Source: a virus
IMG/VR virus record: IMGVR_UViG_3300033145_001598
Span: 11,595 to 75,594 of that record
Length of the DNA stretch: 64,000 nucleotides
Strand: one strand, 5' to 3'
This document shows positions 1-64,000 of the stretch, one piece after another. The notes beneath the pieces are model-generated. The model saw nothing but the letters and a program-made list of their open reading frames with translations. It made no database searches and was not told the DNA's origin. Position 1 is the first letter of the stretch. Every line of letters starts with the position of its first letter. A program made the translations under genes and the position numbers.

Positions 1-256
1 ACATAGGACCTATGCCATTAACACTCTCTGGTGCTTCTATGGTTTTGTTTCCACAGATTTGACATTCCCAGAACATTTCAGGGTCGTCACAGTGAGCACT
101 ACCTGGAATGGAACCATTGTATCCAGTGGTAAGGATGCGCTTGTCTCTAACTAGTATAGCGCCTACCTGTTTCCTATCACATGTGCCTCTGGTCGCAACC
201 ATTTCACACATGTCTAAAAAATAACTATCCCAACTCGGTCTGTTTGTAGTATTCAA
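1..256 (-). CDS. dCMP deaminase (ComEB-like), 5' part only; runs off the window
   Basis: Not in the ORF track. Manual translation from TTG at 256: MNTTNRPSWDSYFLDMCEMVATRGTCDRKQVGAILVRDKRILTTGYNGSIPGSAHC, the typical dCMP deaminase N-terminus (RPSWD.YF, RxTC.R.QVGA, TGYNG). Confidence 0.9.
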   Translation of the reverse strand, partial: MNTTNRPSWDSYFLDMCEMVATRGTCDRKQVGAILVRDKRILTTGYNGSIPGSAHCDDPEMFWECQICGNKTIEAPESVNGIGPM

Positions 257-809
257 GTATCACCTTTTCTGCTTTTTTGCTGAACATATTGCGAATTAAT
301 TCTTCTGGTAATGGCTTACCATATAGCCAACTTGATACAGTGTATGAAAAACTACTGGCTCTCCAGCGGACTAGATCAGGAATTAGTTCCCCAGTTTTTA
401 GCTTGCATTCCCATGCAAATGCTTCTGCATCTAGTTCAAACCAGACTCTCATAGGATTGAAGTAGACAGGTAATGGACCGAAGAGATACAGAAGTCCCAT
501 GACAGGTATGCCAACCATGGGATGAATATAAAGGCCGCAGACTTTGAATTGCCATACATGTCTAGCTTCATGGGGAATAATTCTTTCGGTCTGTTCTCTT
601 GTCCACTTTTTAGGAATGAACAGATAGGGTCCTACTGCTTTAGCAATGTTATCTGTCTGCCATTGCATCTTTTTTTTTCTACCAAAGCATACGATAAAGA
701 TAAGAAGCTTACAGAACCAGTTCTCTGTAGTGTATAAACGAATTGTATTGTCAAAGCTAAGGGCAAACAAATCCACCCAGTGTTTTTCTTCTGTCCATGA
801 TCTACTCAT
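225..809 (-). CDS. Hypothetical membrane-associated protein with HExxH (putative zinc metallopeptidase)
   Basis: HEARH motif, downstream ELDAEA, hydrophobic segment. Confidence 0.45.
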   Translation of the reverse strand: MSRSWTEEKHWVDLFALSFDNTIRLYTTENWFCKLLIFIVCFGRKKKMQWQTDNIAKAVGPYLFIPKKWTREQTERIIPHEARHVWQFKVCGLYIHPMVGIPVMGLLYLFGPLPVYFNPMRVWFELDAEAFAWECKLKTGELIPDLVRWRASSFSYTVSSWLYGKPLPEELIRNMFSKKAEKVILEYYKQTELG

Positions 810-817
810 AAATTCTC

Positions 818-2011
818 CTAATCGAACTTGATTGGTTTAATAAAGGTTGGAAGAGATTTGCTGCTGATTCCAAACATCAGCTGTGTAGGTTCATCATGAA
901 CAGCAAGGTTCTCTGAATAATCATCAGGGCCCATAACAGATCCGTTTCTAAAAATTGGTTTACTGTTCCAGGTCATGACTCCCCAGTGATGGAAGTGTCC
1001 ATAACAAACAAAGTCCCAGTTATGTATACCGTTCCAGCCTGCAAACTTGTTGGAAGCTGCTGCTGTATCAGCTTGTACTGGTGCGAAATGGCGGATTAAT
1101 CCACGCCATCCCTTAACTTCTACTATGTTGTAGCTTGAATACCTGTTCTTGATAGTGATATTAGGATCTTCATGCATATCTACTAGTAGTTCTATCTGTT
1201 GGAATACCATGTTATCCCAGTTAGCTTCTGCTGAATGGAATTTACTACTTCTACCATGGTTTCCTCTGACTGTAGCTATTCTAACTAGTGGAAAGACTTG
1301 ACGAAGATCTATAATCATTTGCCATATAGCTTTGCTTGTACCTATAACTTGTTCAGCTACATGAGTCTCTAGACTCATTTCTTGAGCAGGAAAGATTCCT
1401 TCGCCGTCTACATGGTCTCCTGCTAGGATAATAACTAGTTCATCAAAGTCCGCGAGATCTTTAGACCCTAGGCAATCCACTACTCTTTCTGGAATAGAAC
1501 GAATTCTACTGAGAGCTGTCTTGATATTATATTGTTCTTCCTGATTAGGACCTAGTACAATTCTACCTACATGGAAGTCAGAGAGTAATAAACATAGACT
1601 TTCTTTCTTACCCTTGGCTGTCTTCAGAGATACAGAACCTGTACGAGGAGTCATATTACGGATTTCTAACAGTTCATCCATAAGATCAGCGACAAGGTTT
1701 CTTTTCGCTGAGGTCATCTGGCTTTTTTGTGCAGGTGATAAAGAAACGGGAGGTTCTATCTGTTGAATCAGATGCTCTCTTTGGTCTAGTATCTGTTGAA
1801 TTGCTTTAGATTCTTCAGGACTTAGGCCCATCATAGATGGTGCACCATAGTCTTTGAATCCAATCCCCATGTTGCGAGACTTCTTGGAGATCGCCTCCAT
1901 ACTTCTTTCATGATCTAATAGTTCAAATACCTTATGAATTTCTCTGGTTGAACATGCAGATCTTAATGCTTCTAGGATTGCTATTTCTTGATCGCTCCAA
2001 ATTACTGACAT
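818..2011 (-). CDS. Calcineurin-like metallophosphoesterase/nuclease with N-terminal helical (HTH-like) domain
   Basis: Motifs SDFHVG, GDHVDG, GNHGR, H, GHFH. Confidence 0.8.
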   Translation of the reverse strand: MSVIWSDQEIAILEALRSACSTREIHKVFELLDHERSMEAISKKSRNMGIGFKDYGAPSMMGLSPEESKAIQQILDQREHLIQQIEPPVSLSPAQKSQMTSAKRNLVADLMDELLEIRNMTPRTGSVSLKTAKGKKESLCLLLSDFHVGRIVLGPNQEEQYNIKTALSRIRSIPERVVDCLGSKDLADFDELVIILAGDHVDGEGIFPAQEMSLETHVAEQVIGTSKAIWQMIIDLRQVFPLVRIATVRGNHGRSSKFHSAEANWDNMVFQQIELLVDMHEDPNITIKNRYSSYNIVEVKGWRGLIRHFAPVQADTAAASNKFAGWNGIHNWDFVCYGHFHHWGVMTWNSKPIFRNGSVMGPDDYSENLAVHDEPTQLMFGISSKSLPTFIKPIKFD

Positions 2012-2166
2012 TCACTACAACTCCTTAACAGTCTTGAGCCTAATAGACACTTGTTGAGTTTATGACATCCGTATAAGATTACGCCGAACCCAAACAAAAC
2101 TGAACTAATCTTCCCCCAGAATACTATGCTTCCGCCCAGAAAGAAAAGTGTTTCTAAAAAATCCAT
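2002..2166 (-). CDS. Small hydrophobic protein (54 aa)
   Basis: Manual ORF MDFLETLFFLGGSIVFWGKISSVLFGFGVILYGC... fills the gap between dnaE and the phosphoesterase. Confidence 0.45.
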   Translation of the reverse strand: MDFLETLFFLGGSIVFWGKISSVLFGFGVILYGCHKLNKCLLGSRLLRSCSECQ

Positions 2167-2167
2167 A

Positions 2168-4765
2168 TCATAACTCCTGTATCTTCTTTAATAACGCGGA
2201 CCTATCTCCGTCACATTTAAATGTGCCAATTCTCCAAACATTATCTTCTTTGGATGAAACAGATAGGTTTACTCTAAACTGATTACCACGCAGACTACTG
2301 ATTGTACTAGCAGCACTGGTGGCTATTTTCATTGGTACTACTAGTTCTAATTCACTCGTAAGAGATTCCCTTACGCTTTCAAGCATTTGAATAGATTTGA
2401 TTTTAGCTTTGACTATCTTTGCTTCGTCTCCTTCCAGTACATCTATCTGTATTCTAAAACGTGCAGGATGCTTATCGCTAAGTAGATGTTTATACATGGA
2501 ATAAGGTTTAGGTAATATGACAGCTTCTATCGTACCACTTTTATCTTCGAGTACCATATATGCCATCTTTTGTTTTCTTTTCTTTGTAGTTATCTCTTTG
2601 ATGGCACTTGGTATACCTATTAGTGTAGCTGTATCCTTATCTCTACCCTCTTCTTTTATTTCTTCTATTTTATATGGGGCAATCTCTTTGATGTTGTCCA
2701 GAGGATGTCCTGAAATATAGTAGCCCATGAGTTCCTTCTCATAGGCAAGAACTTCTTCTATGGGCATCTCTGGCTGTGGTTCGATGGATGGGAGCGTGGG
2801 AGGCTCAGGTTCCACCGGCACCTTTAAAGGTTTCTTTTTTGATCCCTGTTCAATCTCCAGCAGTCTCTGGTCATACTTCACTGTTCTCTTGTTAAAGGTA
2901 TCCGTCTTGCTCACGTACTTTTTATGTTCTTGTTTATATTCATAAATATCCTGAGTCACAGCCATCAATGATGATCGACTATGGTCTCCAGTACTGTCAA
3001 AGGCTCCCGCCAAAACAAGAGATTCCAGTTTCCTCTTATTAATCTGTCCGAGGTCTATTCTACCAGCGAAGCTAACAATGCTTTCATATGGGCCGTGTGT
3101 TTGTCTTTCTTCAATAATAGATCCTGCCGGCACCTCACCTAGATGTTTGACAGCTGCTAAACCAAACCGGATTGACTCTCCATCGCTGGCTATTGCAAAA
3201 CTTGTCATAGATTCGTTAGCATCAGGTGGCAAGACCTGTAGTTCTAAATGTTTACAATGGTTTATATATTTTATGACCTTCTCTGTTTCGTCTTGATCAC
3301 TAACAAGACAAGCACACATGAACTCAAGAGGGTAGTGTGTCTTTAGATAGGCCATCTGGTAAGCTATGTAGGCGTAGCATATTGAGTGAGCTTTGTTGAA
3401 TGAGTACAGTGCGAACTCTTCTATCTGAGAGAACAGTTCTTCTGCGTTATCAATCTCTTTCTCTTGCATGCCTCCAATAAATTTACCCCGTTCTTGTTTC
3501 ATCTTCTCGGGTAACTTCTTACCAATAATCTTTCTCATGTTATCAGCTTCAGCCATCGTATAACCGGCCAGCTCTCTACAGATCTGCATTGCCTGTTCTT
3601 GATAAACAATGACTCCAGCTGTTTCCTTAAGGACTGACTCTAATTCTGAGACTAGGTAGTCAGGTGCACAGTACCCGTTTCTAACTTTGATCACTTGTTG
3701 GACCATACCACTACCCAATGGACCTGGACGATAGAGTGCTGCTATTGCTGATATGTCTTCTAGACAGTGTGGCTTAATCTGTACAGTAAGGTCCCGGATA
3801 CCAGTTGATCCTTCTAGTTGAAAGACTCCATCTAGCTTTCCTTTCTGTAGCATTAGGTAAGTTGGCTTATCAGATATGGAAATTTCTAATGGGTCAATGG
3901 TAATACCGTGTCGTTCTAATACGCTTTTCACACATCTATCTATTGTAGTGAGAGCTCTTAACCCTAAGAAGTCAAACTTGATTAGTCCAACTTCTTCTAC
4001 TGTGTTCATTTCAAACTGGGTAGTAGGCTTGCCGTCTTTCCCTATAGATAAAGGTATCCTGGTATGGATAGGCAGGTTGGATATTACTACGCCGCTTGCA
4101 TGAGTACCAAACGACCGTAATCTGTTCTCCATTCTTTCTGCCCACACTAGGACTTCATGTTCTATAGTTCCAGGAGAGTTCCTGATAGACTTAAGCTCTG
4201 GTACTTTTTCATAACAGGTAGCTAGGGTCTGTGTATGACCAGCAATAGGCGGTAACACTAGCTTAGATAATTTATCTCCCACTTCATATGGGAAGCCAAG
4301 AGCTCGGGCGACATCTCTTATTGCACCCTTCGCTTTCATAGAACCATAGGTTCCTATGTGAGCAACTTTATCTTCTCCATACTTTTCCTGAAGATATTCA
4401 ATTACTCTATCTCTCTGTGTCTCATCGAAGTCTAAATCTATATCTGGGTAACTAACCCTGCTCGGGTTAAGAAATCTTTCGAATACGAGTCCGTATTTGA
4501 TCGGATCCAGGTGAGTAATCTCAAGCGCATAAGCGACAAGACTTCCAGCAGCTGAGCCTCTACCAGGACCCACAGATATTCCATTATCCTTCGCCCACGT
4601 GACAATGTCTGACACAATGAGGAAGTAGCCTGGAAAATCCATAACTTCAATGATTCTAATCTCATAATCTAACCTCTTCTTATACTCCGCTCTTCCAGCC
4701 AAACCTCTTTTCTTTAGGCCCTTTTCACATCTATACTTAAAGTAGAGTTGTAGTTCGTTCATCAT
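2168..4765 (-). CDS. dnaE: DNA polymerase III alpha (family C), polymerase/HhH/OB portion without PHP domain
   Basis: GPGRGSAAGS, FERFLNPSR, PDIDLDF, HASGVVI, KFDFLGL, YQEQ, FNKAHS, GYYISGHP, OB fold. Confidence 0.97.
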   Translation of the reverse strand: MMNELQLYFKYRCEKGLKKRGLAGRAEYKKRLDYEIRIIEVMDFPGYFLIVSDIVTWAKDNGISVGPGRGSAAGSLVAYALEITHLDPIKYGLVFERFLNPSRVSYPDIDLDFDETQRDRVIEYLQEKYGEDKVAHIGTYGSMKAKGAIRDVARALGFPYEVGDKLSKLVLPPIAGHTQTLATCYEKVPELKSIRNSPGTIEHEVLVWAERMENRLRSFGTHASGVVISNLPIHTRIPLSIGKDGKPTTQFEMNTVEEVGLIKFDFLGLRALTTIDRCVKSVLERHGITIDPLEISISDKPTYLMLQKGKLDGVFQLEGSTGIRDLTVQIKPHCLEDISAIAALYRPGPLGSGMVQQVIKVRNGYCAPDYLVSELESVLKETAGVIVYQEQAMQICRELAGYTMAEADNMRKIIGKKLPEKMKQERGKFIGGMQEKEIDNAEELFSQIEEFALYSFNKAHSICYAYIAYQMAYLKTHYPLEFMCACLVSDQDETEKVIKYINHCKHLELQVLPPDANESMTSFAIASDGESIRFGLAAVKHLGEVPAGSIIEERQTHGPYESIVSFAGRIDLGQINKRKLESLVLAGAFDSTGDHSRSSLMAVTQDIYEYKQEHKKYVSKTDTFNKRTVKYDQRLLEIEQGSKKKPLKVPVEPEPPTLPSIEPQPEMPIEEVLAYEKELMGYYISGHPLDNIKEIAPYKIEEIKEEGRDKDTATLIGIPSAIKEITTKKRKQKMAYMVLEDKSGTIEAVILPKPYSMYKHLLSDKHPARFRIQIDVLEGDEAKIVKAKIKSIQMLESVRESLTSELELVVPMKIATSAASTISSLRGNQFRVNLSVSSKEDNVWRIGTFKCDGDRSALLKKIQEL

Positions 4766-5022
4766 TCCCTAAACTGTTTAGCCATTACGCCCTGTTCATG
4801 TATCCATAACACACCAAGCTCGCTATCTTCCTCAATTATCTCTGCCTTAAGGCGATTGCGAAACCCTGTAAGTTCAGCTATGTCCATAAGTCTTAGGATG
4901 TCTCCAACTGTCCATGACAATTCCTTATAGCTTAGCTTTTTATCTTTCCAGCATGTATTTAGACTTCTTTTAGCATAGTCTACAACTCTTCTAGCGCTAG
5001 AGATTTCGGAGGATCCTCTCAT
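4762..5022 (-). CDS. Hypothetical protein between dnaE halves
   Basis: 86-aa ORF with ATGA overlaps to neighbours. Confidence 0.6.
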   Translation of the reverse strand: MRGSSEISSARRVVDYAKRSLNTCWKDKKLSYKELSWTVGDILRLMDIAELTGFRNRLKAEIIEEDSELGVLWIHEQGVMAKQFRE

Positions 5023-5234
5023 TCTTTATACTCTAGATCAAGGAAGCTATTGATTGCATTATCAAGATAGTCGAAGTCTGTATATCTTTGTTCCCATGGA
5101 AGTGTTTTATGATAAATATACCAATTTTGAGAAAAAGACAGAGGAGACTTACCTAGATTTCTTTCCTCTCCTTCATAATGTCCAATAGCAGTGACTACTG
5201 ACTCTATGTGATCGTATAGTTCTTTTCTATTCAT
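5019..5234 (-). CDS. Hypothetical protein between dnaE halves
   Basis: 71-aa ORF overlapping both neighbours. Confidence 0.6.
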   Translation of the reverse strand: MNRKELYDHIESVVTAIGHYEGEERNLGKSPLSFSQNWYIYHKTLPWEQRYTDFDYLDNAINSFLDLEYKE

Positions 5235-5472
5235 CTTTATCCCCTGGCATATCTTCCTTCTTTAACATTTTTAGTTTCAATGCTTTCTTCATTGCTTCTA
5301 AGCTACTGACTAATTCCTTTTTGGTTTCTCCAAAAGGCTCAGCAGGTTTAGGGTCCCATGAGTTAATACTGCCGTCCTTTTCATAGTACACCTCATGGAT
5401 AGTAAACTCATACCAGTTTCTACCCTGAGGCAAAACATGAACATGTTTAATTATTCTATAGTTCCAATTCAT
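5227..5472 (-). CDS. Phage hypothetical protein (WNYR...IHEVYY type) between dnaE halves
   Basis: 81-aa ORF overlapping the stop of the PHP gene. Confidence 0.65.
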   Translation of the reverse strand: MNWNYRIIKHVHVLPQGRNWYEFTIHEVYYEKDGSINSWDPKPAEPFGETKKELVSSLEAMKKALKLKMLKKEDMPGDKDE

Positions 5473-7576
5473 TTTTCCACTCCAAAAATTTTGAATAGTC
5501 GTCAGCCTCTTCTACATTAAATACTGGTGGATAGTAGGTACCCAATTCTATTTCTACATTACATTGTTCTGCTATCTTCTCTGTATTATAGTAGGCTTCT
5601 TCACATCCTATAGACTGAGCTCCTGCTAACATTTCTGCTGGTGTCTTTACATAGAACTCAGGACCATATTGAAACTCTGATGACTCTCTGTATGTTTCTA
5701 GTGACATTTTAGTTTGCATAGCCATTAATAGTTCGTGTAGTTCTGAATCTTCTTTCGTAAGATAGTGTGCGTCTGCAGTGATTACGAACGGTAGACCACG
5801 TTGCCTTCCCAAGTCAAGTAAAAACTCATTGTAAGTTGTCTGTCTCTTGTCATCGTCCTTCCATACTTGTAGCTCTAAATATAAATCAGAACCAAACGTA
5901 TCTAAATAGAAGTCTAATTCTCTTGCTACATGACCTTGAGGGTCGTGACACTTCGCCGCTCTCTCATAGATATCTAGGTCACGGATACAGTGCTTAGACA
6001 GTACTCCAGCTAGACATGATGTTGTTGCTATTACATGTCCACTTAGTTCGCGTAAGTTTTCTTTATAAATTCTTGGCTTGTAATAGAAGTTGTGGCGAGC
6101 AGCGTTAGACACCAGACTTAAGAGACCCTGATAGCCTGTATTATCTTTAGCTATCAGGACCATATGTTTATTGTCTCTCGTTCTCTCTTCACTATCGTCT
6201 GGATCATCTGTGATGTATGCTTCACAATTATGTAATATAATATCAGAAACGTAACTATTATCTCCAAATACTTCAAAATTGAAAACTTTTGTCTTGATCT
6301 TTTTTGTACTAATATTTGTAATTGGCTTAAGTATTAATTTATTAGTAGATATAGAGTGACTAAAGTGCCTGTTTAGCTTGAGGTTTAGCATATAATATTG
6401 ATGTTCTTTTCCATTAAGAGAACCTGTCCCTTCTGTGATCGAACCCCAGTGGCCTTCTGAAGCCATTAGCGTTCTCATGCCCCATGCTAAGTTTCGTGAT
6501 GATACTTTTAGTGTTCCCGTAGTTTGTTTTCCGTCTCCTTGTAAGACTCCAAGAATAAAGAATTTTTTGACTTCTTCCGAGGCATTGAAGATAAAAGACG
6601 GAACTATTTTTTCTTTTGCTCCAATACCACAGAGCTCACCTAATAAATATGCCAATGGTACTGAGCAAGCTACAACTTCTCTAATGCTTTTTTCTGGCCT
6701 TATATATATATTGCTCTTTATATTAAACTTTTCTAGTAAGACTTTTTCTATGAAGCTTGAGTATTCGATCTCGTTTATGTTAAAACTAAAAATAATTTGC
6801 CCAGTAATTCTACTATTACTGTTATGGTTTAATGATCCTTCAGCTACATAAAGACCAAGAAACCGTGCAAAGTTTTCATCTAGCAATAAAGAAGTATTGA
6901 AATCCCATTTTTTCTCTGAATCATACTTATTGTATTTTTTTGGTCTAATAACTTCGTTTTCATTTACAATAAAATCATGTTTTTCTAGAAACTGTTTTAC
7001 ATATAGTCTATCAAGCTGTGGGTAACTTTCTAGTTTAGGTAGGCAAGCATATGAATTCCATTCGGCAATTCCTTTATGAGAATTTCTTCGACCAGTTTTT
7101 ATATCCTTTGGTTTTATCCATTCAGGATCTGAAAATTGCTCTGAATGCCATCTATTAGCCTTTTGTCTTTTAACTACAAGAATAGGATGTTCTTCTGTAA
7201 GTTGAATTGATCTAGCTTTTTGACTTAGTCGGATCGTACATAGATCTCCTTCATAATCTCTTTCGAATATTTTTGTAACTGGCATAAAGCGACCTTTATG
7301 AGTTAAAACTAAATCTCCAGGTTTGATATCTTCTACATTTTTAACTCCATTAGGCGTAACGATCTCTTGTCCCTTGAGAAGACAGCCTATCAGAGGTTTG
7401 ATATCGTTCTTCTTGCATTCCTTATAGAACTCTATGATTCCAGCCATCCATCCATGATCAGTGATGGCACAGGCGTCCATTCCATTCTTTTTAAGGTGAG
7501 GAATTAATTCTGGTATAAGTATCGCGCCATCAAGAATTGAGTATTGTGAATGTATATGAAGGTGGGTAAACGCCAA
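5456..7576 (-). CDS. dnaE: DNA polymerase III alpha N-terminal PHP domain as a separate gene, intein-containing
   Basis: FTHLHIHSQYSILDG, AITDHG, IG/CEAY, HMVLIAKD, YYKPRI, TADAHY; TTG start. Confidence 0.95.
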   Translation of the reverse strand: MAFTHLHIHSQYSILDGAILIPELIPHLKKNGMDACAITDHGWMAGIIEFYKECKKNDIKPLIGCLLKGQEIVTPNGVKNVEDIKPGDLVLTHKGRFMPVTKIFERDYEGDLCTIRLSQKARSIQLTEEHPILVVKRQKANRWHSEQFSDPEWIKPKDIKTGRRNSHKGIAEWNSYACLPKLESYPQLDRLYVKQFLEKHDFIVNENEVIRPKKYNKYDSEKKWDFNTSLLLDENFARFLGLYVAEGSLNHNSNSRITGQIIFSFNINEIEYSSFIEKVLLEKFNIKSNIYIRPEKSIREVVACSVPLAYLLGELCGIGAKEKIVPSFIFNASEEVKKFFILGVLQGDGKQTTGTLKVSSRNLAWGMRTLMASEGHWGSITEGTGSLNGKEHQYYMLNLKLNRHFSHSISTNKLILKPITNISTKKIKTKVFNFEVFGDNSYVSDIILHNCEAYITDDPDDSEERTRDNKHMVLIAKDNTGYQGLLSLVSNAARHNFYYKPRIYKENLRELSGHVIATTSCLAGVLSKHCIRDLDIYERAAKCHDPQGHVARELDFYLDTFGSDLYLELQVWKDDDKRQTTYNEFLLDLGRQRGLPFVITADAHYLTKEDSELHELLMAMQTKMSLETYRESSEFQYGPEFYVKTPAEMLAGAQSIGCEEAYYNTEKIAEQCNVEIELGTYYPPVFNVEEADDYSKFLEWKNELEL
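6227..7384 (-). mobile_element. Intein (386 aa) with LAGLIDADG endonuclease in the DnaE PHP domain
   Basis: KPLIG|CLLKGQ...ILHN|CEAY; block B TEEHP; GLYVAEG and GVLQGDG LAGLIDADG motifs. Confidence 0.95.
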
Positions 7577-7577
7577 A

Positions 7578-8594
7578 CTATTCTCCGCTTAACAATCGTT
7601 CTCTGATCTCTCCTGCCATTGAAGTGTTTTCTTTAAGGAGTTGGCTAACAGTAGCTCCTCCTTGACCAAGTCTCTCCCCCTTATAGGAGTACCATGACCC
7701 TGACTTCTCTATAATATTTCTTTCTACTCCCATGTTAAGCAAGTCTTTGGCCCAGTTAATTCCCTTGCCAAACTCTATTTCTATAAGGACTTCTTTGAAA
7801 GGATTTCCTGTCTTGTTCTTGGCTACCTTAACTTTTACCTCTATCGCGGAAGCTTCTCCCTTCTCGTTGTCTTTGCCATCTTTTATGATAGCTTTTTTTC
7901 TAATATCTATTCTTTGCGAAGCATAAAACTTAAGAGCATTCCCTCCGCTAGTAACTTCGGGACTACCAAACATAACTCCTACTTTCATTCTAATTTGATT
8001 GATAAAGATGATAGTAGTACCAGCTTTCTTTAGAAGACTAGTAAGTTTCCTGCAAGCTTGGCTCATTAGTCTTGCTTGTAAACCAATATGAGATTGGCCC
8101 ATGTCTCCTTCAAGTTCTGCTTTTGGAACTAGTGCAGCAACGGAATCTATTACTATCAGACCCACTGCTCCGGACCTAACTAGAATGTCAGCTATTTCTA
8201 GGGCTTGTTCGCCACAGTCTGGTTGAGATATTAGTAGGGCGTCCATGTTGACACCCAAATCTCTAGCATATTGATAATCTAATGCATGCTCTGCATCAAT
8301 GAAGGCACATGTATCACCTGTCTTCTGTGCTTCTGCTATTGCATGAAGTGCTAGAGTGGTCTTTCCACTTGATTCTGGACCAAAAATTTCAATCATTCTA
8401 TTCCTGGCATAGCCTCCTCTCAGTGCTTTATCCAAACTGATAGATCCAGTTGAAATTCTTTTGATATCACTGAAGTCAGAAGTGTTACTAATGATTGCTT
8501 CTTTACCAAATGCTTTTTCTATTGTTGCTAGAGCCAACTGGATCTGCATCTCCTTATTGTCTGTAGTTTCACCATTGTTCTTCGATTTGCTCAT
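7578..8594 (-). CDS. recA: RecA recombinase
   Basis: [52 protein letters not shown]. Confidence 0.98.
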
Positions 8595-9177
8595 TTAAAT
8601 TTACCCTCTCAAATATTTTGCTTAGGACTTCCTCTACTTGTGAGTATAGAGTGCTAAATGAATTTACATTCTTGATAACATAGTCCCATCCATAATAGAT
8701 TGACAAGTCTTTTTCACTTGGATGATCATCTATCTCTGGATCATGTTTTATTGCTCTATCTATTCGTATTACAAAACCACCGGCCTCCCTTATAGCATCT
8801 GCCTCGTTTCTAAATCTAACATCAGATATGACAGTGCTTTCTTCTCTGCTTTCTATTCTTCTCATCAAGGTCTTAACCCAGATGCTTCCTCCAAATACAT
8901 TCCTCATGGCTTCTGTACCAGCCTTCTGGAGGATTTCTCGTGGAGTCATACCCCAGTAGGGGTCTACTTCTTTCTTTAGACTGGTGTGTACCTGCTCATC
9001 GCTAAGGCCAAACACTCCTTTACCAATGCCTTCTTTGAGTGAGTGGGCAAAGCTATCCCTAATGAAAGGTCTCTCATCAGGATGGAACTCCTTGCATCTG
9101 TCCACAATATAATCACAACAGGTGTCCTTGCCACGGCGTCTTCTGTGGCCAAACCCAATTAATAGTTTTTTTGGCAT
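8569..9177 (-). CDS. Deoxynucleoside monophosphate kinase
   Basis: [11 protein letters not shown]-loop, [31 protein letters not shown]. Confidence 0.9.
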
Positions 9178-9178
9178 A

Positions 9179-9649
9179 TCAACACTTCAGATCAATGAAT
9201 TTTTCATCTGCTAGAAACATCATTAAACAAGCAATAGATTCAAATATTTCAGTGAAGGTGGCTAGGAACCACCCTGGAACTTCATGAAAAGGTTTGCTTG
9301 TTACTAGATAGCAGGGCTTGCCCGCTTCGTATGCATGACCTACCTCATGGATTGTACCTGACATGGCCTCGCCCTCCCATCGGACGATTAACATGTCTAC
9401 ATTGTCCACAAAGTTAAGATCAAGATCAATGATCTTCCTCATCAGCTCTGTATATTCAAAGATATTCTCTTTCTTTAGCCGATTCAGCTCTTTTTGGTTG
9501 GTTATTAGGGATTCTTCTTCTTCAGGAATGATACAATCTACTTCTAGATACTCTTTAAGTAAGTCTCTGTACTCTTCTCGCCAAGCTCTACCACCATCTG
9601 CTGTAAATTCCATCGGGCCAGCAAGATAACAAGTCTTCATATCTTTCAT
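9179..9649 (-). CDS. Nucleoside 2-deoxyribosyltransferase-like protein
   Basis: YLAGPM, DL..V...D, SGTIHEVGHA...GKP. Confidence 0.8.
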   Translation of the reverse strand: MKDMKTCYLAGPMEFTADGGRAWREEYRDLLKEYLEVDCIIPEEEESLITNQKELNRLKKENIFEYTELMRKIIDLDLNFVDNVDMLIVRWEGEAMSGTIHEVGHAYEAGKPCYLVTSKPFHEVPGWFLATFTEIFESIACLMMFLADEKFIDLKC

Positions 9650-9976
9650 CTAATCTCCATCTAACATAATCTTAATGTCAAACTCACGAACTTTGTTCTC
9701 TTTAAGGATAGATATCTTCTCTCTAAACCATCGTATATTGAGGTCTAGAATATCCAGTAAGTCATTGAGTGATTTGTCTTCACTACCATAATCTATGACG
9801 TAGTCATCGTCAAATATAAAGTCTATAGCAGTGTCATAATAGTATTGTTCGATAGGAGCATCGCTGAACTCTAAGCTCAGGTAATCTCTCACAGATTGTT
9901 CAACTATCTTCAGGATGAGATAGCGACACTCATCTAACTCAGGTAGAGATCTGAATATCAAGTACCACCCTCCCAA
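9650..9976 (-). CDS. Hypothetical protein
   Basis: 108-aa ORF, TTG start 7 nt after a TACACT -10-like box. Confidence 0.55.
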   Translation of the reverse strand: MGGWYLIFRSLPELDECRYLILKIVEQSVRDYLSLEFSDAPIEQYYYDTAIDFIFDDDYVIDYGSEDKSLNDLLDILDLNIRWFREKISILKENKVREFDIKIMLDGD

Positions 9977-10024
9977 TATAGAGAGTGTACACTGGCTTGA
10001 CTATTCTAGTCTAGTTTTAAATAC

Positions 10025-10465
10025 TTAGAGCTCTGTAAGTCTGTCTTTTCTCTGCTTGACACGGAGTTCGCGGCACTCATCACAGAGGGTCACAGTCCAT
10101 CCATCATTCATTGTTTGTCCTGGATTTCCGCATAGTTCACAGATTGTAAAGGATGTCTTCTCTGCTTGCCTGACAACTCCATGGATTTCTTTGTCTACTA
10201 TTTTATGATTTCTCCAGGACCCGTTCCATTCGTAATAGCATCTGAGGCCGCCGAATTTCTCTTTTACCTGGACTATTTCAAAGGCTCCATCAGGAGCATC
10301 ATATTTCTTAAGGATTTGATCTATGGTACAGAAGAGTATCTCAAGTAGCTCTGTCCATCCATCTCCAACGTTAAAGCCAAAGCACATTAGAGATTTCATC
10401 TTGTCTTCCGTATTGAACCAGGAAGGATAGCTATTCATTAGCCTTTTTTGGTCTTCTTCTTTCAT
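10025..10465 (-). CDS. Conserved phage hypothetical protein (GW...QVKEKFGGLRxY family) with C-terminal Zn finger
   Basis: VGDGW, QVKEKFGGLRCYY, CELCG...LCDEC. Confidence 0.75.
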   Translation of the reverse strand: MKEEDQKRLMNSYPSWFNTEDKMKSLMCFGFNVGDGWTELLEILFCTIDQILKKYDAPDGAFEIVQVKEKFGGLRCYYEWNGSWRNHKIVDKEIHGVVRQAEKTSFTICELCGNPGQTMNDGWTVTLCDECRELRVKQRKDRLTEL

Positions 10466-10495
10466 TATGTCCTCACTATTTCACAACTGTCTCCA

Positions 10496-11041
10496 CTATT
10501 TCCAAAAACAGTGGGCTGCTATTAGTCTGCACCATTTTATAAATTGTTCTTGTCCATAAATATTCTTCATACGATTTATATCTTTATGAACCCATTGTAT
10601 GTTTCCTTTTACATATCCCTTCTTAGAATCAATTCGATCTAAAGAAGCTGTTTTTATGTTTATATTTCCAAGAGCAATAGGTATTCCTGATAATGCACAT
10701 TTTCTATCTTGAGACAGAAACAATTCCCAGGCATCTTTGATTGTTATGTTTACTTCTAGTGGACCTCTACTATTATTTTGTGCATTTCTTGTGATTTGGT
10801 TCCAATGATTTCCTGTAAGATCTCCATAGCCTGTCCACTTATAATGTCCACTCTTTTGAGGTTTTATACAGCCACAGGATTTGCTGTTTCGTCTTTTTAA
10901 ATGTGAAGCATAAACATCTCTAATTGTTCCGCATTCACATTGACAGCGATAACGGGTATGTCCTCTCCTTGTGCTACTTATGTCTTCTAATATTGTCCAT
11001 TTATTAAACTTGTCTCCCTTATTAAACTGTAGTTTTTTCAT
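10496..11041 (-). CDS. Free-standing HNH-type homing endonuclease
   Basis: N-terminal CQCECG...SCGC; C-terminal CALSG, SLDRIDSKKGYVKGNIQWVH..IN; directly downstream of nrdJ. Confidence 0.85.
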   Translation of the reverse strand: MKKLQFNKGDKFNKWTILEDISSTRRGHTRYRCQCECGTIRDVYASHLKRRNSKSCGCIKPQKSGHYKWTGYGDLTGNHWNQITRNAQNNSRGPLEVNITIKDAWELFLSQDRKCALSGIPIALGNINIKTASLDRIDSKKGYVKGNIQWVHKDINRMKNIYGQEQFIKWCRLIAAHCFWK

Positions 11042-11046
11042 ATGCT

Positions 11047-11077
11047 AATATATAGCACACTATATTATAGCTAGCAA
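11047..11077 (-). promoter_or_regulatory. Sigma70-like promoter, probably giving a leaderless HNH mRNA
   Basis: TTGCTA-17 nt-(TGC)TATATA then 7 nt to ATG; no Shine-Dalgarno. Confidence 0.5.
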
Positions 11078-11083
11078 CTATTA

Positions 11084-13894
11084 CTATGTATTATTGGGAA
11101 TAATACTACAGGAGTCTGAGGAACAAAATTTTTCGATGACTTCATTAGTAGCCTCTGATAGATCTAATGGTTTTAGTTTGGTTATAGCTTTCTTGTATTC
11201 CTTCTTGGTTATCTCTTGGTAGGGAGCATGTTCGTAGCCATGGTCCTTAAGAGGTAGGAAACTTATTCCTTTTAGTCTGTGTTCATATAGTTCTAGGGCG
11301 TATGGAATCTGCGCCGCTTCTTCTTTGTTGAATGTAATGGTACAGCTTACTTGATTATCTGCCCACCAGTATTGCATTTGAGCGGCGTTTTCCAACTGTT
11401 CCCACATGCTTACGTCACTTTTACTTCTATCAAAATGTTCTTCCTTAATAGGGAAGTACACTGCTGTTGTATTAGGTTCTTTCTTGGGGTCTATCTCTAC
11501 GCACTGATATCCTGCAGCTCTTAGTTTTTCTATGAGAGGTGAATCACTAGCGAACCTAATAACTCGGTGATAATATTCGCTATGAGGGTTATGAATACCA
11601 GGAGTAGCCCCTGGCAACAGAGAAATAGTCCCCGAGGGCTTGAGACTAGTAATCTTAATACTCTCCGGAATACAAAGCCATCTACTATAGATGCCATCTA
11701 ACCTCTTTAAATAATCGTACCCTTGGTCACACCAGCTGAAGAGTTCCCGCCGTCCATGTATCTTAAATGCCTGCGCTATACCTGACATGCTGGTGCCAAT
11801 ACGCCTATTCCTTAACATAACAGCATTGGTTCTAGCATCATGAGTATGTACTAGAGTTACTGTCTTAGCATAGAGATAGGCAAACTTTAATGTTCTTTGA
11901 AACTCTTCATAGCCACTATGTTTAGCAGGAAAAGTTTCAACCAAATTACATAGTTCGAAGGATTCTAAAGTTTGTTCCAAACATGGATTTCCTCCTGCTG
12001 CAGCTACATCTTTATAGTCTGCTGGATCTTTAGTTCTAGAATATTTTCTAGCATTTTCTAACCAAAAATATCCAGGTTCTCCATTTTTTGCTGTTCTTTC
12101 AGCACATTCTTTATAGTTCATTCCTAGTATAGCAAAAATTGAATTATTACTGGCCCATCTGTGATGATCAAGAGCTTTTTTATTAACTTTAGGGTCTTTA
12201 AGCTCAAGGAAATCTATGTCATCAGGCTCCCCAAACATAATCTCTGCTGTCCTACGGAGGTTACCAGCTACTACACATCTACCTATTAGATTAAATATAT
12301 CTACTATAGCTGTAGAGGTAACAGCTTCTCCCACTAGTTTGTCTAGGAGTTTTTCAAGACTTTCTACTAGTTCTATTAATGGTTCCGGACCACTATTATG
12401 TGAAACAAATCCATTGGCTACAAAATTATGGAATGGTGCCTCCATTTGCAAATCGAATACTCTTTCATATCCTTGCTTCTGTATGCTCACTATATTGTCA
12501 AAGTTTAGGTATCTATGCTCGTATGGTGAGCCTAAATGATCTTCTTTTGCATGAGTTTTATTATGACAACGGGCACATAAAGTTTGAAGATTATAATGAT
12601 TGTTATTTAAAGCATTTCTGTCACGATGATGGACATAAATATAATGTTCTCTTGTTGAGAACTCATCATTACCACAAAGTTCACAGGTTGGGTGTAATTT
12701 AAGATAGTCCCTATTTTCTTTTCTTTGCCTTGCTGTTATTGCAAGAGCATCATCTCTTATTTGATACACATCAAAGCATGGCTTACATCTTATTGCTCGT
12801 CTACTTATTGAACATCCACAGTCTATACAAGTGCCTGTTTTTCTTTCTTTAGCTCCATTAATTGCAATGTCTTCTCCTATAGAAAAGTTTTCTAAATACT
12901 TATATCTTCCTTCTGAGTCTAGGAATCTATGATTAGATGTTGCTTTGATTGAATAACCTAGTCTTGTTGTGATTTCAAATACTTCTGCGGTTCCATTATC
13001 ATAAATATCAATGACCTTGTTTCTAAAGAAGCTACCAGTTTTTTCATCTAATGAACGGATTAAAATATTTCTTGATTCCCAGTTCCAGGTTGTATTTTGT
13101 TTCGTGTCATATAGTTCTTCTATAGTAATCTGATTTTCATTCTTACCTTTATGATGATCATCCAGATAGAGTAGCGTTTCTCCTGTTAAACAAGCCGTAC
13201 CACCAAACCCACGGATAGGGGTCCCTGAGGGCCTGACTTGACTGTAGTCTATGTTTTCTGGAAAGGTATCTCTTCCTACATAGGAGTCGAGAACACGTCT
13301 TATAAGCTCAACCCAGCCTTCTCGTGAGTCTTCTACAACATGCTTGCCACCTATACGTGGTTCACGGATGTTAATAGTCCCCGCACCTCTAGTGTCTCCT
13401 CCGACACCTACGCCAAGCATAGACATGTCCATAAGAAAGCAAAATGGATCTGAGAACGAAGTCTTAAGGTCTATCGTGGAGCACATTGCACAATTATTCA
13501 ACGAGGCTGCTTTTTCAAGCAACCTATCCGTTCCCATCATCCACATACCACGACCTGGAGGCAGGAACTTAAACTCCCACATCAATCGATACATTTCTTG
13601 AGCAGATCTTTGTGCTTTTCTAGGATTCCAGGGCAGGTGAAGGTCTTTACAGTGAGCTTCTTGGAGGTGATAACAACCTTCTATTACTCGAACTAAAGTT
13701 AACCAGTATTCCTCACTGGTCTTGACTTCATGTTCTTCAGCAAGCTTCTGACACCTCTTAGGGATATTCTCCAGAGCTCTACTGTAAGTTCTTTTGTAGG
13801 TGATATATCCGATTTGGCCCCATTCTGGTTGTTTACCAGCAAATTTGGCAACAAATCTATCATCTAGTCTGAAGCGGACGACAGACATATCCAT
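11084..13894 (-). CDS. nrdJ: Class II adenosylcobalamin-dependent ribonucleotide reductase (monomeric RTPR type), intein-containing
   Basis: YKRTYSR, LPPGRG, LNNC, GVGVG, GNLRRTAEI, GEPG, GNPCLEQ..CNL, KPSGT, WADNQVSCT. Confidence 0.96.
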   Translation of the reverse strand: MDMSVVRFRLDDRFVAKFAGKQPEWGQIGYITYKRTYSRALENIPKRCQKLAEEHEVKTSEEYWLTLVRVIEGCYHLQEAHCKDLHLPWNPRKAQRSAQEMYRLMWEFKFLPPGRGMWMMGTDRLLEKAASLNNCAMCSTIDLKTSFSDPFCFLMDMSMLGVGVGGDTRGAGTINIREPRIGGKHVVEDSREGWVELIRRVLDSYVGRDTFPENIDYSQVRPSGTPIRGFGGTACLTGETLLYLDDHHKGKNENQITIEELYDTKQNTTWNWESRNILIRSLDEKTGSFFRNKVIDIYDNGTAEVFEITTRLGYSIKATSNHRFLDSEGRYKYLENFSIGEDIAINGAKERKTGTCIDCGCSISRRAIRCKPCFDVYQIRDDALAITARQRKENRDYLKLHPTCELCGNDEFSTREHYIYVHHRDRNALNNNHYNLQTLCARCHNKTHAKEDHLGSPYEHRYLNFDNIVSIQKQGYERVFDLQMEAPFHNFVANGFVSHNSGPEPLIELVESLEKLLDKLVGEAVTSTAIVDIFNLIGRCVVAGNLRRTAEIMFGEPDDIDFLELKDPKVNKKALDHHRWASNNSIFAILGMNYKECAERTAKNGEPGYFWLENARKYSRTKDPADYKDVAAAGGNPCLEQTLESFELCNLVETFPAKHSGYEEFQRTLKFAYLYAKTVTLVHTHDARTNAVMLRNRRIGTSMSGIAQAFKIHGRRELFSWCDQGYDYLKRLDGIYSRWLCIPESIKITSLKPSGTISLLPGATPGIHNPHSEYYHRVIRFASDSPLIEKLRAAGYQCVEIDPKKEPNTTAVYFPIKEEHFDRSKSDVSMWEQLENAAQMQYWWADNQVSCTITFNKEEAAQIPYALELYEHRLKGISFLPLKDHGYEHAPYQEITKKEYKKAITKLKPLDLSEATNEVIEKFCSSDSCSIIPNNT
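12395..13192 (-). mobile_element. Intein (266 aa) with HNH/Zn-finger endonuclease in NrdJ
   Basis: GFGGTA|CLTGET...VSHN|SGPEPL; TSNH block B; CELC...VHHRD..N...NLQTLCARCH. Confidence 0.93.
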
Positions 13895-13922
13895 AAGTAA
13901 GTTAACCTTTCTTTTGACTGAG

Positions 13923-14291
13923 TTATTCTGATTTGTTCTGAGCTTTAGTGAGTAGATTTAGAGACATTTTCATCATCTCAGCAATTTGACCCATGGTCTT
14001 CATGAGAATCGGGAAACCATATCCTGTACTCATGTCTTTGGTTACATCAATTCTATGCCCAGCATAGGAATGTAGTCCCATAAGCTCAACAATACCTGTG
14101 TTTTTGCCAATGATATCAAAGAGAAATTCGCCATCATCTTCTTTAAGGCCAATGATATAGCCATATTTCAATGCTGGTATCTGTCTGACCTCTCCTTCAG
14201 CGTCTTCCATTCTGTCATCAAGCTCTTCGGCGAGCGCTTCTTCATGTTCTTCGATTCCAAATTCGTCAACTTCTTTAGGTTCGTCTGTCAC
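13923..14291 (-). CDS. Hypothetical acidic protein
   Basis: 122-aa ORF overlapping the next gene. Confidence 0.6.
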   Translation of the reverse strand: MTDEPKEVDEFGIEEHEEALAEELDDRMEDAEGEVRQIPALKYGYIIGLKEDDGEFLFDIIGKNTGIVELMGLHSYAGHRIDVTKDMSTGYGFPILMKTMGQIAEMMKMSLNLLTKAQNKSE

Positions 14292-15064
14292 TGTTGTTCA
14301 TTCCTTCCCAACATGCCGTCTAGTCTTTGTTCGTGCTGCAGCATTTTGGCTTCTACGCTAAGATTTAAGACAATATCTTCTATATGTTTTCGTGTTTCAA
14401 ATAAACTATTGAGTACATCTTTCCAGAAGGCTAGCTCCAACTCAGCACAGGTTACAGCTTCTTGAAGATCAGCTGTAGCTTGTTCTGCTAATAGGTTGAG
14501 AGTATCTTTAGCTGGAAGTTTCTGATTCTTTGCAGTGTATAAAGCTACTTGTCTAGAGAATTCTTTTCTATGTTCTTTGTCTCGGTAGCTTTTTGTCATG
14601 GAGAGTCTAGCTTGAGAATCCCTTTTCTCACTGTTGGCTCTCTGCTGTAGGTCCATCAGCTGGGTGCTAGCTTGTCTACAATTGGCTGGGGTCGCATCTT
14701 CATCTATATCTACTTTAAATATCTGTCTCCACTCGTCTGGTAACTTGCCTGAGATGAGGTACTGAGACTTAAATCTTCTTGCAGTGTCATCAGAGACTCC
14801 TTTGCCTGCCTTGAGATGGTTTATGATATCTTCTGCTATCTTGATGCCGGGATCTTTAAGATCTTCTGACATCTCTTCTCCTTCTTCCTCTAATTCTTCT
14901 GCTATTCTCCCTATCCTGAGTTCGTTCTCGTCTAAGTTTTGATCCCCCCCAAAAACTTGGGCTAGCTCCTGGAAGGGATCTGTTATGTGGGGAATTGTGA
15001 CATTCCCCTGGCGGGACGTACAACATGTGGAATCTATCTTACATTCGTCTTCAGATGTTGGCAA
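14288..15064 (-). CDS. Hypothetical helical/coiled-coil protein (possibly UvsY-like recombination mediator)
   Basis: 258-aa ORF with long amphipathic helical C-terminal half; function is a guess. Confidence 0.35.
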   Translation of the reverse strand: MPTSEDECKIDSTCCTSRQGNVTIPHITDPFQELAQVFGGDQNLDENELRIGRIAEELEEEGEEMSEDLKDPGIKIAEDIINHLKAGKGVSDDTARRFKSQYLISGKLPDEWRQIFKVDIDEDATPANCRQASTQLMDLQQRANSEKRDSQARLSMTKSYRDKEHRKEFSRQVALYTAKNQKLPAKDTLNLLAEQATADLQEAVTCAELELAFWKDVLNSLFETRKHIEDIVLNLSVEAKMLQHEQRLDGMLGRNEQQ

Positions 15065-15074
15065 TAGTTTCTTC

Positions 15075-15992
15075 CTATTTTTTACTTCTTTCCATAACCT
15101 TGCGAAACACCTTAGGAATTCCGCAATAGTCCATAGGACTGGGGTTTCTATTGTGAACTATTCTTTGAATGTTTTCCCATGTATCAACTGGGCCAACCCT
15201 TACTTTGTCGTCCATTAGATGATAAGAATCATATGGACATCCTGTTACCGAACCATCTGGCCACACATGTAATTTCCTTGTTCCTGCTCCACATGTTAAA
15301 CCTGACTTTATATTTATGACAGTGTCTTGCATACAACTGTCTTCAATTAATTTCTCTTTTGGAACTCTGTCTCTAGATTCAAACCATCTTTCTATGGCCT
15401 TTGCATCCGGCCCTGATCCTAGAGCATCTTTTTCTAGTGTTAGATATACTTTATCCGCTAGTTTTACTCCAGAATCAAATTGATCTACAGGTAAATATCC
15501 ACTAATCATGGCATTATAGTGTAGTTTTACATCTAAGCAATCAATTATGTTACGTAGTTCTTGCCTGGTCCAGTCACTTTTTGGCATACAGGACAGAGAC
15601 AGTGTGTCTACTTTGCTTAAGAATTTTATTGTGGGATTATCTTGGCGTCCCATGACAAGGCTAGCCCATGACTTTAATGAATCATAATCTCTTATTGTTA
15701 GGCAGAGGTCGGGCAGATTCTTTTCATGGTCATACCTAGTCCATAGTTCCTTAAATAAATTAACTAAGCCTGGGTCTGGATCTAGTGTGGTGTCTAGTGA
15801 GATAGTGAACTGACTACAAGACAGTTTCTTCTCAATAAATAGAAGACTATACAGGTCTACTCTTAGGGACCCCGAATAGGATGAAGCTGGAGATTTACTA
15901 ACATAGCAGTTATGACAATTGAACTCGCATCTGAATGCAGGTTGCCACATCACGTGGTCAGTACTAATTTTATCTTTTCCTATTACTAACAT
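15075..15992 (-). CDS. Divergent radical SAM protein with SPASM/Twitch-like C-terminus
   Basis: CEFNCHNC (CxxxCxxC); CGAG....HVWPDGSVTGCPY. Confidence 0.75.
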   Translation of the reverse strand: MLVIGKDKISTDHVMWQPAFRCEFNCHNCYVSKSPASSYSGSLRVDLYSLLFIEKKLSCSQFTISLDTTLDPDPGLVNLFKELWTRYDHEKNLPDLCLTIRDYDSLKSWASLVMGRQDNPTIKFLSKVDTLSLSCMPKSDWTRQELRNIIDCLDVKLHYNAMISGYLPVDQFDSGVKLADKVYLTLEKDALGSGPDAKAIERWFESRDRVPKEKLIEDSCMQDTVINIKSGLTCGAGTRKLHVWPDGSVTGCPYDSYHLMDDKVRVGPVDTWENIQRIVHNRNPSPMDYCGIPKVFRKVMERSKK

Positions 15993-15995
15993 TGT

Positions 15996-16955
15996 TTAAT
16001 CCAAGTCTATCAAGTTGAGTCTATCGTCCATTTCGGTAGTCTCAATGAGGATTGGTTCAGGACTTGCTATTGGTGCAGCTACTAGACAAGCAGCTTTAAT
16101 CGCCATAAGTTCCTGTATAATCCAATGTCTATTTCCTCTTATAGTATTCCATGCTGTATTGAATACCACTTGCCAACCAATCTGACTTTTAGCTACAATA
16201 GCACTTGCCCAGGGATCACATTTCTGTCCTCTATTGTCTCCCTCACCGCTGTAGCCCCATCCCTGATTTTGGTTCAGTTGAATCCATTTTACACCTAGAA
16301 AACTTGGACCAGAAAAAGACTGGATGTATTCAGCAGTCGCTCTTCCAATGAATCCATAGATATCATCTCCGGGAAACTGATTCCTTCTTAAGTCTACCTC
16401 TTCTCTTAACTTAGGCTCTGTTCTTCTTAAATAGAATGCATGGTCTTTTATCTTGTTCATTATTATAGAGTCTAGTCTCTCATATACTTTAGCAAGAAGT
16501 CGTGGAGTACCATTAGTTAAAATATAACGAGCATCTCTCCAGTGAGATATATTTGACTTCATACGAGTACTATTACCAATGTCATACCTATGAGCAAGCT
16601 GAGAATTATATTGTTGATCAAGTTTTTCTACTGCTTCCCAGTCTTGATTACTTGCAAGAGCATAGTAATGTCTTGCTTCAGCAGGTACATCCGGTGCGGT
16701 GAAAAAAGGTTCGGGTATTGGTTCTAATAATGTCTTTTCTTCCGTAAATGATTGACATACAGATAGAAGATCTAAAGGTATTATTGAATCAGATGCCGGT
16801 CTATCGACAAATGCTAGTTGTTGTACTTTTAAATCTAAGCTATTCATAACAGCATTAAGCTGTCTTACTTTAGGTAGCTTTCTAGATGTGTATCCATCGG
16901 TTCTTACGACAGCCTGTATTTCTGGATAACAATTGTTATGTTCGTAATTCGGCAT
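15996..16955 (-). CDS. Hypothetical protein with acidic C-terminal tail DDRLNLIDLD
   Basis: 319-aa ORF directly downstream of the AAA+ ATPase. Confidence 0.7.
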   Translation of the reverse strand: MPNYEHNNCYPEIQAVVRTDGYTSRKLPKVRQLNAVMNSLDLKVQQLAFVDRPASDSIIPLDLLSVCQSFTEEKTLLEPIPEPFFTAPDVPAEARHYYALASNQDWEAVEKLDQQYNSQLAHRYDIGNSTRMKSNISHWRDARYILTNGTPRLLAKVYERLDSIIMNKIKDHAFYLRRTEPKLREEVDLRRNQFPGDDIYGFIGRATAEYIQSFSGPSFLGVKWIQLNQNQGWGYSGEGDNRGQKCDPWASAIVAKSQIGWQVVFNTAWNTIRGNRHWIIQELMAIKAACLVAAPIASPEPILIETTEMDDRLNLIDLD

Positions 16956-16961
16956 TTTAAT

Positions 16962-19900
16962 TTAGTCGTCTAAAAGATCTGATGTTCTGACTTCTTCTTC
17001 AGATACATAGTCTTTCTTTTCTTTTTCTTTCTCTGTCTGAATCTCATCTAGGTCGTCTAGAGAGTCAGCTAGGTCGAGCTCTTTACCACTCTCTGTGGTA
17101 ACAACTTGAGCTCCTGGTGCATTGGCAGCAGCTGCTAGAGAGCTAGCATATCTTGCCCTGTCTCGTGCCCAGCTTCTAATCTCGTCAATCTTTTCCTTCA
17201 TGATCTTAGCAATAGCCTTCGTATCTTTCAGTGCTCCGAGAATATCCTTTGTCTGGATTTCTCTCTTGCCATCCTGAAATGCTCTGACAACAGATTCCTT
17301 TACTGCCTTCTCAATCTCAGAACCTGTGTACATATGACTAGCTGCTACTAGTACTTCCATGTCTAGCTTTAGGTCGTCAGCATTTCTATCTTTTTTCTTA
17401 AGATGGATACGAAAGATTTCATCTCTCTCTACAGATGTTGGTAGATCAACAAAGAACACTTCATTGAACCTTCTAATTAACTCTGGAGGTAGAGCTTGGA
17501 TATCATTTGCAGTAGCAATCGTGATGATACCTTCCATCCTCTCTTCCATCGCTGTCAGTAGAGTACCGAAAACACGAGCTAGCGTTCCTCCGTCTGAAAA
17601 ATTACTTGATTTTGACCCACTTAAGGACTTTTCAATCTCGTCTATCCAGAGTACAGCTGGTGCTACAGCTTCTGCTTGAGCGATGACCTGTCTCATCTTC
17701 TCTTCAGAGTTGTGGACAAGCATTGGACAGCTTCCTGCGATGAACTTTTCTAGTCCGTGTCCTGGTACAGAGATATCATATACAGTATCTTTTCCCTTTT
17801 CTCTTGGAACTTCTTTGATACTCTTAACTTTAACCCACCGAACCTCGGAATGTGTGGCTGCTTTCATTACTGTACATAGTTCGTCAGTAATTGGGGTACC
17901 ATAGTAAGTTCCAGGTGCGAATTGGATACATTTCTTTACTGTCTCTAGGCCAATAGCTGAAGCTCTATGATCATAATTATATGGTCTTGAGTGTAGCTTA
18001 CTCCACATTCTTTTACGCACAGCATTAATTTCGTCTTTAACCTTCTCTGTTAACGGAATGTAGTATCCATGAATATTAAAAGACTGTCTGTCTGCTAGGG
18101 CCTTTGCCTTATAGTCTTGGATAAATCCCACTTTCTTCTCAAACTTATTAAGGTCTGTCTCTGAACTGATTCTTACAATATAGTCTGTTCCTGGTGTGGT
18201 TCTCTTTCCGCTGTCTGAGATTTTCTCAGCAATATGAGCATGAATGCCTACTCTATGTAATAGATGAGCTATATCATCTCTCAATAACTTAGAGACACTG
18301 GATACTTCTAATATATGACCAGTAAAAGATCCGTCTGTTGAAAAGTAACCAGACAAAAGACCAAAAATATATTCTTTGCTATATCCGAAGACTGATTCTG
18401 GAACTCTTTTGGTATGAGAGTTCCCTTCATATCCATCAGCCTTCAAGGTAGCTTGTAGATCTCTTACATGAACTACCTTACACTGGTCGCTTGAACTACT
18501 GTCATATATAGAGTAATTAAAATTACCTTCGTCTAGTATTGCTTCAAAAGCTGGCAAGTCTTTGATGTTTAAATGATATCTTACATCTTTTCCATTATAA
18601 TCACCATCTCCTAGCCACGCTCCTGCTAGGAAACCTTCTGTCCAGGTACCTTTATCATTTGTTCCTTCAGCTACATAGAGTACACCAGGGGAAGCAATAA
18701 AGTCTCCTGGGTTCAGAGAGTCTACTCTCACTTCTTTAAGTCGAAGGTTGTCTGTGTAGGAGAATACACCATGGTCTCCAGTGGTTATAATACTTCTACC
18801 GTCCTCTGTCATGAGCTTATACAACTTGTCTTCTGGTTGCATTTTATGTGGAATAAAAGCTTCGACCTTTCCTCTTTGCCCTAATCCAGTATCTGTATAG
18901 GTATCTACCCAACAGTTGTCTGGTTTATTTTCTACTAGTTCCTGGATTGTATTCCTATGAGAGTCTCCGTCTTCGTCGTACCAGATAATCTCTTCAGAAC
19001 CCCTGATGCTACCTCCCACAAGGCCTGTCATTACCTTACCAACATCTAACCTTAAGAGAGGTAGATTCCACGCCGCGCTTACTGCCTTAGCCAACAGGCT
19101 CTTCCCAGTATTGTGAACAATAACTCCGTCAGCTACAAAATTGTTGTTGGGATATTCCATCTGGATATCATATGTGATATCTTCATCTCTTTTTTCAACA
19201 CTAACTACTGTCCCTTCTTGGATGTAATCTACATTAAAGTTTTCAACTTTAGAATGTAGATGAGCGTGGCCATCATGTTCCATGACCATTAGATTACTAA
19301 TGTCATCGTTCAGAGGACTCTCATCAATGTGATGTACATCATAGTTACGGCTCAAAAACTTAAGTTTTGATGATTGTTGTTCATTTGTCTTAAGAATATC
19401 AATAAATTCTTCTGGTGTCATTGAATTCATATGAGCTTCAATGACTAGTCGTGCATAGTTAGACCTCTGATATGTACATCCATTAACTTCATGCTCTGAT
19501 GCTTTTGGATGATACTTTAGAGTTTCTACAACTCTTCGTTTAGGTCTAAGTTTGATATTTTTACCACCACTAAATTGCGGCTTCATTGATCCTTGACATA
19601 GAACTTTCATTCCTCGTTCTAAGATACCTGCTGGTTTATATAAACCAGTTGCCATACAGATTGGATGATCAGGAGTAAGCATAACAATTTTGTTTTCATT
19701 TGAACCATCAATTGAAATGCATACTTCTACTATTTCTTTAATACCGGAATCAATAACACCAAGTACACGATTCTTAACAAATTTACCTTCACCATCAAAC
19801 GAGTGTAGATATGTGGGAATCTCTGGATTCCATTTATATCTATCGTCACCTCGTTGATTGAATCGTTTATATAGGTCTTCTACTCTAATGTCTCGGAAGT

Positions 19901-20897
19901 CAGTTCGTTTACCACGATTATATGTAGTTATGGTATCACCAGACACACATCCAGGTACGCCGGTCATGAGTACTCCTCGTAGTGGATCTACACCGAACTC
20001 TTTAGCTTCCTGTGAAAACTGGCTATCATACATAGAGAAATACTTCTTAGCATCATCACAGCCACCCACTTCACTGAAGTCTGGTGTTACTCCAATGTAT
20101 TCTAGAATGTCAGATCGTTTAATGACCTGCTTCTTCTCAAGTAACAACCTGCGTTCATCAATTCTCTTCAGGTGAGTGATGCAGGTAATGAGCGCGTTAT
20201 CTACTTCTAACTCAGTCATACCTTGTAGAGCAGTAGCAAATTTACTGAAGTCATCGTCCGTATAGTTCAGTTGAGACTGAATGGTCTTACCTTTATTCTT
20301 GTCTCTAACATGGTCTACTGTCATTTTGATACGTTCTTTGATGGCTTCATGACTTGGAAGCTCATACTCTACAACAGTAATCTGTTTCTCAATGGTAGGT
20401 TCTACTCCACCTTTAGTACCACTTGGACCATGAGCTACACATGGAGCTACGATAAGCAACGTCTTCTTTTGTTTGATTAGTGTTCCATAGAGATCTCTGA
20501 TCTGTCTTGGCAATGGTTGTGCCAGGACAGTATGGAAATCTTTCATGACAAAGATGGCGCCCTTCCTATCGTTAGGTATCTTAATATCATCAATACATTG
20601 CAGTGCCTTTGGAGGATTCCAGCTTTCTGCTTGTTCTCCAGAAGCTCTGGTTGCTGATGCCTTTGTACTGTACCTGACTAGGCCTTGATACGAAGACCAG
20701 GTCCACAAGTCTTTATTCTGACGTTGAGCTACTTCTTTGTAAAAGTTTAGGATAAATCTTTTCTCTTCATGTGTTGTTACCCAAATTATAGGTACGTGAG
20801 CCTTTACTAAACTAAAGATCTGGTCCATCGAGCTTTCATAATTTACTGAAGCTAGCTCTTGAGTATCATTAGATTCTGGTGTTTCTGTCTGTGACAT
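16962..20897 (-). CDS. Ycf46-like AAA+ ATPase with two inteins (about 597 aa after splicing)
   Basis: N-domain PIIWVTTHEE..R, KDFH; spliced Walker A GVPG/TGKS; LDVG..M.GLVGG/SE; Walker B LWIDEIEK; TAND...LPPE..RRF.EVFFVDLP. Confidence 0.92.
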   Translation of the reverse strand: MSQTETPESNDTQELASVNYESSMDQIFSLVKAHVPIIWVTTHEEKRFILNFYKEVAQRQNKDLWTWSSYQGLVRYSTKASATRASGEQAESWNPPKALQCIDDIKIPNDRKGAIFVMKDFHTVLAQPLPRQIRDLYGTLIKQKKTLLIVAPCVAHGPSGTKGGVEPTIEKQITVVEYELPSHEAIKERIKMTVDHVRDKNKGKTIQSQLNYTDDDFSKFATALQGMTELEVDNALITCITHLKRIDERRLLLEKKQVIKRSDILEYIGVTPDFSEVGGCDDAKKYFSMYDSQFSQEAKEFGVDPLRGVLMTGVPGCVSGDTITTYNRGKRTDFRDIRVEDLYKRFNQRGDDRYKWNPEIPTYLHSFDGEGKFVKNRVLGVIDSGIKEIVEVCISIDGSNENKIVMLTPDHPICMATGLYKPAGILERGMKVLCQGSMKPQFSGGKNIKLRPKRRVVETLKYHPKASEHEVNGCTYQRSNYARLVIEAHMNSMTPEEFIDILKTNEQQSSKLKFLSRNYDVHHIDESPLNDDISNLMVMEHDGHAHLHSKVENFNVDYIQEGTVVSVEKRDEDITYDIQMEYPNNNFVADGVIVHNTGKSLLAKAVSAAWNLPLLRLDVGKVMTGLVGGSIRGSEEIIWYDEDGDSHRNTIQELVENKPDNCWVDTYTDTGLGQRGKVEAFIPHKMQPEDKLYKLMTEDGRSIITTGDHGVFSYTDNLRLKEVRVDSLNPGDFIASPGVLYVAEGTNDKGTWTEGFLAGAWLGDGDYNGKDVRYHLNIKDLPAFEAILDEGNFNYSIYDSSSSDQCKVVHVRDLQATLKADGYEGNSHTKRVPESVFGYSKEYIFGLLSGYFSTDGSFTGHILEVSSVSKLLRDDIAHLLHRVGIHAHIAEKISDSGKRTTPGTDYIVRISSETDLNKFEKKVGFIQDYKAKALADRQSFNIHGYYIPLTEKVKDEINAVRKRMWSKLHSRPYNYDHRASAIGLETVKKCIQFAPGTYYGTPITDELCTVMKAATHSEVRWVKVKSIKEVPREKGKDTVYDISVPGHGLEKFIAGSCPMLVHNSEEKMRQVIAQAEAVAPAVLWIDEIEKSLSGSKSSNFSDGGTLARVFGTLLTAMEERMEGIITIATANDIQALPPELIRRFNEVFFVDLPTSVERDEIFRIHLKKKDRNADDLKLDMEVLVAASHMYTGSEIEKAVKESVVRAFQDGKREIQTKDILGALKDTKAIAKIMKEKIDEIRSWARDRARYASSLAAAANAPGAQVVTTESGKELDLADSLDDLDEIQTEKEKEKKDYVSEEEVRTSDLLDD
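17709..19010 (-). mobile_element. Intein 2 (434 aa, Ser1, LAGLIDADG) in the AAA+ ATPase
   Basis: LVGG|SIRGSE...LVHN|SEEK; TGDH block B; GAWLGDG and GYFSTDG. Confidence 0.93.
19110..19949 (-). mobile_element. Intein 1 (280 aa, HNH-type) inside Walker A of the AAA+ ATPase
   Basis: GVPG|CVSGDT...IVHN|TGKS; TPDH block B; VHHIDE...NDDISNLMVM..H...H. Confidence 0.93.
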
Positions 20898-20919
20898 TTA
20901 AATCGTCCCCTTGTTTATC

Positions 20920-21534
20920 TTATTTGTTATTTGTTTTCTCGTTATGTTTAACAAGTCTTACTTCATTTACTCCCAGAACATCCATGGTTTGTCTGATAGT
21001 ATATATTTCTTCAAATGAGACATGAATGTCTGCCTTATCATTATTTTTTTCTCCAATCTCGATTACTTTCCCATTCTTACTGACCTGAAAACAACTGGTC
21101 TTACCTGTTTCTTCAGTTAGCTTTTGTAACATAGCCAGATGTCTTCTGTCTAGATCTGGTAGATCTTTATCTGTGATAATTATTTCTAGTGGTTGAAAGA
21201 TTTCTTCTTTTAGTAATTCCTTAAGGTCAAATAATTGAGCCATCGCCTTTTCTCTAGACTGTACGTTTCCATCTTTCATCTCTAATCTTTGGAGGTTGGG
21301 AAGTTTGATTACTCTTACTCCACTAACCTCTTTTGATTCAATGTATTGAGTAACTGCACGTTCTAGAAATGCTCCAAAAGTTATGACTGTAACTCCAGGC
21401 TTCACATGATCTTCTACTCTAAACTGAGGAATGTTTAGAATAGAATATTCTTGTTCAAGTATCTCGAGCCACTTGTTAACTCTCTTAGTCTCTTCTTGTT
21501 TTGCAGCATTTGTGAACGCTATTACTTTTTTCAT
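20920..21534 (-). CDS. Hypothetical protein
   Basis: 204-aa ORF in operon. Confidence 0.6.
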   Translation of the reverse strand: MKKVIAFTNAAKQEETKRVNKWLEILEQEYSILNIPQFRVEDHVKPGVTVITFGAFLERAVTQYIESKEVSGVRVIKLPNLQRLEMKDGNVQSREKAMAQLFDLKELLKEEIFQPLEIIITDKDLPDLDRRHLAMLQKLTEETGKTSCFQVSKNGKVIEIGEKNNDKADIHVSFEEIYTIRQTMDVLGVNEVRLVKHNEKTNNK

Positions 21535-21536
21535 AA

Positions 21537-22115
21537 TTATTCAATCACAGAGAGTGCTCTACTAAACACATCGTCTTCATCTCTGTCAGCATCTGTTGCA
21601 TATGGAAAAATAACCTTCAGACTAAGCGCTGTTCTTCCACCACTCAACTCTACTCTTTTTATTTTCTTGAGATATCCAGCTTGAATTATTTTATAGTTAT
21701 GTGAAACTATTCTACTGATATGTTTCGGTACATATCCAAGAGTAATAGGAGTTACTTTGAGAAATGACATCGAATTTCTTCTAGGATCATCAAGTATTGC
21801 TGGCATAAACTGACCCTTTACAAGGGTAGCATTTTTATCGTATTGATTAGTAGGTTCTGATTCTAGAAGTATCTTAAAGACATCTCCGTTTCTTCCTAAA
21901 GGGTAAGAAACTACATCGTTATTGAAATCAACAACTGGAACTGCCAGGGAACGTGATCTTACTATTGTATGAATAGCATGCTTATAGTTCACCTGCATGT
22001 TCTCATGACCAATACTCTTAGTGTATCCAGCTATATAGAACTCGAAGGTACCTTCATCTATATTGTCTTTGATACCTTGCTTAGCATTAGCTAGCTCACC
22101 CAATAGTCCTGACAT
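21537..22115 (-). CDS. HIRAN-domain-like protein
   Basis: FYIAG, EPTNQYDKNA, LGYVPK. Confidence 0.7.
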   Translation of the reverse strand: MSGLLGELANAKQGIKDNIDEGTFEFYIAGYTKSIGHENMQVNYKHAIHTIVRSRSLAVPVVDFNNDVVSYPLGRNGDVFKILLESEPTNQYDKNATLVKGQFMPAILDDPRRNSMSFLKVTPITLGYVPKHISRIVSHNYKIIQAGYLKKIKRVELSGGRTALSLKVIFPYATDADRDEDDVFSRALSVIE

Positions 22116-22116
22116 T

Positions 22117-22716
22117 TTAGTTTACCTCTCCACTATTGTCATCATCATCTAATATCTCTTCTGCGCCCATGCTAATGATATCTTCTCTAGTGATTGCACC
22201 TTTCTTAAGTAGAATCCTAACAATCTCTTTAGGATCTGCACCAGAAGCTGCTGCAATTGATGCAATACTACTAGCATCATTCATTCTATGATACTGATCT
22301 ATTTCTTCTTGGGTTACTTCTTCTTCTATTGTATGGATCTTGATATTCTTCTGTTGGATAAACTTCAACAGATAGAACCCAACTCCCATCATGAAGAGCA
22401 AACTGTATCTTGTCATCTCCTGACTCATCAGAAGACTAGATAGTTGTGGTCCCATTAGTTTGTAAAGACCACTAACCATTGCCTGAGTCATCAGTGGAAT
22501 AACTTGTTGTCTAGTACTGTTGAGTTCTTCTTGCTTCATCCTGTCACTAACATACTCAGTGATCTTCTCAGTGATTTCAGAGATAGGAATCTCGTCGCCA
22601 TCTTCATCACGAAGTTGGACGGACATCTTGACCTTCCTGCGAGGGTCAATCATTACTATCTTTAGGAGTTGATCTATACTAGGTGTGTCGTCACTCTGCC
22701 ATGGTACGTCGCTCAT
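22117..22716 (-). CDS. Hypothetical protein
   Basis: 199-aa ORF in operon. Confidence 0.6.
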   Translation of the reverse strand: MSDVPWQSDDTPSIDQLLKIVMIDPRRKVKMSVQLRDEDGDEIPISEITEKITEYVSDRMKQEELNSTRQQVIPLMTQAMVSGLYKLMGPQLSSLLMSQEMTRYSLLFMMGVGFYLLKFIQQKNIKIHTIEEEVTQEEIDQYHRMNDASSIASIAAASGADPKEIVRILLKKGAITREDIISMGAEEILDDDDNSGEVN

Positions 22717-23476
22717 CGGTCTCTCCTGTGTCTTTAATTGTCTCTGCTTCTTTTTTCATTTCTTGATAGTCTTTTATAATAGCTTGTAGTTTGATCTCAG
22801 CCTGTCTCATCTTAAAAGTTTCGTTCTTGTCTTTGTATACCGCTTTTACGAATGGGCTGACTTGAATAGCTTCATACAATGAATCAAATTTTTCCTTCAT
22901 GTCTCCAGTCCAACATTTAAACCATGTACCATTGCCCTGGTTTAACGCTGTCGCTAGATCTTTATCATTGACATGTATCTCTAAACCTTTGCTAGAAGCT
23001 TCAGGCAGATACACAACTGCATGCAATGCAGAATAGATAGCCATCATTGTAGCTCTAACTGGAGGCCCTTCGCACGACCCATTTAATTCAATTGGATCCC
23101 TACTCATACTAGGATTAATCGTCACATAATATGCAGAGGAATTATATGTTAACTCATCAGATACACAGTTAATTATTAGGTGTTCTGACTGCTCGATATC
23201 AGGTACAACAAGTTGGATTTTCTCTTCCAAAATTTTTATTTGATTTTGAAGACCAGCCAGATTTGTTACTAACTCGTCTAGATAGTGACGGAGAACTCCA
23301 GTTTCCCCGCCACTATTGTTTTCATTAGTTATGGGTTTAATTACACCCATGCAACTGCAACTGGAATCGCATTTCTCAGACATGCTGCTAACCTCTTCAC
23401 TTCGCTTGCATTTAATGGAACTGTGTGAGAGATGGGATCGCCATCTGTTTGTTTCATCCGAGCAGTAAACATACAA
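22691..23476 (-). CDS. Hypothetical protein, possible degenerate RNase HI-like fold; true start probably near 23333
   Basis: RATMMAIYSAL...LEIHVND..LA..LN resembles RNase HI helix A/strand 4, but catalytic acids are not evident. Confidence 0.35.
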   Translation of the reverse strand: MYVYCSDETNRWRSHLSHSSIKCKRSEEVSSMSEKCDSSCSCMGVIKPITNENNSGGETGVLRHYLDELVTNLAGLQNQIKILEEKIQLVVPDIEQSEHLIINCVSDELTYNSSAYYVTINPSMSRDPIELNGSCEGPPVRATMMAIYSALHAVVYLPEASSKGLEIHVNDKDLATALNQGNGTWFKCWTGDMKEKFDSLYEAIQVSPFVKAVYKDKNETFKMRQAEIKLQAIIKDYQEMKKEAETIKDTGETDERRTMAE

Positions 23477-23922
23477 CCTACCTGGATTCCCTTAGGAGTG
23501 GTAATATCCAACCACTTCTGGACTTTGCCTTGTGAAGCAGTTTTTGCTCCAGGATCATGCATTAATTTGCATTCACCATTTCCACCATCACAACCTTCTA
23601 AGACACAGAGAATTTGACTCATATCTTCTATGCTCAGAGCCATGACAATTTTGTTGTCCCAGTCATAGTCATTCTTTCCTCTAGCACTGGTGATTTCCAT
23701 AAAGATAGCACCTTCTCGGCTTTTCATTCTTCCAGCTGAACAAGGACTATTACTATCGTTTGTGTTTACACACGGATCTGGTGCATACTTTGAATCGTAT
23801 ACCTTTGCCTTACACTGAGCACAGTAGTAATGAGGTCGCTGCAGATTGAACTGTAGTGCTCCCCACTTTCCTGTTACGCCCTTGTAGAAGGCTAGTTGCA
23901 ATGGACTAATTGTGTTACTCAT
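23341..23922 (-). CDS. Whirly-like ssDNA-binding protein with inserted Cys4 zinc ribbon
   Basis: Ordered motifs YKG, SREG, YDW..K..MALS..D, C..MHDP, GKVQK.L, P..ASE..L, P....W match plant Whirly proteins as I recall them. Confidence 0.7.
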   Translation of the reverse strand: MSNTISPLQLAFYKGVTGKWGALQFNLQRPHYYCAQCKAKVYDSKYAPDPCVNTNDSNSPCSAGRMKSREGAIFMEITSARGKNDYDWDNKIVMALSIEDMSQILCVLEGCDGGNGECKLMHDPGAKTASQGKVQKWLDITTPKGIQVGCMFTARMKQTDGDPISHTVPLNASEVKRLAACLRNAIPVAVAWV

Positions 23923-24283
23923 TTTCTTTTTTCTCCCTATTTTTTTTACCTAAGTTACTCAGCTTAGGATTCTCTTCGAAGTGTTTCCTCCACCTGGTCA
24001 TTTCCAGACCTTGAGCCATAAATGCTACATCGACTGTGGGTTTTGAATAGTAGGCTCTCCTAATCTCGTCTTCACTAGGACCTACTCCTTCACAGCCTGC
24101 CATGGATGCACCTAACATGTACCCAAGGTTTCCATAGGCTAATATAATTTCAGGGATAGTAGGATGATGTTTGTTGAAGAGTTTACGTGTTTTGTCGAGG
24201 ATTTTTAGTACTTTCTCTTCGTTTACTTCCTGACTATCTATCTCTTTCCTTTTCTTCCTCTTAAAACGATCTAAGAAACTCAT
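23915..24283 (-). CDS. Hypothetical protein
   Basis: 122-aa ORF. Confidence 0.6.
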   Translation of the reverse strand: MSFLDRFKRKKRKEIDSQEVNEEKVLKILDKTRKLFNKHHPTIPEIILAYGNLGYMLGASMAGCEGVGPSEDEIRRAYYSKPTVDVAFMAQGLEMTRWRKHFEENPKLSNLGKKNREKKENE

Positions 24284-24313
24284 AATATCAAATTCTCCTT
24301 ACAAAGTCTAGTA

Positions 24314-25126
24314 TTATTCTATGTCTAAATCATCTAATCTGTCATCTAAATCATCACCAGTTGCTGATAAAGCCGTCGGTGTACTCTGTTTACCTTTGGC
24401 TTTTCCATCGGGATAAGACCTAAGACCTTTACATTTTGGATAGGCTACACAACCAAAGAAATGGCCGAACTTACCTGCTCTCTTCTTCATTGGACCTTTA
24501 CAAATAGGACAGTCAAGATCTATGTATAGTTGTACTATTCTCTCGTGAGTACGCAGAGCGGCTTCCATGTTTGTTCTTGGAGTAGAACTCTCCAGCTGTC
24601 CATCAGTCAATCGAACATCTGTTTTAAAGTAACAACCATTTGAAGTAGGACGAGCTTGAAACGGAACTCCTGTCCATTCGGTAATAATTATCCTGGTTGG
24701 TACTTGTGTAACAGCTACTGTTCTTTCAATAGGAGAATTCATTGAAGCACACCAGGCAGCATAGCTTATCTCATCTCCATATCTATTCTTAAGGACCAAT
24801 ACTGCTTCAGCAGCTACTCGTACATTATCTATATGATCACTTATTTCAGGCGCATTACCTGCCTGCATTCTGTCTAGAATAAGAGAATCATAAGCGGCAC
24901 TTCTCACTTCAGGATATTGTGCTTGCAAGATTTCTCTGGTTCTGTCTTCTTCCATTGCAATCGCTTCTGCGGACTCTTGAGTTGCATCTATACCATGATA
25001 GTTCTGAAAGTCACTTGCCACTCCTGAGTATATAGGTGCTCGTTCTTGAACAACTCTGTTTAACTCTCGTGACCATGCTCTTGCATGAGCATCCGGAATT
25101 CCATTCGGTGGGTCTCCAGCTGGCAT
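24314..25126 (-). CDS. Protein with topoisomerase-I-type C4 zinc ribbon and acidic tail DDLDDRLDDLDIE
   Basis: CPICKGPM.KRAGKFGHFFGCVAYPKC. Confidence 0.8.
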   Translation of the reverse strand: MPAGDPPNGIPDAHARAWSRELNRVVQERAPIYSGVASDFQNYHGIDATQESAEAIAMEEDRTREILQAQYPEVRSAAYDSLILDRMQAGNAPEISDHIDNVRVAAEAVLVLKNRYGDEISYAAWCASMNSPIERTVAVTQVPTRIIITEWTGVPFQARPTSNGCYFKTDVRLTDGQLESSTPRTNMEAALRTHERIVQLYIDLDCPICKGPMKKRAGKFGHFFGCVAYPKCKGLRSYPDGKAKGKQSTPTALSATGDDLDDRLDDLDIE

Positions 25127-25134
25127 ACTGTCCT

Positions 25135-25398
25135 CTAATTCATTACTAATGGATCTTGGTCTGGGTCATATCCCTGAGAGGTAATGTCAAATGTGTCCCA
25201 GACAACAATTGAGTCTGGTTCTCCTCCAAGTTCAAGTCTTTTCTTTTCTACACATGAAGGGTTGGCACACGTTATAATTAAGAATACTTTTTCATTCTCA
25301 TCATCGTGTCCTAAGTTGAGTTTCCACTCGGTACCATGACAGTCACCACATACATACTCTGTGGTTTCAATTGGGATTTTACTCATTAATTTCTCCAT
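25135..25398 (-). CDS. Small Zn-ribbon protein
   Basis: CGDC...CANPSC. Confidence 0.55.
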   Translation of the reverse strand: MEKLMSKIPIETTEYVCGDCHGTEWKLNLGHDDENEKVFLIITCANPSCVEKKRLELGGEPDSIVVWDTFDITSQGYDPDQDPLVMN

Positions 25399-25737
25399 CT
25401 CTGGAGCAGGACTCTTGGCGGGAAGTCTTTGTGACCTGCCCTATTGATCAGATAGTACAGGTCTGTATAGTGTCATCGTTAGCACTAGAAGATTACTAAA
25501 TCCTAATTGTTCGATCTACTCTCAACGTGCTCTGCCGAACATTTGCTCTTTCACACGAATTATGGTTTCAATCCAGCTCATTCCTACCTTATATGTACCA
25601 ACGATCATAATATTAGCATGGTAATAATATAATCTAAGTAATTTCGGATTTAGTTTTTCAGAATGAGTTACCGCTTTCTTTAGCTCGCGGGCAGCTGTTA
25701 TATTAGAACCAGTCTCTTTTATTATAGAGATCTGGGG

Positions 25738-26403
25738 CTAAGTAGTTTTCTTTCTCCGTTTTCTTATCTTTTTCTGTTTTTTAGCAGGTTTCAAGATACC
25801 ATCTATAATTCCGTACTCTAGAGCTCCTTCTGCTGTTAAATAAATGTCGTTACCATTTAGTAAGTATTCTTTTACTTCCTTTTCGGTCTCGAACACACTA
25901 TGTTGTGTCCAGAATTTAATCTCTCGGTTGTATTCCTGTTCTACCCACTTTAATTGAGAGAGTATTTGATCTCTGGTTCCACCCATAAAGTCTGTATAGA
26001 ATCCATGTACCATAATGGTAGCATCAGAATCGGCAAGTCTTTTACCTACCGTACCAGCAGCTAGAATACATGCTCCCATAGAACATACTTCTCCTACTGC
26101 TACAGTTTTCACGTCCATACGGACATGTTTCATCATAGATATAAGAGCTGATCCTTCTGCTATTTGTCCACCAACAGAATTGACTACGATTTGAACATCG
26201 TCTTTCCAATGAGGATTGAGGTGCTTGAGTAGAATGTCTTGCTGTATCTCTGTTAGACTACCTTCGTCTATTTCTCCCACAATATAGTAAACCCCTTGTG
26301 TTTTGAGGCCTTCTTCAGCAAGCGGTGGTTCTAGTTTGGCATCATCTAAAAACTCAAACAGACTAGTACCTCCTGAATCTTTCCTACGTACACGCATGAG
26401 CAC
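25738..26403 (-). CDS. clpP: ClpP-family protease proteolytic subunit
   Basis: VNSVGG, CSMG (catalytic Ser), IMVH (His), DIYLTAEGALEYGIID (Asp). Confidence 0.92.
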   Translation of the reverse strand: MLMRVRRKDSGGTSLFEFLDDAKLEPPLAEEGLKTQGVYYIVGEIDEGSLTEIQQDILLKHLNPHWKDDVQIVVNSVGGQIAEGSALISMMKHVRMDVKTVAVGEVCSMGACILAAGTVGKRLADSDATIMVHGFYTDFMGGTRDQILSQLKWVEQEYNREIKFWTQHSVFETEKEVKEYLLNGNDIYLTAEGALEYGIIDGILKPAKKQKKIRKRRKKTT

Positions 26404-26532
26404 TCCTACTTACAACTACCTATACATCCATTATTCTACCTCTTTCAGTAGTTATTGACACTACTGATCTATAAAATATATAAGTATAGGAATTCATTCA
26501 TAAATTAGAAAGATGTCCAGGTTTGAACCTAG

Positions 26533-26874
26533 TTAATCAGCACGCATGAACTTTACTTCTTTGCTTGCATATACTCTCTTCGTCTTGATAGCAATGGCTT
26601 CAACTTCGCCCCCGCCCTCGACCCAAGAATCTTTACTCTCAAGGTTTAGTGGTGCCATGGAAGCTAGATCTATGATATCAACCCATCCTTCCTCATCGTC
26701 AGCGGCTATAGCGCCCTTACACCACTTACCGTCCACCATCACCAGTGTTTTTTCGAACTTGGGGTCGGTTTTGTCTATTTTCATTGCTTCTTCCTTGGTT
26801 TTTCTTACCTTGGTAATTTCTGTTACCTTGGTAGCCTCCCTTCCTGGGTGGTCTGTTTTTCCATACCTTTCCAC
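26533..26874 (-). CDS. Hypothetical protein; start probably at MKIDK (about 26784)
   Basis: ORF track; ADDEEGWV. Confidence 0.5.
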   Translation of the reverse strand: MERYGKTDHPGREATKVTEITKVRKTKEEAMKIDKTDPKFEKTLVMVDGKWCKGAIAADDEEGWVDIIDLASMAPLNLESKDSWVEGGGEVEAIAIKTKRVYASKEVKFMRAD

Positions 26875-27085
26875 AAGTTGTACACTCGAACTCTTTTCTT
26901 ATGGGGCCATGGCTCTTGTATTGTATCCAGATCTCTATCATTGTTCCGGTGCAGGAGTACCTCCTACAATCTTTGATAGGACTCAAGACGTCTTTCATAT
27001 AGGGAGCTGCACAATAGGTATGTTTGTTTCGACCTGACATTCACTTACCTGAAGATAGTATCAGATAAGTGTACTGGATCATTAA

Positions 27086-27625
27086 CTATAGGTCAAGGTG
27101 ATCTATCTGGTCTGAAAGGTCATCTCCTGAAGAGCTATGTAATCCTTTCTTATATCCTGCTTCAAACCCCTCTTGCCACAGATCGTCCAGGTCTTTCCTG
27201 TTGAAGATAGGTTTTTCTGTGTCCATAGGATGCATAGGAGCCTCTACAGCGGTCTTTAATGCTAACCAGGTGGTAGGGACTGGTCCGTGTGACAAAGCTC
27301 TAGAAACGTCTTCCAGGATGTCTCGTAGCCCTCTCTGATTGACTGGAATCCTATCAGCTAGCTTTTTCAGATCTCTACCTACGTTATCGAAGTATCTATC
27401 CACTACTAGCTTGGTTCTATCAGCACAGATGGTTACATACTCACTCATAGTCTCTAGGGTAACCTCATAGGATCGACCCTTTGCATTAACATTAACAGTT
27501 CTCTCTTTATCTGCTTCAGAGACTAAGTTAACGATATTCTTAAGGTCTTCCACAATTATATCAAGTTCATTATGGTAGACGTGGACCGGTGCTTCGTATT
27601 CCGGGATAGTTGGAGGTGCAGGCAT
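27086..27625 (-). CDS. Hypothetical protein with acidic tail DDLSDQIDHLDL
   Basis: 179-aa ORF. Confidence 0.65.
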   Translation of the reverse strand: MPAPPTIPEYEAPVHVYHNELDIIVEDLKNIVNLVSEADKERTVNVNAKGRSYEVTLETMSEYVTICADRTKLVVDRYFDNVGRDLKKLADRIPVNQRGLRDILEDVSRALSHGPVPTTWLALKTAVEAPMHPMDTEKPIFNRKDLDDLWQEGFEAGYKKGLHSSSGDDLSDQIDHLDL

Positions 27626-28055
27626 CTCTTGCTCTTTCTAGTTCGTTGATTATTTTTAATATCTTATTGGGATATTGTCTATCGTACCAATTATAGTGTC
27701 TTAGCCAGTGATGTGTTCCTTTGTTCTTAGCCAGACACGATTTTTTCATCTGATATAGCAGTCGGACACCTTCCTTGATATTACATTCCATCTTTTTTAC
27801 GTTACATCTGTTACAAAATTTAAATGGACTGTCTTTAGGACAATGGAGCTGCATTAGACCATAGTCATTGGTTCTACTAGGATACTTTAGCTGTCTGAAG
27901 CTGCTTTCATGCTTCATAATAGCTAAAACTACTATAGGATCTACTTTATACTTGTTTGTATACTGACAGGTATAGGTGGCGATCGCTTTAGACTCTCTGT
28001 ATGGTTGTCCTTGGGTAGATAGGAGGCAAATCAAGAGAACTATGCAAGTTTTCAC
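27570..28055 (-). CDS. Secreted lytic transglycosylase (SLT domain)
   Basis: Signal peptide; AIMKHESSF (catalytic Glu), YGLMQL, NIKEG, HYN. Confidence 0.85.
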   Translation of the reverse strand: MKTCIVLLICLLSTQGQPYRESKAIATYTCQYTNKYKVDPIVVLAIMKHESSFRQLKYPSRTNDYGLMQLHCPKDSPFKFCNRCNVKKMECNIKEGVRLLYQMKKSCLAKNKGTHHWLRHYNWYDRQYPNKILKIINELERARDACTSNYPGIRSTGPRLP

Positions 28056-28537
28056 TTAGCATCAGCTTTCTTTTTCTTTATAACTCCTTTCAATTTGATT
28101 AATTCCTTCTCAGTGACCTCTAGCCAGTCTTCATATGTCTTTCTGTACCAGGCTACGGGACTATCTGTTACCTGGCCTGGTTCTCTGGCTATTTTCTTGT
28201 TGAGGAGTCTCTTGGCAGACACAGGGTTCTCTCCACAGAGTACTGATCGAGGGTCTACTGCTGTGACTACGATCTTATAGACAGGACTGTCACGGTGGGG
28301 GGTTCGTACTACATATCCTTTACAGAAGAAGTACGAGGTTTTGTCTGCTGGGTCTGCAAAGGCATGAAAATAGACGAGTTTGCCGATGCCAAGCTTAGTC
28401 TTCTTAATAGGGGGACTACCACGCTGGGGTTTTCTTCTGTTGGAATTATTTCTGTTCATATTCCTGAACCTGGAGTTGGCACTGCCAGCCGTTGGACTGG
28501 TGAGGACTTCCATCCTGAAGAGGGATAGAGCGACCAC
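28052..28537 (-). CDS. Basic hypothetical protein in the RT operon; start probably about 28459
   Basis: ORF track; Lys/Arg-rich. Confidence 0.55.
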   Translation of the reverse strand: MVALSLFRMEVLTSPTAGSANSRFRNMNRNNSNRRKPQRGSPPIKKTKLGIGKLVYFHAFADPADKTSYFFCKGYVVRTPHRDSPVYKIVVTAVDPRSVLCGENPVSAKRLLNKKIAREPGQVTDSPVAWYRKTYEDWLEVTEKELIKLKGVIKKKKADAK

Positions 28538-28694
28538 AGTTCATATTGGTACAGTACTGTGCATTTTTTGCCTTCCGGACTTTCCATTTAGTATTGCTAC
28601 AATAGCTACACCTAGGACCTTGTATTACTTCACCGTCCTCGGCACAATTGAGCTCTTCTACTTCTTTTCCGCTAGAAACATTAATTACTACCAT
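28446..28694 (-). CDS. Small Zn-ribbon protein overlapping the RT stop
   Basis: CSYC...CTNMNC. Confidence 0.55.
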   Translation of the reverse strand: MVVINVSSGKEVEELNCAEDGEVIQGPRCSYCSNTKWKVRKAKNAQYCTNMNCGRSIPLQDGSPHQSNGWQCQLQVQEYEQK

Positions 28695-29562
28695 TCTGCC
28701 ACCTATTCCTTCTTCTTTCGAAGTATAATGTCATGGCTTGGTACTGTTCCATGCTTATCTGTTTAACGTAGTTCAACTTCCCTTTTATTCTATCATCAAT
28801 TGATATATTTTGTCGGGCAACCTTGTCTAATTCAGCTCTCAATCTTCTTTTAAACTCTCTTGGAACCTTCATTGTACCATCACTTACGGATATTCCAGTG
28901 ATTCTTTGTGGTTTGCTGCCTCTATACAACAGCTTACTCTTCTTATGGTTTACCCTGTATCCATAATCTTGTATTATTTCACAGACTGTCTTCTGAAAGC
29001 CTTTAACTAGCTTCTCTCCACTAAAAGATAGATCATCCATATATCTTGTGTATCTTAAGCTATATTGTTTAGCTAAGGAATCTATTTCTTTATCAACTGG
29101 AGTAAAAGAGATGTTGGCTAAGACAGGTGAAGATGGCGCCCCGGTGGGTAGCCTCTCGTCAAGGAAGCAAAAGCCGGCCGCTTCGGTAAGGAGAGGGACA
29201 ACATCCATATAGCTACCCACTAGGGCATAATTGAATTTATTTATATCAGTAGATGGAAAGAATCTTTTAACATCTAGGTTCAGGATCATGTTTGATCCTA
29301 GATGCTGTTTGGCGTTGTGTATTGCTCCCTTACCTGGGACTCCATAGACAGCAGAATGTAGGGGGAATAGATCTAAGATACTAATGAGCTTTTGTTGGAT
29401 AGCTTTGAGAGGCTCAGTAGGTTCTTCTATGAGTCTGTATCCACCATTAGGTTTAGGTATGCCAAATCTAATGTAATTATCTGGTAGATTTTGTTTAAGC
29501 TCTCTAAGTTTGATCTCTTCTACTCCTGTACTATGAGCTAACTTTCTGTAGATATCTTCCAT
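28681..29562 (-). CDS. Retron-type reverse transcriptase (293 aa, RT domain only)
   Basis: IPKPNGGYRLI..P, NAKQH (retron NAxxH), LDVKRFFPS, LPTGAPSSP, YTRYMDDLSFS, NHKKS, RITG (retron VTG equivalent). Confidence 0.9.
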   Translation of the reverse strand: MEDIYRKLAHSTGVEEIKLRELKQNLPDNYIRFGIPKPNGGYRLIEEPTEPLKAIQQKLISILDLFPLHSAVYGVPGKGAIHNAKQHLGSNMILNLDVKRFFPSTDINKFNYALVGSYMDVVPLLTEAAGFCFLDERLPTGAPSSPVLANISFTPVDKEIDSLAKQYSLRYTRYMDDLSFSGEKLVKGFQKTVCEIIQDYGYRVNHKKSKLLYRGSKPQRITGISVSDGTMKVPREFKRRLRAELDKVARQNISIDDRIKGKLNYVKQISMEQYQAMTLYFERRRNRWQNGSN

Positions 29563-29796
29563 CTCTCTTGTTGTTCCTTCTGCGTTTAATCAGCAGTCCC
29601 TTCATATAGGGACCCCGTATACCACGCAGTATTTACCTTATATACCCTGTTACTAATTAGTTTATAAGATCTATTAACTATTCATGAGCTCATCAGTCCC
29701 TCATAACCTCAGCTAGCGCTGTTGTTGTGACTGATGATTTCATCATCAGGCACGCGAAGTGCAGGGCACGAGCATGAGGGTCTGATGATGAAAACT
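29563..29796 (-). ncRNA. Putative RT-associated structured ncRNA (msr/msd-like)
   Basis: Non-coding gap directly upstream of the RT. Perfect 12-bp (29738-49/29782-93) and 9-bp (29690-98/29729-37) stems, a 15-nt inverted repeat (29690-704/29774-88) and a further motif copy at 29590-605. Confidence 0.6.
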
Positions 29797-29949
29797 CTAT
29801 GTCTGAGCGTTGGCAGAATCGCCTTCGTCTATTTCTCTTGCTGCTTCTACTACTTTCTCTATTTTAACTCGGTCTGATCCGAGGTGTCGTCTCTTTCGCA
29901 GAGGTTGCAGTGGATAGTTAGCTCTCTTCTTCTTCTTTCTTCTACTCAT
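29797..29949 (-). CDS. Small basic protein (50 aa)
   Basis: Manual ORF MSRRKKKKRANYPLQPLRKRRHLGSDRVKIEKVVEAAREIDEGDSANAQT, GGAGG Shine-Dalgarno, overlaps upstream stop. Confidence 0.55.
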   Translation of the reverse strand: MSRRKKKKRANYPLQPLRKRRHLGSDRVKIEKVVEAAREIDEGDSANAQT

Positions 29950-30361
29950 TTTCTTCCTCCATACAGTCGGCTATTCTATCCGTTATGTCATCACTAGGTA
30001 AGTCGTCTAATTTTTTGAACGGAACAGATGGTCCTCTTATTGCTAGATCATAGTTTCCAGTGTCTTGATTATAGCTAGCAAGAACTCCAAATCGACCATT
30101 GTCACCTTCCCAAGTCTTTAATATTCTATCTATCTCAAACTTAGGAATACTTATCTCTCCCTCTTTTCCATATCTCATACAGAACCAGGCCATTACAACA
30201 GCAGCTGCTTGTTCTCCAGGCATATGATCTAGGTTCAGAGGCTCTACTGTAGTGGGTTTAGTAGATAGCTCATCTTCACCGGAGCCTGCATGGTATGCAT
30301 ATGAGTTTGAATAAGAAGCCATGTAATCTCCTGGATCTCTTCCTTTGCGTCCTCCTGCCAT
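29942..30361 (-). CDS. Hypothetical protein with DDITDRI near the C-terminus
   Basis: 139-aa ORF, TAATG coupling. Confidence 0.6.
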   Translation of the reverse strand: MAGGRKGRDPGDYMASYSNSYAYHAGSGEDELSTKPTTVEPLNLDHMPGEQAAAVVMAWFCMRYGKEGEISIPKFEIDRILKTWEGDNGRFGVLASYNQDTGNYDLAIRGPSVPFKKLDDLPSDDITDRIADCMEEENE

Positions 30362-31068
30362 TACAGCTCTAGGAACTCTTTCATGTATGGTAGATCAGCT
30401 ATCCATTTACAGATAGAATATTTCTCTGATTCATACTTCCATTCAGGGAGTCTATGAGCTCGGCGTTGTCTAAACATACTCATTGCTGTCTCATAGCTGA
30501 ATGTCATGGTAGCTTTCTGTAGATAGCCTTCGGGGAGTGTAGCTTTCAAATGACAGTGTAGTTTATTGCTTTCTTCTTTAGCTTGTACACTACGCAGTAT
30601 AGATAACTGGCATATTTTGTCGATTAGATTATTTAATGGTTCTAGTGCTGTTTCTGACAGGGGATATTCAAAGTCTTTAGCTTGTAGCTGTCTGTCAGTC
30701 AGTTTATGCATAGTAGAACAGCTGTTCCTAACTGTAGCTACCTTGTAGGTGTCTACTTCTGTCCATACATACCTTGGGAGTGTAAAGTCAACCCAGATCA
30801 TTATCTGTCTGAGGAACTTACGATGTTCAGAGCCTCCCTTAATGAGCTTCTTAGCTAGGACGAGATCTAAGGGTCCTATGAATGGTGCTTCTGGTGCAAG
30901 AATGCTATGGTCTGGTCCATAAAAGGAAGAACGCCAGGCTTTTCCTTTGGCACGAAGATTACTTGGTCCAAATACACTGTCATTTTTATCCCAGCTATTT
31001 TTAGGGTTACGCATTGCTTTAGCTATTGCTTTACGGAATCCATATACTTCTGTATCTTCAATCTTCAT
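30361..31068 (-). CDS. Conserved phage protein, ThyX-like fold suspected
   Basis: MRNP.NSW, HRKFLRQI, PRY.W.E.DTY, SCSTMH, LPEG, QRR.HRLPEW; canonical ThyX RHR motif absent. Confidence 0.55.
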   Translation of the reverse strand: MKIEDTEVYGFRKAIAKAMRNPKNSWDKNDSVFGPSNLRAKGKAWRSSFYGPDHSILAPEAPFIGPLDLVLAKKLIKGGSEHRKFLRQIMIWVDFTLPRYVWTEVDTYKVATVRNSCSTMHKLTDRQLQAKDFEYPLSETALEPLNNLIDKICQLSILRSVQAKEESNKLHCHLKATLPEGYLQKATMTFSYETAMSMFRQRRAHRLPEWKYESEKYSICKWIADLPYMKEFLEL

Positions 31069-31323
31069 CTTCTTTTTTGTTTCCTAAAAGCCAGGGAGGT
31101 GTTCCATCTTTTTCTTCTGGTGTAGGCACAGAAGGAATGATTACGCCGTTTTCATCTGTCTGGTGTGCCATCTCTGTCATTACATCTGATAACAGATCGG
31201 CCAATTCTTCTATCGTTATGGAAGGTCCAGCAAAGTAGAGTGAATATTCCTTATTCTTCTTGTCCCATTTGATAATGAGATGTGTTTTGTCCTTTTCTAA
31301 AGTATCCATCATTGTATTATAGC

Positions 31324-31860
31324 TTAAATATCCAAGTCATCTAATCTATCCAGTAGATCTTCATGCATGTTTATCTTACGAGGACGTTTAATCTTAGTAA
31401 TTTTAGGTGTTTCCTCTGGTGAGACTGGATTATGTGTTAGTAAATCTCTGAGTCTTTCTCTGATTAACACTCGATCAACACTCCTCCCAGCAGACCAGTT
31501 TACAATACGATAAGGAGGACTCTTATGTATCTTGCTACGTACTATTCGTGCTAGCTCAGATAAAGCCAACTTTTTACTTCCAAACTCATAAGAAGAAGTA
31601 GCTGCAGCATCTTTACTTAACTCTCCAGATACAGTTCCTATTCTTCCATACGTAGAACAAATCCTATACTTACTGGTAGTTGTCTTCATTACATAAGAAA
31701 CATATCTTTTACGATGAGTACCTTCAATACAATCCATTGATATGGAAGCTATACTACGGGCAAATACACTATCAGATACACCATTACTAATTCTCTTTAT
31801 ATCATTATAGTAGTCCCACTTGCGTACTGTAGTTGTAGGTGGTGCTGGATTAGTAGGCAT
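31324..31860 (-). CDS. WGR-like domain protein with acidic tail EDLLDRLDDLDI
   Basis: YGRIGT...F...A....I..K..K..Y pattern of WGR domains. Confidence 0.55.
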   Translation of the reverse strand: MPTNPAPPTTTVRKWDYYNDIKRISNGVSDSVFARSIASISMDCIEGTHRKRYVSYVMKTTTSKYRICSTYGRIGTVSGELSKDAAATSSYEFGSKKLALSELARIVRSKIHKSPPYRIVNWSAGRSVDRVLIRERLRDLLTHNPVSPEETPKITKIKRPRKINMHEDLLDRLDDLDI

Positions 31861-31879
31861 TTATTGATTATCCTCTTGT

Positions 31880-31965
31880 GAACAGGACAAGATAGTTAGA
31901 ACCCAGAGTCGAAAGGAGGTGGAAAAAGCACTCTAGGGTGGCGCACTTTGTATCAAGTCCTGTTC
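31880..31965. ncRNA. Intergenic extended hairpin
   Basis: gaacaggac/gtcctgttc 9 bp, gata/tatc, accc-agagt/actct-a-gggt. Confidence 0.45.
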
Positions 31966-32164
31966 GGTATCGTTTAAAGTTCAAGCTCTTTTCTAGCATG
32001 CTTTTCTACTGACATCAAGAACTTTGCTACGTCTGCTTCGTCATCTAAACAACAGCTTTCACACTCACTGATTGCTTCTCTTACTATCTGTAAGGTCGCT
32101 TGGATATCTTCTTCAATGATCTCTTCAATGGTTACTGTTAGTTTATTTCTTGCCATCTTGTTCT

Positions 32165-32520
32165 TCCTTATAGAAACGCATGTCTGGACTTTATTAACTA
32201 GCTGCAACTTGGTCAGGCATCGAACTCTAGTAACTTGGTCTGTCTTACATGCTGCCCACAGGTTAGTCTGTAGAACACTATTCCTATTTTCCTATTATGG
32301 GACTAATCTTGTTCTTAGCAGGCGAACCGCCTTACTTGTTTTGCAGTAACAGCTCACCAGAACTCGCTCATTCGTTTCCCGTTCTACCTGTCTGGCAGGG
32401 CTGTATCTCTCTCGTCAGAGTGATCACGGCGGGTATGTTTCGCTTGGAGCTATCACTGCAATTTTGAATCAAGTAGGAGACCTTACAACCATACAGACAA
32501 CCTCCTACCTGATCCTTTAT
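32165..32520 (-). ncRNA. Large structured ncRNA candidate
   Basis: 15-bp stem 32341-55/32447-61 and 13-bp stem 32467-79/32502-14, both with G-U pairs only on the minus strand; internal tetraloop hairpins. Confidence 0.55.
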
Positions 32521-32524
32521 CTCT

Positions 32525-32767
32525 CTAGAGATTGCAACCAATGATGCTGAAATCATAGGCACCACGTGAGTAGTTGGCCTTGTAGGCTGCAATCGTACCA
32601 CCTGTTAGGCCCAGTTTGCAGATGATATCCGTAGTGGTCTTACCTTTACGGAGCATCTTTACTACCTCGTAGGTAGCTCGTCCGTATTTTTTACGGAACA
32701 GGTTGCGACATGTCCTGGTTGTAACTGCTTTTTGTGCTGTTTTTTGTGTCTTTGTTAATTTTGCCAT
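32525..32767 (-). CDS. Small basic putative DNA-binding (HTH-like) protein
   Basis: MLRKGKTTTDIICKLGLTGGTIAAY resembles an HTH. Confidence 0.5.
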   Translation of the reverse strand: MAKLTKTQKTAQKAVTTRTCRNLFRKKYGRATYEVVKMLRKGKTTTDIICKLGLTGGTIAAYKANYSRGAYDFSIIGCNL

Positions 32768-33647
32768 TTGTTTCTCCTATTTTTTGTTTTCTCATCTCAA
32801 ATATTTTGCCTTTGAATCGACGGAGACCATCTCCTTCTTTTCTTTTAAGCAATATTTTTTCAGTATGTTCTTCCCAGTATGGTTTCAGTCCATTCAGGGT
32901 ATTTATATCATCATGGTCTGTCTTCCTAAAGGAAAAGAGATATTGATACATCTGAACATGTGTATCTCCATACTCTAATACTTTCTCTAGATTAAACTTG
33001 AATCCTGACTGTCTAGCTTTGATCATATAGAAGGCGGGAATGATAAACCCTCTACCCTGATCAAACAAGCTTAGTGTATTAAAAGTACTATCTAGAGCAA
33101 CTTCCCATGTAAGGTGGTGAACAATAGCACTCTCTAACTTGTTATAATCACATGGTCCATTCATATGTTTAGACAAGTCAAACAAACTACTTATGTTACG
33201 TTCTCTGCCCTTTTCATGATTGATATAGCATACTCCAACAGGTGACAGGTGATTTAATAGCCCGTCAAATATTTTTATTGCTTTACCAGAAAATGGGCCG
33301 CAGGTATCTATGTCAGCCAGGTCAAATTTCCCATCCAGAGACTTGTTTTTCCTCTTACTGTGGACAACAGTCTCCAATCGGCCTTTGATTACTTTTATGC
33401 CGTGTAGTTCATTCCCCGCATTATCCCAAAACTGAGACAGATACCTGCTATCCCTCTCTACTCCAACAATCGAGCTTGGTTTGGCTATCTGGGCGTCAGT
33501 GAGCATCTTCTCAAAGTGACCCTGACTACCTGGAAGTGTTAGACATCTAACATTGTTCCCGGTAAGAATTCTCTTAGCATGTACGAGCTTTAGTCTCCTA
33601 GCATACTGTTTGTTCTTACCTTCCCAAGTTTCATATTGATTGGACAT
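32691..33647 (-). CDS. Putative SAM-dependent methyltransferase-fold protein
   Basis: CLTLPG, IVGVERD, FDLADIDTCG. Confidence 0.5.
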   Translation of the reverse strand: MSNQYETWEGKNKQYARRLKLVHAKRILTGNNVRCLTLPGSQGHFEKMLTDAQIAKPSSIVGVERDSRYLSQFWDNAGNELHGIKVIKGRLETVVHSKRKNKSLDGKFDLADIDTCGPFSGKAIKIFDGLLNHLSPVGVCYINHEKGRERNISSLFDLSKHMNGPCDYNKLESAIVHHLTWEVALDSTFNTLSLFDQGRGFIIPAFYMIKARQSGFKFNLEKVLEYGDTHVQMYQYLFSFRKTDHDDINTLNGLKPYWEEHTEKILLKRKEGDGLRRFKGKIFEMRKQKIGETNGKINKDTKNSTKSSYNQDMSQPVP

Positions 33648-33658
33648 GCTTTTTCTTT

Positions 33659-34018
33659 CTAGAAAGGTATGCCATCGTTATACTGTTTTCCCTCAGCAGG
33701 TGTGTTTTCTGCTGGAGTTGCATTGAGTACCTGCTGATACTCTGCGAGAACAATCTCATTCAACTGTTGAGACAGTTCTTTATTGAGACAGCGGACCTGA
33801 TCATAATACTCAGTCTGCTTGATGCCTGTCTCAGCGTTGACCTTCTCTTGTTGACGGTTTGGAAGGCGAACAAAGTCACCATTTTTACCGTGCATGACCG
33901 TGAATCGTACTTCTACTGCGTTGGCGATGATGACAGAGCCATTGGCCTTCAATGTTCGGTGCTCTTTCTTCAAGGGCCAAACCTTAATGTTGCTAAACAA
34001 ACCTGTTTCGTTACTCAT
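33659..34018 (-). CDS. SpoVG-like nucleic-acid-binding protein with SSB-type acidic tail
   Basis: LKANGSV...VMHGKNGDFVRLP...EYYDQV...VLAEY; ends NDGIPF. Confidence 0.8.
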   Translation of the reverse strand: MSNETGLFSNIKVWPLKKEHRTLKANGSVIIANAVEVRFTVMHGKNGDFVRLPNRQQEKVNAETGIKQTEYYDQVRCLNKELSQQLNEIVLAEYQQVLNATPAENTPAEGKQYNDGIPF

Positions 34019-34249
34019 TTCTTTTCTCCTGTTAAAAATAATCTAGCAGCAATTGATGCAATTGCTATTACTATTACTATTTGCATTCTCTCTCCCGCTT
34101 ACGGGAGCGTGGTTTTAACTATTTTTTCTATCTTTTTTTGTCGTTTAGTAGACTTTGTCCCTCCCTTTACTTTCTTCAGCCTTTATCTCTTTCAATTTAT
34201 AAGAGTTAATACACTACGCTTATCCGTTGCTTTCTACCAAGCGTGTTTC

Positions 34250-34672
34250 TTAATCTGGTGTTGGAAACTGTAGAGATCTTAAGGTTGAGATAATTGCTAG
34301 AAAACTATTTTCCCTAACTGCGTTCTTATCGTAGTCTTCAGCTTTATGGTTTAGTTTTTTAGCTGGTGGATATACGTCATTGACCCACCTCTTAAACTCA
34401 GCTCCTGTTACATCAGAGAGCTCCTTGTGTTCTTCTCTTATTTTTTTATCATTCTCATCATAGATAGGTATGCCTACCCATGTTTTGTTCTTAGTCTTGT
34501 CTGTTAGGCTTTTAACAATAGCTTTCCACTCGTCCTTTTCTTCTCTGTCTTCAGTAATGGTTTCAACCATATCTTTGAGCAGTTCTTTAGTGTCTCGTGT
34601 AAGTTTTTTTTCTTCTACCTCTCCCCGAAGATCATCTATCTCAAGGTCGAGTTTCTCCTTTTTCTTTGTCAT
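34250..34672 (-). CDS. Hypothetical protein
   Basis: 140-aa ORF. Confidence 0.55.
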   Translation of the reverse strand: MTKKKEKLDLEIDDLRGEVEEKKLTRDTKELLKDMVETITEDREEKDEWKAIVKSLTDKTKNKTWVGIPIYDENDKKIREEHKELSDVTGAEFKRWVNDVYPPAKKLNHKAEDYDKNAVRENSFLAIISTLRSLQFPTPD

Positions 34673-34943
34673 TGTCTTTCACCTTCTGGCACCTCTAGAC
34701 CTAGGTCGTATAGTAATGCCTGTGCTAGCTTTCTTTGGTATGAAAAGAGAAGATGGCTTAATTCTTGTCTTAACTATTAAACCTATCTCTTCATTCTTTC
34801 CTTCCACGAACTGATATCTTACTGCCTGTGGTTCGCCGCAATGATTACACCAATATTGACTTAGCATTGTTGCTTTGTCTGGATTAGTAAAATCACTAGG
34901 CTTACGTAACTTTACTGTTTTACAGTTATCTTTTTGGCACTGG

Positions 34944-36047
34944 TCACATTGTATTACTATTTCCTTTAGCATAAATTCTCCTGGCTAGGTCCAGGATCCA
35001 TTCTTGATTGTTTCTTCTAGCTGTGTCTGAGTTCACTGCTCCTAATAGATTAGCGTACACCACTCTCATGTCTTGTTCTGGACCTACCACTTTTATTAGA
35101 TTTTCCTCCCTTACGTTTAGATCTTCTCTAAATATAAGTAAACTTGAACTTGTTATTTCTTCTATCCTGTCTCGTAATTCTTTCATCTCTCTAGTAATAG
35201 TTGGTTTATTCTTATTAGCTTTGTTCCCCTGTCGATCAGCTGCTCTTAACCTGAAGAGATCTTGCCATCCTTCTTTACCTAGCTTAAGGAGCCACTTTCT
35301 AATAGATTTCTCTTTACTAATACTAGCGAACCTAAACATATGATGTCTAACTAGGTTAACTATGTAACGAGTATCTATTTCTGAGAATTTAAATCGTCTA
35401 CAGATATGATAGGCTGCTGTAGCACCAACCACATCATGTCGATGAAAGGTAATTCTCCCGTCACTCTCTTCATTTATGGTATTTGGTTTTCCTATGTCGT
35501 GGAGGAGTATAGCCCACTGTACTATGGGCCTATAGTTTCTAGCATGTTCTAAAGACCCTATTAGATGTTCAAACACGGTCTCTTGATGATGACCTCCCCC
35601 GTTTATATCAACACAGTCTTGTAGTTCAGGTAGTATTTTTGCTAGCAGACCTGAGTCCTTAATGGCTAACAGGAATTCGGGACCCCATCCTTCACCAAAG
35701 ATGAAAGACATGACTTCCCTCATGTGACCTATTGGTATATCTGAGAGAGCATCTATCGATACAATGCTCTGCTTCTCCGGACCCACTACCTCAAGGTTGC
35801 CTACGCTCTCTGCTATCCTAGACGGCTTCCATGGTGATGCCATAGGGAGCATCCTCTTAAGGTGACGTAGGGTGGTGTTCACCACGAACGATAGTGTCCT
35901 TTTTCCAAAAGCCAGAGGGTTGGCTTCTGGTCTTATCAGATATACTTCTACCTTTTCAGACCTGAACAGGTCTGCTAGCGTTTCTATGTCAGCTGGGTGA
36001 TTAACCCTCGACATAGTCCTTCTTCTTTCTTGAAACATCTCCAGCAC
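34944..36047 (-). CDS. HD-domain protein related to the body/tail of class II CCA-adding enzymes, without nucleotidyltransferase head
   Basis: GLLAKILPEL, HH.ETVFEH, LLHDIGKP, FHRHDVVGA, LVRHHM, AADRQG; no GGxVRD/DxD motif. Confidence 0.8.
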   Translation of the reverse strand: MLEMFQERRRTMSRVNHPADIETLADLFRSEKVEVYLIRPEANPLAFGKRTLSFVVNTTLRHLKRMLPMASPWKPSRIAESVGNLEVVGPEKQSIVSIDALSDIPIGHMREVMSFIFGEGWGPEFLLAIKDSGLLAKILPELQDCVDINGGGHHQETVFEHLIGSLEHARNYRPIVQWAILLHDIGKPNTINEESDGRITFHRHDVVGATAAYHICRRFKFSEIDTRYIVNLVRHHMFRFASISKEKSIRKWLLKLGKEGWQDLFRLRAADRQGNKANKNKPTITREMKELRDRIEEITSSSLLIFREDLNVREENLIKVVGPEQDMRVVYANLLGAVNSDTARRNNQEWILDLARRIYAKGNSNTM

Positions 36048-36244
36048 TGTCTATAAAATAATCATATTGCTTTCGAGTGTTCTCGAATTCTCTCACCAGC
36101 TGTGCTCCTTGTAACCAAGCTACCATAGAGCTATTTGCTTTAGGTTGACCTTCATAGTTTAAAAGGATCGCCCCACTTGTTGTGAAAATATATTCGGCTC
36201 CCTTTGGCGGCCTAGCTAACCCAATTTTGAAGAATTTTTCTGAG

Positions 36245-36442
36245 TTACTCTTCATCGCCTTCATATACCTTGATTCCATCTAACTCTACATAATATTCAG
36301 GCTTACGTTGAACCTCTACTTTTGTACCAAGAGCTTCTTCAAAGGCACGAGTAATTTCTTCACAAGAAGCATCTTCTACTCCTTGAACATCAATATGAGT
36401 GTTGCCTGCCTTGTCGATTCTAAATGTAATTTCTCTAGACAT
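36245..36442 (-). CDS. DUF2997-like small protein
   Basis: ITFRIDKAG...DVQGV...SCEEITRAFEEALG......KPEYY. Confidence 0.8.
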   Translation of the reverse strand: MSREITFRIDKAGNTHIDVQGVEDASCEEITRAFEEALGTKVEVQRKPEYYVELDGIKVYEGDEE

Positions 36443-36845
36443 TTCTTTTGTCCTTTACTTTCTTTTTCACTCTGAAAGTTACTTCTTTTTCGGGGTTTAG
36501 TTTATTACACCATTTTGGACATCGGCCAGCATAAATATGATCGATTACCAAAACTTGACATATTTCTCCATGAGATAATTCTGCTTCACTAACGTCAATG
36601 TCTCCACTTAAAGTTCTATTACGAAGTCCATTGGGCATTTGAGCATACTCAAAGAGCCTATGATATGCTTGAAGTTTACCTGTTCTTCGTTCAAACCTAT
36701 CTAATGGAGAACACATTGAGATAGCATAGTAAAACATGTTGTTAACATCTCTTACTCCAGCTACCACTGCAGAACCTTTTCCTACATTAAAGTAGGCAAA
36801 TCTAACTTCTGGTGCTAGCTCTTTTCTCTCTTGTCTAGTTTCCAT
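36435..36845 (-). CDS. Phage hypothetical protein
   Basis: SMCSPLDRFERRTGK..A..RL motif. Confidence 0.55.
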   Translation of the reverse strand: METRQERKELAPEVRFAYFNVGKGSAVVAGVRDVNNMFYYAISMCSPLDRFERRTGKLQAYHRLFEYAQMPNGLRNRTLSGDIDVSEAELSHGEICQVLVIDHIYAGRCPKWCNKLNPEKEVTFRVKKKVKDKRNV

Positions 36846-36898
36846 TTATTCCTCTAAAAATTTATTCCAATTTTGCCTCTAAAAGGGGCTTGTTGCTT

Positions 36899-37300
36899 TT
36901 AGAAAGGTGATGTTACTTTCACAAAGAACTCGCCGTCTCGCTCTTCCTCGCTTGCCACAAAGAAATTTCTTTCTGAAGCCACTTCCTTGATGACTTCACA
37001 AGCATATCTTTGCTGCAATTCACCCTGCCACTGTTGACCAAACTTACGGCCATCTGTGTCTACGTGCAAAGTATAGGTACCATCGGTTTGTTTCTCAAAG
37101 CCAAGGTCACTATTATAGTTTCCAACGCCTTTGACTCGAATCTCTGCTTTCTTGCTGTGGGCAGTACCACCATAACCTCTAAGGGTCTGTGGTGTATCAA
37201 ATACTTCGATATTGTTCTCCTGAAGACCCATCTTGACTAGGGCTTTCACCAAAGCTTCCTTCTTCTGAAGCTTCGTAGAGATCTTGCTGTAATGACTCAT
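36899..37300 (-). CDS. DUF1257 (Ycf35-like) protein
   Basis: MSHYSKISTK....LVKAL..MG, LRGYGG, DLGF....DGTY.L..D, LQQRYA. Confidence 0.85.
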   Translation of the reverse strand: MSHYSKISTKLQKKEALVKALVKMGLQENNIEVFDTPQTLRGYGGTAHSKKAEIRVKGVGNYNSDLGFEKQTDGTYTLHVDTDGRKFGQQWQGELQQRYACEVIKEVASERNFFVASEEERDGEFFVKVTSPF

Positions 37301-37579
37301 AATCTGTCTCCTTTATTAGTTTTGTGTTCTGACACTGTTCTTCAACTGGAAGACTCATCCAGTCTACGAGTTTTAAATTTATATACTTTTCTTCTGATTC
37401 TGGATAAGGGTTTTCTCCCCTGTGAACCCAAGTTCTCTTGATAGTACTTTCAATTGTATATTTAGCTCTTGCCGTGTAGGCGCCTTGAGTGTACCAGTCG
37501 ATGACTGATTCGAGGGAGGACATGTTTTGTTTATCTCCAATTTCTTCTAACCAAACTACCTTAAAATACCTTAAGATTT

Positions 37580-37608
37580 ACTTTACTTATTTCCGCTATA
37601 GAAGTCAA
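37580..37608 (-). promoter_or_regulatory. Sigma70-like promoter upstream of the DUF1257/DUF2997/HD gene run
   Basis: TTGACT-17 nt-TAAAGT in an intergenic gap. Confidence 0.6.
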
Positions 37609-37619
37609 GGACTTCTTCT

Positions 37620-38639
37620 TTATCCTATGTCTTGTATGACTGCTGCTAGTCGAGCTCTTGTGTCCCTAAAGAGATCAAGATAACGCCCGACTTCACACTC
37701 GGCCAAGTACTTTTGAAAAGTTGGCAAGTCTTTTACTGCCTCTAGAATAGATTGTGCAACATGTAGCTTACTTGCTGTTTCTTGGTCTTCATATTGTTCT
37801 TCAATAACACTAATGATTCGGTTGGGGAGGAAGTCTGCTTCTTGGATAAGATTGCGCGCTTCATTTGCAGGATCATCTACTATGAGAGCAGATGCTTCTA
37901 GTATTTTAGCAATTCCTACTTCAGCGGCCTCTTTAGCTTCTCTGACAGCTTGTCTAATGGCATCGATTTCAATGTCCCCTACATGGACAAACCTTGTAGC
38001 TCCAGTAGCTAGTTTGTCTAGATAGTCATAACAAGCATTGGATGTTCCTCCTCTAATAGTCGGTTTAATCCAGATGGCACTCATGCCTGTTTCACTGTTG
38101 ATTATGTTAACACCAGCCCAATATATCTGACCATCTTGTTCTACCTGAAGATCCTTGTACAAAACCCTAAGCATAGTAAAGTCATCTGTCTTATCGAATG
38201 TTCTGAGATGAATATTCTCTAAGTTTTCGTCTTTTGACTCTGCTTGCAATGCATCTAACACTTCTGGAATCAGAAAGTTATCGTCGATTGGACTATATCT
38301 ACTGGAAAAGATGGCTCTTACACGATTATCAATATATCTAAAGAGAAGCTCTTTACCATCATTCTGTCCAATCCAATAGTTGATGTTGACTGCTTGGAGA
38401 CCATTTGGGCATCTATGGAGATAGCTAGCGGGGATTCTTAAACGACTAAGGAGTTGGCCTTCTGCATGGGTTGAGATATCTACTGGCTCAACATGTAGTT
38501 CAAAGTTTTCATTTTCTTCAAGACGAAGAAGACGACCAATATTTGTGGTAGTATCAGTACATCTCTCTGCATAGTCAGTAACTGCTTCTAGAATCTTTTC
38601 TTTTCTCTCTCTAGATGTCCTGTAATTCTTCAAGAGCAT
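37620..38639 (-). CDS. DUF932-like protein
   Basis: QL.SRL.IP..Y..RCP, VRAIFSSRY..IDD, NSETG.SA. Confidence 0.6.
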   Translation of the reverse strand: MLLKNYRTSRERKEKILEAVTDYAERCTDTTTNIGRLLRLEENENFELHVEPVDISTHAEGQLLSRLRIPASYLHRCPNGLQAVNINYWIGQNDGKELLFRYIDNRVRAIFSSRYSPIDDNFLIPEVLDALQAESKDENLENIHLRTFDKTDDFTMLRVLYKDLQVEQDGQIYWAGVNIINSETGMSAIWIKPTIRGGTSNACYDYLDKLATGATRFVHVGDIEIDAIRQAVREAKEAAEVGIAKILEASALIVDDPANEARNLIQEADFLPNRIISVIEEQYEDQETASKLHVAQSILEAVKDLPTFQKYLAECEVGRYLDLFRDTRARLAAVIQDIG

Positions 38640-38656
38640 TATTTTCTCCGGTTATC

Positions 38657-39088
38657 TCAATAAACTGCGTATGATTTTTCTTCTATGATTTCAGAGCCAA
38701 CTAGCTCATTGATCTCCCTCTTAATTCGAGCTCGTTCATCGTTATTCATGTAGACTGATCTTGCTAGTATAATAAACTCTGCGTCAAACTTTTCCTTTTT
38801 CTCGAGCTCTCTAACTTGATCTTCTATCACCCAGAGTCTCTCATTAACTTTGGTTAATTCTTTTTGTAAAGCAGGAATGTTTGGATCATCTGGAAGCTCT
38901 TCAGCAGCTTTTTTTAGCTGAATCAATTCTTTGTCTATGTTATAGAGCTTTTCAGGTTCCTTTATTCTTCTAGACTTAATTTGTAAGATAGTTATTTTAT
39001 CTAGAAGTTCACCTGCGCTCACTTCCACCTTAAGAATCATTAAAATGTCAGCCCCCTTGTAAAGATATCTAGACGCTCGCCTCTCCAT
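38657..39088 (-). CDS. DUF6165-like protein; start probably about 39040
   Basis: VSAGELLDKITILQIK...VN.RLW.IED..R...LARSVY..NDERA.IK..IN...GS..IEEKSY. Confidence 0.8.
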   Translation of the reverse strand: MERRASRYLYKGADILMILKVEVSAGELLDKITILQIKSRRIKEPEKLYNIDKELIQLKKAAEELPDDPNIPALQKELTKVNERLWVIEDQVRELEKKEKFDAEFIILARSVYMNNDERARIKREINELVGSEIIEEKSYAVY

Positions 39089-39867
39089 CCTGCGGCTCTT
39101 TTATGTCCGCCCCCGCCCTGGGTCCTAGCAATCTCTGATACATCAAAATCGTCCCGTCTGGATCTGGCTGAAAAGATTAGCCTTTCTCCATTGTGAAAAT
39201 AGGTTATGCCGTAGGGTCCCCTATTTGCAAGAATCTCACCTATTTCACTCTGTAAGATAGGAGAGTTCACTGCCAAGACTCTTTCTTTCTGTCCTTCTAT
39301 AGTAACAAGTCGAGCCCTATTTGCTAGGCTTTCAGCGAGTCGTGTTTCGTATCGATGAATAGCAGTGCCTTCCATTACAACCAAACCAAAGTTTTCTTCT
39401 ATCATTTTATTGAGATGGTTCCAGGAAGCAATTGTTCTTGAAAAACTTCTCATGTAAGCAGAAACTTCTTTAGAGTTATTCAAACCAAACTGCCATAAGT
39501 CTCGGTCCTGAACATACTTAACAAGCTGCGGTGCCTCTTCTCCAGATGAAAAGAAGTCCCAGGCCATCATTGCACCTGATCTATTCATATCAAACTCGCA
39601 GAAGTCTAGTCCTTTAAGGTTTTCCTCCGCAGTTTTGTGGTGGTCCAAGACAATAATGGATTTAGCATGTAACTGCATATCCAACAGTATGTCCTTAGGG
39701 TACGAGAAATCAAAAATGTATACTTCTCTTCCTGTAACATCAGGTGGATCATCTCCGTATTGAGCTGGATGAAATTCTATATTTTCTCTTTCGAGATGCA
39801 ACCAGGCTAGCCAAGCTGCAGTAAACCCATCGTCACAATTAGTATGATAAATAATTAATGGTCCCAT
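39040..39867 (-). CDS. DHH/DHHA1 family phosphoesterase
   Basis: YH.NCDDG, DFS, LDHHKT, QDRDLW, S.RS, GGGGHKRAAG. Confidence 0.92.
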   Translation of the reverse strand: MGPLIIYHTNCDDGFTAAWLAWLHLERENIEFHPAQYGDDPPDVTGREVYIFDFSYPKDILLDMQLHAKSIIVLDHHKTAEENLKGLDFCEFDMNRSGAMMAWDFFSSGEEAPQLVKYVQDRDLWQFGLNNSKEVSAYMRSFSRTIASWNHLNKMIEENFGLVVMEGTAIHRYETRLAESLANRARLVTIEGQKERVLAVNSPILQSEIGEILANRGPYGITYFHNGERLIFSARSRRDDFDVSEIARTQGGGGHKRAAGWRGERLDIFTRGLTF

Positions 39868-39874
39868 GATTATC

Positions 39875-40246
39875 CTAATATAAGAGGAACTGTCTTAGGT
39901 AACATTTATACTGTGAAGGAAAGCTCCCACCCTTCTGCAGCATTAAGCTAACATGTCCGTCTGAACCAGCAGGAACTACAAGGTCTTTATAGACATAGCC
40001 TAGCATTTCGTTATCTGCATGATGGCAGATAACTTTGAAGTGTTCTGTTGCATTGTTTGGATTACTAACAGCAAAGAAGATAATTGGCGTACCTGATTGC
40101 CAATTGTTATTTTTCCATTCTGCTCCAATTCGGCCCATACCCTCATAGTGAAGGGTAGGTTCTTTTACTTTTGTGTAAAAGCTAGTACTACATGCTGTAA
40201 GAGAAGTAAAGAGTAGTGAAAATATTACTATCAATAAGAATTTCAT
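39875..40246 (-). CDS. Putative lipoprotein
   Basis: Start taken at MKFLLIVIFSLLFTSLTAC (lipobox). Confidence 0.55.
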   Translation of the reverse strand: MKFLLIVIFSLLFTSLTACSTSFYTKVKEPTLHYEGMGRIGAEWKNNNWQSGTPIIFFAVSNPNNATEHFKVICHHADNEMLGYVYKDLVVPAGSDGHVSLMLQKGGSFPSQYKCYLRQFLLY

Positions 40247-41095
40247 GTATATTGCCTTTTTCTGATTCAAAAAGTAGAGAATTTGTTTTATCGAATAGTT
40301 CGTGCGGTTCTGTTGCATCCCATATTTCTCTAATCTACGTTTTCTGTAAAAATACTAGAGATTGGTGAATTTGTTTCGAATGACACATTGTATACCTCAC
40401 TATAGAGAGCTTGTCCACCACAAGAACATAGTAGTATACTAAAAAAGGCTAATAGTGTTAGTGCTTTGAGTATTTCCCGATAGATTCTGCCCACTTACTT
40501 GCCTCGCTTCTCTTTTCTTCGCCTACCTCTTTCGGTAGAAGGCAGAAGTTTACCATCTTCTCCCCTCTTCAGTCTATGGGCAGCTATGAAGCTTTCTGCT
40601 TCGTCTGTTGTAGTAATCTTCCCGCCAAACTTATGTCCATTGTTTCTTGAAAAGCCATGAATAACACAAAATTTATGACTGTTCTCATGTTGTTCACAGA
40701 TACATTTGTCTTCGCCTCTTGCTTTATTAACAATGTACAGCCAGTCTGAATTCTTAATTCCTATGCCCATTATTTCTCCTGGTTCTCTAATAGTTGTCAG
40801 GTTCTGCTGCTAATATATCTTTTAATATATCTTCTGCTAAACATTCTGCATGCAATAAACATAAATAGACTGTGCCACCTGCACCATCACTAATTTCAAG
40901 CTTGAAAGCTTTTGTTCCTTTTGGTAGAGTAGCCATTTCCATAGCATCTCTTCGTGAAGGATTGGTAGCCCATTCATCTTGTGCACAGTTACGACAGTAT
41001 GCACCATTACCTTTAACTTTCTGAACTATTCCTTGTACTCTCATTTTCTTCTCGCCAAACTCTAGTACCAATCCCTAGTTTACTCTGCCCATGGC

Positions 41096-41548
41096 TTATG
41101 ATTCACACCCAGGGCAGATTCTACATGTGATAGCTACTACGTTTAGTCTCTTTCCACAGGCAATACAGTTCCATCTGTCTGAATTGTAGTTAGCCAATTG
41201 CGCTTTGTTCTCTATAACAATGTTAAATACTTCTTCTACTAAAAAAGTTTGGGCTAGTATTACATTGGAAAACTTATTGAATTTGATAGCAATGGGTTTA
41301 GCATTGGTTCCGATCCAACTTTCATGCTCTATATATATAACCTTATAAATCCTTCCTCTTTCAGGAGTGCTTTCCTTTTTCGGGACTTTTGTAATTTTAA
41401 GTACACGCCAACATCCCGGAGTAATATCCGCTCTTTCTTCGATAGCTGCAATATAGTGTATGGTCTCTGGATCCATAACGATTAACATACCTACATGTAT
41501 GTCATCTACACATAGAGGGATTGAGCCAAGAAATGTTTGGGTGAGCAC
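41096..41548 (-). CDS. Hypothetical protein with C-terminal Zn ribbon
   Basis: CIAC...CPGC. Confidence 0.55.
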   Translation of the reverse strand: MLTQTFLGSIPLCVDDIHVGMLIVMDPETIHYIAAIEERADITPGCWRVLKITKVPKKESTPERGRIYKVIYIEHESWIGTNAKPIAIKFNKFSNVILAQTFLVEEVFNIVIENKAQLANYNSDRWNCIACGKRLNVVAITCRICPGCES

Positions 41549-42131
41549 TGGTCACATCAACCTCCACTTTTACAATCTTTTCTAACTTCAATTGTCTCAG
41601 GCTATATCTTTCTGTCCATACCTTGAGAGGGGAATTCTCTTTAGGAAAGACTAGTATCACATAGTTAGATCTGTTAATCATATGAGCATTTCTTATAGCA
41701 AACCACTGAACTCTATATGAATTTCCAGGATACTTTCTAAGTTTTGTTCCTTTTTTTAATTCTTTTTGTATCTCTACATATTCTTTGATTATTTGGTTTC
41801 TTAAAACATGTGTAATGTCGCTATTCCCTGGATCAGTAATTGCCACTGCATTATTAATATAATAACGACGTTTACTGTTCTGTTCTTCTTTGAGAGTATA
41901 TATCCGTGGGTAGGTAACTACATATGGAATATCTAGAGATTTACAAACAGCTGTAGACCATAGTCCCATGTCTTCAGACACTGAGGTAAGACAATAGGTA
42001 GGATTTATATCTAAAAGCTCGTTCATTACTGCTGATTTTACTTGCGCCTTAAATTGATTCATTTCTCCTGACCCAAATTGTCTAGGTCCATTACCTTGAA
42101 TGAAACCCGATACTATAGAGACTACTTTCAT
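41502..42131 (-). CDS. SLOG/YspA-like protein
   Basis: LW...C..LDIPY...YP, RNAHMINRS..VI.V. Confidence 0.45.
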   Translation of the reverse strand: MKVVSIVSGFIQGNGPRQFGSGEMNQFKAQVKSAVMNELLDINPTYCLTSVSEDMGLWSTAVCKSLDIPYVVTYPRIYTLKEEQNSKRRYYINNAVAITDPGNSDITHVLRNQIIKEYVEIQKELKKGTKLRKYPGNSYRVQWFAIRNAHMINRSNYVILVFPKENSPLKVWTERYSLRQLKLEKIVKVEVDVTSAHPNISWLNPSMCR

Positions 42132-42540
42132 AATAAGGCTAACTCGCCTTTCTTATCTTTCTTTTTATCTCTTCCAATCTGAAGATACTCATTTGAATGA
42201 AAATCAATGAAGCTATCTATTTGATTAGTTAGTTTCTTTCCCATCCACCAACCGATGGATAGCATTGCTCCAGTAAAGATCAATTTTCCAGCTGTAAGTG
42301 ATAAAGGGTCCATTGTCTACTCCGTTGGGTGTAAATGTCCATGACCCAGAAGTATACCAACTACATCCTCGGCCACCCTATTCTCTCCATTATTCTTCTT
42401 AAGCCAGACAAGTAAGGATTCTTTCTCTAGATCAGCTATGTCACAAGAGATACACTCTCCGTTTTCAACGAAGGCTCTGACATAAATACCTGTTTCTCCA
42501 TATTGTTTATATCTTCCTTGATCAACATATAAGAATTTCA

Positions 42541-43869
42541 TTATATTGCCTTGATGTTGAGAACAGGTTTTACTCTGTCAATTATCCTTGCTGTAGGATC
42601 GAGCGCTCTCTCAATAATATGACTTTCTTTGTAAGCATCAGGAGCTTCATCAAGAGTACTTTTCACTACTGAAGTAGAATAAATGTCTTTCATTTCTTGT
42701 TTAAATTTGTCAAGAGATAGTTCTTTTTTAGCTTGTGTTCTAGACATTACTCTACCAGCTCCATGAGGCGCTGAGTAGTTCCATTCACCATTGCTCCTGC
42801 CTTCACAAATAAGTAAGCCGTCTCTCATGTTAAATGGAATAATTATTTTTTCACCAGTATAACTGGCTACTGCTCCCTTACGGATGATAAGATCTCCAAA
42901 GTCTATAAGATTATGAACTGTTTCTATTTGTTCAAGAGTTTCTAAAGTATCCTTAAGGCCAAGGCATTTAATAATACGCCGGCCCATTTCTTTCCTATTT
43001 AAGTGAGCATACTCTTGAGCCATTGCCATATCAAACAAGTATCCAAAGGCATCGTCTCCTGTAAGGTATGCAAGCTCCTTAATATCTCCAGCTCCATCTA
43101 ATCCTAATTGTGTTCTAAGATTCTGGATTTTTCCTTCCCATAGTTTCCACTCTGGCTCTTCTTTCTTGAGTTTATCTACAAGGTCAGTAAAGACTCCTTC
43201 TCGAACGTCCTTAATTCTCAGAAGTGCTCTTTCCTGCCAGTAATTACACACTTTGAGACCAAAGTTTCTAGATCCTGAGTGTATGGTAAGCCAATAATCA
43301 CCAGTATTCTCTGATTTGCCTATTTCTATGAAATGGTTACCTCCACCAAGAGTACCAATACTATTGCAAGCTCTACTAAAATCTGCACCTGTATATCTAC
43401 AGATTTCCTGGAACCTATCATAGTCAAAAACAGGTAATTCTGAATTCACTCCTAGCCTATCCGAGGCCTTCTGTACGAGGTTTTTAGCTGCAGATGATGC
43501 TAGGACCCAATCGTGTCTAGAAACGTTGTATCTGGCTCTCTTGTGAGCTTTAAAGCCCATAGGTACAGTTGACCTGATGTTTTGGTCTATATCCCTGAGA
43601 GACATGGACGACAAGAGACTCTTGCCTAGGTTAATGGCTAGCATTCCACAGCCAATATCCACACCAATAACATTAGGAATGATTTTGTCGGTAAGAGGCA
43701 TTGTAAAACCAATTACACTACCTTTGCCAGCATGAGTATCTGGCATAATAGCCACTGGCTTAGTAAATGCAGGATGATTAATCATTTTGGTAATCTGGCT
43801 GACACATTCTGGTTCTACATCGTCAATCCAGATCTTAGCTGTAGTATATTTGCCTTCACATTCAAACAT
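42541..43869 (-). CDS. rtcB: RtcB RNA ligase
   Basis: MPDTHAG, GVDIGCG, GTLGGGNHFIE, HSGSR, HN, RKGA, IPFNM, SAPHGAGR, LDEAP.AYK. Confidence 0.97.
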   Translation of the reverse strand: MFECEGKYTTAKIWIDDVEPECVSQITKMINHPAFTKPVAIMPDTHAGKGSVIGFTMPLTDKIIPNVIGVDIGCGMLAINLGKSLLSSMSLRDIDQNIRSTVPMGFKAHKRARYNVSRHDWVLASSAAKNLVQKASDRLGVNSELPVFDYDRFQEICRYTGADFSRACNSIGTLGGGNHFIEIGKSENTGDYWLTIHSGSRNFGLKVCNYWQERALLRIKDVREGVFTDLVDKLKKEEPEWKLWEGKIQNLRTQLGLDGAGDIKELAYLTGDDAFGYLFDMAMAQEYAHLNRKEMGRRIIKCLGLKDTLETLEQIETVHNLIDFGDLIIRKGAVASYTGEKIIIPFNMRDGLLICEGRSNGEWNYSAPHGAGRVMSRTQAKKELSLDKFKQEMKDIYSTSVVKSTLDEAPDAYKESHIIERALDPTARIIDRVKPVLNIKAI

Positions 43870-44091
43870 GTTTTCTCTTTTCGTCAGATTCTATAAAAGC
43901 TCGGTCAAACTCTTCCATTGCTTGACCAAGAGTTTTATTGCCACAACCTACATATTGTTCTCCATCTTTCCACCAAGCAAATAATCGAAGAGCTGAAATA
44001 TAACCATGATGAAAACCAACCGCTTGAGCTTGTTTTATTAGTTTTTTCATATCTTCTTCATTAACCATAAAGTTTAAACCTTATTTTTTTA

Positions 44092-44538
44092 TTAAAAACG
44101 AAATTCTACTTGACCTGTTGCTGTGATAATGTTTTCTAGATCATCTAAAGAGTTGAAATGTTTAAACTCTGGTTGACCGTCTTCATCACCATTATCTTCG
44201 TCTACAATATCGTCCCAGGATACATTCCAGTCTATATTGTAGAATCCATGGTTATTACACGTTCTAACACATATACCTCTGCTATCTTTCCAGATATATG
44301 TCTCATAATTACATGTCCAGTCAACATATAAAGGCTTATTAAAACTACGATGAGTTTCTAACCATACTAAAGCTTTACTATTTCTATTAATAGCAAAGTC
44401 TTCACCATATTCTAATCTTTCTGTTTCTATTACCTCTAGCATTTTTTTTGCTACTTGAGCAGTAGTAGTATAATCGTTATCTCTAACTATAAATGCAGAA
44501 GAACTACTGTTGCTTACAAATCCTGTTCTAATCTTCAA
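44092..44538 (-). CDS. MKxRxGFVxNSSSS-family protein, copy 3
   Basis: N-terminus MKIRTGFVSNSSSSAF (TTG start). Confidence 0.8.
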   Translation of the reverse strand: MKIRTGFVSNSSSSAFIVRDNDYTTTAQVAKKMLEVIETERLEYGEDFAINRNSKALVWLETHRSFNKPLYVDWTCNYETYIWKDSRGICVRTCNNHGFYNIDWNVSWDDIVDEDNGDEDGQPEFKHFNSLDDLENIITATGQVEFRF

Positions 44539-44692
44539 ACCTAAACTCCAATTGCTTCTTTAGATATACTATTACATCGTCTTCTTCTTCGTCTGGAAAT
44601 TCAGCACTCAAATTTTCTTCTAAATAATCATCATTTGCATACATATAGTCTGAACTACTTGAGTTTGCTACAAATCCTAGTCGAAGTTTCAT
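44528..44692 (-). CDS. MKxRxGFVxNSSSS-family peptide, copy 2 (54 aa)
   Basis: MKLRLGFVANSSSSDY; ATG overlaps the upstream TAA (TAATG at 44692). Confidence 0.75.
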   Translation of the reverse strand: MKLRLGFVANSSSSDYMYANDDYLEENLSAEFPDEEEDDVIVYLKKQLEFRFED

Positions 44693-44976
44693 TACCAGTG
44701 TCCATGAATCCAATTTATTTTATTGTCTGGTATACCTATTTTTTGTAGGTACTCTTCCATGTCAAAATTATTCATAGAAGTGTTACCACTGATGATTTCT
44801 GCTCTTTCATCTACAATGATCTCCCAAGCATCAGTATCTCCATATTCAATATCTATTTGTTTACCTAGTTCTGAATGACAGACTATTGTGAGGATTTGTT
44901 TAGCAGATAAATCTGAGAGTTTTATCGTGAATGAAGAGGAGCTGGAATTTGATACGAAGCCAATTCTAAATTTCAT
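44692..44976 (-). CDS. MKxRxGFVxNSSSS-family protein, copy 1
   Basis: MKFRIGFVSNSSSSSF. Confidence 0.8.
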   Translation of the reverse strand: MKFRIGFVSNSSSSSFTIKLSDLSAKQILTIVCHSELGKQIDIEYGDTDAWEIIVDERAEIISGNTSMNNFDMEEYLQKIGIPDNKINWIHGHW

Positions 44977-44985
44977 TAATAATAT

Positions 44986-45933
44986 TCATGTCATCTCTAG
45001 GTCAAAGACCGGACATTTTCTTTCGTTTGCCATTAATTTATTTCTAAAAGATTCAGCTTGGGGACTTTCCCATACATCTCTCAAAAAATTTTCTGTATTT
45101 TGTATTTTAATAGGGTTATGTCCTGGCTCTTCATCACAAAAACTACAAGGAAACACTTCTCCATTTACATTTATGTAGAGACTGAAGCAGTATGACTCAC
45201 AAGGCTCACAGATCATTTCTAAGAGCTTTTTATCTGGATTATCCTGTATAACCTTAAGGAATGAAGGCGCGCTACAGCTATCGAATCCAATTGGTACATC
45301 CATTGTCATTGCTCTAGTAATGAGATTTTTATACATATCTAGATTTCTTAACTGAGTTGTTCTATTTCTACTTCCTTTTGGTTTCATTAATAGAAAGACA
45401 ATTGCATTTAGTCTTTCTAATTCTTCTTCAATTCTTACCTGGTTGATTAAATTAATACATTCATTGTATGTTTCCATACATAATACTTTGTGAATGTTAA
45501 CTTGTTTTAATCCAGCCCGCCCGAGTCTATCCACACTAGAAAAGCAGTCACTATCGTTATAGTGACTAACTGCCACTGCACCGCATATAGTGCTAAGCCT
45601 AGAGACATGTTCATCGGAAATATCCTTTCCGTTCACTGTAATGTTAGGAACTACTTCATTATGTGGATTATCTCTGCAATACTCCATTATCTTCCATAGA
45701 TCAGGATTTGCGTCTATGGATCCTATGCCGAATGCCACCTGAGTGAGATTTTTAGGAATTCTCTGGAAAATGTCCTTAAAAGTGTTAAGTGACATATTTT
45801 TACCTTTTGAGGTATTCGATTTGTAACAATTATGTACTAATAAGCTATTAGCAAAATAGCTATGGTCTGGTGTAGTTCCAATATTATATACTTGTCCAGA
45901 GTAGTCTTCTCTTGTAATATTCCTTATCTTCAT
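44986..45933 (-). CDS. C-half of split radical SAM/SPASM protein: 35-aa C-intein plus 280-aa C-extein
   Basis: VYNI....HSYFAN.LLVHN|CYKSN; PNITVNG; CES...LYINVNGEVFPCSFC...CP. Confidence 0.92.
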   Translation of the reverse strand: MKIRNITREDYSGQVYNIGTTPDHSYFANSLLVHNCYKSNTSKGKNMSLNTFKDIFQRIPKNLTQVAFGIGSIDANPDLWKIMEYCRDNPHNEVVPNITVNGKDISDEHVSRLSTICGAVAVSHYNDSDCFSSVDRLGRAGLKQVNIHKVLCMETYNECINLINQVRIEEELERLNAIVFLLMKPKGSRNRTTQLRNLDMYKNLITRAMTMDVPIGFDSCSAPSFLKVIQDNPDKKLLEMICEPCESYCFSLYINVNGEVFPCSFCDEEPGHNPIKIQNTENFLRDVWESPQAESFRNKLMANERKCPVFDLEMT

Positions 45934-46817
45934 TATCTTCTCCTGTTGTCTACTCGTTTATGACATGGCATACAATATGTAATTCCTCGAATCCTTCCTA
46001 AAAGGTGAAGTTTTTCTATTTTTAGAGATACTTCTTCAAATTCCTCGAGACTTAAGTCTTCTAGAGATTTGTTCCATAATTCTTTCTTTAAAATATCTCT
46101 GAAACTATCAATATGATGGACTTCTAGCTGAGTACTTGTTTTATTACATCTACAGCAAGTGAACTGATCTCTTTCGAGGATTGGAAGTATCCATATTTTA
46201 TATAATCGTGATCTTATTGTCTGTGCTCGGTTACGGTTACCTTTCCATAGACTATGTTTATTTCCTCTTTTATATTGATAAGATCTCTTTGCTCGAGTTT
46301 CTTTTGCTTTTTGTTTGACCTTTGGATCATACATTGGATTATTGACCCTCATTTGTCTTTTTTGTTTCTCTTTCCTTTTATTGTTTTCCTCTTCTGAATA
46401 GATTTTCTTCCGTCCATATTTTTGAATGGACGGATTGTTATCTGAGGACATCCGTTTTTTAGTAGAGATTAAGCTTTTTTCCTTACATTTATTACACATA
46501 GCTCTACTATATGTTTTTGTTTTATGAAAGGTTTTTACTATGTATGAATTAGTAATATTAATTTTACAACGAGGGCAATATGTTCTCTTAATCTTAGTAG
46601 ACTTTATTCGTCTTTTAGATCGGCATTTATCACATTGTTTTTGTTTATACTTCCCTTGGAAGGATTCTCTGCAAATCTCGCAAATTTTATTGAAAGATCT
46701 ACTATGATAATTTAGCCTATCCTTTTCTCGAGTAAATTGTTTTTTACACTTACTACTACAATATTTGGAATCTTTACGTTTAGCTATAAACCTTCGTTTA
46801 CATATGTAACATATCAT
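45933..46817 (-). CDS. Free-standing HNH endonuclease with Zn fingers and NUMOD-like repeats between split-intein halves
   Basis: Several CxxC pairs, NNPS/NNPM, WKG, ERDQFTC..C....LEVHH, GITYCMPCH. Confidence 0.9.
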   Translation of the reverse strand: MICYICKRRFIAKRKDSKYCSSKCKKQFTREKDRLNYHSRSFNKICEICRESFQGKYKQKQCDKCRSKRRIKSTKIKRTYCPRCKINITNSYIVKTFHKTKTYSRAMCNKCKEKSLISTKKRMSSDNNPSIQKYGRKKIYSEEENNKRKEKQKRQMRVNNPMYDPKVKQKAKETRAKRSYQYKRGNKHSLWKGNRNRAQTIRSRLYKIWILPILERDQFTCCRCNKTSTQLEVHHIDSFRDILKKELWNKSLEDLSLEEFEEVSLKIEKLHLLGRIRGITYCMPCHKRVDNRRR

Positions 46818-46823
46818 ACAATT

Positions 46824-46852
46824 ATGATATAGAATTTTTGCTTATATGTAAA
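46824..46852 (-). promoter_or_regulatory. Sigma70-like promoter for a leaderless HNH + C-intein transcript
   Basis: TTTACA-17 nt-TATCAT, 6 nt to ATG. Confidence 0.65.
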
Positions 46853-46861
46853 CCAAAATGT

Positions 46862-47335
46862 TTAAAATCCTATGATTTCATCGTCTTCGGTGAGCTCATC
46901 TGCTCGAATCCATCCTTTTGATGTATATAATTTATGATTTGGTGTTAATCTAAGTGTCTCATTATCTGTTACAATCTTAATTAATTCACCTTCATATTCT
47001 CTGACAAAGGTCTGGTCAACTATTTGTTGAGTGCGAGACACTTTTCCATTTTTATGTATCTTTGCTCCATACACAGATTCACCTACCTTAATTTCTTGAA
47101 TTGATTTTTCTCCATCAGGAGTCAGAACCTTAGTGTCAGGGGGTACACAGAAACTACATCCTCCATCGCAGATTGTAGATATCTCAATATCCAGTATCTC
47201 TGGTCCGAACGGACTGTAAGTCGGATCGTCATCAAAGGTGTCACCCCAACGAGCGAAAAAGCCTGTGTCTTTGTTGAAGTCATAACTATACCCATTACTT
47301 CTTACCTTTTTCACTGGCCTTTTTTCTGTTTTCAT
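46862..47335 (-). CDS. N-half of split radical SAM protein: 62-aa N-extein plus 95-aa N-intein
   Basis: GPEILDIEISTICDGGCSF|CVPPDTKVLTPDG...LTPNH...GWIRADEL. Confidence 0.92.
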   Translation of the reverse strand: MKTEKRPVKKVRSNGYSYDFNKDTGFFARWGDTFDDDPTYSPFGPEILDIEISTICDGGCSFCVPPDTKVLTPDGEKSIQEIKVGESVYGAKIHKNGKVSRTQQIVDQTFVREYEGELIKIVTDNETLRLTPNHKLYTSKGWIRADELTEDDEIIGF

Positions 47336-47778
47336 GATATTTATAAATTTTCTTTACTTACCTGTTTGATACCTTGTTTTTCTTCTTCTTCTAATACTAT
47401 CCTTCTATTATTATACTTGGTAAGGTCATACTCTACTAATTGACCCTTTTCAAACTTAAAGAATTCTCTCTTACTATTATTCTTAAGCACTATTGTTTCT
47501 TTACGGATTCCCGCAGTAGATCTGTTTCTAGCAGAATCTAGTCTTTTAGTCTCATCGAACTTTCTCATTCTAATTATTCCTTATTATTCTTCCTTCCTCC
47601 TTTTGTCCTATGTTTAAGATAACTCTTTCTAAGTGATTCATAGTCAGGGTCTCTATTCCATAGAGCTGGGTGAATACCAATATGTCCAGGGCACTGCACC
47701 ATGTGCTCCCGTTCTTCTAGGACACCAGTTTCTTTATTAATTTCTTTGTACTTAATTTTAGCTGGATATTTACAAATA

Positions 47779-48447
47779 TTACATTGACGCATCTCTAATT
47801 CTCATTTCTTCTTCTATTTTTATCCACCACTTCCAAGATTGTCTAATCTCTTGTGGTAATTCACCTGTGCGCCTCAGGTATTCTCTTATCCAAGTTTTAG
47901 TTCCATCATTTGGGTATCCAGCACCATTCCAGAATGCTTCTCCCATGATATCTATGGTTTCTTTATCTCTGAGGAACTTAGCTATAATACTAGCTGCTCC
48001 TACAGTGATATATTTGCTATCTGCTTTATCTGTAGCAATTACTGGAATATCGTTTATTTCTGTTCCTAAAGACCCGAAAATATTTTCGCCATCTAGTACG
48101 AGAACATCTGGTTTAATTCTTTCTATAAGTTGTTGCATGACCCTTAGAGCAGTTTCTCTTTCAAGGTCATTTAAGTTTTTCTCATCTGAGCTCACGTACT
48201 CATCAACTCGTGATGCTGGTACCATCTCAAACGACCACCATGTTTTTAGGATAGGTATCATTTGATGTAGTTTGTCTCTTCTAGAGGCATACCTGCTCCG
48301 CTGGTCTCCTACAAAGGCTTTAGAGTCTCTGACTCCAATTCTTCGTAGTTCAAATCCTTTATCTGAATCTGCTACTACAGCAGCTAGGACTATAGGTCCT
48401 ATTACGCTACCTCGACCAGCTTCATCTACTCCTAGAATTTTAGTCAT
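47779..48447 (-). CDS. rnhB: Ribonuclease HII
   Basis: GVDEAGRG...GP, VRDSK, LDG, KAD...V.AASIIAK..RD, GYP. Confidence 0.92.
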   Translation of the reverse strand: MTKILGVDEAGRGSVIGPIVLAAVVADSDKGFELRRIGVRDSKAFVGDQRSRYASRRDKLHQMIPILKTWWSFEMVPASRVDEYVSSDEKNLNDLERETALRVMQQLIERIKPDVLVLDGENIFGSLGTEINDIPVIATDKADSKYITVGAASIIAKFLRDKETIDIMGEAFWNGAGYPNDGTKTWIREYLRRTGELPQEIRQSWKWWIKIEEEMRIRDASM

Positions 48448-48664
48448 TTAATTGAACTCACACCTTCTTAGTGAATGGCGCTTTCTTGTTCTGGATAAAT
48501 TCAACTGTGTTATATCCACATAACGAGCGCTTTGTTTCCAACCTATTTGAAAGTATTGATGTGCAGCATTTGTTGCTGATACTACTAGTATTTGTTTTAC
48601 TAGACTTCTAAGCCTACTTGGTGAAACGCTTTTTGATGCAGCTACGATCATCTCCGTAAAGTTA

Positions 48665-49780
48665 TCAATCTCCTTCTCGTTCAGTTTCATCACCATGATA
48701 CTTCCTTTCAGTATGATAAATACGAGTGAATTGATTTGGTTCTTTTTGGACTCTCATTATGATTTCTTCTACAGCTATGTTATGCATCCAGTTTACACCT
48801 GGTTCTAAAGCTTTATCATGTATCATTGTAGCTACTGCTGCTACTATATAACCAGTTGCCTGTGCCATAGCTGAAATATCGTTTTCAGTATCATACTTCC
48901 ATTGCCAGACCGTTGTCATCATATCTTCTACTGTGTCATATTCTGCACGTAGAATGATAGTGTCTTGATCTTCAGGACCTACTGCTTCTAGTACTCCTTC
49001 TAAAATCTCTGCAGGATTCTTTTGCCAGAAGATATTTTCTTTCATCCATTCGAAATGACCTTCGTATCTTAATGTTCTATAATTAAGATAATGAAGTTCT
49101 GATACTTGTGGTGTTATTGACATACTACCGTAAGTAGGAGCAGCTTCGAATGAATGATCAAGTCCCTCTATGCTTCTCCATTCGGTTTCATCATTGTCTA
49201 ATGCTGGAACATGACAAAGTTCGCCATATTCTCTTTGAGCTACTAGACCAGTATATTCATTAAGAAGCCCATGAACACTAAAGCTTCTTACATATCTGGG
49301 TTGATGATAATCTGCTGGACAAAGAGGTAAACCTCCACAAAGAATACTCAATTCTGTTCCACCTGTTCTTGCTACATGCCCTGCTAGAGTAGATGCAAAA
49401 CCTGGTGCTAGTCCACAGTCTGGAACTACTATGTTTGGTCTCTTGTAAACAGATTTTAATAGATCTTGAGCAAATTTTTCGTCTCCTCCAAGATCTACAA
49501 AATTTACTTCTTTTTGTAAAAGAATTGTAGCCATTCCTAGATGAATAGGTAAACAGTTAACATAAGTAGCTGAGATATCTGAATGAGTATCTAATAGGTG
49601 TTGATACTCTGTACATAAGCCTAATTGACCTGCTTTTCTTCCATCCTCTAAGTCTTGAGGTAGTTTCATACCTATCTTAAATGTAAGATCAGCTATATCG
49701 ACTCTTTCTTGTGTATGTCTGAGTAGATATCTAGTTATAGCTAGTCCCTGTTGTCCTAGTCCACCTAAAATACAGTACAT
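48665..49780 (-). CDS. Saccharopine dehydrogenase / lysine 6-dehydrogenase-family oxidoreductase
   Basis: GGLGQQG Rossmann, NCLP, VDLGG, DCGLAPG, CGGLP, FS..GL.NEY, YRTLRY.GH, SAMA..TG. Confidence 0.85.
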   Translation of the reverse strand: MYCILGGLGQQGLAITRYLLRHTQERVDIADLTFKIGMKLPQDLEDGRKAGQLGLCTEYQHLLDTHSDISATYVNCLPIHLGMATILLQKEVNFVDLGGDEKFAQDLLKSVYKRPNIVVPDCGLAPGFASTLAGHVARTGGTELSILCGGLPLCPADYHQPRYVRSFSVHGLLNEYTGLVAQREYGELCHVPALDNDETEWRSIEGLDHSFEAAPTYGSMSITPQVSELHYLNYRTLRYEGHFEWMKENIFWQKNPAEILEGVLEAVGPEDQDTIILRAEYDTVEDMMTTVWQWKYDTENDISAMAQATGYIVAAVATMIHDKALEPGVNWMHNIAVEEIIMRVQKEPNQFTRIYHTERKYHGDETEREGD

Positions 49781-50355
49781 TATTATTCCTTTTTTGTTTC
49801 CTCTAGAAGCTTTAGTCCTTCTCGAAGCATACTAACTACAGCTTCGTTAAAGCTAATGTTTTTCTCATTTGACACGTCGATAATTGCCTGCATTGCTTTA
49901 TCTGTTAGGCAAACTTCGACTTCTTGCCTTTCGCTAGTCATCTGGTCCATCCATTGGTTGATTGTCCTTGATTAGAGATCCCAAGGGGCTCTGTGTGAGT
50001 AGTCTAATCGCCGCATTTTCCCAAGTGACTCCCCATACTTCTGCTAGTAGGAATATGTCACTGATGGTCTTTTTGTCGGCTTTGATTTTTACTCTACAGC
50101 TCTCCTTTTGATTTGCCATCTAGATATCCTTATCTGCTGATACTACGCCACATCTTCATTCCACTTTCTTAATGGTTATAGACCTTACGTCCCTATTAGA
50201 CTCCTCGACGGCTAATTTACCTTCCTCTCCATGAATAGCTTTCATAGCTTCATGTATGAGTTCCAGAATAGCTGTTGCGGTGCCGTCTATTTCAACAGAC
50301 TTTTCTTTCTTATTTTCAGTGAGTTTTAAGTGATTTCTATCTTTCATTATTTCTC

Positions 50356-51600
50356 TTATTCGTTCGTAGATAGCCCTTGAGATAAAATAATTTCTGTTGT
50401 ATCACACTGATCTTCTTCATCTGTTAGTTGTAAGTAAGTAGATTCGGGTAACCATTCGTCTAGATTGAATTCTTCTGTAGAAACTTCAACCTCTTCTGGC
50501 TTAGGTATATCTGTTAACCATTCTGGTGGATTAATATCTTTAACTTTAGCAAATCTCCCAGTTGGTCTTCTCATTCTAATCTTGGTTTTATCTTCACGAA
50601 TACCGAAGTGTTTCTCCATGGCATCCATTAGTCTATACCTAGCTTCATCCCAGGTAATTTTGCCTTTGTGTGCCATTTGGGTTAGCTTGTACTGCAGCAT
50701 AGTCTTATACCTCCAAGGAGGTAATTCTACGCTTTCATGCAGTTTCATGTATCTTTCTTGCCACAGGTGCCAGAGTTTCCTTCTGTCTCCTGCAGATATT
50801 TTGTTTCTATCTCTAACAGGATTATCTTTATCCTGTTTATAAGAATCCATAATGTCTTTAGCTTTAGAAAGAATTTGTTGTTTTGTAGTACTAGGTTTCA
50901 TCTTTTTAGCTTGTTCAAGGAGCTGAGTAGCCATAGATGGTCTTTTGTCTTGAGACGTATATCCAATTAGTCGAGCTAATTCCTTCTTAGACAAGTCTTC
51001 TTTAGTGATTTTTGTTGCTATAAGTTGAGCTCTTGCATGACGCAGTCTTTTATCTTCCGAGTATGGAAACCAGTCTGCTGAGTATACAAGTTTATCTGCT
51101 TGTTTTTGTAATTGTTTAAAACTGGCCTTACCACTATCTATTAGTCTTCGAGCTGTTCTAACATGCTCGGTTTCGTCAAAGGTTATATCCCAGACATCCA
51201 TCGGTGGTACCTGATCATATTCTAGACCTACAAATTCAACGTCTTCTCTATTGAATACGTCTTCCGGATCTCCCTTTAGACCTAGTAGTTCACTATAAGT
51301 ATCTTCTTCTACTTCTAGTCTTTGTCCTTCTTTGTCTATAACAAAGAAATGATCTGTACCTTGCAAAAATTCTGGTTCTCTTTTTTTAATTATCTTAACT
51401 ACTCTATAGGTTCCGTCTTCTAGCTGTTCTACTTGAACATGCATGTCCCCTTCTTGCATGAGCTGTCGAATATTCTGAGGTAATGAACCTAATGCTTCTA
51501 AATATCTTCCTGTGTCTATATCGTCTAGTTCACTTTTAGGGTCTCTATGATCGAAGTCACTAACCAGAATATGGCTTGAGGTACACTTTCGTAGAGGCAT
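50356..51600 (-). CDS. Hypothetical protein (414 aa)
   Basis: Long ORF with GGAG Shine-Dalgarno; no recognised motif. Confidence 0.65.
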   Translation of the reverse strand: MPLRKCTSSHILVSDFDHRDPKSELDDIDTGRYLEALGSLPQNIRQLMQEGDMHVQVEQLEDGTYRVVKIIKKREPEFLQGTDHFFVIDKEGQRLEVEEDTYSELLGLKGDPEDVFNREDVEFVGLEYDQVPPMDVWDITFDETEHVRTARRLIDSGKASFKQLQKQADKLVYSADWFPYSEDKRLRHARAQLIATKITKEDLSKKELARLIGYTSQDKRPSMATQLLEQAKKMKPSTTKQQILSKAKDIMDSYKQDKDNPVRDRNKISAGDRRKLWHLWQERYMKLHESVELPPWRYKTMLQYKLTQMAHKGKITWDEARYRLMDAMEKHFGIREDKTKIRMRRPTGRFAKVKDINPPEWLTDIPKPEEVEVSTEEFNLDEWLPESTYLQLTDEEDQCDTTEIILSQGLSTNE

Positions 51601-51663
51601 CTTTTCTCCAGGATGAAGGGGGTAAGATTAGACTTTCTTTTCCTCTTACCATTACATGAAAGG

Positions 51664-52239
51664 CTACGAGTTTTCTTTTTGTCTGAGTTCATCTCTTCCT
51701 AAGATGAATTGGATAATTCTAACCCTTTCTTGCATGTTTGATTCCGATATAGGTAGGTATTTGGTTTGATATTTTTCTAACATGAATTTTATCATTCCAT
51801 CTATTTTGATCACTGAGTCCCAAATCAGATGGGTGCTTGCCCTTGTTCCATCATCTTTAAGGAGATGTTTGCTGGGCCTAAGAAACAAGACAATTCCACG
51901 ATTGACTTGATTTACATATTGTTGAAACTGTGGAGAACTCATTAGTTCTGAGGCTATTGTGGTATGTTCAGCTGCATATGCAATAGAGTCAAAAGCTCTA
52001 TCTGATACAAAATTATCTCCATGTTCCTGCTCTTTTACTAATTGTCTTCTTAATATTTCATGTTGAAAATGTCCTATACCATCTATATCTATAAACAACT
52101 CATCAAGGGTTGTTTCCCATTCAGCAAGTATAGAGCGCGCTACTTCTGTAATCATGGGCATCTTATACTTGTCGCTTATATATCTAGCTAGTGTAGTTTT
52201 TCCTGTACAATGCGATCCAACTAAGTAAACTCTAGGCAA
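51664..52239 (-). CDS. NadR/AAA_28-like P-loop nucleotide kinase
   Basis: GSHCTGKTT, EVAR, VSDR...D..AY, DDGTR. Confidence 0.8.
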   Translation of the reverse strand: MPRVYLVGSHCTGKTTLARYISDKYKMPMITEVARSILAEWETTLDELFIDIDGIGHFQHEILRRQLVKEQEHGDNFVSDRAFDSIAYAAEHTTIASELMSSPQFQQYVNQVNRGIVLFLRPSKHLLKDDGTRASTHLIWDSVIKIDGMIKFMLEKYQTKYLPISESNMQERVRIIQFILGRDELRQKENS

Positions 52240-53905
52240 TTCTTAATTCCATTTCCTCTATTGATTCCATAAGCGATTAAGCTTTTCTAGTTCTCTTTTA
52301 ACTAAATCATCGATTTTAGTTAACATTTTATTCTGTTCTATAGTTTCATCTAGGAATTGTTTCATGGGTAAACTTTTATCATCTGGATTATTAATATGCC
52401 ACCATCTTTTCAAGGGTCTGAATCCCAATGAATCTGTAGTCCATTGTTCATCAGAACAACCTAAATCTCCACAAGTTGGACACAACATCTCTGTTATAAG
52501 AATAGGTATACTGTGTTTATCATTATAGATAACACATTTACCTCTTATGTTGTGAACTGACATTTTCAACTTTCTGTCTGCACCAATTTGTAATGCTACC
52601 CATCTCATTACATTCATAATATAGAATCTAGATATACTACTTCCCGTTGAAGTAATAATCCTTTTTCCACTAGCTGAATGAAAAAACAATGGGTCAAATA
52701 GATTTAGGTTAGTGTTAGATGTCCAGTCTTCAACATCTTGCCAAGGATTATAATTCTTCCTCAGGAATGACAACATTTTCTTCTTTAGAGATATTGTTTG
52801 ACTTACTACTATTAGCGAGTTGCTCATCTTTCTTCCTGTTGTCTTCCATATCTTGTTTATATAAATAAACAATTCGGGCACATAGTCCCGATGTTATGAT
52901 AATTCCTATGATTACTGATAACAGAAGGTAAAATTCCAGTTCAACCTACTCCTTTTTTGTGCAAATGCACTCGAGTATGACATAGCCATTGTCCTCGACA
53001 GAGTACCTCTCTAACTTAGGATGGTATTCTTGCAGTACTTCACATTGATCAAGACAGTACTGAGTATTATCCATCTTTTTTCCTTCGCACTGCATTAGAA
53101 TACTCATAATTCCTAAAGATATCATCACTATTATATACAGGAGTATCTTCTTGATTATCTTCTTCAACCTCCGGATCGAAGATAGGATTCTCTATATCTA
53201 TTATTGTCTCTGGTGTTTCTAGACCTACAAACATCTTCGCTACTTCTAGGGCATTATCAGATGAGAATATGATTCCTCTCTCGAGGTCTATTATTCTCCA
53301 TTTCCCATTATTGCGTTCTGCAATGAGTTCCAATCCAATCATATATCCATCTTTACTCAATCTTTGTAAGACGACTATGACTGCTTCTCTTTCTAAATCT
53401 TTTCCTGGACCTTTCCCAACATCTGAAAGTCTCTTAGTTTTATGCGCCGACAGTTGGAATCAACTCCTTTTATTGTTTTAACCTCCATCTACCGCTTATG
53501 TCATCGCCAAAGGCTACTAGCCTAATAGCTTCTGCTTCAGAGATTATGGTAGGTTGTCTACCGTCTTCTTGCATTTTTTTTCTCTCACTACTTCCGATCA
53601 TATAGACATTCCCAGGTAACTCTGGGTCTATTGCTGGTGCTTTATGTGGATTTTTCATTAAAGCTAAATGTACTTCTGCTGTAGCTTCAGATACACTTCT
53701 CACTACTAAGGCTGAAAGCCTTCTATCTTTTTTTAAGACTTCTTCTGCTAGTTCACGTAGCAGCCGTTCCATCTTATTGTTACCTCCTCGACTCGGGAAA
53801 TTAATTCCCATCCTATCTAACACTCGTTCGTGAACTGGTTTATTCATATCTATATCTACAGTATCTCACTATTACGCTTAAATGGAACGTAGGCCCTTTA
53901 TTCTT

Positions 53906-54490
53906 TTACTTTTCAGGGATATACCCATCTCTCCAGTATCGTGTTTCATCTCTGAACTTATGAGTAGTTCCTATTGTACCTATCCACTTTAGGACCTTTT
54001 CAGTACCACATACATTAAGATGATAAACTCTATGCCACAACTGATTATACTGTTGCCACAATCCATTCTGTGCTGGCATAGCCGCATCTTTTATTAACCT
54101 AACATCATGACATCTCCATGTTACTGCTGCATACATCATAGCTGCTCTAATATATTTTCTATCTCTAGCAAGAGTTTCTACTGTTTTAGCTCTATGAGCT
54201 CTTCGTATACCCCATCTATTTCTAGAACGACTAGGCATTCTACAATTCGGATAACAGTTTCTATTCTCAGATCTGTACTGATGAGGAACAAAATCGGCTT
54301 GTACTGCTGTTGGCGCAATATCATCTAATGCTACAGAAGGTAATCTCACTGCTGATTCTTCTTCTCTTGGTTGTTCATACTGTTGGTTCTCTTCTGGATA
54401 ATAGCGTATCCTTCTTCCCTGATTTCTCAGACATCCTGAAAATATAGCTACTGTACACAACATAGGTATCCATAGATTTCTCCGAATCAT
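53906..54490 (-). CDS. Putative lipoprotein
   Basis: Signal peptide ending IFSGC. Confidence 0.5.
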   Translation of the reverse strand: MIRRNLWIPMLCTVAIFSGCLRNQGRRIRYYPEENQQYEQPREEESAVRLPSVALDDIAPTAVQADFVPHQYRSENRNCYPNCRMPSRSRNRWGIRRAHRAKTVETLARDRKYIRAAMMYAAVTWRCHDVRLIKDAAMPAQNGLWQQYNQLWHRVYHLNVCGTEKVLKWIGTIGTTHKFRDETRYWRDGYIPEK

Positions 54491-54529
54491 CTTAGTTCTC
54501 CTTTAGTTGTTTAAAGAATTGAGGTAGAG

Positions 54530-54934
54530 CTAGAGTTGCTCTTTTCTGCAGCTAGTGCAGAACTTGAAGGTGTCATGATTTATAGTTACTACTTTAGTAG
54601 TACCACCACAATGACAATAAATATTATTTTGTATAGATTCTACAGTTTCAGTAACTAACGTAAACATTTTAGCTTTAATACCATACCCAATTAGACGACC
54701 TGATGGATCTAGAGTACAAACTCTATATCTTTTTTGCTTATTATAAAGTCCAATTCTAAACATCTTTTCATCATCTATGTCAGTAATCATTTCAACACCA
54801 GATACAGTTAAACTTTGACCTGGTAGATTTTTAACATCTTCATACCATACTCCATGTTTATCCTTAGTCATTGGAGATGCTTCTTCTATAAATTTAAGGC
54901 TCAATTGAACTGTGTCACCTTTTTCTGGAATCAT
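54530..54934 (-). CDS. Hypothetical protein, SH3-like N-terminus plus C-terminal Zn ribbon
   Basis: PEKGDTV; CHCGG...CTSC. Confidence 0.5.
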   Translation of the reverse strand: MIPEKGDTVQLSLKFIEEASPMTKDKHGVWYEDVKNLPGQSLTVSGVEMITDIDDEKMFRIGLYNKQKRYRVCTLDPSGRLIGYGIKAKMFTLVTETVESIQNNIYCHCGGTTKVVTINHDTFKFCTSCRKEQL

Positions 54935-55120
54935 TACGCTGCCCGTCTCCTTGTTTGAGTATTACCTATAAACATCTTCATTGCTACAGCTACTATCGCT
55001 ACAGCTACTAGGCTCGCCATATATCTCTTCCTCCACTTGTCTCTGATCTATATAACTACCTCTAGTAGGAATAAGACAAGTTTTTAGTAATCGAGATATT
55101 TAGCTAACGTTTTTATCAAA

Positions 55121-55195
55121 GCGGAAATGATAGGATTTGAACCTACGACTCCTTGGTCCCAAACCAAGTGCGCTACCAGACTGCGCCATATCCCG
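55121..55195 (-). tRNA. tRNA-Pro(UGG)
   Basis: GCGC D stem, CTTGG-TTTGGGA-CCAAG, GTAGG-TTCAAAT-CCTAT; acceptor stem slightly irregular; no encoded CCA. Confidence 0.85.
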
Positions 55196-55221
55196 TTAAT
55201 CCCCTGACTAGGTTTGAACTA

Positions 55222-55292
55222 GTCCCGCTGCTAGAATCGAACTAGCGTTAACAGGACCAAAACCTGTTGTCTTACCACTAGACCAAACAGGA
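55222..55292 (-). tRNA. tRNA-Gln(UUG)
   Basis: TCCTGTT/AGCGGGA acceptor, ACAGG-TTTTGGT-CCTGT, GCTAG-TTCGATT-CTAGC. Confidence 0.9.
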
Positions 55293-55297
55293 ATGTT

Positions 55298-55371
55298 TGG
55301 ACCCAGCTTGATTCGAACAAGCGACCACTTGATTATGAGTCAAACGCTCTGGCCAGCTGAGCTATAGGTCC
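55298..55371 (-). tRNA. tRNA with CAU anticodon, probably tRNA-Ile2 (lysidine) rather than Met
   Basis: GGACCTA/TGGGTCC-A acceptor with C4:G69 and C5:G68; loop CTCATAA. Confidence 0.85.
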
Positions 55372-55376
55372 TTAAG

Positions 55377-55451
55377 CTCCAGGGGTGGGTTACGATCCCA
55401 CAACCTCCGGTTTAACAGACCGGCGCTGACTGCCAATTGAGCTACCCTGGA
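55377..55451 (-). tRNA. tRNA-Asn(GUU)
   Basis: TCCAGGG/CCCTGGA-G, CCGGT-CTGTTAA-ACCGG; atypical T loop ATCGTAA. Confidence 0.88.
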
Positions 55452-55712
55452 ATAATTTTATTGTTTCTTCTTCTTCGTTGAAATAAATGCATATCCACAT
55501 AGCTTTTTAATACAATACAAAAGAACTAGTATAGGATATAACCATCCCAAGAATGGCCATAAGAGCCATGCTCTTGATATACATCTTTTTGCTACTATAT
55601 CTCCGTCATCGAAGATACACATTGATGCAAAACTTAGAATGAAAAATGAGATAAGGTATGATGGGATTAAGTAATATGCCATTTTTATTGTCCCTTATTT
55701 AAGGTTTTAATC

Positions 55713-56252
55713 TTAGTGATGTCTAAAATCGCCTTTCTTTCTTTCCATTCTCTCTCGTATATCATCCAGTGATAATAGCTTGTAATTATTACACATTATT
55801 CCAACATCGAAAGAGAGAGAGTCATTTTCTATCAAGTTACCATGGCTGTGTCCGTAAAGATGCCAAGTTTTGTAGTGAGACTTCGGCCAGACACGGTGTG
55901 CATGATGATCTAGGAAGATACCAAATCGCTGATCTTTCTTTAGCTGTAAAAAGTATCTTTCTTTAATCCAAGAGAAGTATCCCTCGGCTCCTATCTTGTC
56001 TAAGAGCTGGTCATGACTACCTCTAATGAAGAACTTATTTCCATTTAGTCTAGAAAGAATCCCTTGTACGTAGTATTTACTACATTTGAATGCAAAGTCA
56101 CCCAGATGATATACTTCGTCTTCACTGGTTACTTGAGAATTCCAGATGTCTACTAGGGCTCTGTCATGCTCTTGTATGGTATTCCATGGACGATTGTCAA
56201 ATTCTAGTATATTGGCATGTCCAAGGTGGAAATCTGAGGTGAAGTAAATCAT
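55713..56252 (-). CDS. Calcineurin-like metallophosphoesterase (phage type)
   Basis: FTSDFHLGH, HLGDF, GSHD, LYGHSHG, DVG. Confidence 0.9.
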   Translation of the reverse strand: MIYFTSDFHLGHANILEFDNRPWNTIQEHDRALVDIWNSQVTSEDEVYHLGDFAFKCSKYYVQGILSRLNGNKFFIRGSHDQLLDKIGAEGYFSWIKERYFLQLKKDQRFGIFLDHHAHRVWPKSHYKTWHLYGHSHGNLIENDSLSFDVGIMCNNYKLLSLDDIRERMERKKGDFRHH

Positions 56253-56734
56253 TTACTATTTTTCTTCAATTGTGTCTTCTATCGCAGATATTGAGCAATA
56301 GAGTCCTAATAATGCTCCTGCAATTATATCTACTGCTGATACTCTGTTGCCGTCTATTTCCCAGGTACCATTTTTCAATAATGATACTGCGTATTCTCCG
56401 TCTGCTCCGTCGTCTAGGTTCCAACCTACTATTTCTTTATCTGATACGTAGTCTTTGTCCATTTTATTCTCCTATACATCTGATACTTCTCTATGTTTAA
56501 GATGCTCACGTTCCTGAGCTAGTACATAATCGGCTGGTTTTCTAGTACCAACACTAATAACCTGCCAATGATTTTCCCATAAACCTTCTTTATTTTTCAA
56601 TTTTAGAAATTTAGCCAGTAATGCATATTTTTCAGGTAGCCAGGTAGTCATCTGCTGATAATAACCTGGTGTAGCTGTGTCTCTTCTAAGGACACATTGA
56701 ACATAGTCCTTTTGTATACTTCTATAAGGATGAT

Positions 56735-56980
56735 TCATATTTTAACTGGTTCTTCACTAGGTACTCTATCTGCTTTATTAGTATTACAACGAGAGCAGAG
56801 TATTTGGAGGTTAGTCCGCCGATTCGTACCACCTTTACTCGTAGGGATTATATGGTCTATTGATGCAAATTCAGGACTATTCTTCTTAAAAGTAGTCTTT
56901 CTATTACACCATGCACATAAACCTCTCTGTTGATTCCAGAGATAAAAGCGTATTCTTTTTCTCCACTTACTCATACACAA
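56735..56980 (-). CDS. Small HNH endonuclease
   Basis: CAWC, SIDHIIPTSKGG.N...NLQILCSRCNTNK. Confidence 0.9.
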   Translation of the reverse strand: MCMSKWRKRIRFYLWNQQRGLCAWCNRKTTFKKNSPEFASIDHIIPTSKGGTNRRTNLQILCSRCNTNKADRVPSEEPVKI

Positions 56981-57384
56981 TCTCTGCTATACCCATCTCT
57001 ATAGTATCCAGGGTAAATCGATCCTACCCTACTACTCTTCAGTAGCTCAGGATATTCCTCTTTTAAGGTAGTATCAGCCCGCATTTCTTGTTGAGTAAGC
57101 ATTTTCTTACCAGGTGATCTTCTTGGATTACCACAGCACCAGGGTTGACTACAAGGGGTTTTGCACTGTACCATTCTCATTACCCAGCAGTAGAACCATT
57201 CAGGGTTATCCCTTCGTTCCTCAAAGCTGAACCACCATTCTCCCATACGTTGTAGCTTCTGACGGGCGATATCCCGCCGCCATCTCCGATAGGCTCTGTC
57301 TCTTTTCATGATGTAACTCCTCCTATATGAGTTAATTTGCCATCATGCCAGAGCTCCTTTCTTGGGAATAGTATAGCAAAATTG

Positions 57385-57813
57385 CTAGTCCTTATATTTT
57401 TTGAGATAGTTAATAGCACTTAATAGCACTTCTTCTGAGTCTTGGAATTTACCGATGGCTGTATTACATGACATACAGAGTAATCCTCTAGGAATTCTCT
57501 TACTATGATCGTGGTCTGGTACTAGCAGTTTCTCTCTATTACAAACTGCACATCGGCCGTTTTGTTTCTTTTTAAATTCCTCTTCTCGTTTTCTTGTCCA
57601 ACAGATGACCTTTAATCGTTGCGTGCGGGCATTATATTGAACGCGCTCTGGATTCTTTCTCGTCCATTCTTTAATTTTCTTCTTCATACAATCTTTACAT
57701 CTGCTCATTAATCCAGGTCTATCAGTCCTTTTATAGAAATGATCTGTATTGTTGGGCTTTTCTAGTCTACATTTTCGACATAGCTTTATTGGGGTTGTTA
57801 TTCTGGGTGGCAT
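57385..57813 (-). CDS. Endonuclease VII-type homing endonuclease
   Basis: CRKC...CKDC; QNGRCAVC, DHDH, RGLLC.SCN.AIG.F.D; start taken at ATG 57813. Confidence 0.88.
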   Translation of the reverse strand: MPPRITTPIKLCRKCRLEKPNNTDHFYKRTDRPGLMSRCKDCMKKKIKEWTRKNPERVQYNARTQRLKVICWTRKREEEFKKKQNGRCAVCNREKLLVPDHDHSKRIPRGLLCMSCNTAIGKFQDSEEVLLSAINYLKKYKD

Positions 57814-57820
57814 GGACAAA

Positions 57821-57849
57821 AGTATAGCAGAATGCTATAAAATTGTCAT
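57821..57849 (-). promoter_or_regulatory. Sigma70-like extended -10 promoter, leaderless EndoVII mRNA
   Basis: ATGACA-17 nt-(TGC)TATACT, 7 nt to ATG. Confidence 0.65.
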
Positions 57850-58415
57850 ATTTTTCCCATACTTCTCCCATAAAATGCTATTATTCTCTCCAGCTATCAT
57901 ATATCTCAATACAAGGAAGATTGGTAGGTAAATCTCTATTTAACCACCATTCCTGATAATTATTAACAATAATTAATGGATCTTTAACACTTTCTTGTAA
58001 TTCTAAAAGATCTGCTAATGTTTCAATATTAACAATCCAGATTTTACTCTCCTCTTCTGCACCATTTTCAGGATCTACAAAGTCTTTTGTTAACTCTTGA
58101 TCTATCTGTGCATCTGGATGAGGTTGAGACTTCATATAACTGTCAGATGTTTTATGGATTATAAATTTCATATTTCACTATCTAATCTGCCACATTCAAC
58201 TTTAACAATAGCATTGGTATGATAGTTGAAATTAACACCTGTAATAGAACCTGTTTTTTCTTCTTGCTCACGCCATTCCATCCACATCCAATAATCCTGT
58301 TCTCCTTATTCACATAGCCATAGCTTAAAATGCTCAGCTGCTTTCTCATTCTCGAAAGTAAACATAAGTTCTTTACTTTTAGGATTAAATGATTCTAATG
58401 GCATATTGTTTTCCT

Positions 58416-58544
58416 TGGTCGTCAGGGCAGGAATCGAACCTGCAGAGGTCTTAACTATCTGGTTTTAGCATGCATATTCCCCTAGATAATCAGGGTCCAG
58501 GTAGTTGTGCTATTCTACCCTAGAGTGCCAACCCTAGCCTGACA
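58416..58544 (-). ncRNA. 129-nt tRNA-like RNA with encoded CCA and expanded central domain
   Basis: TGTCAGG/CCTGACG-A-CCA acceptor, GCAGG-TTCGATT-CCTGC T arm, no canonical anticodon arm. Confidence 0.7.
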
Positions 58545-58737
58545 TAAATGCTCCTGTTTCCCCACCCCCAGGAGCACCAGGGTGATTATCAGAAGGTCCG
58601 AAGATCTTCCCATAGGGATTGCTAGATATTGTCCCGACCAATCATTCTATGATTCATGTATTGTAGCTAGTCATAGACCCTCTAGCGGGGCCATGCTAGC
58701 CACTAGTACGTAGACATAGAATTTCCTCACTCCCCTG

Positions 58738-58811
58738 TGGACCTGATAGGATTTGAACCTACGACCACCTGAATACAAATCAGGAATTCTCCCAGACTGA
58801 GTTACAAGCCC
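58738..58811 (-). tRNA. tRNA with UGU (Thr) anticodon on an Ala-type body (G3:U70, A73)
   Basis: GGGCTTG/CAGGTCC-A; CCTGA-TTTGTAT-TCAGG; D stem has one mismatch. Confidence 0.8.
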
Positions 58812-58819
58812 ATAATATG

Positions 58820-58916
58820 AGATAGTGGCAGGATTTAAACCTGCGTGAGTGAAATATCTTTCACTACTGACCTATAGATCGTCATCTATAGCGTTAATTC
58901 TCTTAGCTACACTACC
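58820..58916 (-). ncRNA. Atypical long-variable-arm tRNA-like RNA or pseudo-tRNA
   Basis: GGTAGTG/CACTATC acceptor, GCAGG-TTTAAAT-CCTGC, 7-bp variable arm, even-length anticodon loop. Confidence 0.6.
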
Positions 58917-59455
58917 ATAATCATTAAGAGGTACCCTAATTCATAACATATCCTAGGTGCTATGAACAGTCTTCCTTCTGGGTACCCCACCTGTCTTATC
59001 CTAATAGCGTGGGTTTTCACACCCAGCGGCTCGTAAGCTTCACTACTAGGGACAGTGGCCATTCTGTTGGTAGCTATCCAACAAAGAAAGGGGAAGACCC
59101 TATTGTTCTTTAGTTTTCAGACTTAGAATTGTTGGAAAATTTCCAGAAGGCCCCATTAAAATAACTTTACCTTCTTTGAGAGCTTGGAATTGTATCTCAG
59201 TTAACTGTTCACTATCCCAGCCTTCTTCCATTGATTTATCATTTCTTGCATCTTCTATGGTTGTATATATTTTCATTATCCTTCTTTCTTTATGGAGAAG
59301 ATCTCTCGCGCGATCAAGGAGTCCCCCATTGTTAGGTGCTATTGATTGAAATATTGATTTGCTATTGATTGGTTCTACCAATTTATCTTGTTTAGTTAAT
59401 TCCAATCTTATTCTGTGGGCCTTGTTTCCCAGGTCCAACCACATAAATGTGGATT

Positions 59456-60055
59456 TTATTTACATCTCTTAAAGACTTCACCATCTGGTAATGGGCAGTC
59501 TTTTATCCATTCAATGTTATGTCTTGCTTTCCAGAAGGGAAGGATATTGGGCGTTTTTACTTCTTTGAAGATATTGAGACGTAAGCTTTTCTTTTGTAGC
59601 TCAGGTGTAAGTTTAATTAATTCTTGTAATCTATAAAAGGGAGATACATCATCTTCACTATGTAGAGTGAGAGTAACACCATCAATCATTCCTAGAATAC
59701 TAACAGTTGTTAATGTATCTAGTACATTAGCTGTATACAGATAGAGTCTGGTCGCCGGATGTGCACTTCCCCGAGCTGTACCAATTATATATGCTAGCTG
59801 CACTGGATCTAACATAGGCTCTCCTCCAGTAAGGAGAATTTCACTAAATCCCTTAAATGTATCTACTTTTGGTAGAGCATCTAAGTCATACTCTTTATTA
59901 CAACAGCCTTCACAATCTCTATCACAGTCTTTAGTTACTAGTAACCGTAGCTTAAGCATTCTTTTTCTTTCTCTTTTTGCCTCCTGGATGCCTTTTAAAG
60001 CTCCAGTTATCAAATCCCTTCTTATCTCGCTGAATTTCATTACTGACTTCAACAA
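59456..60055 (-). CDS. Short radical SAM protein (activase/QueE-like size); start probably about 59959
   Basis: CDRDCEGC, LTGGEP, LYTAN. Confidence 0.85.
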   Translation of the reverse strand: MLKSVMKFSEIRRDLITGALKGIQEAKRERKRMLKLRLLVTKDCDRDCEGCCNKEYDLDALPKVDTFKGFSEILLTGGEPMLDPVQLAYIIGTARGSAHPATRLYLYTANVLDTLTTVSILGMIDGVTLTLHSEDDVSPFYRLQELIKLTPELQKKSLRLNIFKEVKTPNILPFWKARHNIEWIKDCPLPDGEVFKRCK

Positions 60056-60662
60056 TTTCTTTCTCAGGAATCCCTAGTACACCCGATAAGTACATATGTA
60101 TCTCTTGGAAAGCTATAAATGGATTAAATAGAGTCTGAAAGCCATAGTCCTTAAGACAAGGATCTAAAGTGAGTTCTTCATCTTTAATTAGGATAATAGG
60201 ACATCGCCGTTCTCTGTTGATATCAGCAAACTTACTCCAAGTATTTAGATCAAATACTTTATCTAATACTTTATCTGATAGTTTTACTGAATATCTCCAA
60301 TACACATGACTTTTAGACTTGATTGGTCCTTTACTATACTTTGTCTGATAGTCTTCTACTGCTTTTCTAGAATAAAGATAGGAAGTTATGTTTTCACCAG
60401 TCCAATATGTTGGTTCTCTAGTTATCCTAACCAAAGGATATAATTGTCCACAGAATGCTATAGCTAACGTGTCCCATTTGTGACGATATTTTTTAGAATC
60501 AAATTCGCCACTCTTTCTCCATGGTCTTCTTCCCCACATAAACTTATCAGGATTCCGCGTATCTATCTCTTCCTCTTTACGATTATAAACCACAGATTTA
60601 TCTACTCCACCATATCCTATAGCAGTATCATAATAATCATGGAATTTAGAGATTATCAGCAT
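59952..60662 (-). CDS. Conserved phage hypothetical protein
   Basis: IISKFHDYYD, FCG..YP, AFQEI..YL, KGFD..SFK. Confidence 0.7.
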   Translation of the reverse strand: MLIISKFHDYYDTAIGYGGVDKSVVYNRKEEEIDTRNPDKFMWGRRPWRKSGEFDSKKYRHKWDTLAIAFCGQLYPLVRITREPTYWTGENITSYLYSRKAVEDYQTKYSKGPIKSKSHVYWRYSVKLSDKVLDKVFDLNTWSKFADINRERRCPIILIKDEELTLDPCLKDYGFQTLFNPFIAFQEIHMYLSGVLGIPEKEIVEVSNEIQRDKKGFDNWSFKRHPGGKKRKKKNA

Positions 60663-61400
60663 CTATCTATCAATCCTCCCAGTTTATTTCTTCTATATAA
60701 TAGTGCCAGTTCATTTTTATCTGGGTTATTCCTACAGCTAGACTCCAACAAATTTTCCATCGTTCTGAACCATGCAACCAAGCATCTAGAGCTGTATAAG
60801 GTATTAATAAATACCATCTTCTTCTCCATAGCTTGATATACCATGGTTGATGCTGATATCTATTGTCTTTCATCTTCCAGTTCTATCTGTAACATGAATT
60901 GGCTCTGGAGCCAGGAACCTGTCTAGCAAGAGTTCTTCTCTTTCTCTATCTAGTCGCTCTATAAGCTTAATAAGCTTTTCTTTTAGGACAGAATCTATAT
61001 TTCTTATAGAATATCCCCAACAGAGACCATTTGTAATTTTGATGTCTTTCAAAAGAAATCTGCGATAGCTATGTTTGTCATCTATTTGAGACAAATGAGG
61101 CAAAGTAACTTTAATATGATGTCTATGACAGAAATAATATCCCTCTTCTTGTCCCCAATCCTCTATAGGAATGATCTCCAGAGCGTCTAGAAGCCTCTCT
61201 AACGAAGTTTTCGGTACTTTTGCTGGTGTCCTATAGACTCCAAGGTCAGGGCCTTCACGGTCCACTGTGGCTGCCACACCCATCTCATACGAATAACTAG
61301 ATCTGATGTCTGAGTCTCTATCCATATTGTCTCCTTTAGGTGGGGGTGGTGGTTCCATATATGGCCATTCTCCATGTAATTTTCCATGAAATCGGTCTTG

Positions 61401-61737
61401 CATTAATCCACTGTTATCGAATAACTCTTTATCCATTTTGTTCTTTGTAACGTTTAAACATGTATTCTGTACTACAATTGGTATTGCAGAATCTGCAACC
61501 TAGACTAGAGTCCCAGAGCATACTTGCTCCTTTTGATAGATCTTTATGACAATTCATACACATGTACAAGCGTTTTTCTGGTTGAATAAAGCGGTCAGGT
61601 TCTAACAAGTTTTGATTATCACAATTGGGACACTTGAAATCAGCTGGTTGATTTATACACTTATTACAGTACCTAATCGGCTTAGTCAATTCGTCGAGTC
61701 TACTCATTAATCCACCGTTATCGAATAGCTCTGTATC
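61401..61737. repeat. 33-bp imperfect direct repeat (61401-61433 and 61705-61737) flanking a Zn-finger ORF
   Basis: cattaatccactgttatcgaataactctttatc vs cattaatccaccgttatcgaatagctctgtatc, 30/33 identical. Confidence 0.85.
61429..61707 (-). CDS. Cys-rich zinc-finger protein
   Basis: CNKC, CPNC, CMNC, FC...C. Confidence 0.6.
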   Translation of the reverse strand: MSRLDELTKPIRYCNKCINQPADFKCPNCDNQNLLEPDRFIQPEKRLYMCMNCHKDLSKGASMLWDSSLGCRFCNTNCSTEYMFKRYKEQNG

Positions 61738-61984
61738 TAAGCTACTGCTTGTAGAACTGTTGCATGATGTTTAGGGTCTACATCTGTAAGGTCAAAGACT
61801 CCCTCAATGTTAGCTACTACTTTGCCGGTTCTATCCTTAAGGGTAAGATATTGAAGGGATATCTTCGGCTCGCCTTGTATGTACAAGTCCTGGTCTGGTT
61901 TTATACAAAAGAGCTCTATCTTACAACTAGGTGCCTTTCTATAGTTACCATGATTTAAATTATCACAGGTTTGACATTTAGGCT

Positions 61985-63964
61985 TCATTTCTTCTTACTT
62001 TCATGTGTCTTAATAGCTATCCTAACTCCCTTAGTTACTATTGAGAGCTCATTTCGTAATGCTTCTATCCACTCAATCTGATCTAGATCGTTTACTAGTT
62101 TCATTTGAGCTATAGCAACACTTAATTCTCCTGCTGCTTTTATCAGATGTGACTTGGTGTCCCACAGAGAGTCCATTGTATGGCCCCAGTTAGATTCATT
62201 CTTTATCTTATACCCAGGATGCGTAACCTTTTCTTCTTTTGGTTTCTCTTCTGGTTTCATATCCACTGGCCACCAACAGTTTGGACACTTATCTTCGTGG
62301 AACTCATTTTTACAGCGTTCACAGTAGGTTAGTTTCATGAGTTTGAGGTTTTTAGCAGGAAACTTATGATTCTTTCTTTCTTCGAGTCTACATTCCTCTT
62401 CATTATCTTCATTTAGATAGGACATTAGGACAGTATACACTCGTGGGTATTTATCTCGAGCCTCTTTGAATACTACCTTATCTCCATTAGAGAATTTCCA
62501 CTTGATTTCTTTTTGTGGTTCAAATATCTTTTCAAGATCAGACTCTCGAACCCAAACTTCATACATTCCTTTTTGTCGAGGTCTCAGTTGATATTCATTA
62601 ATTCCAACTGGACCCAATCGACGACCTACTATTCGAGGATTTGCCTCCCTTAAAGAGTTTATATGTCCAATATATTTAACTGTTTCAAAATCATCAAAGA
62701 TATAGTCTGTTTTTTCCATTTTATCTTCCTCTCCCCAAGCATTTGGGGGTACATAGATAGCTCTTTCATTAAAAGCTTTATTACTACTGTTGTACCATTC
62801 TTCTGAAGCTACTTTGGTTAAAGCCCATGTGCTATATCTAAGATCAAACCACAGATATCTGTCTCCCTCTTTCCAGTCTCTCCAATGTTCTTCTGGAATT
62901 GGAGGTGATCTCTCTTCTCCAGGTAGTTGTCTATAACTATTAGTAAACTTCTTAGCTTCTTTATACGGTGGCCATATATGCCAGCCACTTATTGTATTAT
63001 GGAAGAGCATCCCTTTAAAGGGTTTAGGATAATCATCTTCTCCCATCCAATAGGGAGTTATCATACCTGGTTCACTATGGTGAGGAGGAGAATCGGCCCA
63101 TTTTACTAATTCATAGTCTTTTGCACCATACCAAGTTGATGCAGTTCCTAATTGAATTCTCCAATTACCATCTGTTACTCGCTGATATACACCTGATACT
63201 ATAAAAATTGCACTATGTCCTTTTCGTTTAATTTGATCTTCTATTTTAGGTATCCAGTTCTCAGAATCAGCTGTTTCTTTCATAGTCATTGTAGAAAGGG
63301 CTACTTCTTTACATGGAATAGAATCAGCGGCTTTATCTAAAAAGAATCGATCTGAACCATACCAACGAGGACCATTACCTAGTCTAATATCTTGTATTTT
63401 TCCTACTTGTCTTGTTTCACTTACAAGATAAGTTGTCATTGAACCTTCAAATCTAACTCGATCACTAACACTAAACTTCATCTTTTCTTCCTCATAGACC
63501 TTTGGTCTATTATCAAGATGCTTTTTTATACTATCGTATGCTTCTTTTATAGTTGTCTGTGGTCCCTCTTGAGGTGGAATATAGAGAGCTTTATCTGATA
63601 GCATTTTAGCATTACAAGCCCATGATCCACATGACGGTCCCATATACCAACATCCACTACGTCCGCTTTCACAAGTGAAAATTGTCCATTTATAATCAGC
63701 TGAGCGTTTCAGTCTTACCCAGAATCTATCTCCCTTCTGGATATCTTCTGGTTTCTTAGGTGGGTTAGGATCAGGATTTACTCCTGGTTCACCTGGTAGC
63801 CCAAAATCATGTCTGAATAGGATTGGACCTACTCGAATATGTTCTCCTTGATCATGAACTAGTTCTAATGTTCCATTGCGATCTATATCATATACGGTAT
63901 ACCAAGATTTAGATCTATGACTATAGGCTCTCATTTTAAGATATGATTTAGGTCTATCTGACAT
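61985..63964 (-). CDS. Multi-module protein (659 aa) with repeated small SH3/KOW-like domains, Zn finger and coiled coil
   Basis: Repeats KF..[GS]D[RK]V...WY/FP..L and KGDR..W...A[LI]Y[IV]PP; CERC...CPNC. Confidence 0.6.
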   Translation of the reverse strand: MSDRPKSYLKMRAYSHRSKSWYTVYDIDRNGTLELVHDQGEHIRVGPILFRHDFGLPGEPGVNPDPNPPKKPEDIQKGDRFWVRLKRSADYKWTIFTCESGRSGCWYMGPSCGSWACNAKMLSDKALYIPPQEGPQTTIKEAYDSIKKHLDNRPKVYEEEKMKFSVSDRVRFEGSMTTYLVSETRQVGKIQDIRLGNGPRWYGSDRFFLDKAADSIPCKEVALSTMTMKETADSENWIPKIEDQIKRKGHSAIFIVSGVYQRVTDGNWRIQLGTASTWYGAKDYELVKWADSPPHHSEPGMITPYWMGEDDYPKPFKGMLFHNTISGWHIWPPYKEAKKFTNSYRQLPGEERSPPIPEEHWRDWKEGDRYLWFDLRYSTWALTKVASEEWYNSSNKAFNERAIYVPPNAWGEEDKMEKTDYIFDDFETVKYIGHINSLREANPRIVGRRLGPVGINEYQLRPRQKGMYEVWVRESDLEKIFEPQKEIKWKFSNGDKVVFKEARDKYPRVYTVLMSYLNEDNEEECRLEERKNHKFPAKNLKLMKLTYCERCKNEFHEDKCPNCWWPVDMKPEEKPKEEKVTHPGYKIKNESNWGHTMDSLWDTKSHLIKAAGELSVAIAQMKLVNDLDQIEWIEALRNELSIVTKGVRIAIKTHESKKK

Positions 63965-64000
63965 CTTTTAGATTCCTTTTTGGTAATCTCTTAGGATAGA

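What the first reader, a model, noticed from the sequence alone, without database searches (positions are those of the whole stretch)
15996..31860. Shared acidic C-terminal tag (DDLxDRLDxLD[LI]) on unrelated proteins near a phage AAA+ ATPase and ClpP
Seen: four proteins with unrelated bodies end in nearly the same peptide: 15996-16955 ...EMDDRLNLIDLD*, 24314-25126 ...GDDLDDRLDDLDIE*, 27086-27625 ...GDDLSDQIDHLDL*, 31324-31860 ...HEDLLDRLDDLDI*. Weaker versions occur in 29942-30361 (SDDITDRIAD), 21537-22115 (EDDVFSRALSVIE) and the AAA+ ATPase tail (DLADSLDDLDEI...VRTSDLLDD). The DNA differs at synonymous positions, so conservation is at peptide level, and each tag follows a low-complexity linker. 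All lie within 16 kb that also encodes the Ycf46-like ATPase and ClpP. Established: AAA+ unfoldases and hubs such as SSB recognise short C-terminal tails. Inference: a phage-encoded addressing code (degron, unfoldase docking, or a packaging/localisation signal) that recruits a set of clients, several with nucleic-acid-binding domains (WGR-like, topo Zn ribbon, HIRAN-like), to one machine.
Basis: partly seen in the sequence, partly recalled or inferred. Interest (0 to 1): 0.8.

Follow-up and report, generated by a model that had tools for sequence, protein, structure and literature searches.

The report
Shared address tail, phage ATPase clients
Several unrelated proteins of this uncultured large phage and of its relatives end in the same short peptide as the phage's own Cdc48-like unfolding ATPase, so the peptide most likely works as an address label for that still uncharacterised machine.

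Summary
Residue shuffles do not reproduce this, and the codons differ at synonymous sites.

The tagged proteins have almost no detectable relatives. The ATPase does, and it led to six syntenic IMG/VR phage fragments. In these, 5-10% of proteins end in a related peptide, [D/N/S]-R-[F/W/L/M/I]-x-x-[I/L/V], usually followed by acidic residues. Over seven genomes there are 47 such C-termini against 12.6 expected (P = 9e-14).

Orthologues of window proteins A, B, 21537-22115 and 37620-38639 keep a tag. The ATPase itself ends in it in all six relatives. A more distant phage with a Ycf46-type ATPase uses another tag, R-[R/K]-I-[Q/S]-[L/I]-stop, on 8 proteins. Cyanobacterial Ycf46 keeps a ...SDRIQxQL tail.

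Best reading: a lineage-specific C-terminal docking peptide shared by the ATPase tail and its clients, read by one site on the ATPase machine. Whether clients are degraded through the neighbouring ClpP, remodelled or only assembled is open. No reader was identified.

This scan noted the same kind of thing on other DNA (e1-5835439, e1-6076969). I found no paper describing it.

The parts
24314..25126 (-). Client B, 270 aa: unknown N-terminal body, Zn_ribbon_Top1 (residues 205-238), Lys/Ser/Thr linker, then the tag GDDLDDRLDDLDIE (24317-24358).
   Evidence: With the tag removed, the body matches G006_28192 (ends PDRFTDLEL) and G005_3154 (ends NRFSGLEL). Both are Zn_ribbon_Top1 proteins encoded just after ClpP.
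31324..31860 (-). Client D, 178 aa: sub-threshold WGR-like body, basic linker KRPRKINM, then the tag HEDLLDRLDDLDI.
   Evidence: Only one weak hit besides itself (E 1.1e-4, a 29-residue stretch of a 709-aa protein) among 1.84 billion representative proteins.
27086..27625 (-). Client C, 179 aa: unknown body, linker HSSSG, then the tag DDLSDQIDHLDL.
   Evidence: No family match, no phage tblastn match and no usable Atlas hit.
15996..16955 (-). Client A, 319 aa, encoded directly after the ATPase. Divergent tag EMDDRLNLIDLD.
   Evidence: No relative among 5.8 billion proteins. With the tag removed, the body matches G005_10543 (ends PSRFSMIEI, E 1.2e-9). Genes at the same syntenic place in relatives end HSRFAVL, HRFNLDE and SRWHNLI.
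21537..22115 (-). Client, 192 aa, with a degenerate tag ...DDVFSRALSVIE.
   Evidence: Orthologues end QRITDILEG, VRFSDMMSEI, DRMAAVME and TSRFKRFL.
37620..38639 (-). Client, 339 aa (phrog_1362), ending DTRARLAAVIQDIG.
   Evidence: The G002 orthologue (E 4e-25) ends NRMEQIIEDINN.
16962..20897 (-). Ycf46-type, Cdc48/p97-like AAA+ ATPase, 1311 aa, with two inteins. Its C-terminal extension (16965-17078) holds a conserved acidic helix ELDLADSLDDLDEI and the terminal VRTSDLLDD.
   Evidence: Pfam AAA, lid and inteins. PDB best matches are VAT, Cdc48 and p97. The model of a relative aligns over its whole length with p97 D1-D2.
25738..26403 (-). ClpP-family peptidase, 221 aa, with a polybasic C-terminal tail PAKKQKKIRKRRKKTT. 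Candidate downstream partner.
   Evidence: Pfam CLP_protease 8.5e-27. ClpP is present at the same place in G001, G002, G004, G005 and G006. Long basic tails occur in 4 of the 6 ClpP proteins.
36899..37300 (-). DUF1257 (Ycf35-like) protein. Candidate part of the ATPase machine.
   Evidence: Pfam 1.1e-10. It is encoded directly after the ATPase in G002-G006 and four genes downstream of it in G007.
36245..36442 (-). DUF2997 protein, 65 aa. Candidate part of the ATPase machine.
   Evidence: Pfam 1.6e-12.
29942..30361 (-). Possible weak tag ...SDDITDRIADCMEEENE. Not supported.
   Evidence: BLOSUM score 23, within the shuffle range. No orthologue.
10025..10465 (-). Possible short tag ...QRKDRLTEL. 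Not followed up.
   Evidence: Regular-expression hit only. It resembles the G002 ATPase end DSRFSDL.

Best explanation
The peptide is a genetically encoded C-terminal docking tag. It is a short, probably helical motif on a flexible linker, with the core R-hydrophobic-x-x-hydrophobic. In this phage it reads D-D-L-x-D-R-L-D-x-L-D-[I/L].

The phage's Ycf46-type, Cdc48-like AAA+ ATPase carries the same kind of tail, and so do a changing set of otherwise unrelated phage proteins. All of them would bind one docking site on the ATPase machine. That site could be on the ring itself, with the ATPase's own tail acting as a resident or competing ligand. It could also be on a fixed partner such as DUF1257, DUF2997 or ClpP.

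Tagged proteins would thus be brought to the unfoldase as a group, to be remodelled, released from complexes or handed to ClpP.

Shown:
- The tag exists and is conserved at the peptide level.
- It sits at the C-terminus.
- It persists in orthologues while its sequence drifts by lineage.
- It is present on the ATPase.

Inferred:
- That a single reader exists.
- What happens to the clients.
For: 1. Enrichment in the window.
2. Enrichment across the lineage: the loose core R[FWLMI]..[LIVM], with R 5-11 residues from the end, occurs 47 times against 12.6 expected from the internal rate in seven genomes (P = 9e-14). The peak is at 7-9 residues from the end.
3. The ATPase ends in the tag in 6 of 6 relatives: KDRINGITNLE, DSRFSDL, DNRFDSILDED, TNRFSNVIQEDN, GNRFEEISKEN, GDRMADVANDE. 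The window's VRTSDLLDD aligns with these.
4. Searches with the tag removed find orthologues of A, B, 21537-22115 and 37620-38639 that carry the relatives' version of the tag.
5. The distant ATPase-bearing phage G007 has R[RKY]I[QSD][LIF] at 8 C-termini against 1 internal site (P about 7e-20), and its ATPase ends KKVAI.
6. One client family is shared between the two lineages, each copy with its own lineage's tag: LSRKIQL against SRWWQIMNED.
7. The families found in both tag-using lineages are the ATPase, DUF1257, RecA, the ribonucleotide reductase and a few patchily shared ones. Of these only the ATPase and DUF1257 belong to the ATPase module, and ClpP is not among them.
8. Most of 79 cyanobacterial Ycf46 proteins end ...LS[D/S/N]RIQxQ[L/F]x, so a tail of this kind is old in the family.
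9. Arg, Ile and Leu codons and all three stop codons vary among tags, and no DNA motif follows them.
10. The ATPase belongs to the protein-unfolding Cdc48/VAT/p97 group.
11. Published precedents exist for short helical or tail motifs read by AAA+ machines: MIM1 (D/E)xxLxxRLxxL(K/R) with the Vps4 MIT domain (PMC5141497), the Pup helix with the Mpa coiled coil (PMC8755798, PMC8138137), and the HslU tail EDLSRFIL with HslV (PMC4106860).
Against: - No reader was identified, and no complex could be modelled with the tools at hand.
- In the AlphaFold model the ATPase tail is a helix of low confidence (pLDDT 43-54), so nothing can be said about where it docks.
- All records are fragments, 11-61% complete by CheckV (39% for the window's own record), so absences such as ClpP in G007 are weak evidence.
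- Within the seven close genomes, client tails match their own ATPase tail only slightly better than other genomes' ATPase tails (permutation p = 0.043).
- The motif expressions were written after seeing the data. The contrast between C-terminal and internal positions is still fair, because the expressions carry no positional term.
- Genes were called by ORF rules only.
- In five complete cyanobacterial genomes the strict Ycf46 tail occurs at no other C-terminus. Client tagging may therefore be confined to phages, and the ATPase tail could have a purely internal role.
Confidence: 0.5

Rival explanations
1. The tail docks on and gates a peptidase, as the HslU tail does. The ATPase would bind the phage ClpP through its C-terminal tail. 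Clients with the same tail would bind ClpP pockets directly, as regulators, adaptors or self-delivering substrates.
For: - The E. coli HslU octapeptide EDLSRFIL docks between HslV subunits and activates HslV on its own (PMC4106860). It resembles DSRFSDL and DNRFDSIL on the phage ATPases.
- ClpP lies in the cluster in every relative whose contig covers that place.
- A tagged protein is encoded just after ClpP in five relatives. In three of them, as in window protein B, it is a Zn_ribbon_Top1 protein.
- Four of the six ClpP proteins carry long basic tails that could pair with the acidic ATPase element.
Against: - G007 uses a tag but shows no ClpP in 107 kb.
- Known ClpP partners dock through IGF-type loops, not C-terminal tails (established knowledge).
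- The G004 ClpP has no basic tail although its ATPase has the acidic element.
- Cyanobacterial Ycf46 keeps a tail without an adjacent ClpP gene.
Confidence: 0.15
2. The tail is an SSB- or gp32-type acidic tail. It would recruit DNA-binding proteins to a replication or recombination hub, or fold back on each protein's own DNA-binding surface as a gate.
For: - T4 gp32 ends [21 protein letters not shown], which is close to the window's version, including a Ser/Gly linker. The gp32 C-terminal region recruits partners, and its acidic end is thought to occupy its own DNA-binding site (PMC11551737).
- The window is rich in replication and recombination genes: DnaE, RecA, Whirly, RNase HII, endonuclease VII.
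- B carries a topoisomerase-type zinc ribbon.
Against: - In relatives the tag is not acidic in its core (RFSGLEL, SRWHNLI, HSRFAVL).
- It sits on the AAA+ ATPase, which is not a DNA-binding protein.
- Self-gating of unrelated DNA-binding surfaces would not keep a precise shared motif.
- The window has its own SSB-type tail (DGIPF) on another protein, 33659-34018.
Confidence: 0.12
3. The tail is a packaging or localisation signal that sends a set of proteins into the capsid or to a compartment or site in the infected cell.
For: - Shared terminal peptides on unrelated bodies are how T4 targets its internal proteins to the capsid (established knowledge; there the peptide is N-terminal).
- The ClpP-family peptidase also matches PHROG families annotated as head maturation protease.
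Against: - The tagged genes lie among replication and nucleotide-metabolism genes, and the ClpP gene is not next to portal or capsid genes.
- An ATPase of this kind would be an unusual capsid cargo.
- No structural genes were available to test this.
Confidence: 0.08
4. The tail is directed at the host. Phage proteins would copy the tail of a host protein, for instance the host's own Ycf46-type ATPase, to occupy or hijack the host reader of that tail.
For: Cellular Ycf46 proteins carry a conserved related tail. The phages expand the tail onto many proteins, while five cyanobacterial genomes do not.
Against: The host is unknown. The tag changes together with the phage's own ATPase tail in G007 against G000-G006, which points to a phage-encoded reader.
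Confidence: 0.08
5. The similarity is a chance resemblance of acidic low-complexity ends, or a DNA-level signal that overlaps stop codons.
For: Acidic C-termini are common in this phage, and a few expression hits are clearly false.
Against: Shuffle controls, the positional enrichment, conservation in orthologues, and varied synonymous codons and stop codons with no shared downstream DNA.
Confidence: 0.01

Closest known systems
HslU C-terminal tail (EDLSRFIL) docking on HslV
   Same: The motif sits at the extreme C-terminus of an AAA+ unfoldase. It has an Arg followed by an aromatic or aliphatic residue and acidic residues before it. In free HslU the tail is tucked between subunits, and it swings out to a partner in the complex (PMC4106860). 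A peptidase gene lies nearby here too.
   Different: The peptidase here is of the ClpP family, not HslV, and the contig has no HslV/proteasome or HslU/ClpX-type AAA_2 match. The ATPase is of the Cdc48/p97 kind. No other proteins are known to share the HslU tail, which is the central feature here.
MIM1 tails of ESCRT-III proteins read by the MIT domain of the Vps4 AAA ATPase
   Same: Several proteins end in a short amphipathic helix that addresses them to one AAA ATPase. B and D contain LxxRLxxL, the core of (D/E)xxLxxRLxxL(K/R) (PMC5141497, PMC12057046).
   Different: The last K/R is Asp here, and the leading D/E is not in register. The relatives' tags (RFxxI) do not fit MIM1. No MIT domain was found in the contig. 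In ESCRT-III the tagged proteins are paralogues, whereas here the bodies are unrelated. Vps4 does not carry the motif itself.
Pup helix binding the Mpa coiled coil (Pup-proteasome system)
   Same: An acidic amphipathic helix (...TDDLLDEIDDVLEEN...) docks on the N-terminal part of a proteasomal-type AAA ATPase and delivers substrates (PMC8138137, PMC8755798). It shares 6 of 12 residues with EDLLDRLDDLDI.
   Different: Pup is a separate protein ligated to lysines, whereas this tag is encoded in each gene. There is no Pup match. The modelled ATPase N-terminal part is a pseudo-AAA domain with no coiled coil.
Acidic C-terminal tails of phage and bacterial SSBs (T4 gp32, SSB-Ct), and T4 clamp-binding tails shared by gp43, gp33 and gp55
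   Same: A flexible linker carries a short acidic-hydrophobic C-terminal peptide that a hub reads. The gp32 end DLDDLLNDL is nearly the window motif. The T4 clamp tails are a precedent for one tail on unrelated phage proteins (gp33 ends TLDFLL; the rest is established knowledge).
   Different: In those systems the tail is on DNA-replication or transcription proteins and is read by replisome parts. Here the constant carrier is an AAA+ unfoldase, and the core in relatives is not acidic.
p97/Cdc48 C-terminal tail as a docking site for cofactors
   Same: The fold is the same: the model aligns over its whole length with p97 D1-D2. In p97 a short acidic-hydrophobic C-terminal tail recruits cofactors (established knowledge, not tested here).
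   Different: p97 clients do not carry copies of the p97 tail, and the phage contig shows no recognisable p97 cofactor domain.

Membership tests
ClpXP/ssrA-type C-terminal degron | A non-polar C-terminal end (such as LAA-COOH) read by a ClpX/ClpA-type unfoldase. | tested here: not met
   The tags end in alternating Asp and aliphatic residues. No AAA_2 (ClpX/ClpA/HslU-type) ATPase was found in the contig, though the contig is only 39% complete.
MIM1-MIT (ESCRT-III / Vps4) | The consensus (D/E)xxLxxRLxxL(K/R) at the C-terminus. | tested here: not met
   B and D meet LxxRLxxL, but the last position is Asp and the first is Gly or His. A, C and all relatives' tags deviate. The consensus is from PMC5141497.
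MIM1-MIT (ESCRT-III / Vps4) | A reader with an MIT domain. | tested here: not met
   No PF04212 match at E <= 10 in the contig. The ATPase N-terminal part models as a pseudo-AAA domain.
Pup-Mpa tagging | The tag is a separate small protein ending GGQ/GGE that is ligated to substrate lysines. | tested here: not met
   The tag is the encoded C-terminus of each protein. There is no PF05639 match.
HslU-type peptidase-docking tail | A conserved tail with a key aromatic residue at the extreme C-terminus of the AAA+ ATPase. | tested here: met
   Five of the six relatives' ATPases end in [D/N/S]-R-[F/M]-x-x-[I/V/L], and the G001 ATPase ends KDRINGITNLE. The window's VRTSDLLDD aligns with them.
HslU-type peptidase-docking tail | The tail binds and activates the partner peptidase. 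| not testable with these tools
   This needs complex modelling or biochemistry. Only gene neighbourhood with ClpP is available.
Classical-clade (Cdc48/p97/VAT-like) AAA+ unfoldase, Ycf46 type | AAA and lid domains, sequence similarity to Cdc48/VAT/p97, and a tandem-domain fold. | tested here: met
   Pfam AAA 8e-19 and AAA_lid_3. PDB best match is the VAT-like ATPase at 6e-27. Foldseek matches p97/Cdc48 over 560-610 columns.
SSB-Ct / gp32-type acidic tail | The tail belongs to a single-stranded-DNA-binding protein and is read by replisome partners. | tested here: inconclusive
   The sequence is close to the gp32 end. The carriers here are an ATPase, zinc-ribbon proteins and proteins of unknown fold, and the Whirly and SpoVG-like proteins do not carry it.

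The most novel reading that the evidence does not exclude
The tag is the client-selection code of the Ycf46 / Ycf35 (DUF1257) / DUF2997 module, which is conserved in cyanobacteria and plastids and has no known function. The ATPase's own conserved C-terminal tail would be a resident pseudo-client for its client-binding site. Phages would have multiplied the code onto 5-10% of their proteins, rewriting it lineage by lineage.
Probability: 0.25. Interest if true: 0.85.

Novelty: new variant of a known kind. Interest (0 to 1): 0.72.

Why it matters
Hubs that read short terminal tails are known, for example degrons, clamp and SSB tails, and MIM-MIT. Three things are not described in any paper I could find:
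- a tag shared between an AAA+ unfoldase's own tail and a changing set of unrelated phage proteins;
- its conservation across a phage lineage;
- its replacement by a different tag in another lineage.

If the reading holds, it defines a regulon-like group of phage proteins handled together. It also offers a rule for predicting clients from sequence alone. The tags could serve as portable recruitment or degradation handles.

Tried and rejected
**Relatives of the tagged proteins**
- A and B have none among 5.8 billion proteins.
- D has only one weak partial hit besides itself (E 1.1e-4) among 1.84 billion representatives.
- A, C and D have no tblastn match in GenBank phages.
- IMG/VR pattern scans with A and B found nothing useful.
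- The Atlas gave no usable hit for C.

**Back-translated tag pattern**
- IMG/VR gave two false hits.
- Metagenomes gave 75 hits, nearly all antisense frames of GC-rich genes. Exceptions were a cellular ferredoxin-like family ending DDL[IM]DSLDALDL and a 215-aa phage protein ending EDDLGDSLDDLDLSKLDLDD. Neither bears on this phage.

**Searches for a reader or a matching structure**
- PDB sequence searches with the tails gave nothing meaningful.
- MIT, Pup, AAA_2 and proteasome/HslV family searches of the contig were all negative.

**Other checks**
- All four strong clients start Met-Pro (11 of 110 genes do; hypergeometric 6e-5). Most tagged proteins of the relatives do not, so I do not build on it.
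- The 14288-15064 family ends in a conserved LDR[LM], but that is family conservation without the second hydrophobic position, so it is not a tag.
- A link between ClpP basic tails and the acidic ATPase element holds in 5 of 6 genomes only.
- Other proteins with the strict Ycf46 tail in five cyanobacterial genomes: none.
- The AlphaFold model could not place the tail because confidence there is low.

I could not fetch the metagenome contigs of the closest ATPase relatives and used IMG/VR records instead.

Full report
**What the DNA is.** The window is bases 11595-75594 of a 75.6-kb linear IMG/VR virus record that CheckV rates 39% complete. Nearly all genes lie on the minus strand. The annotated genes are for replication and nucleotide metabolism:
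- DnaE in two pieces, one with an intein
- RecA
- a class II ribonucleotide reductase with an intein
- dNMP kinase
- a Whirly-type protein
- RNase HII, RtcB and endonuclease VII
- a retron-like reverse transcriptase
- a ClpP-family peptidase
- a 1311-aa AAA+ ATPase with two inteins
- DUF1257 and DUF2997

No structural genes are on the fragment.

A strict expression finds only B, C and D among all 377 ORFs, each within two residues of the stop.

I scanned the 110 likely proteins with B's 12-mer. D (49) and C (42) scored far above everything else. The ATPase tail (32), an N-terminal stretch of 13923-14291 (32) and A (31) followed. In 300 shuffles the best score anywhere averaged 26.8 and the best C-terminal score averaged 13.7. 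Identical residues use different codons. Each tag follows a polar, Ser/Gly-rich or basic linker.

**Finding relatives.** The tagged proteins are nearly orphans: searches found no relatives, apart from one weak partial hit for D. The N-terminal extein of the ATPase does have relatives at 41-49% identity. An alignment of these (A2) pulled six IMG/VR records out of the viral collection. I fetched them whole as G001-G006, 40-116 kb.

They are clearly kin. BLAST clustering finds well over a dozen families present in all seven genomes, in conserved order around ClpP, Whirly, the ATPase, DUF1257, DUF2997 and the reductase.

**The tag is lineage-wide.** In the relatives many proteins end in [D/N/S]-R-[F/W/L/M/I]-x-x-[I/L/V], usually followed by acidic residues. 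Examples:

| Genome | C-terminal ends |
|---|---|
| G005 | NRFSGLEL, PSRFSMIEI, SRWWQIMNED, DRFALLFGDNS |
| G006 | DRFTDLEL, TRFDHLDE, GRFDNLEED, DRMAAVME |
| G003 | SRWKQIAQEF, SRWEAVADDL |
| G002 | SRWHNLI, NRFSNLIE |

G006's D-T-R-F-D-H-L-D-E is visibly the same motif as the window's S-D-Q-I-D-H-L-D-L.

A deliberately loose core, R[FWLMI]..[LIVM], occurs 47 times with its Arg 5-11 residues from the end. The internal rate predicts 12.6 (P = 9e-14), and there is a sharp peak at 7-9 residues. Codons and stop codons vary, and no shared DNA follows the stops.

**Orthologues keep the tag while its letters change.** I removed the last 14 residues from each query and searched again:

| Window protein | Orthologue | Orthologue ends |
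|---|---|---|
| A | G005_10543 | PSRFSMIEI |
| B | G006_28192, G005_3154 | DRFTDLEL, NRFSGLEL |
| 37620-38639 | G002 protein | NRMEQIIEDINN |
| 21537-22115 | G002 and G003 proteins | QRITDILEG, VRFSDMMSEI |

The B orthologues are Zn_ribbon_Top1 proteins encoded just after ClpP. C and D have no orthologues, so the client list turns over.

**The ATPase carries the tag.** All six relatives' ATPases end in it. In the alignment of the C-terminal extensions the window's VRTSDLLDD falls on the same columns.

The same alignment shows a second conserved element upstream, SGKKLDLxDALDDLDEI, present in G000 and G002-G006.

The ATPase is of the Cdc48/VAT/p97 kind by sequence. A model of the intein-free G005 protein has mean pLDDT 76.7, and its tail is a helix of low confidence. 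The model aligns over its whole length with p97 D1-D2, so the Ycf46-type N-terminal half is a pseudo-AAA domain.

**A second tag in a second lineage.** G007 is a 107-kb record whose ATPase is only 29% identical. It has eight proteins ending R-[R/K/Y]-I-[Q/S/D]-[L/I/F], against one internal match in 31,185 positions (P about 7e-20). Its ATPase ends KKVAI.

One tagged G007 protein (LSRKIQL) is homologous to a tagged G005 protein (SRWWQIMNED). The same client thus wears each lineage's own tag.

The families found in both lineages are the ATPase, DUF1257, RecA, the ribonucleotide reductase and a few patchily shared ones. Of these only the ATPase and DUF1257 belong to the ATPase module. G007 shows no ClpP.

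Within the seven close genomes, client tails fit their own ATPase tail only slightly better than other genomes' ATPase tails (p = 0.043).

**The ATPase tail is old.** Most of 79 cyanobacterial Ycf46 proteins end ...LS[D/S/N]RIQxQ[L/F]x. In five complete cyanobacterial genomes that strict tail occurs at no other C-terminus. Nothing with it lies within 4 kb of ycf46. So the tail seems to be a feature of the ATPase family that phages have copied onto other proteins.

**How it most likely works.** The simplest account of a motif that sits on the ATPase and on a shifting set of unrelated proteins, and that is rewritten together in different lineages, is a single docking site that reads all of them. 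That site would be either on the ATPase ring or on a constant partner.

Published cases show each element is plausible:
- Vps4 reads C-terminal MIM1 helices (PMC5141497, PMC12057046).
- Mpa reads the acidic Pup helix (PMC8755798, PMC8138137).
- The HslU tail EDLSRFIL is tucked between HslU subunits when free, and docks on and activates HslV in the complex (PMC4106860).

None of these families fits as a membership. MIT, Pup, HslV and ClpX-type proteins are absent from the contig, and the consensus positions differ.

Whether clients are degraded is open. ClpP and a tagged zinc-ribbon protein next to it argue for a proteolytic arm in this lineage.

**Rivals.**
- The window's version looks strikingly like the end of T4 gp32 (DLDDLLNDL; PMC11551737). 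A replisome-hub or self-gating reading is possible, but it fits the non-acidic tags of the relatives and the ATPase carrier poorly.
- A packaging signal cannot be tested without structural genes.
- A host-directed mimic is possible, because cellular Ycf46 has a related tail.
- Chance and DNA-level signals are excluded by the controls.

**Known or new.** Searches of the paper library for Ycf46, DUF1257 and DUF2997 returned no functional or structural study and nothing on shared tails.

Earlier notes of this scan describe the same kind of thing on other DNA: e1-5835439 (an acidic helical tail shared with the phage ATPase) and e1-6076969 (GRK[IV]R shared with a Cdc48-like ATPase). I reached the ATPase link independently before reading them. 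They are AI notes, not evidence.

**Limits.**
- All genomes are fragments.
- Genes were called by simple ORF rules. C-termini are fixed by stop codons, so start errors do not matter, and spurious ORFs only dilute the signal.
- Motif expressions were written after seeing the data.
- No complex could be modelled.

Noticed in passing
window 33659-34018 (-): A 119-aa SpoVG-fold protein (Pfam 1e-8) ends ...GKQYNDGIPF. This is the kind of tail bacterial SSB uses to recruit partners, here on a protein that is not an SSB. It may be a second, host-directed address tail in the same phage.
   Followed up: no
window 44092-44538 and 44528-44713 (-), and genome bases 8534-8758 and 8748-8951 (before the window): Four small proteins end Q-[L/V]-E-F-[N/R]-F (QLEFNFGE, QLEFNFDAR, QLEFRFED, QVEFRF). 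This is a third shared C-terminal motif, loosely like the QLxLxL clamp-binding peptide. First-stage notes e1-6101184 and e1-6101174 touch these genes.
   Followed up: no
window 15996-16955, 24314-25126, 27086-27625, 31324-31860: All four strong clients start Met-Pro, and three have Pro-rich first dozen residues (MPAGDPPNGIP, MPAPPTIPEYEAP, MPTNPAPPTTTV). Only 11 of 110 genes start MP (hypergeometric about 6e-5). Most tagged proteins of the relatives do not share this.
   Followed up: partly
window 25738-26403 (-); L083 4403-5098, L086 2394-3149, L087 4546-5298: The phage ClpP proteins carry long polybasic C-terminal tails (for example PAKKQKKIRKRRKKTT and KKKPKKATRKAKVKKKRKKE). Tails of this kind are absent in G001 and G004. 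Their role is unknown. They could pair with the acidic element of the ATPase extension.
   Followed up: partly
G007 (loci L191-L196), e.g. 16267-16533, 16530-16829, 26526-26921, 47633-48055: A distant phage with a Ycf46-type ATPase has its own C-terminal tag R-[R/K/Y]-I-[Q/S/D]-[L/I/F] on eight proteins. Its ATPase ends KKVAI.
   Followed up: yes
proteins P0008-P0011, P0014, P0016; G003 2840-4291 and 4347-5144: In many relatives the ATPase is split into two genes by a split intein at ...AMAPC|, whereas the window has two contiguous inteins at other sites. The second window intein seems to start with Ile, not Cys or Ser.
   Followed up: no
window 28681-29562 (-): The retron-like reverse transcriptase noted by first-stage readers has orthologues in G001, G002, G004 and G006, so it is a conserved gene of this phage lineage.
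   Followed up: no
L009 2966-3613 (same protein in L040): A 215-aa protein of an unrelated small phage-like contig ends EDDLGDSLDDLDLSKLDLDD. Three neighbouring small ORFs end in Y-x-F or similar (LESIYF, TYYMYF, NECLYF), which looks like another shared tail.
   Followed up: no
L015 4696-5757, L037, L044, L076: A cellular family of about 350 aa with a 4Fe-4S ferredoxin domain, from marine metagenomes, ends DDL[I/M]DSLD[A/D]LDL. This is almost the window's tag, in a non-phage setting.
   Followed up: no
window 22117-22716 (-) and orthologues in G002-G005: A conserved 200-aa acidic protein, encoded two genes upstream of the ATPase gene, ends in a family-specific [E/D]-D-L-x-x-[I/L]-L-G followed by an acidic run. 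It is not the tag, but it is another acidic amphipathic C-terminus in the ATPase operon.
   Followed up: no
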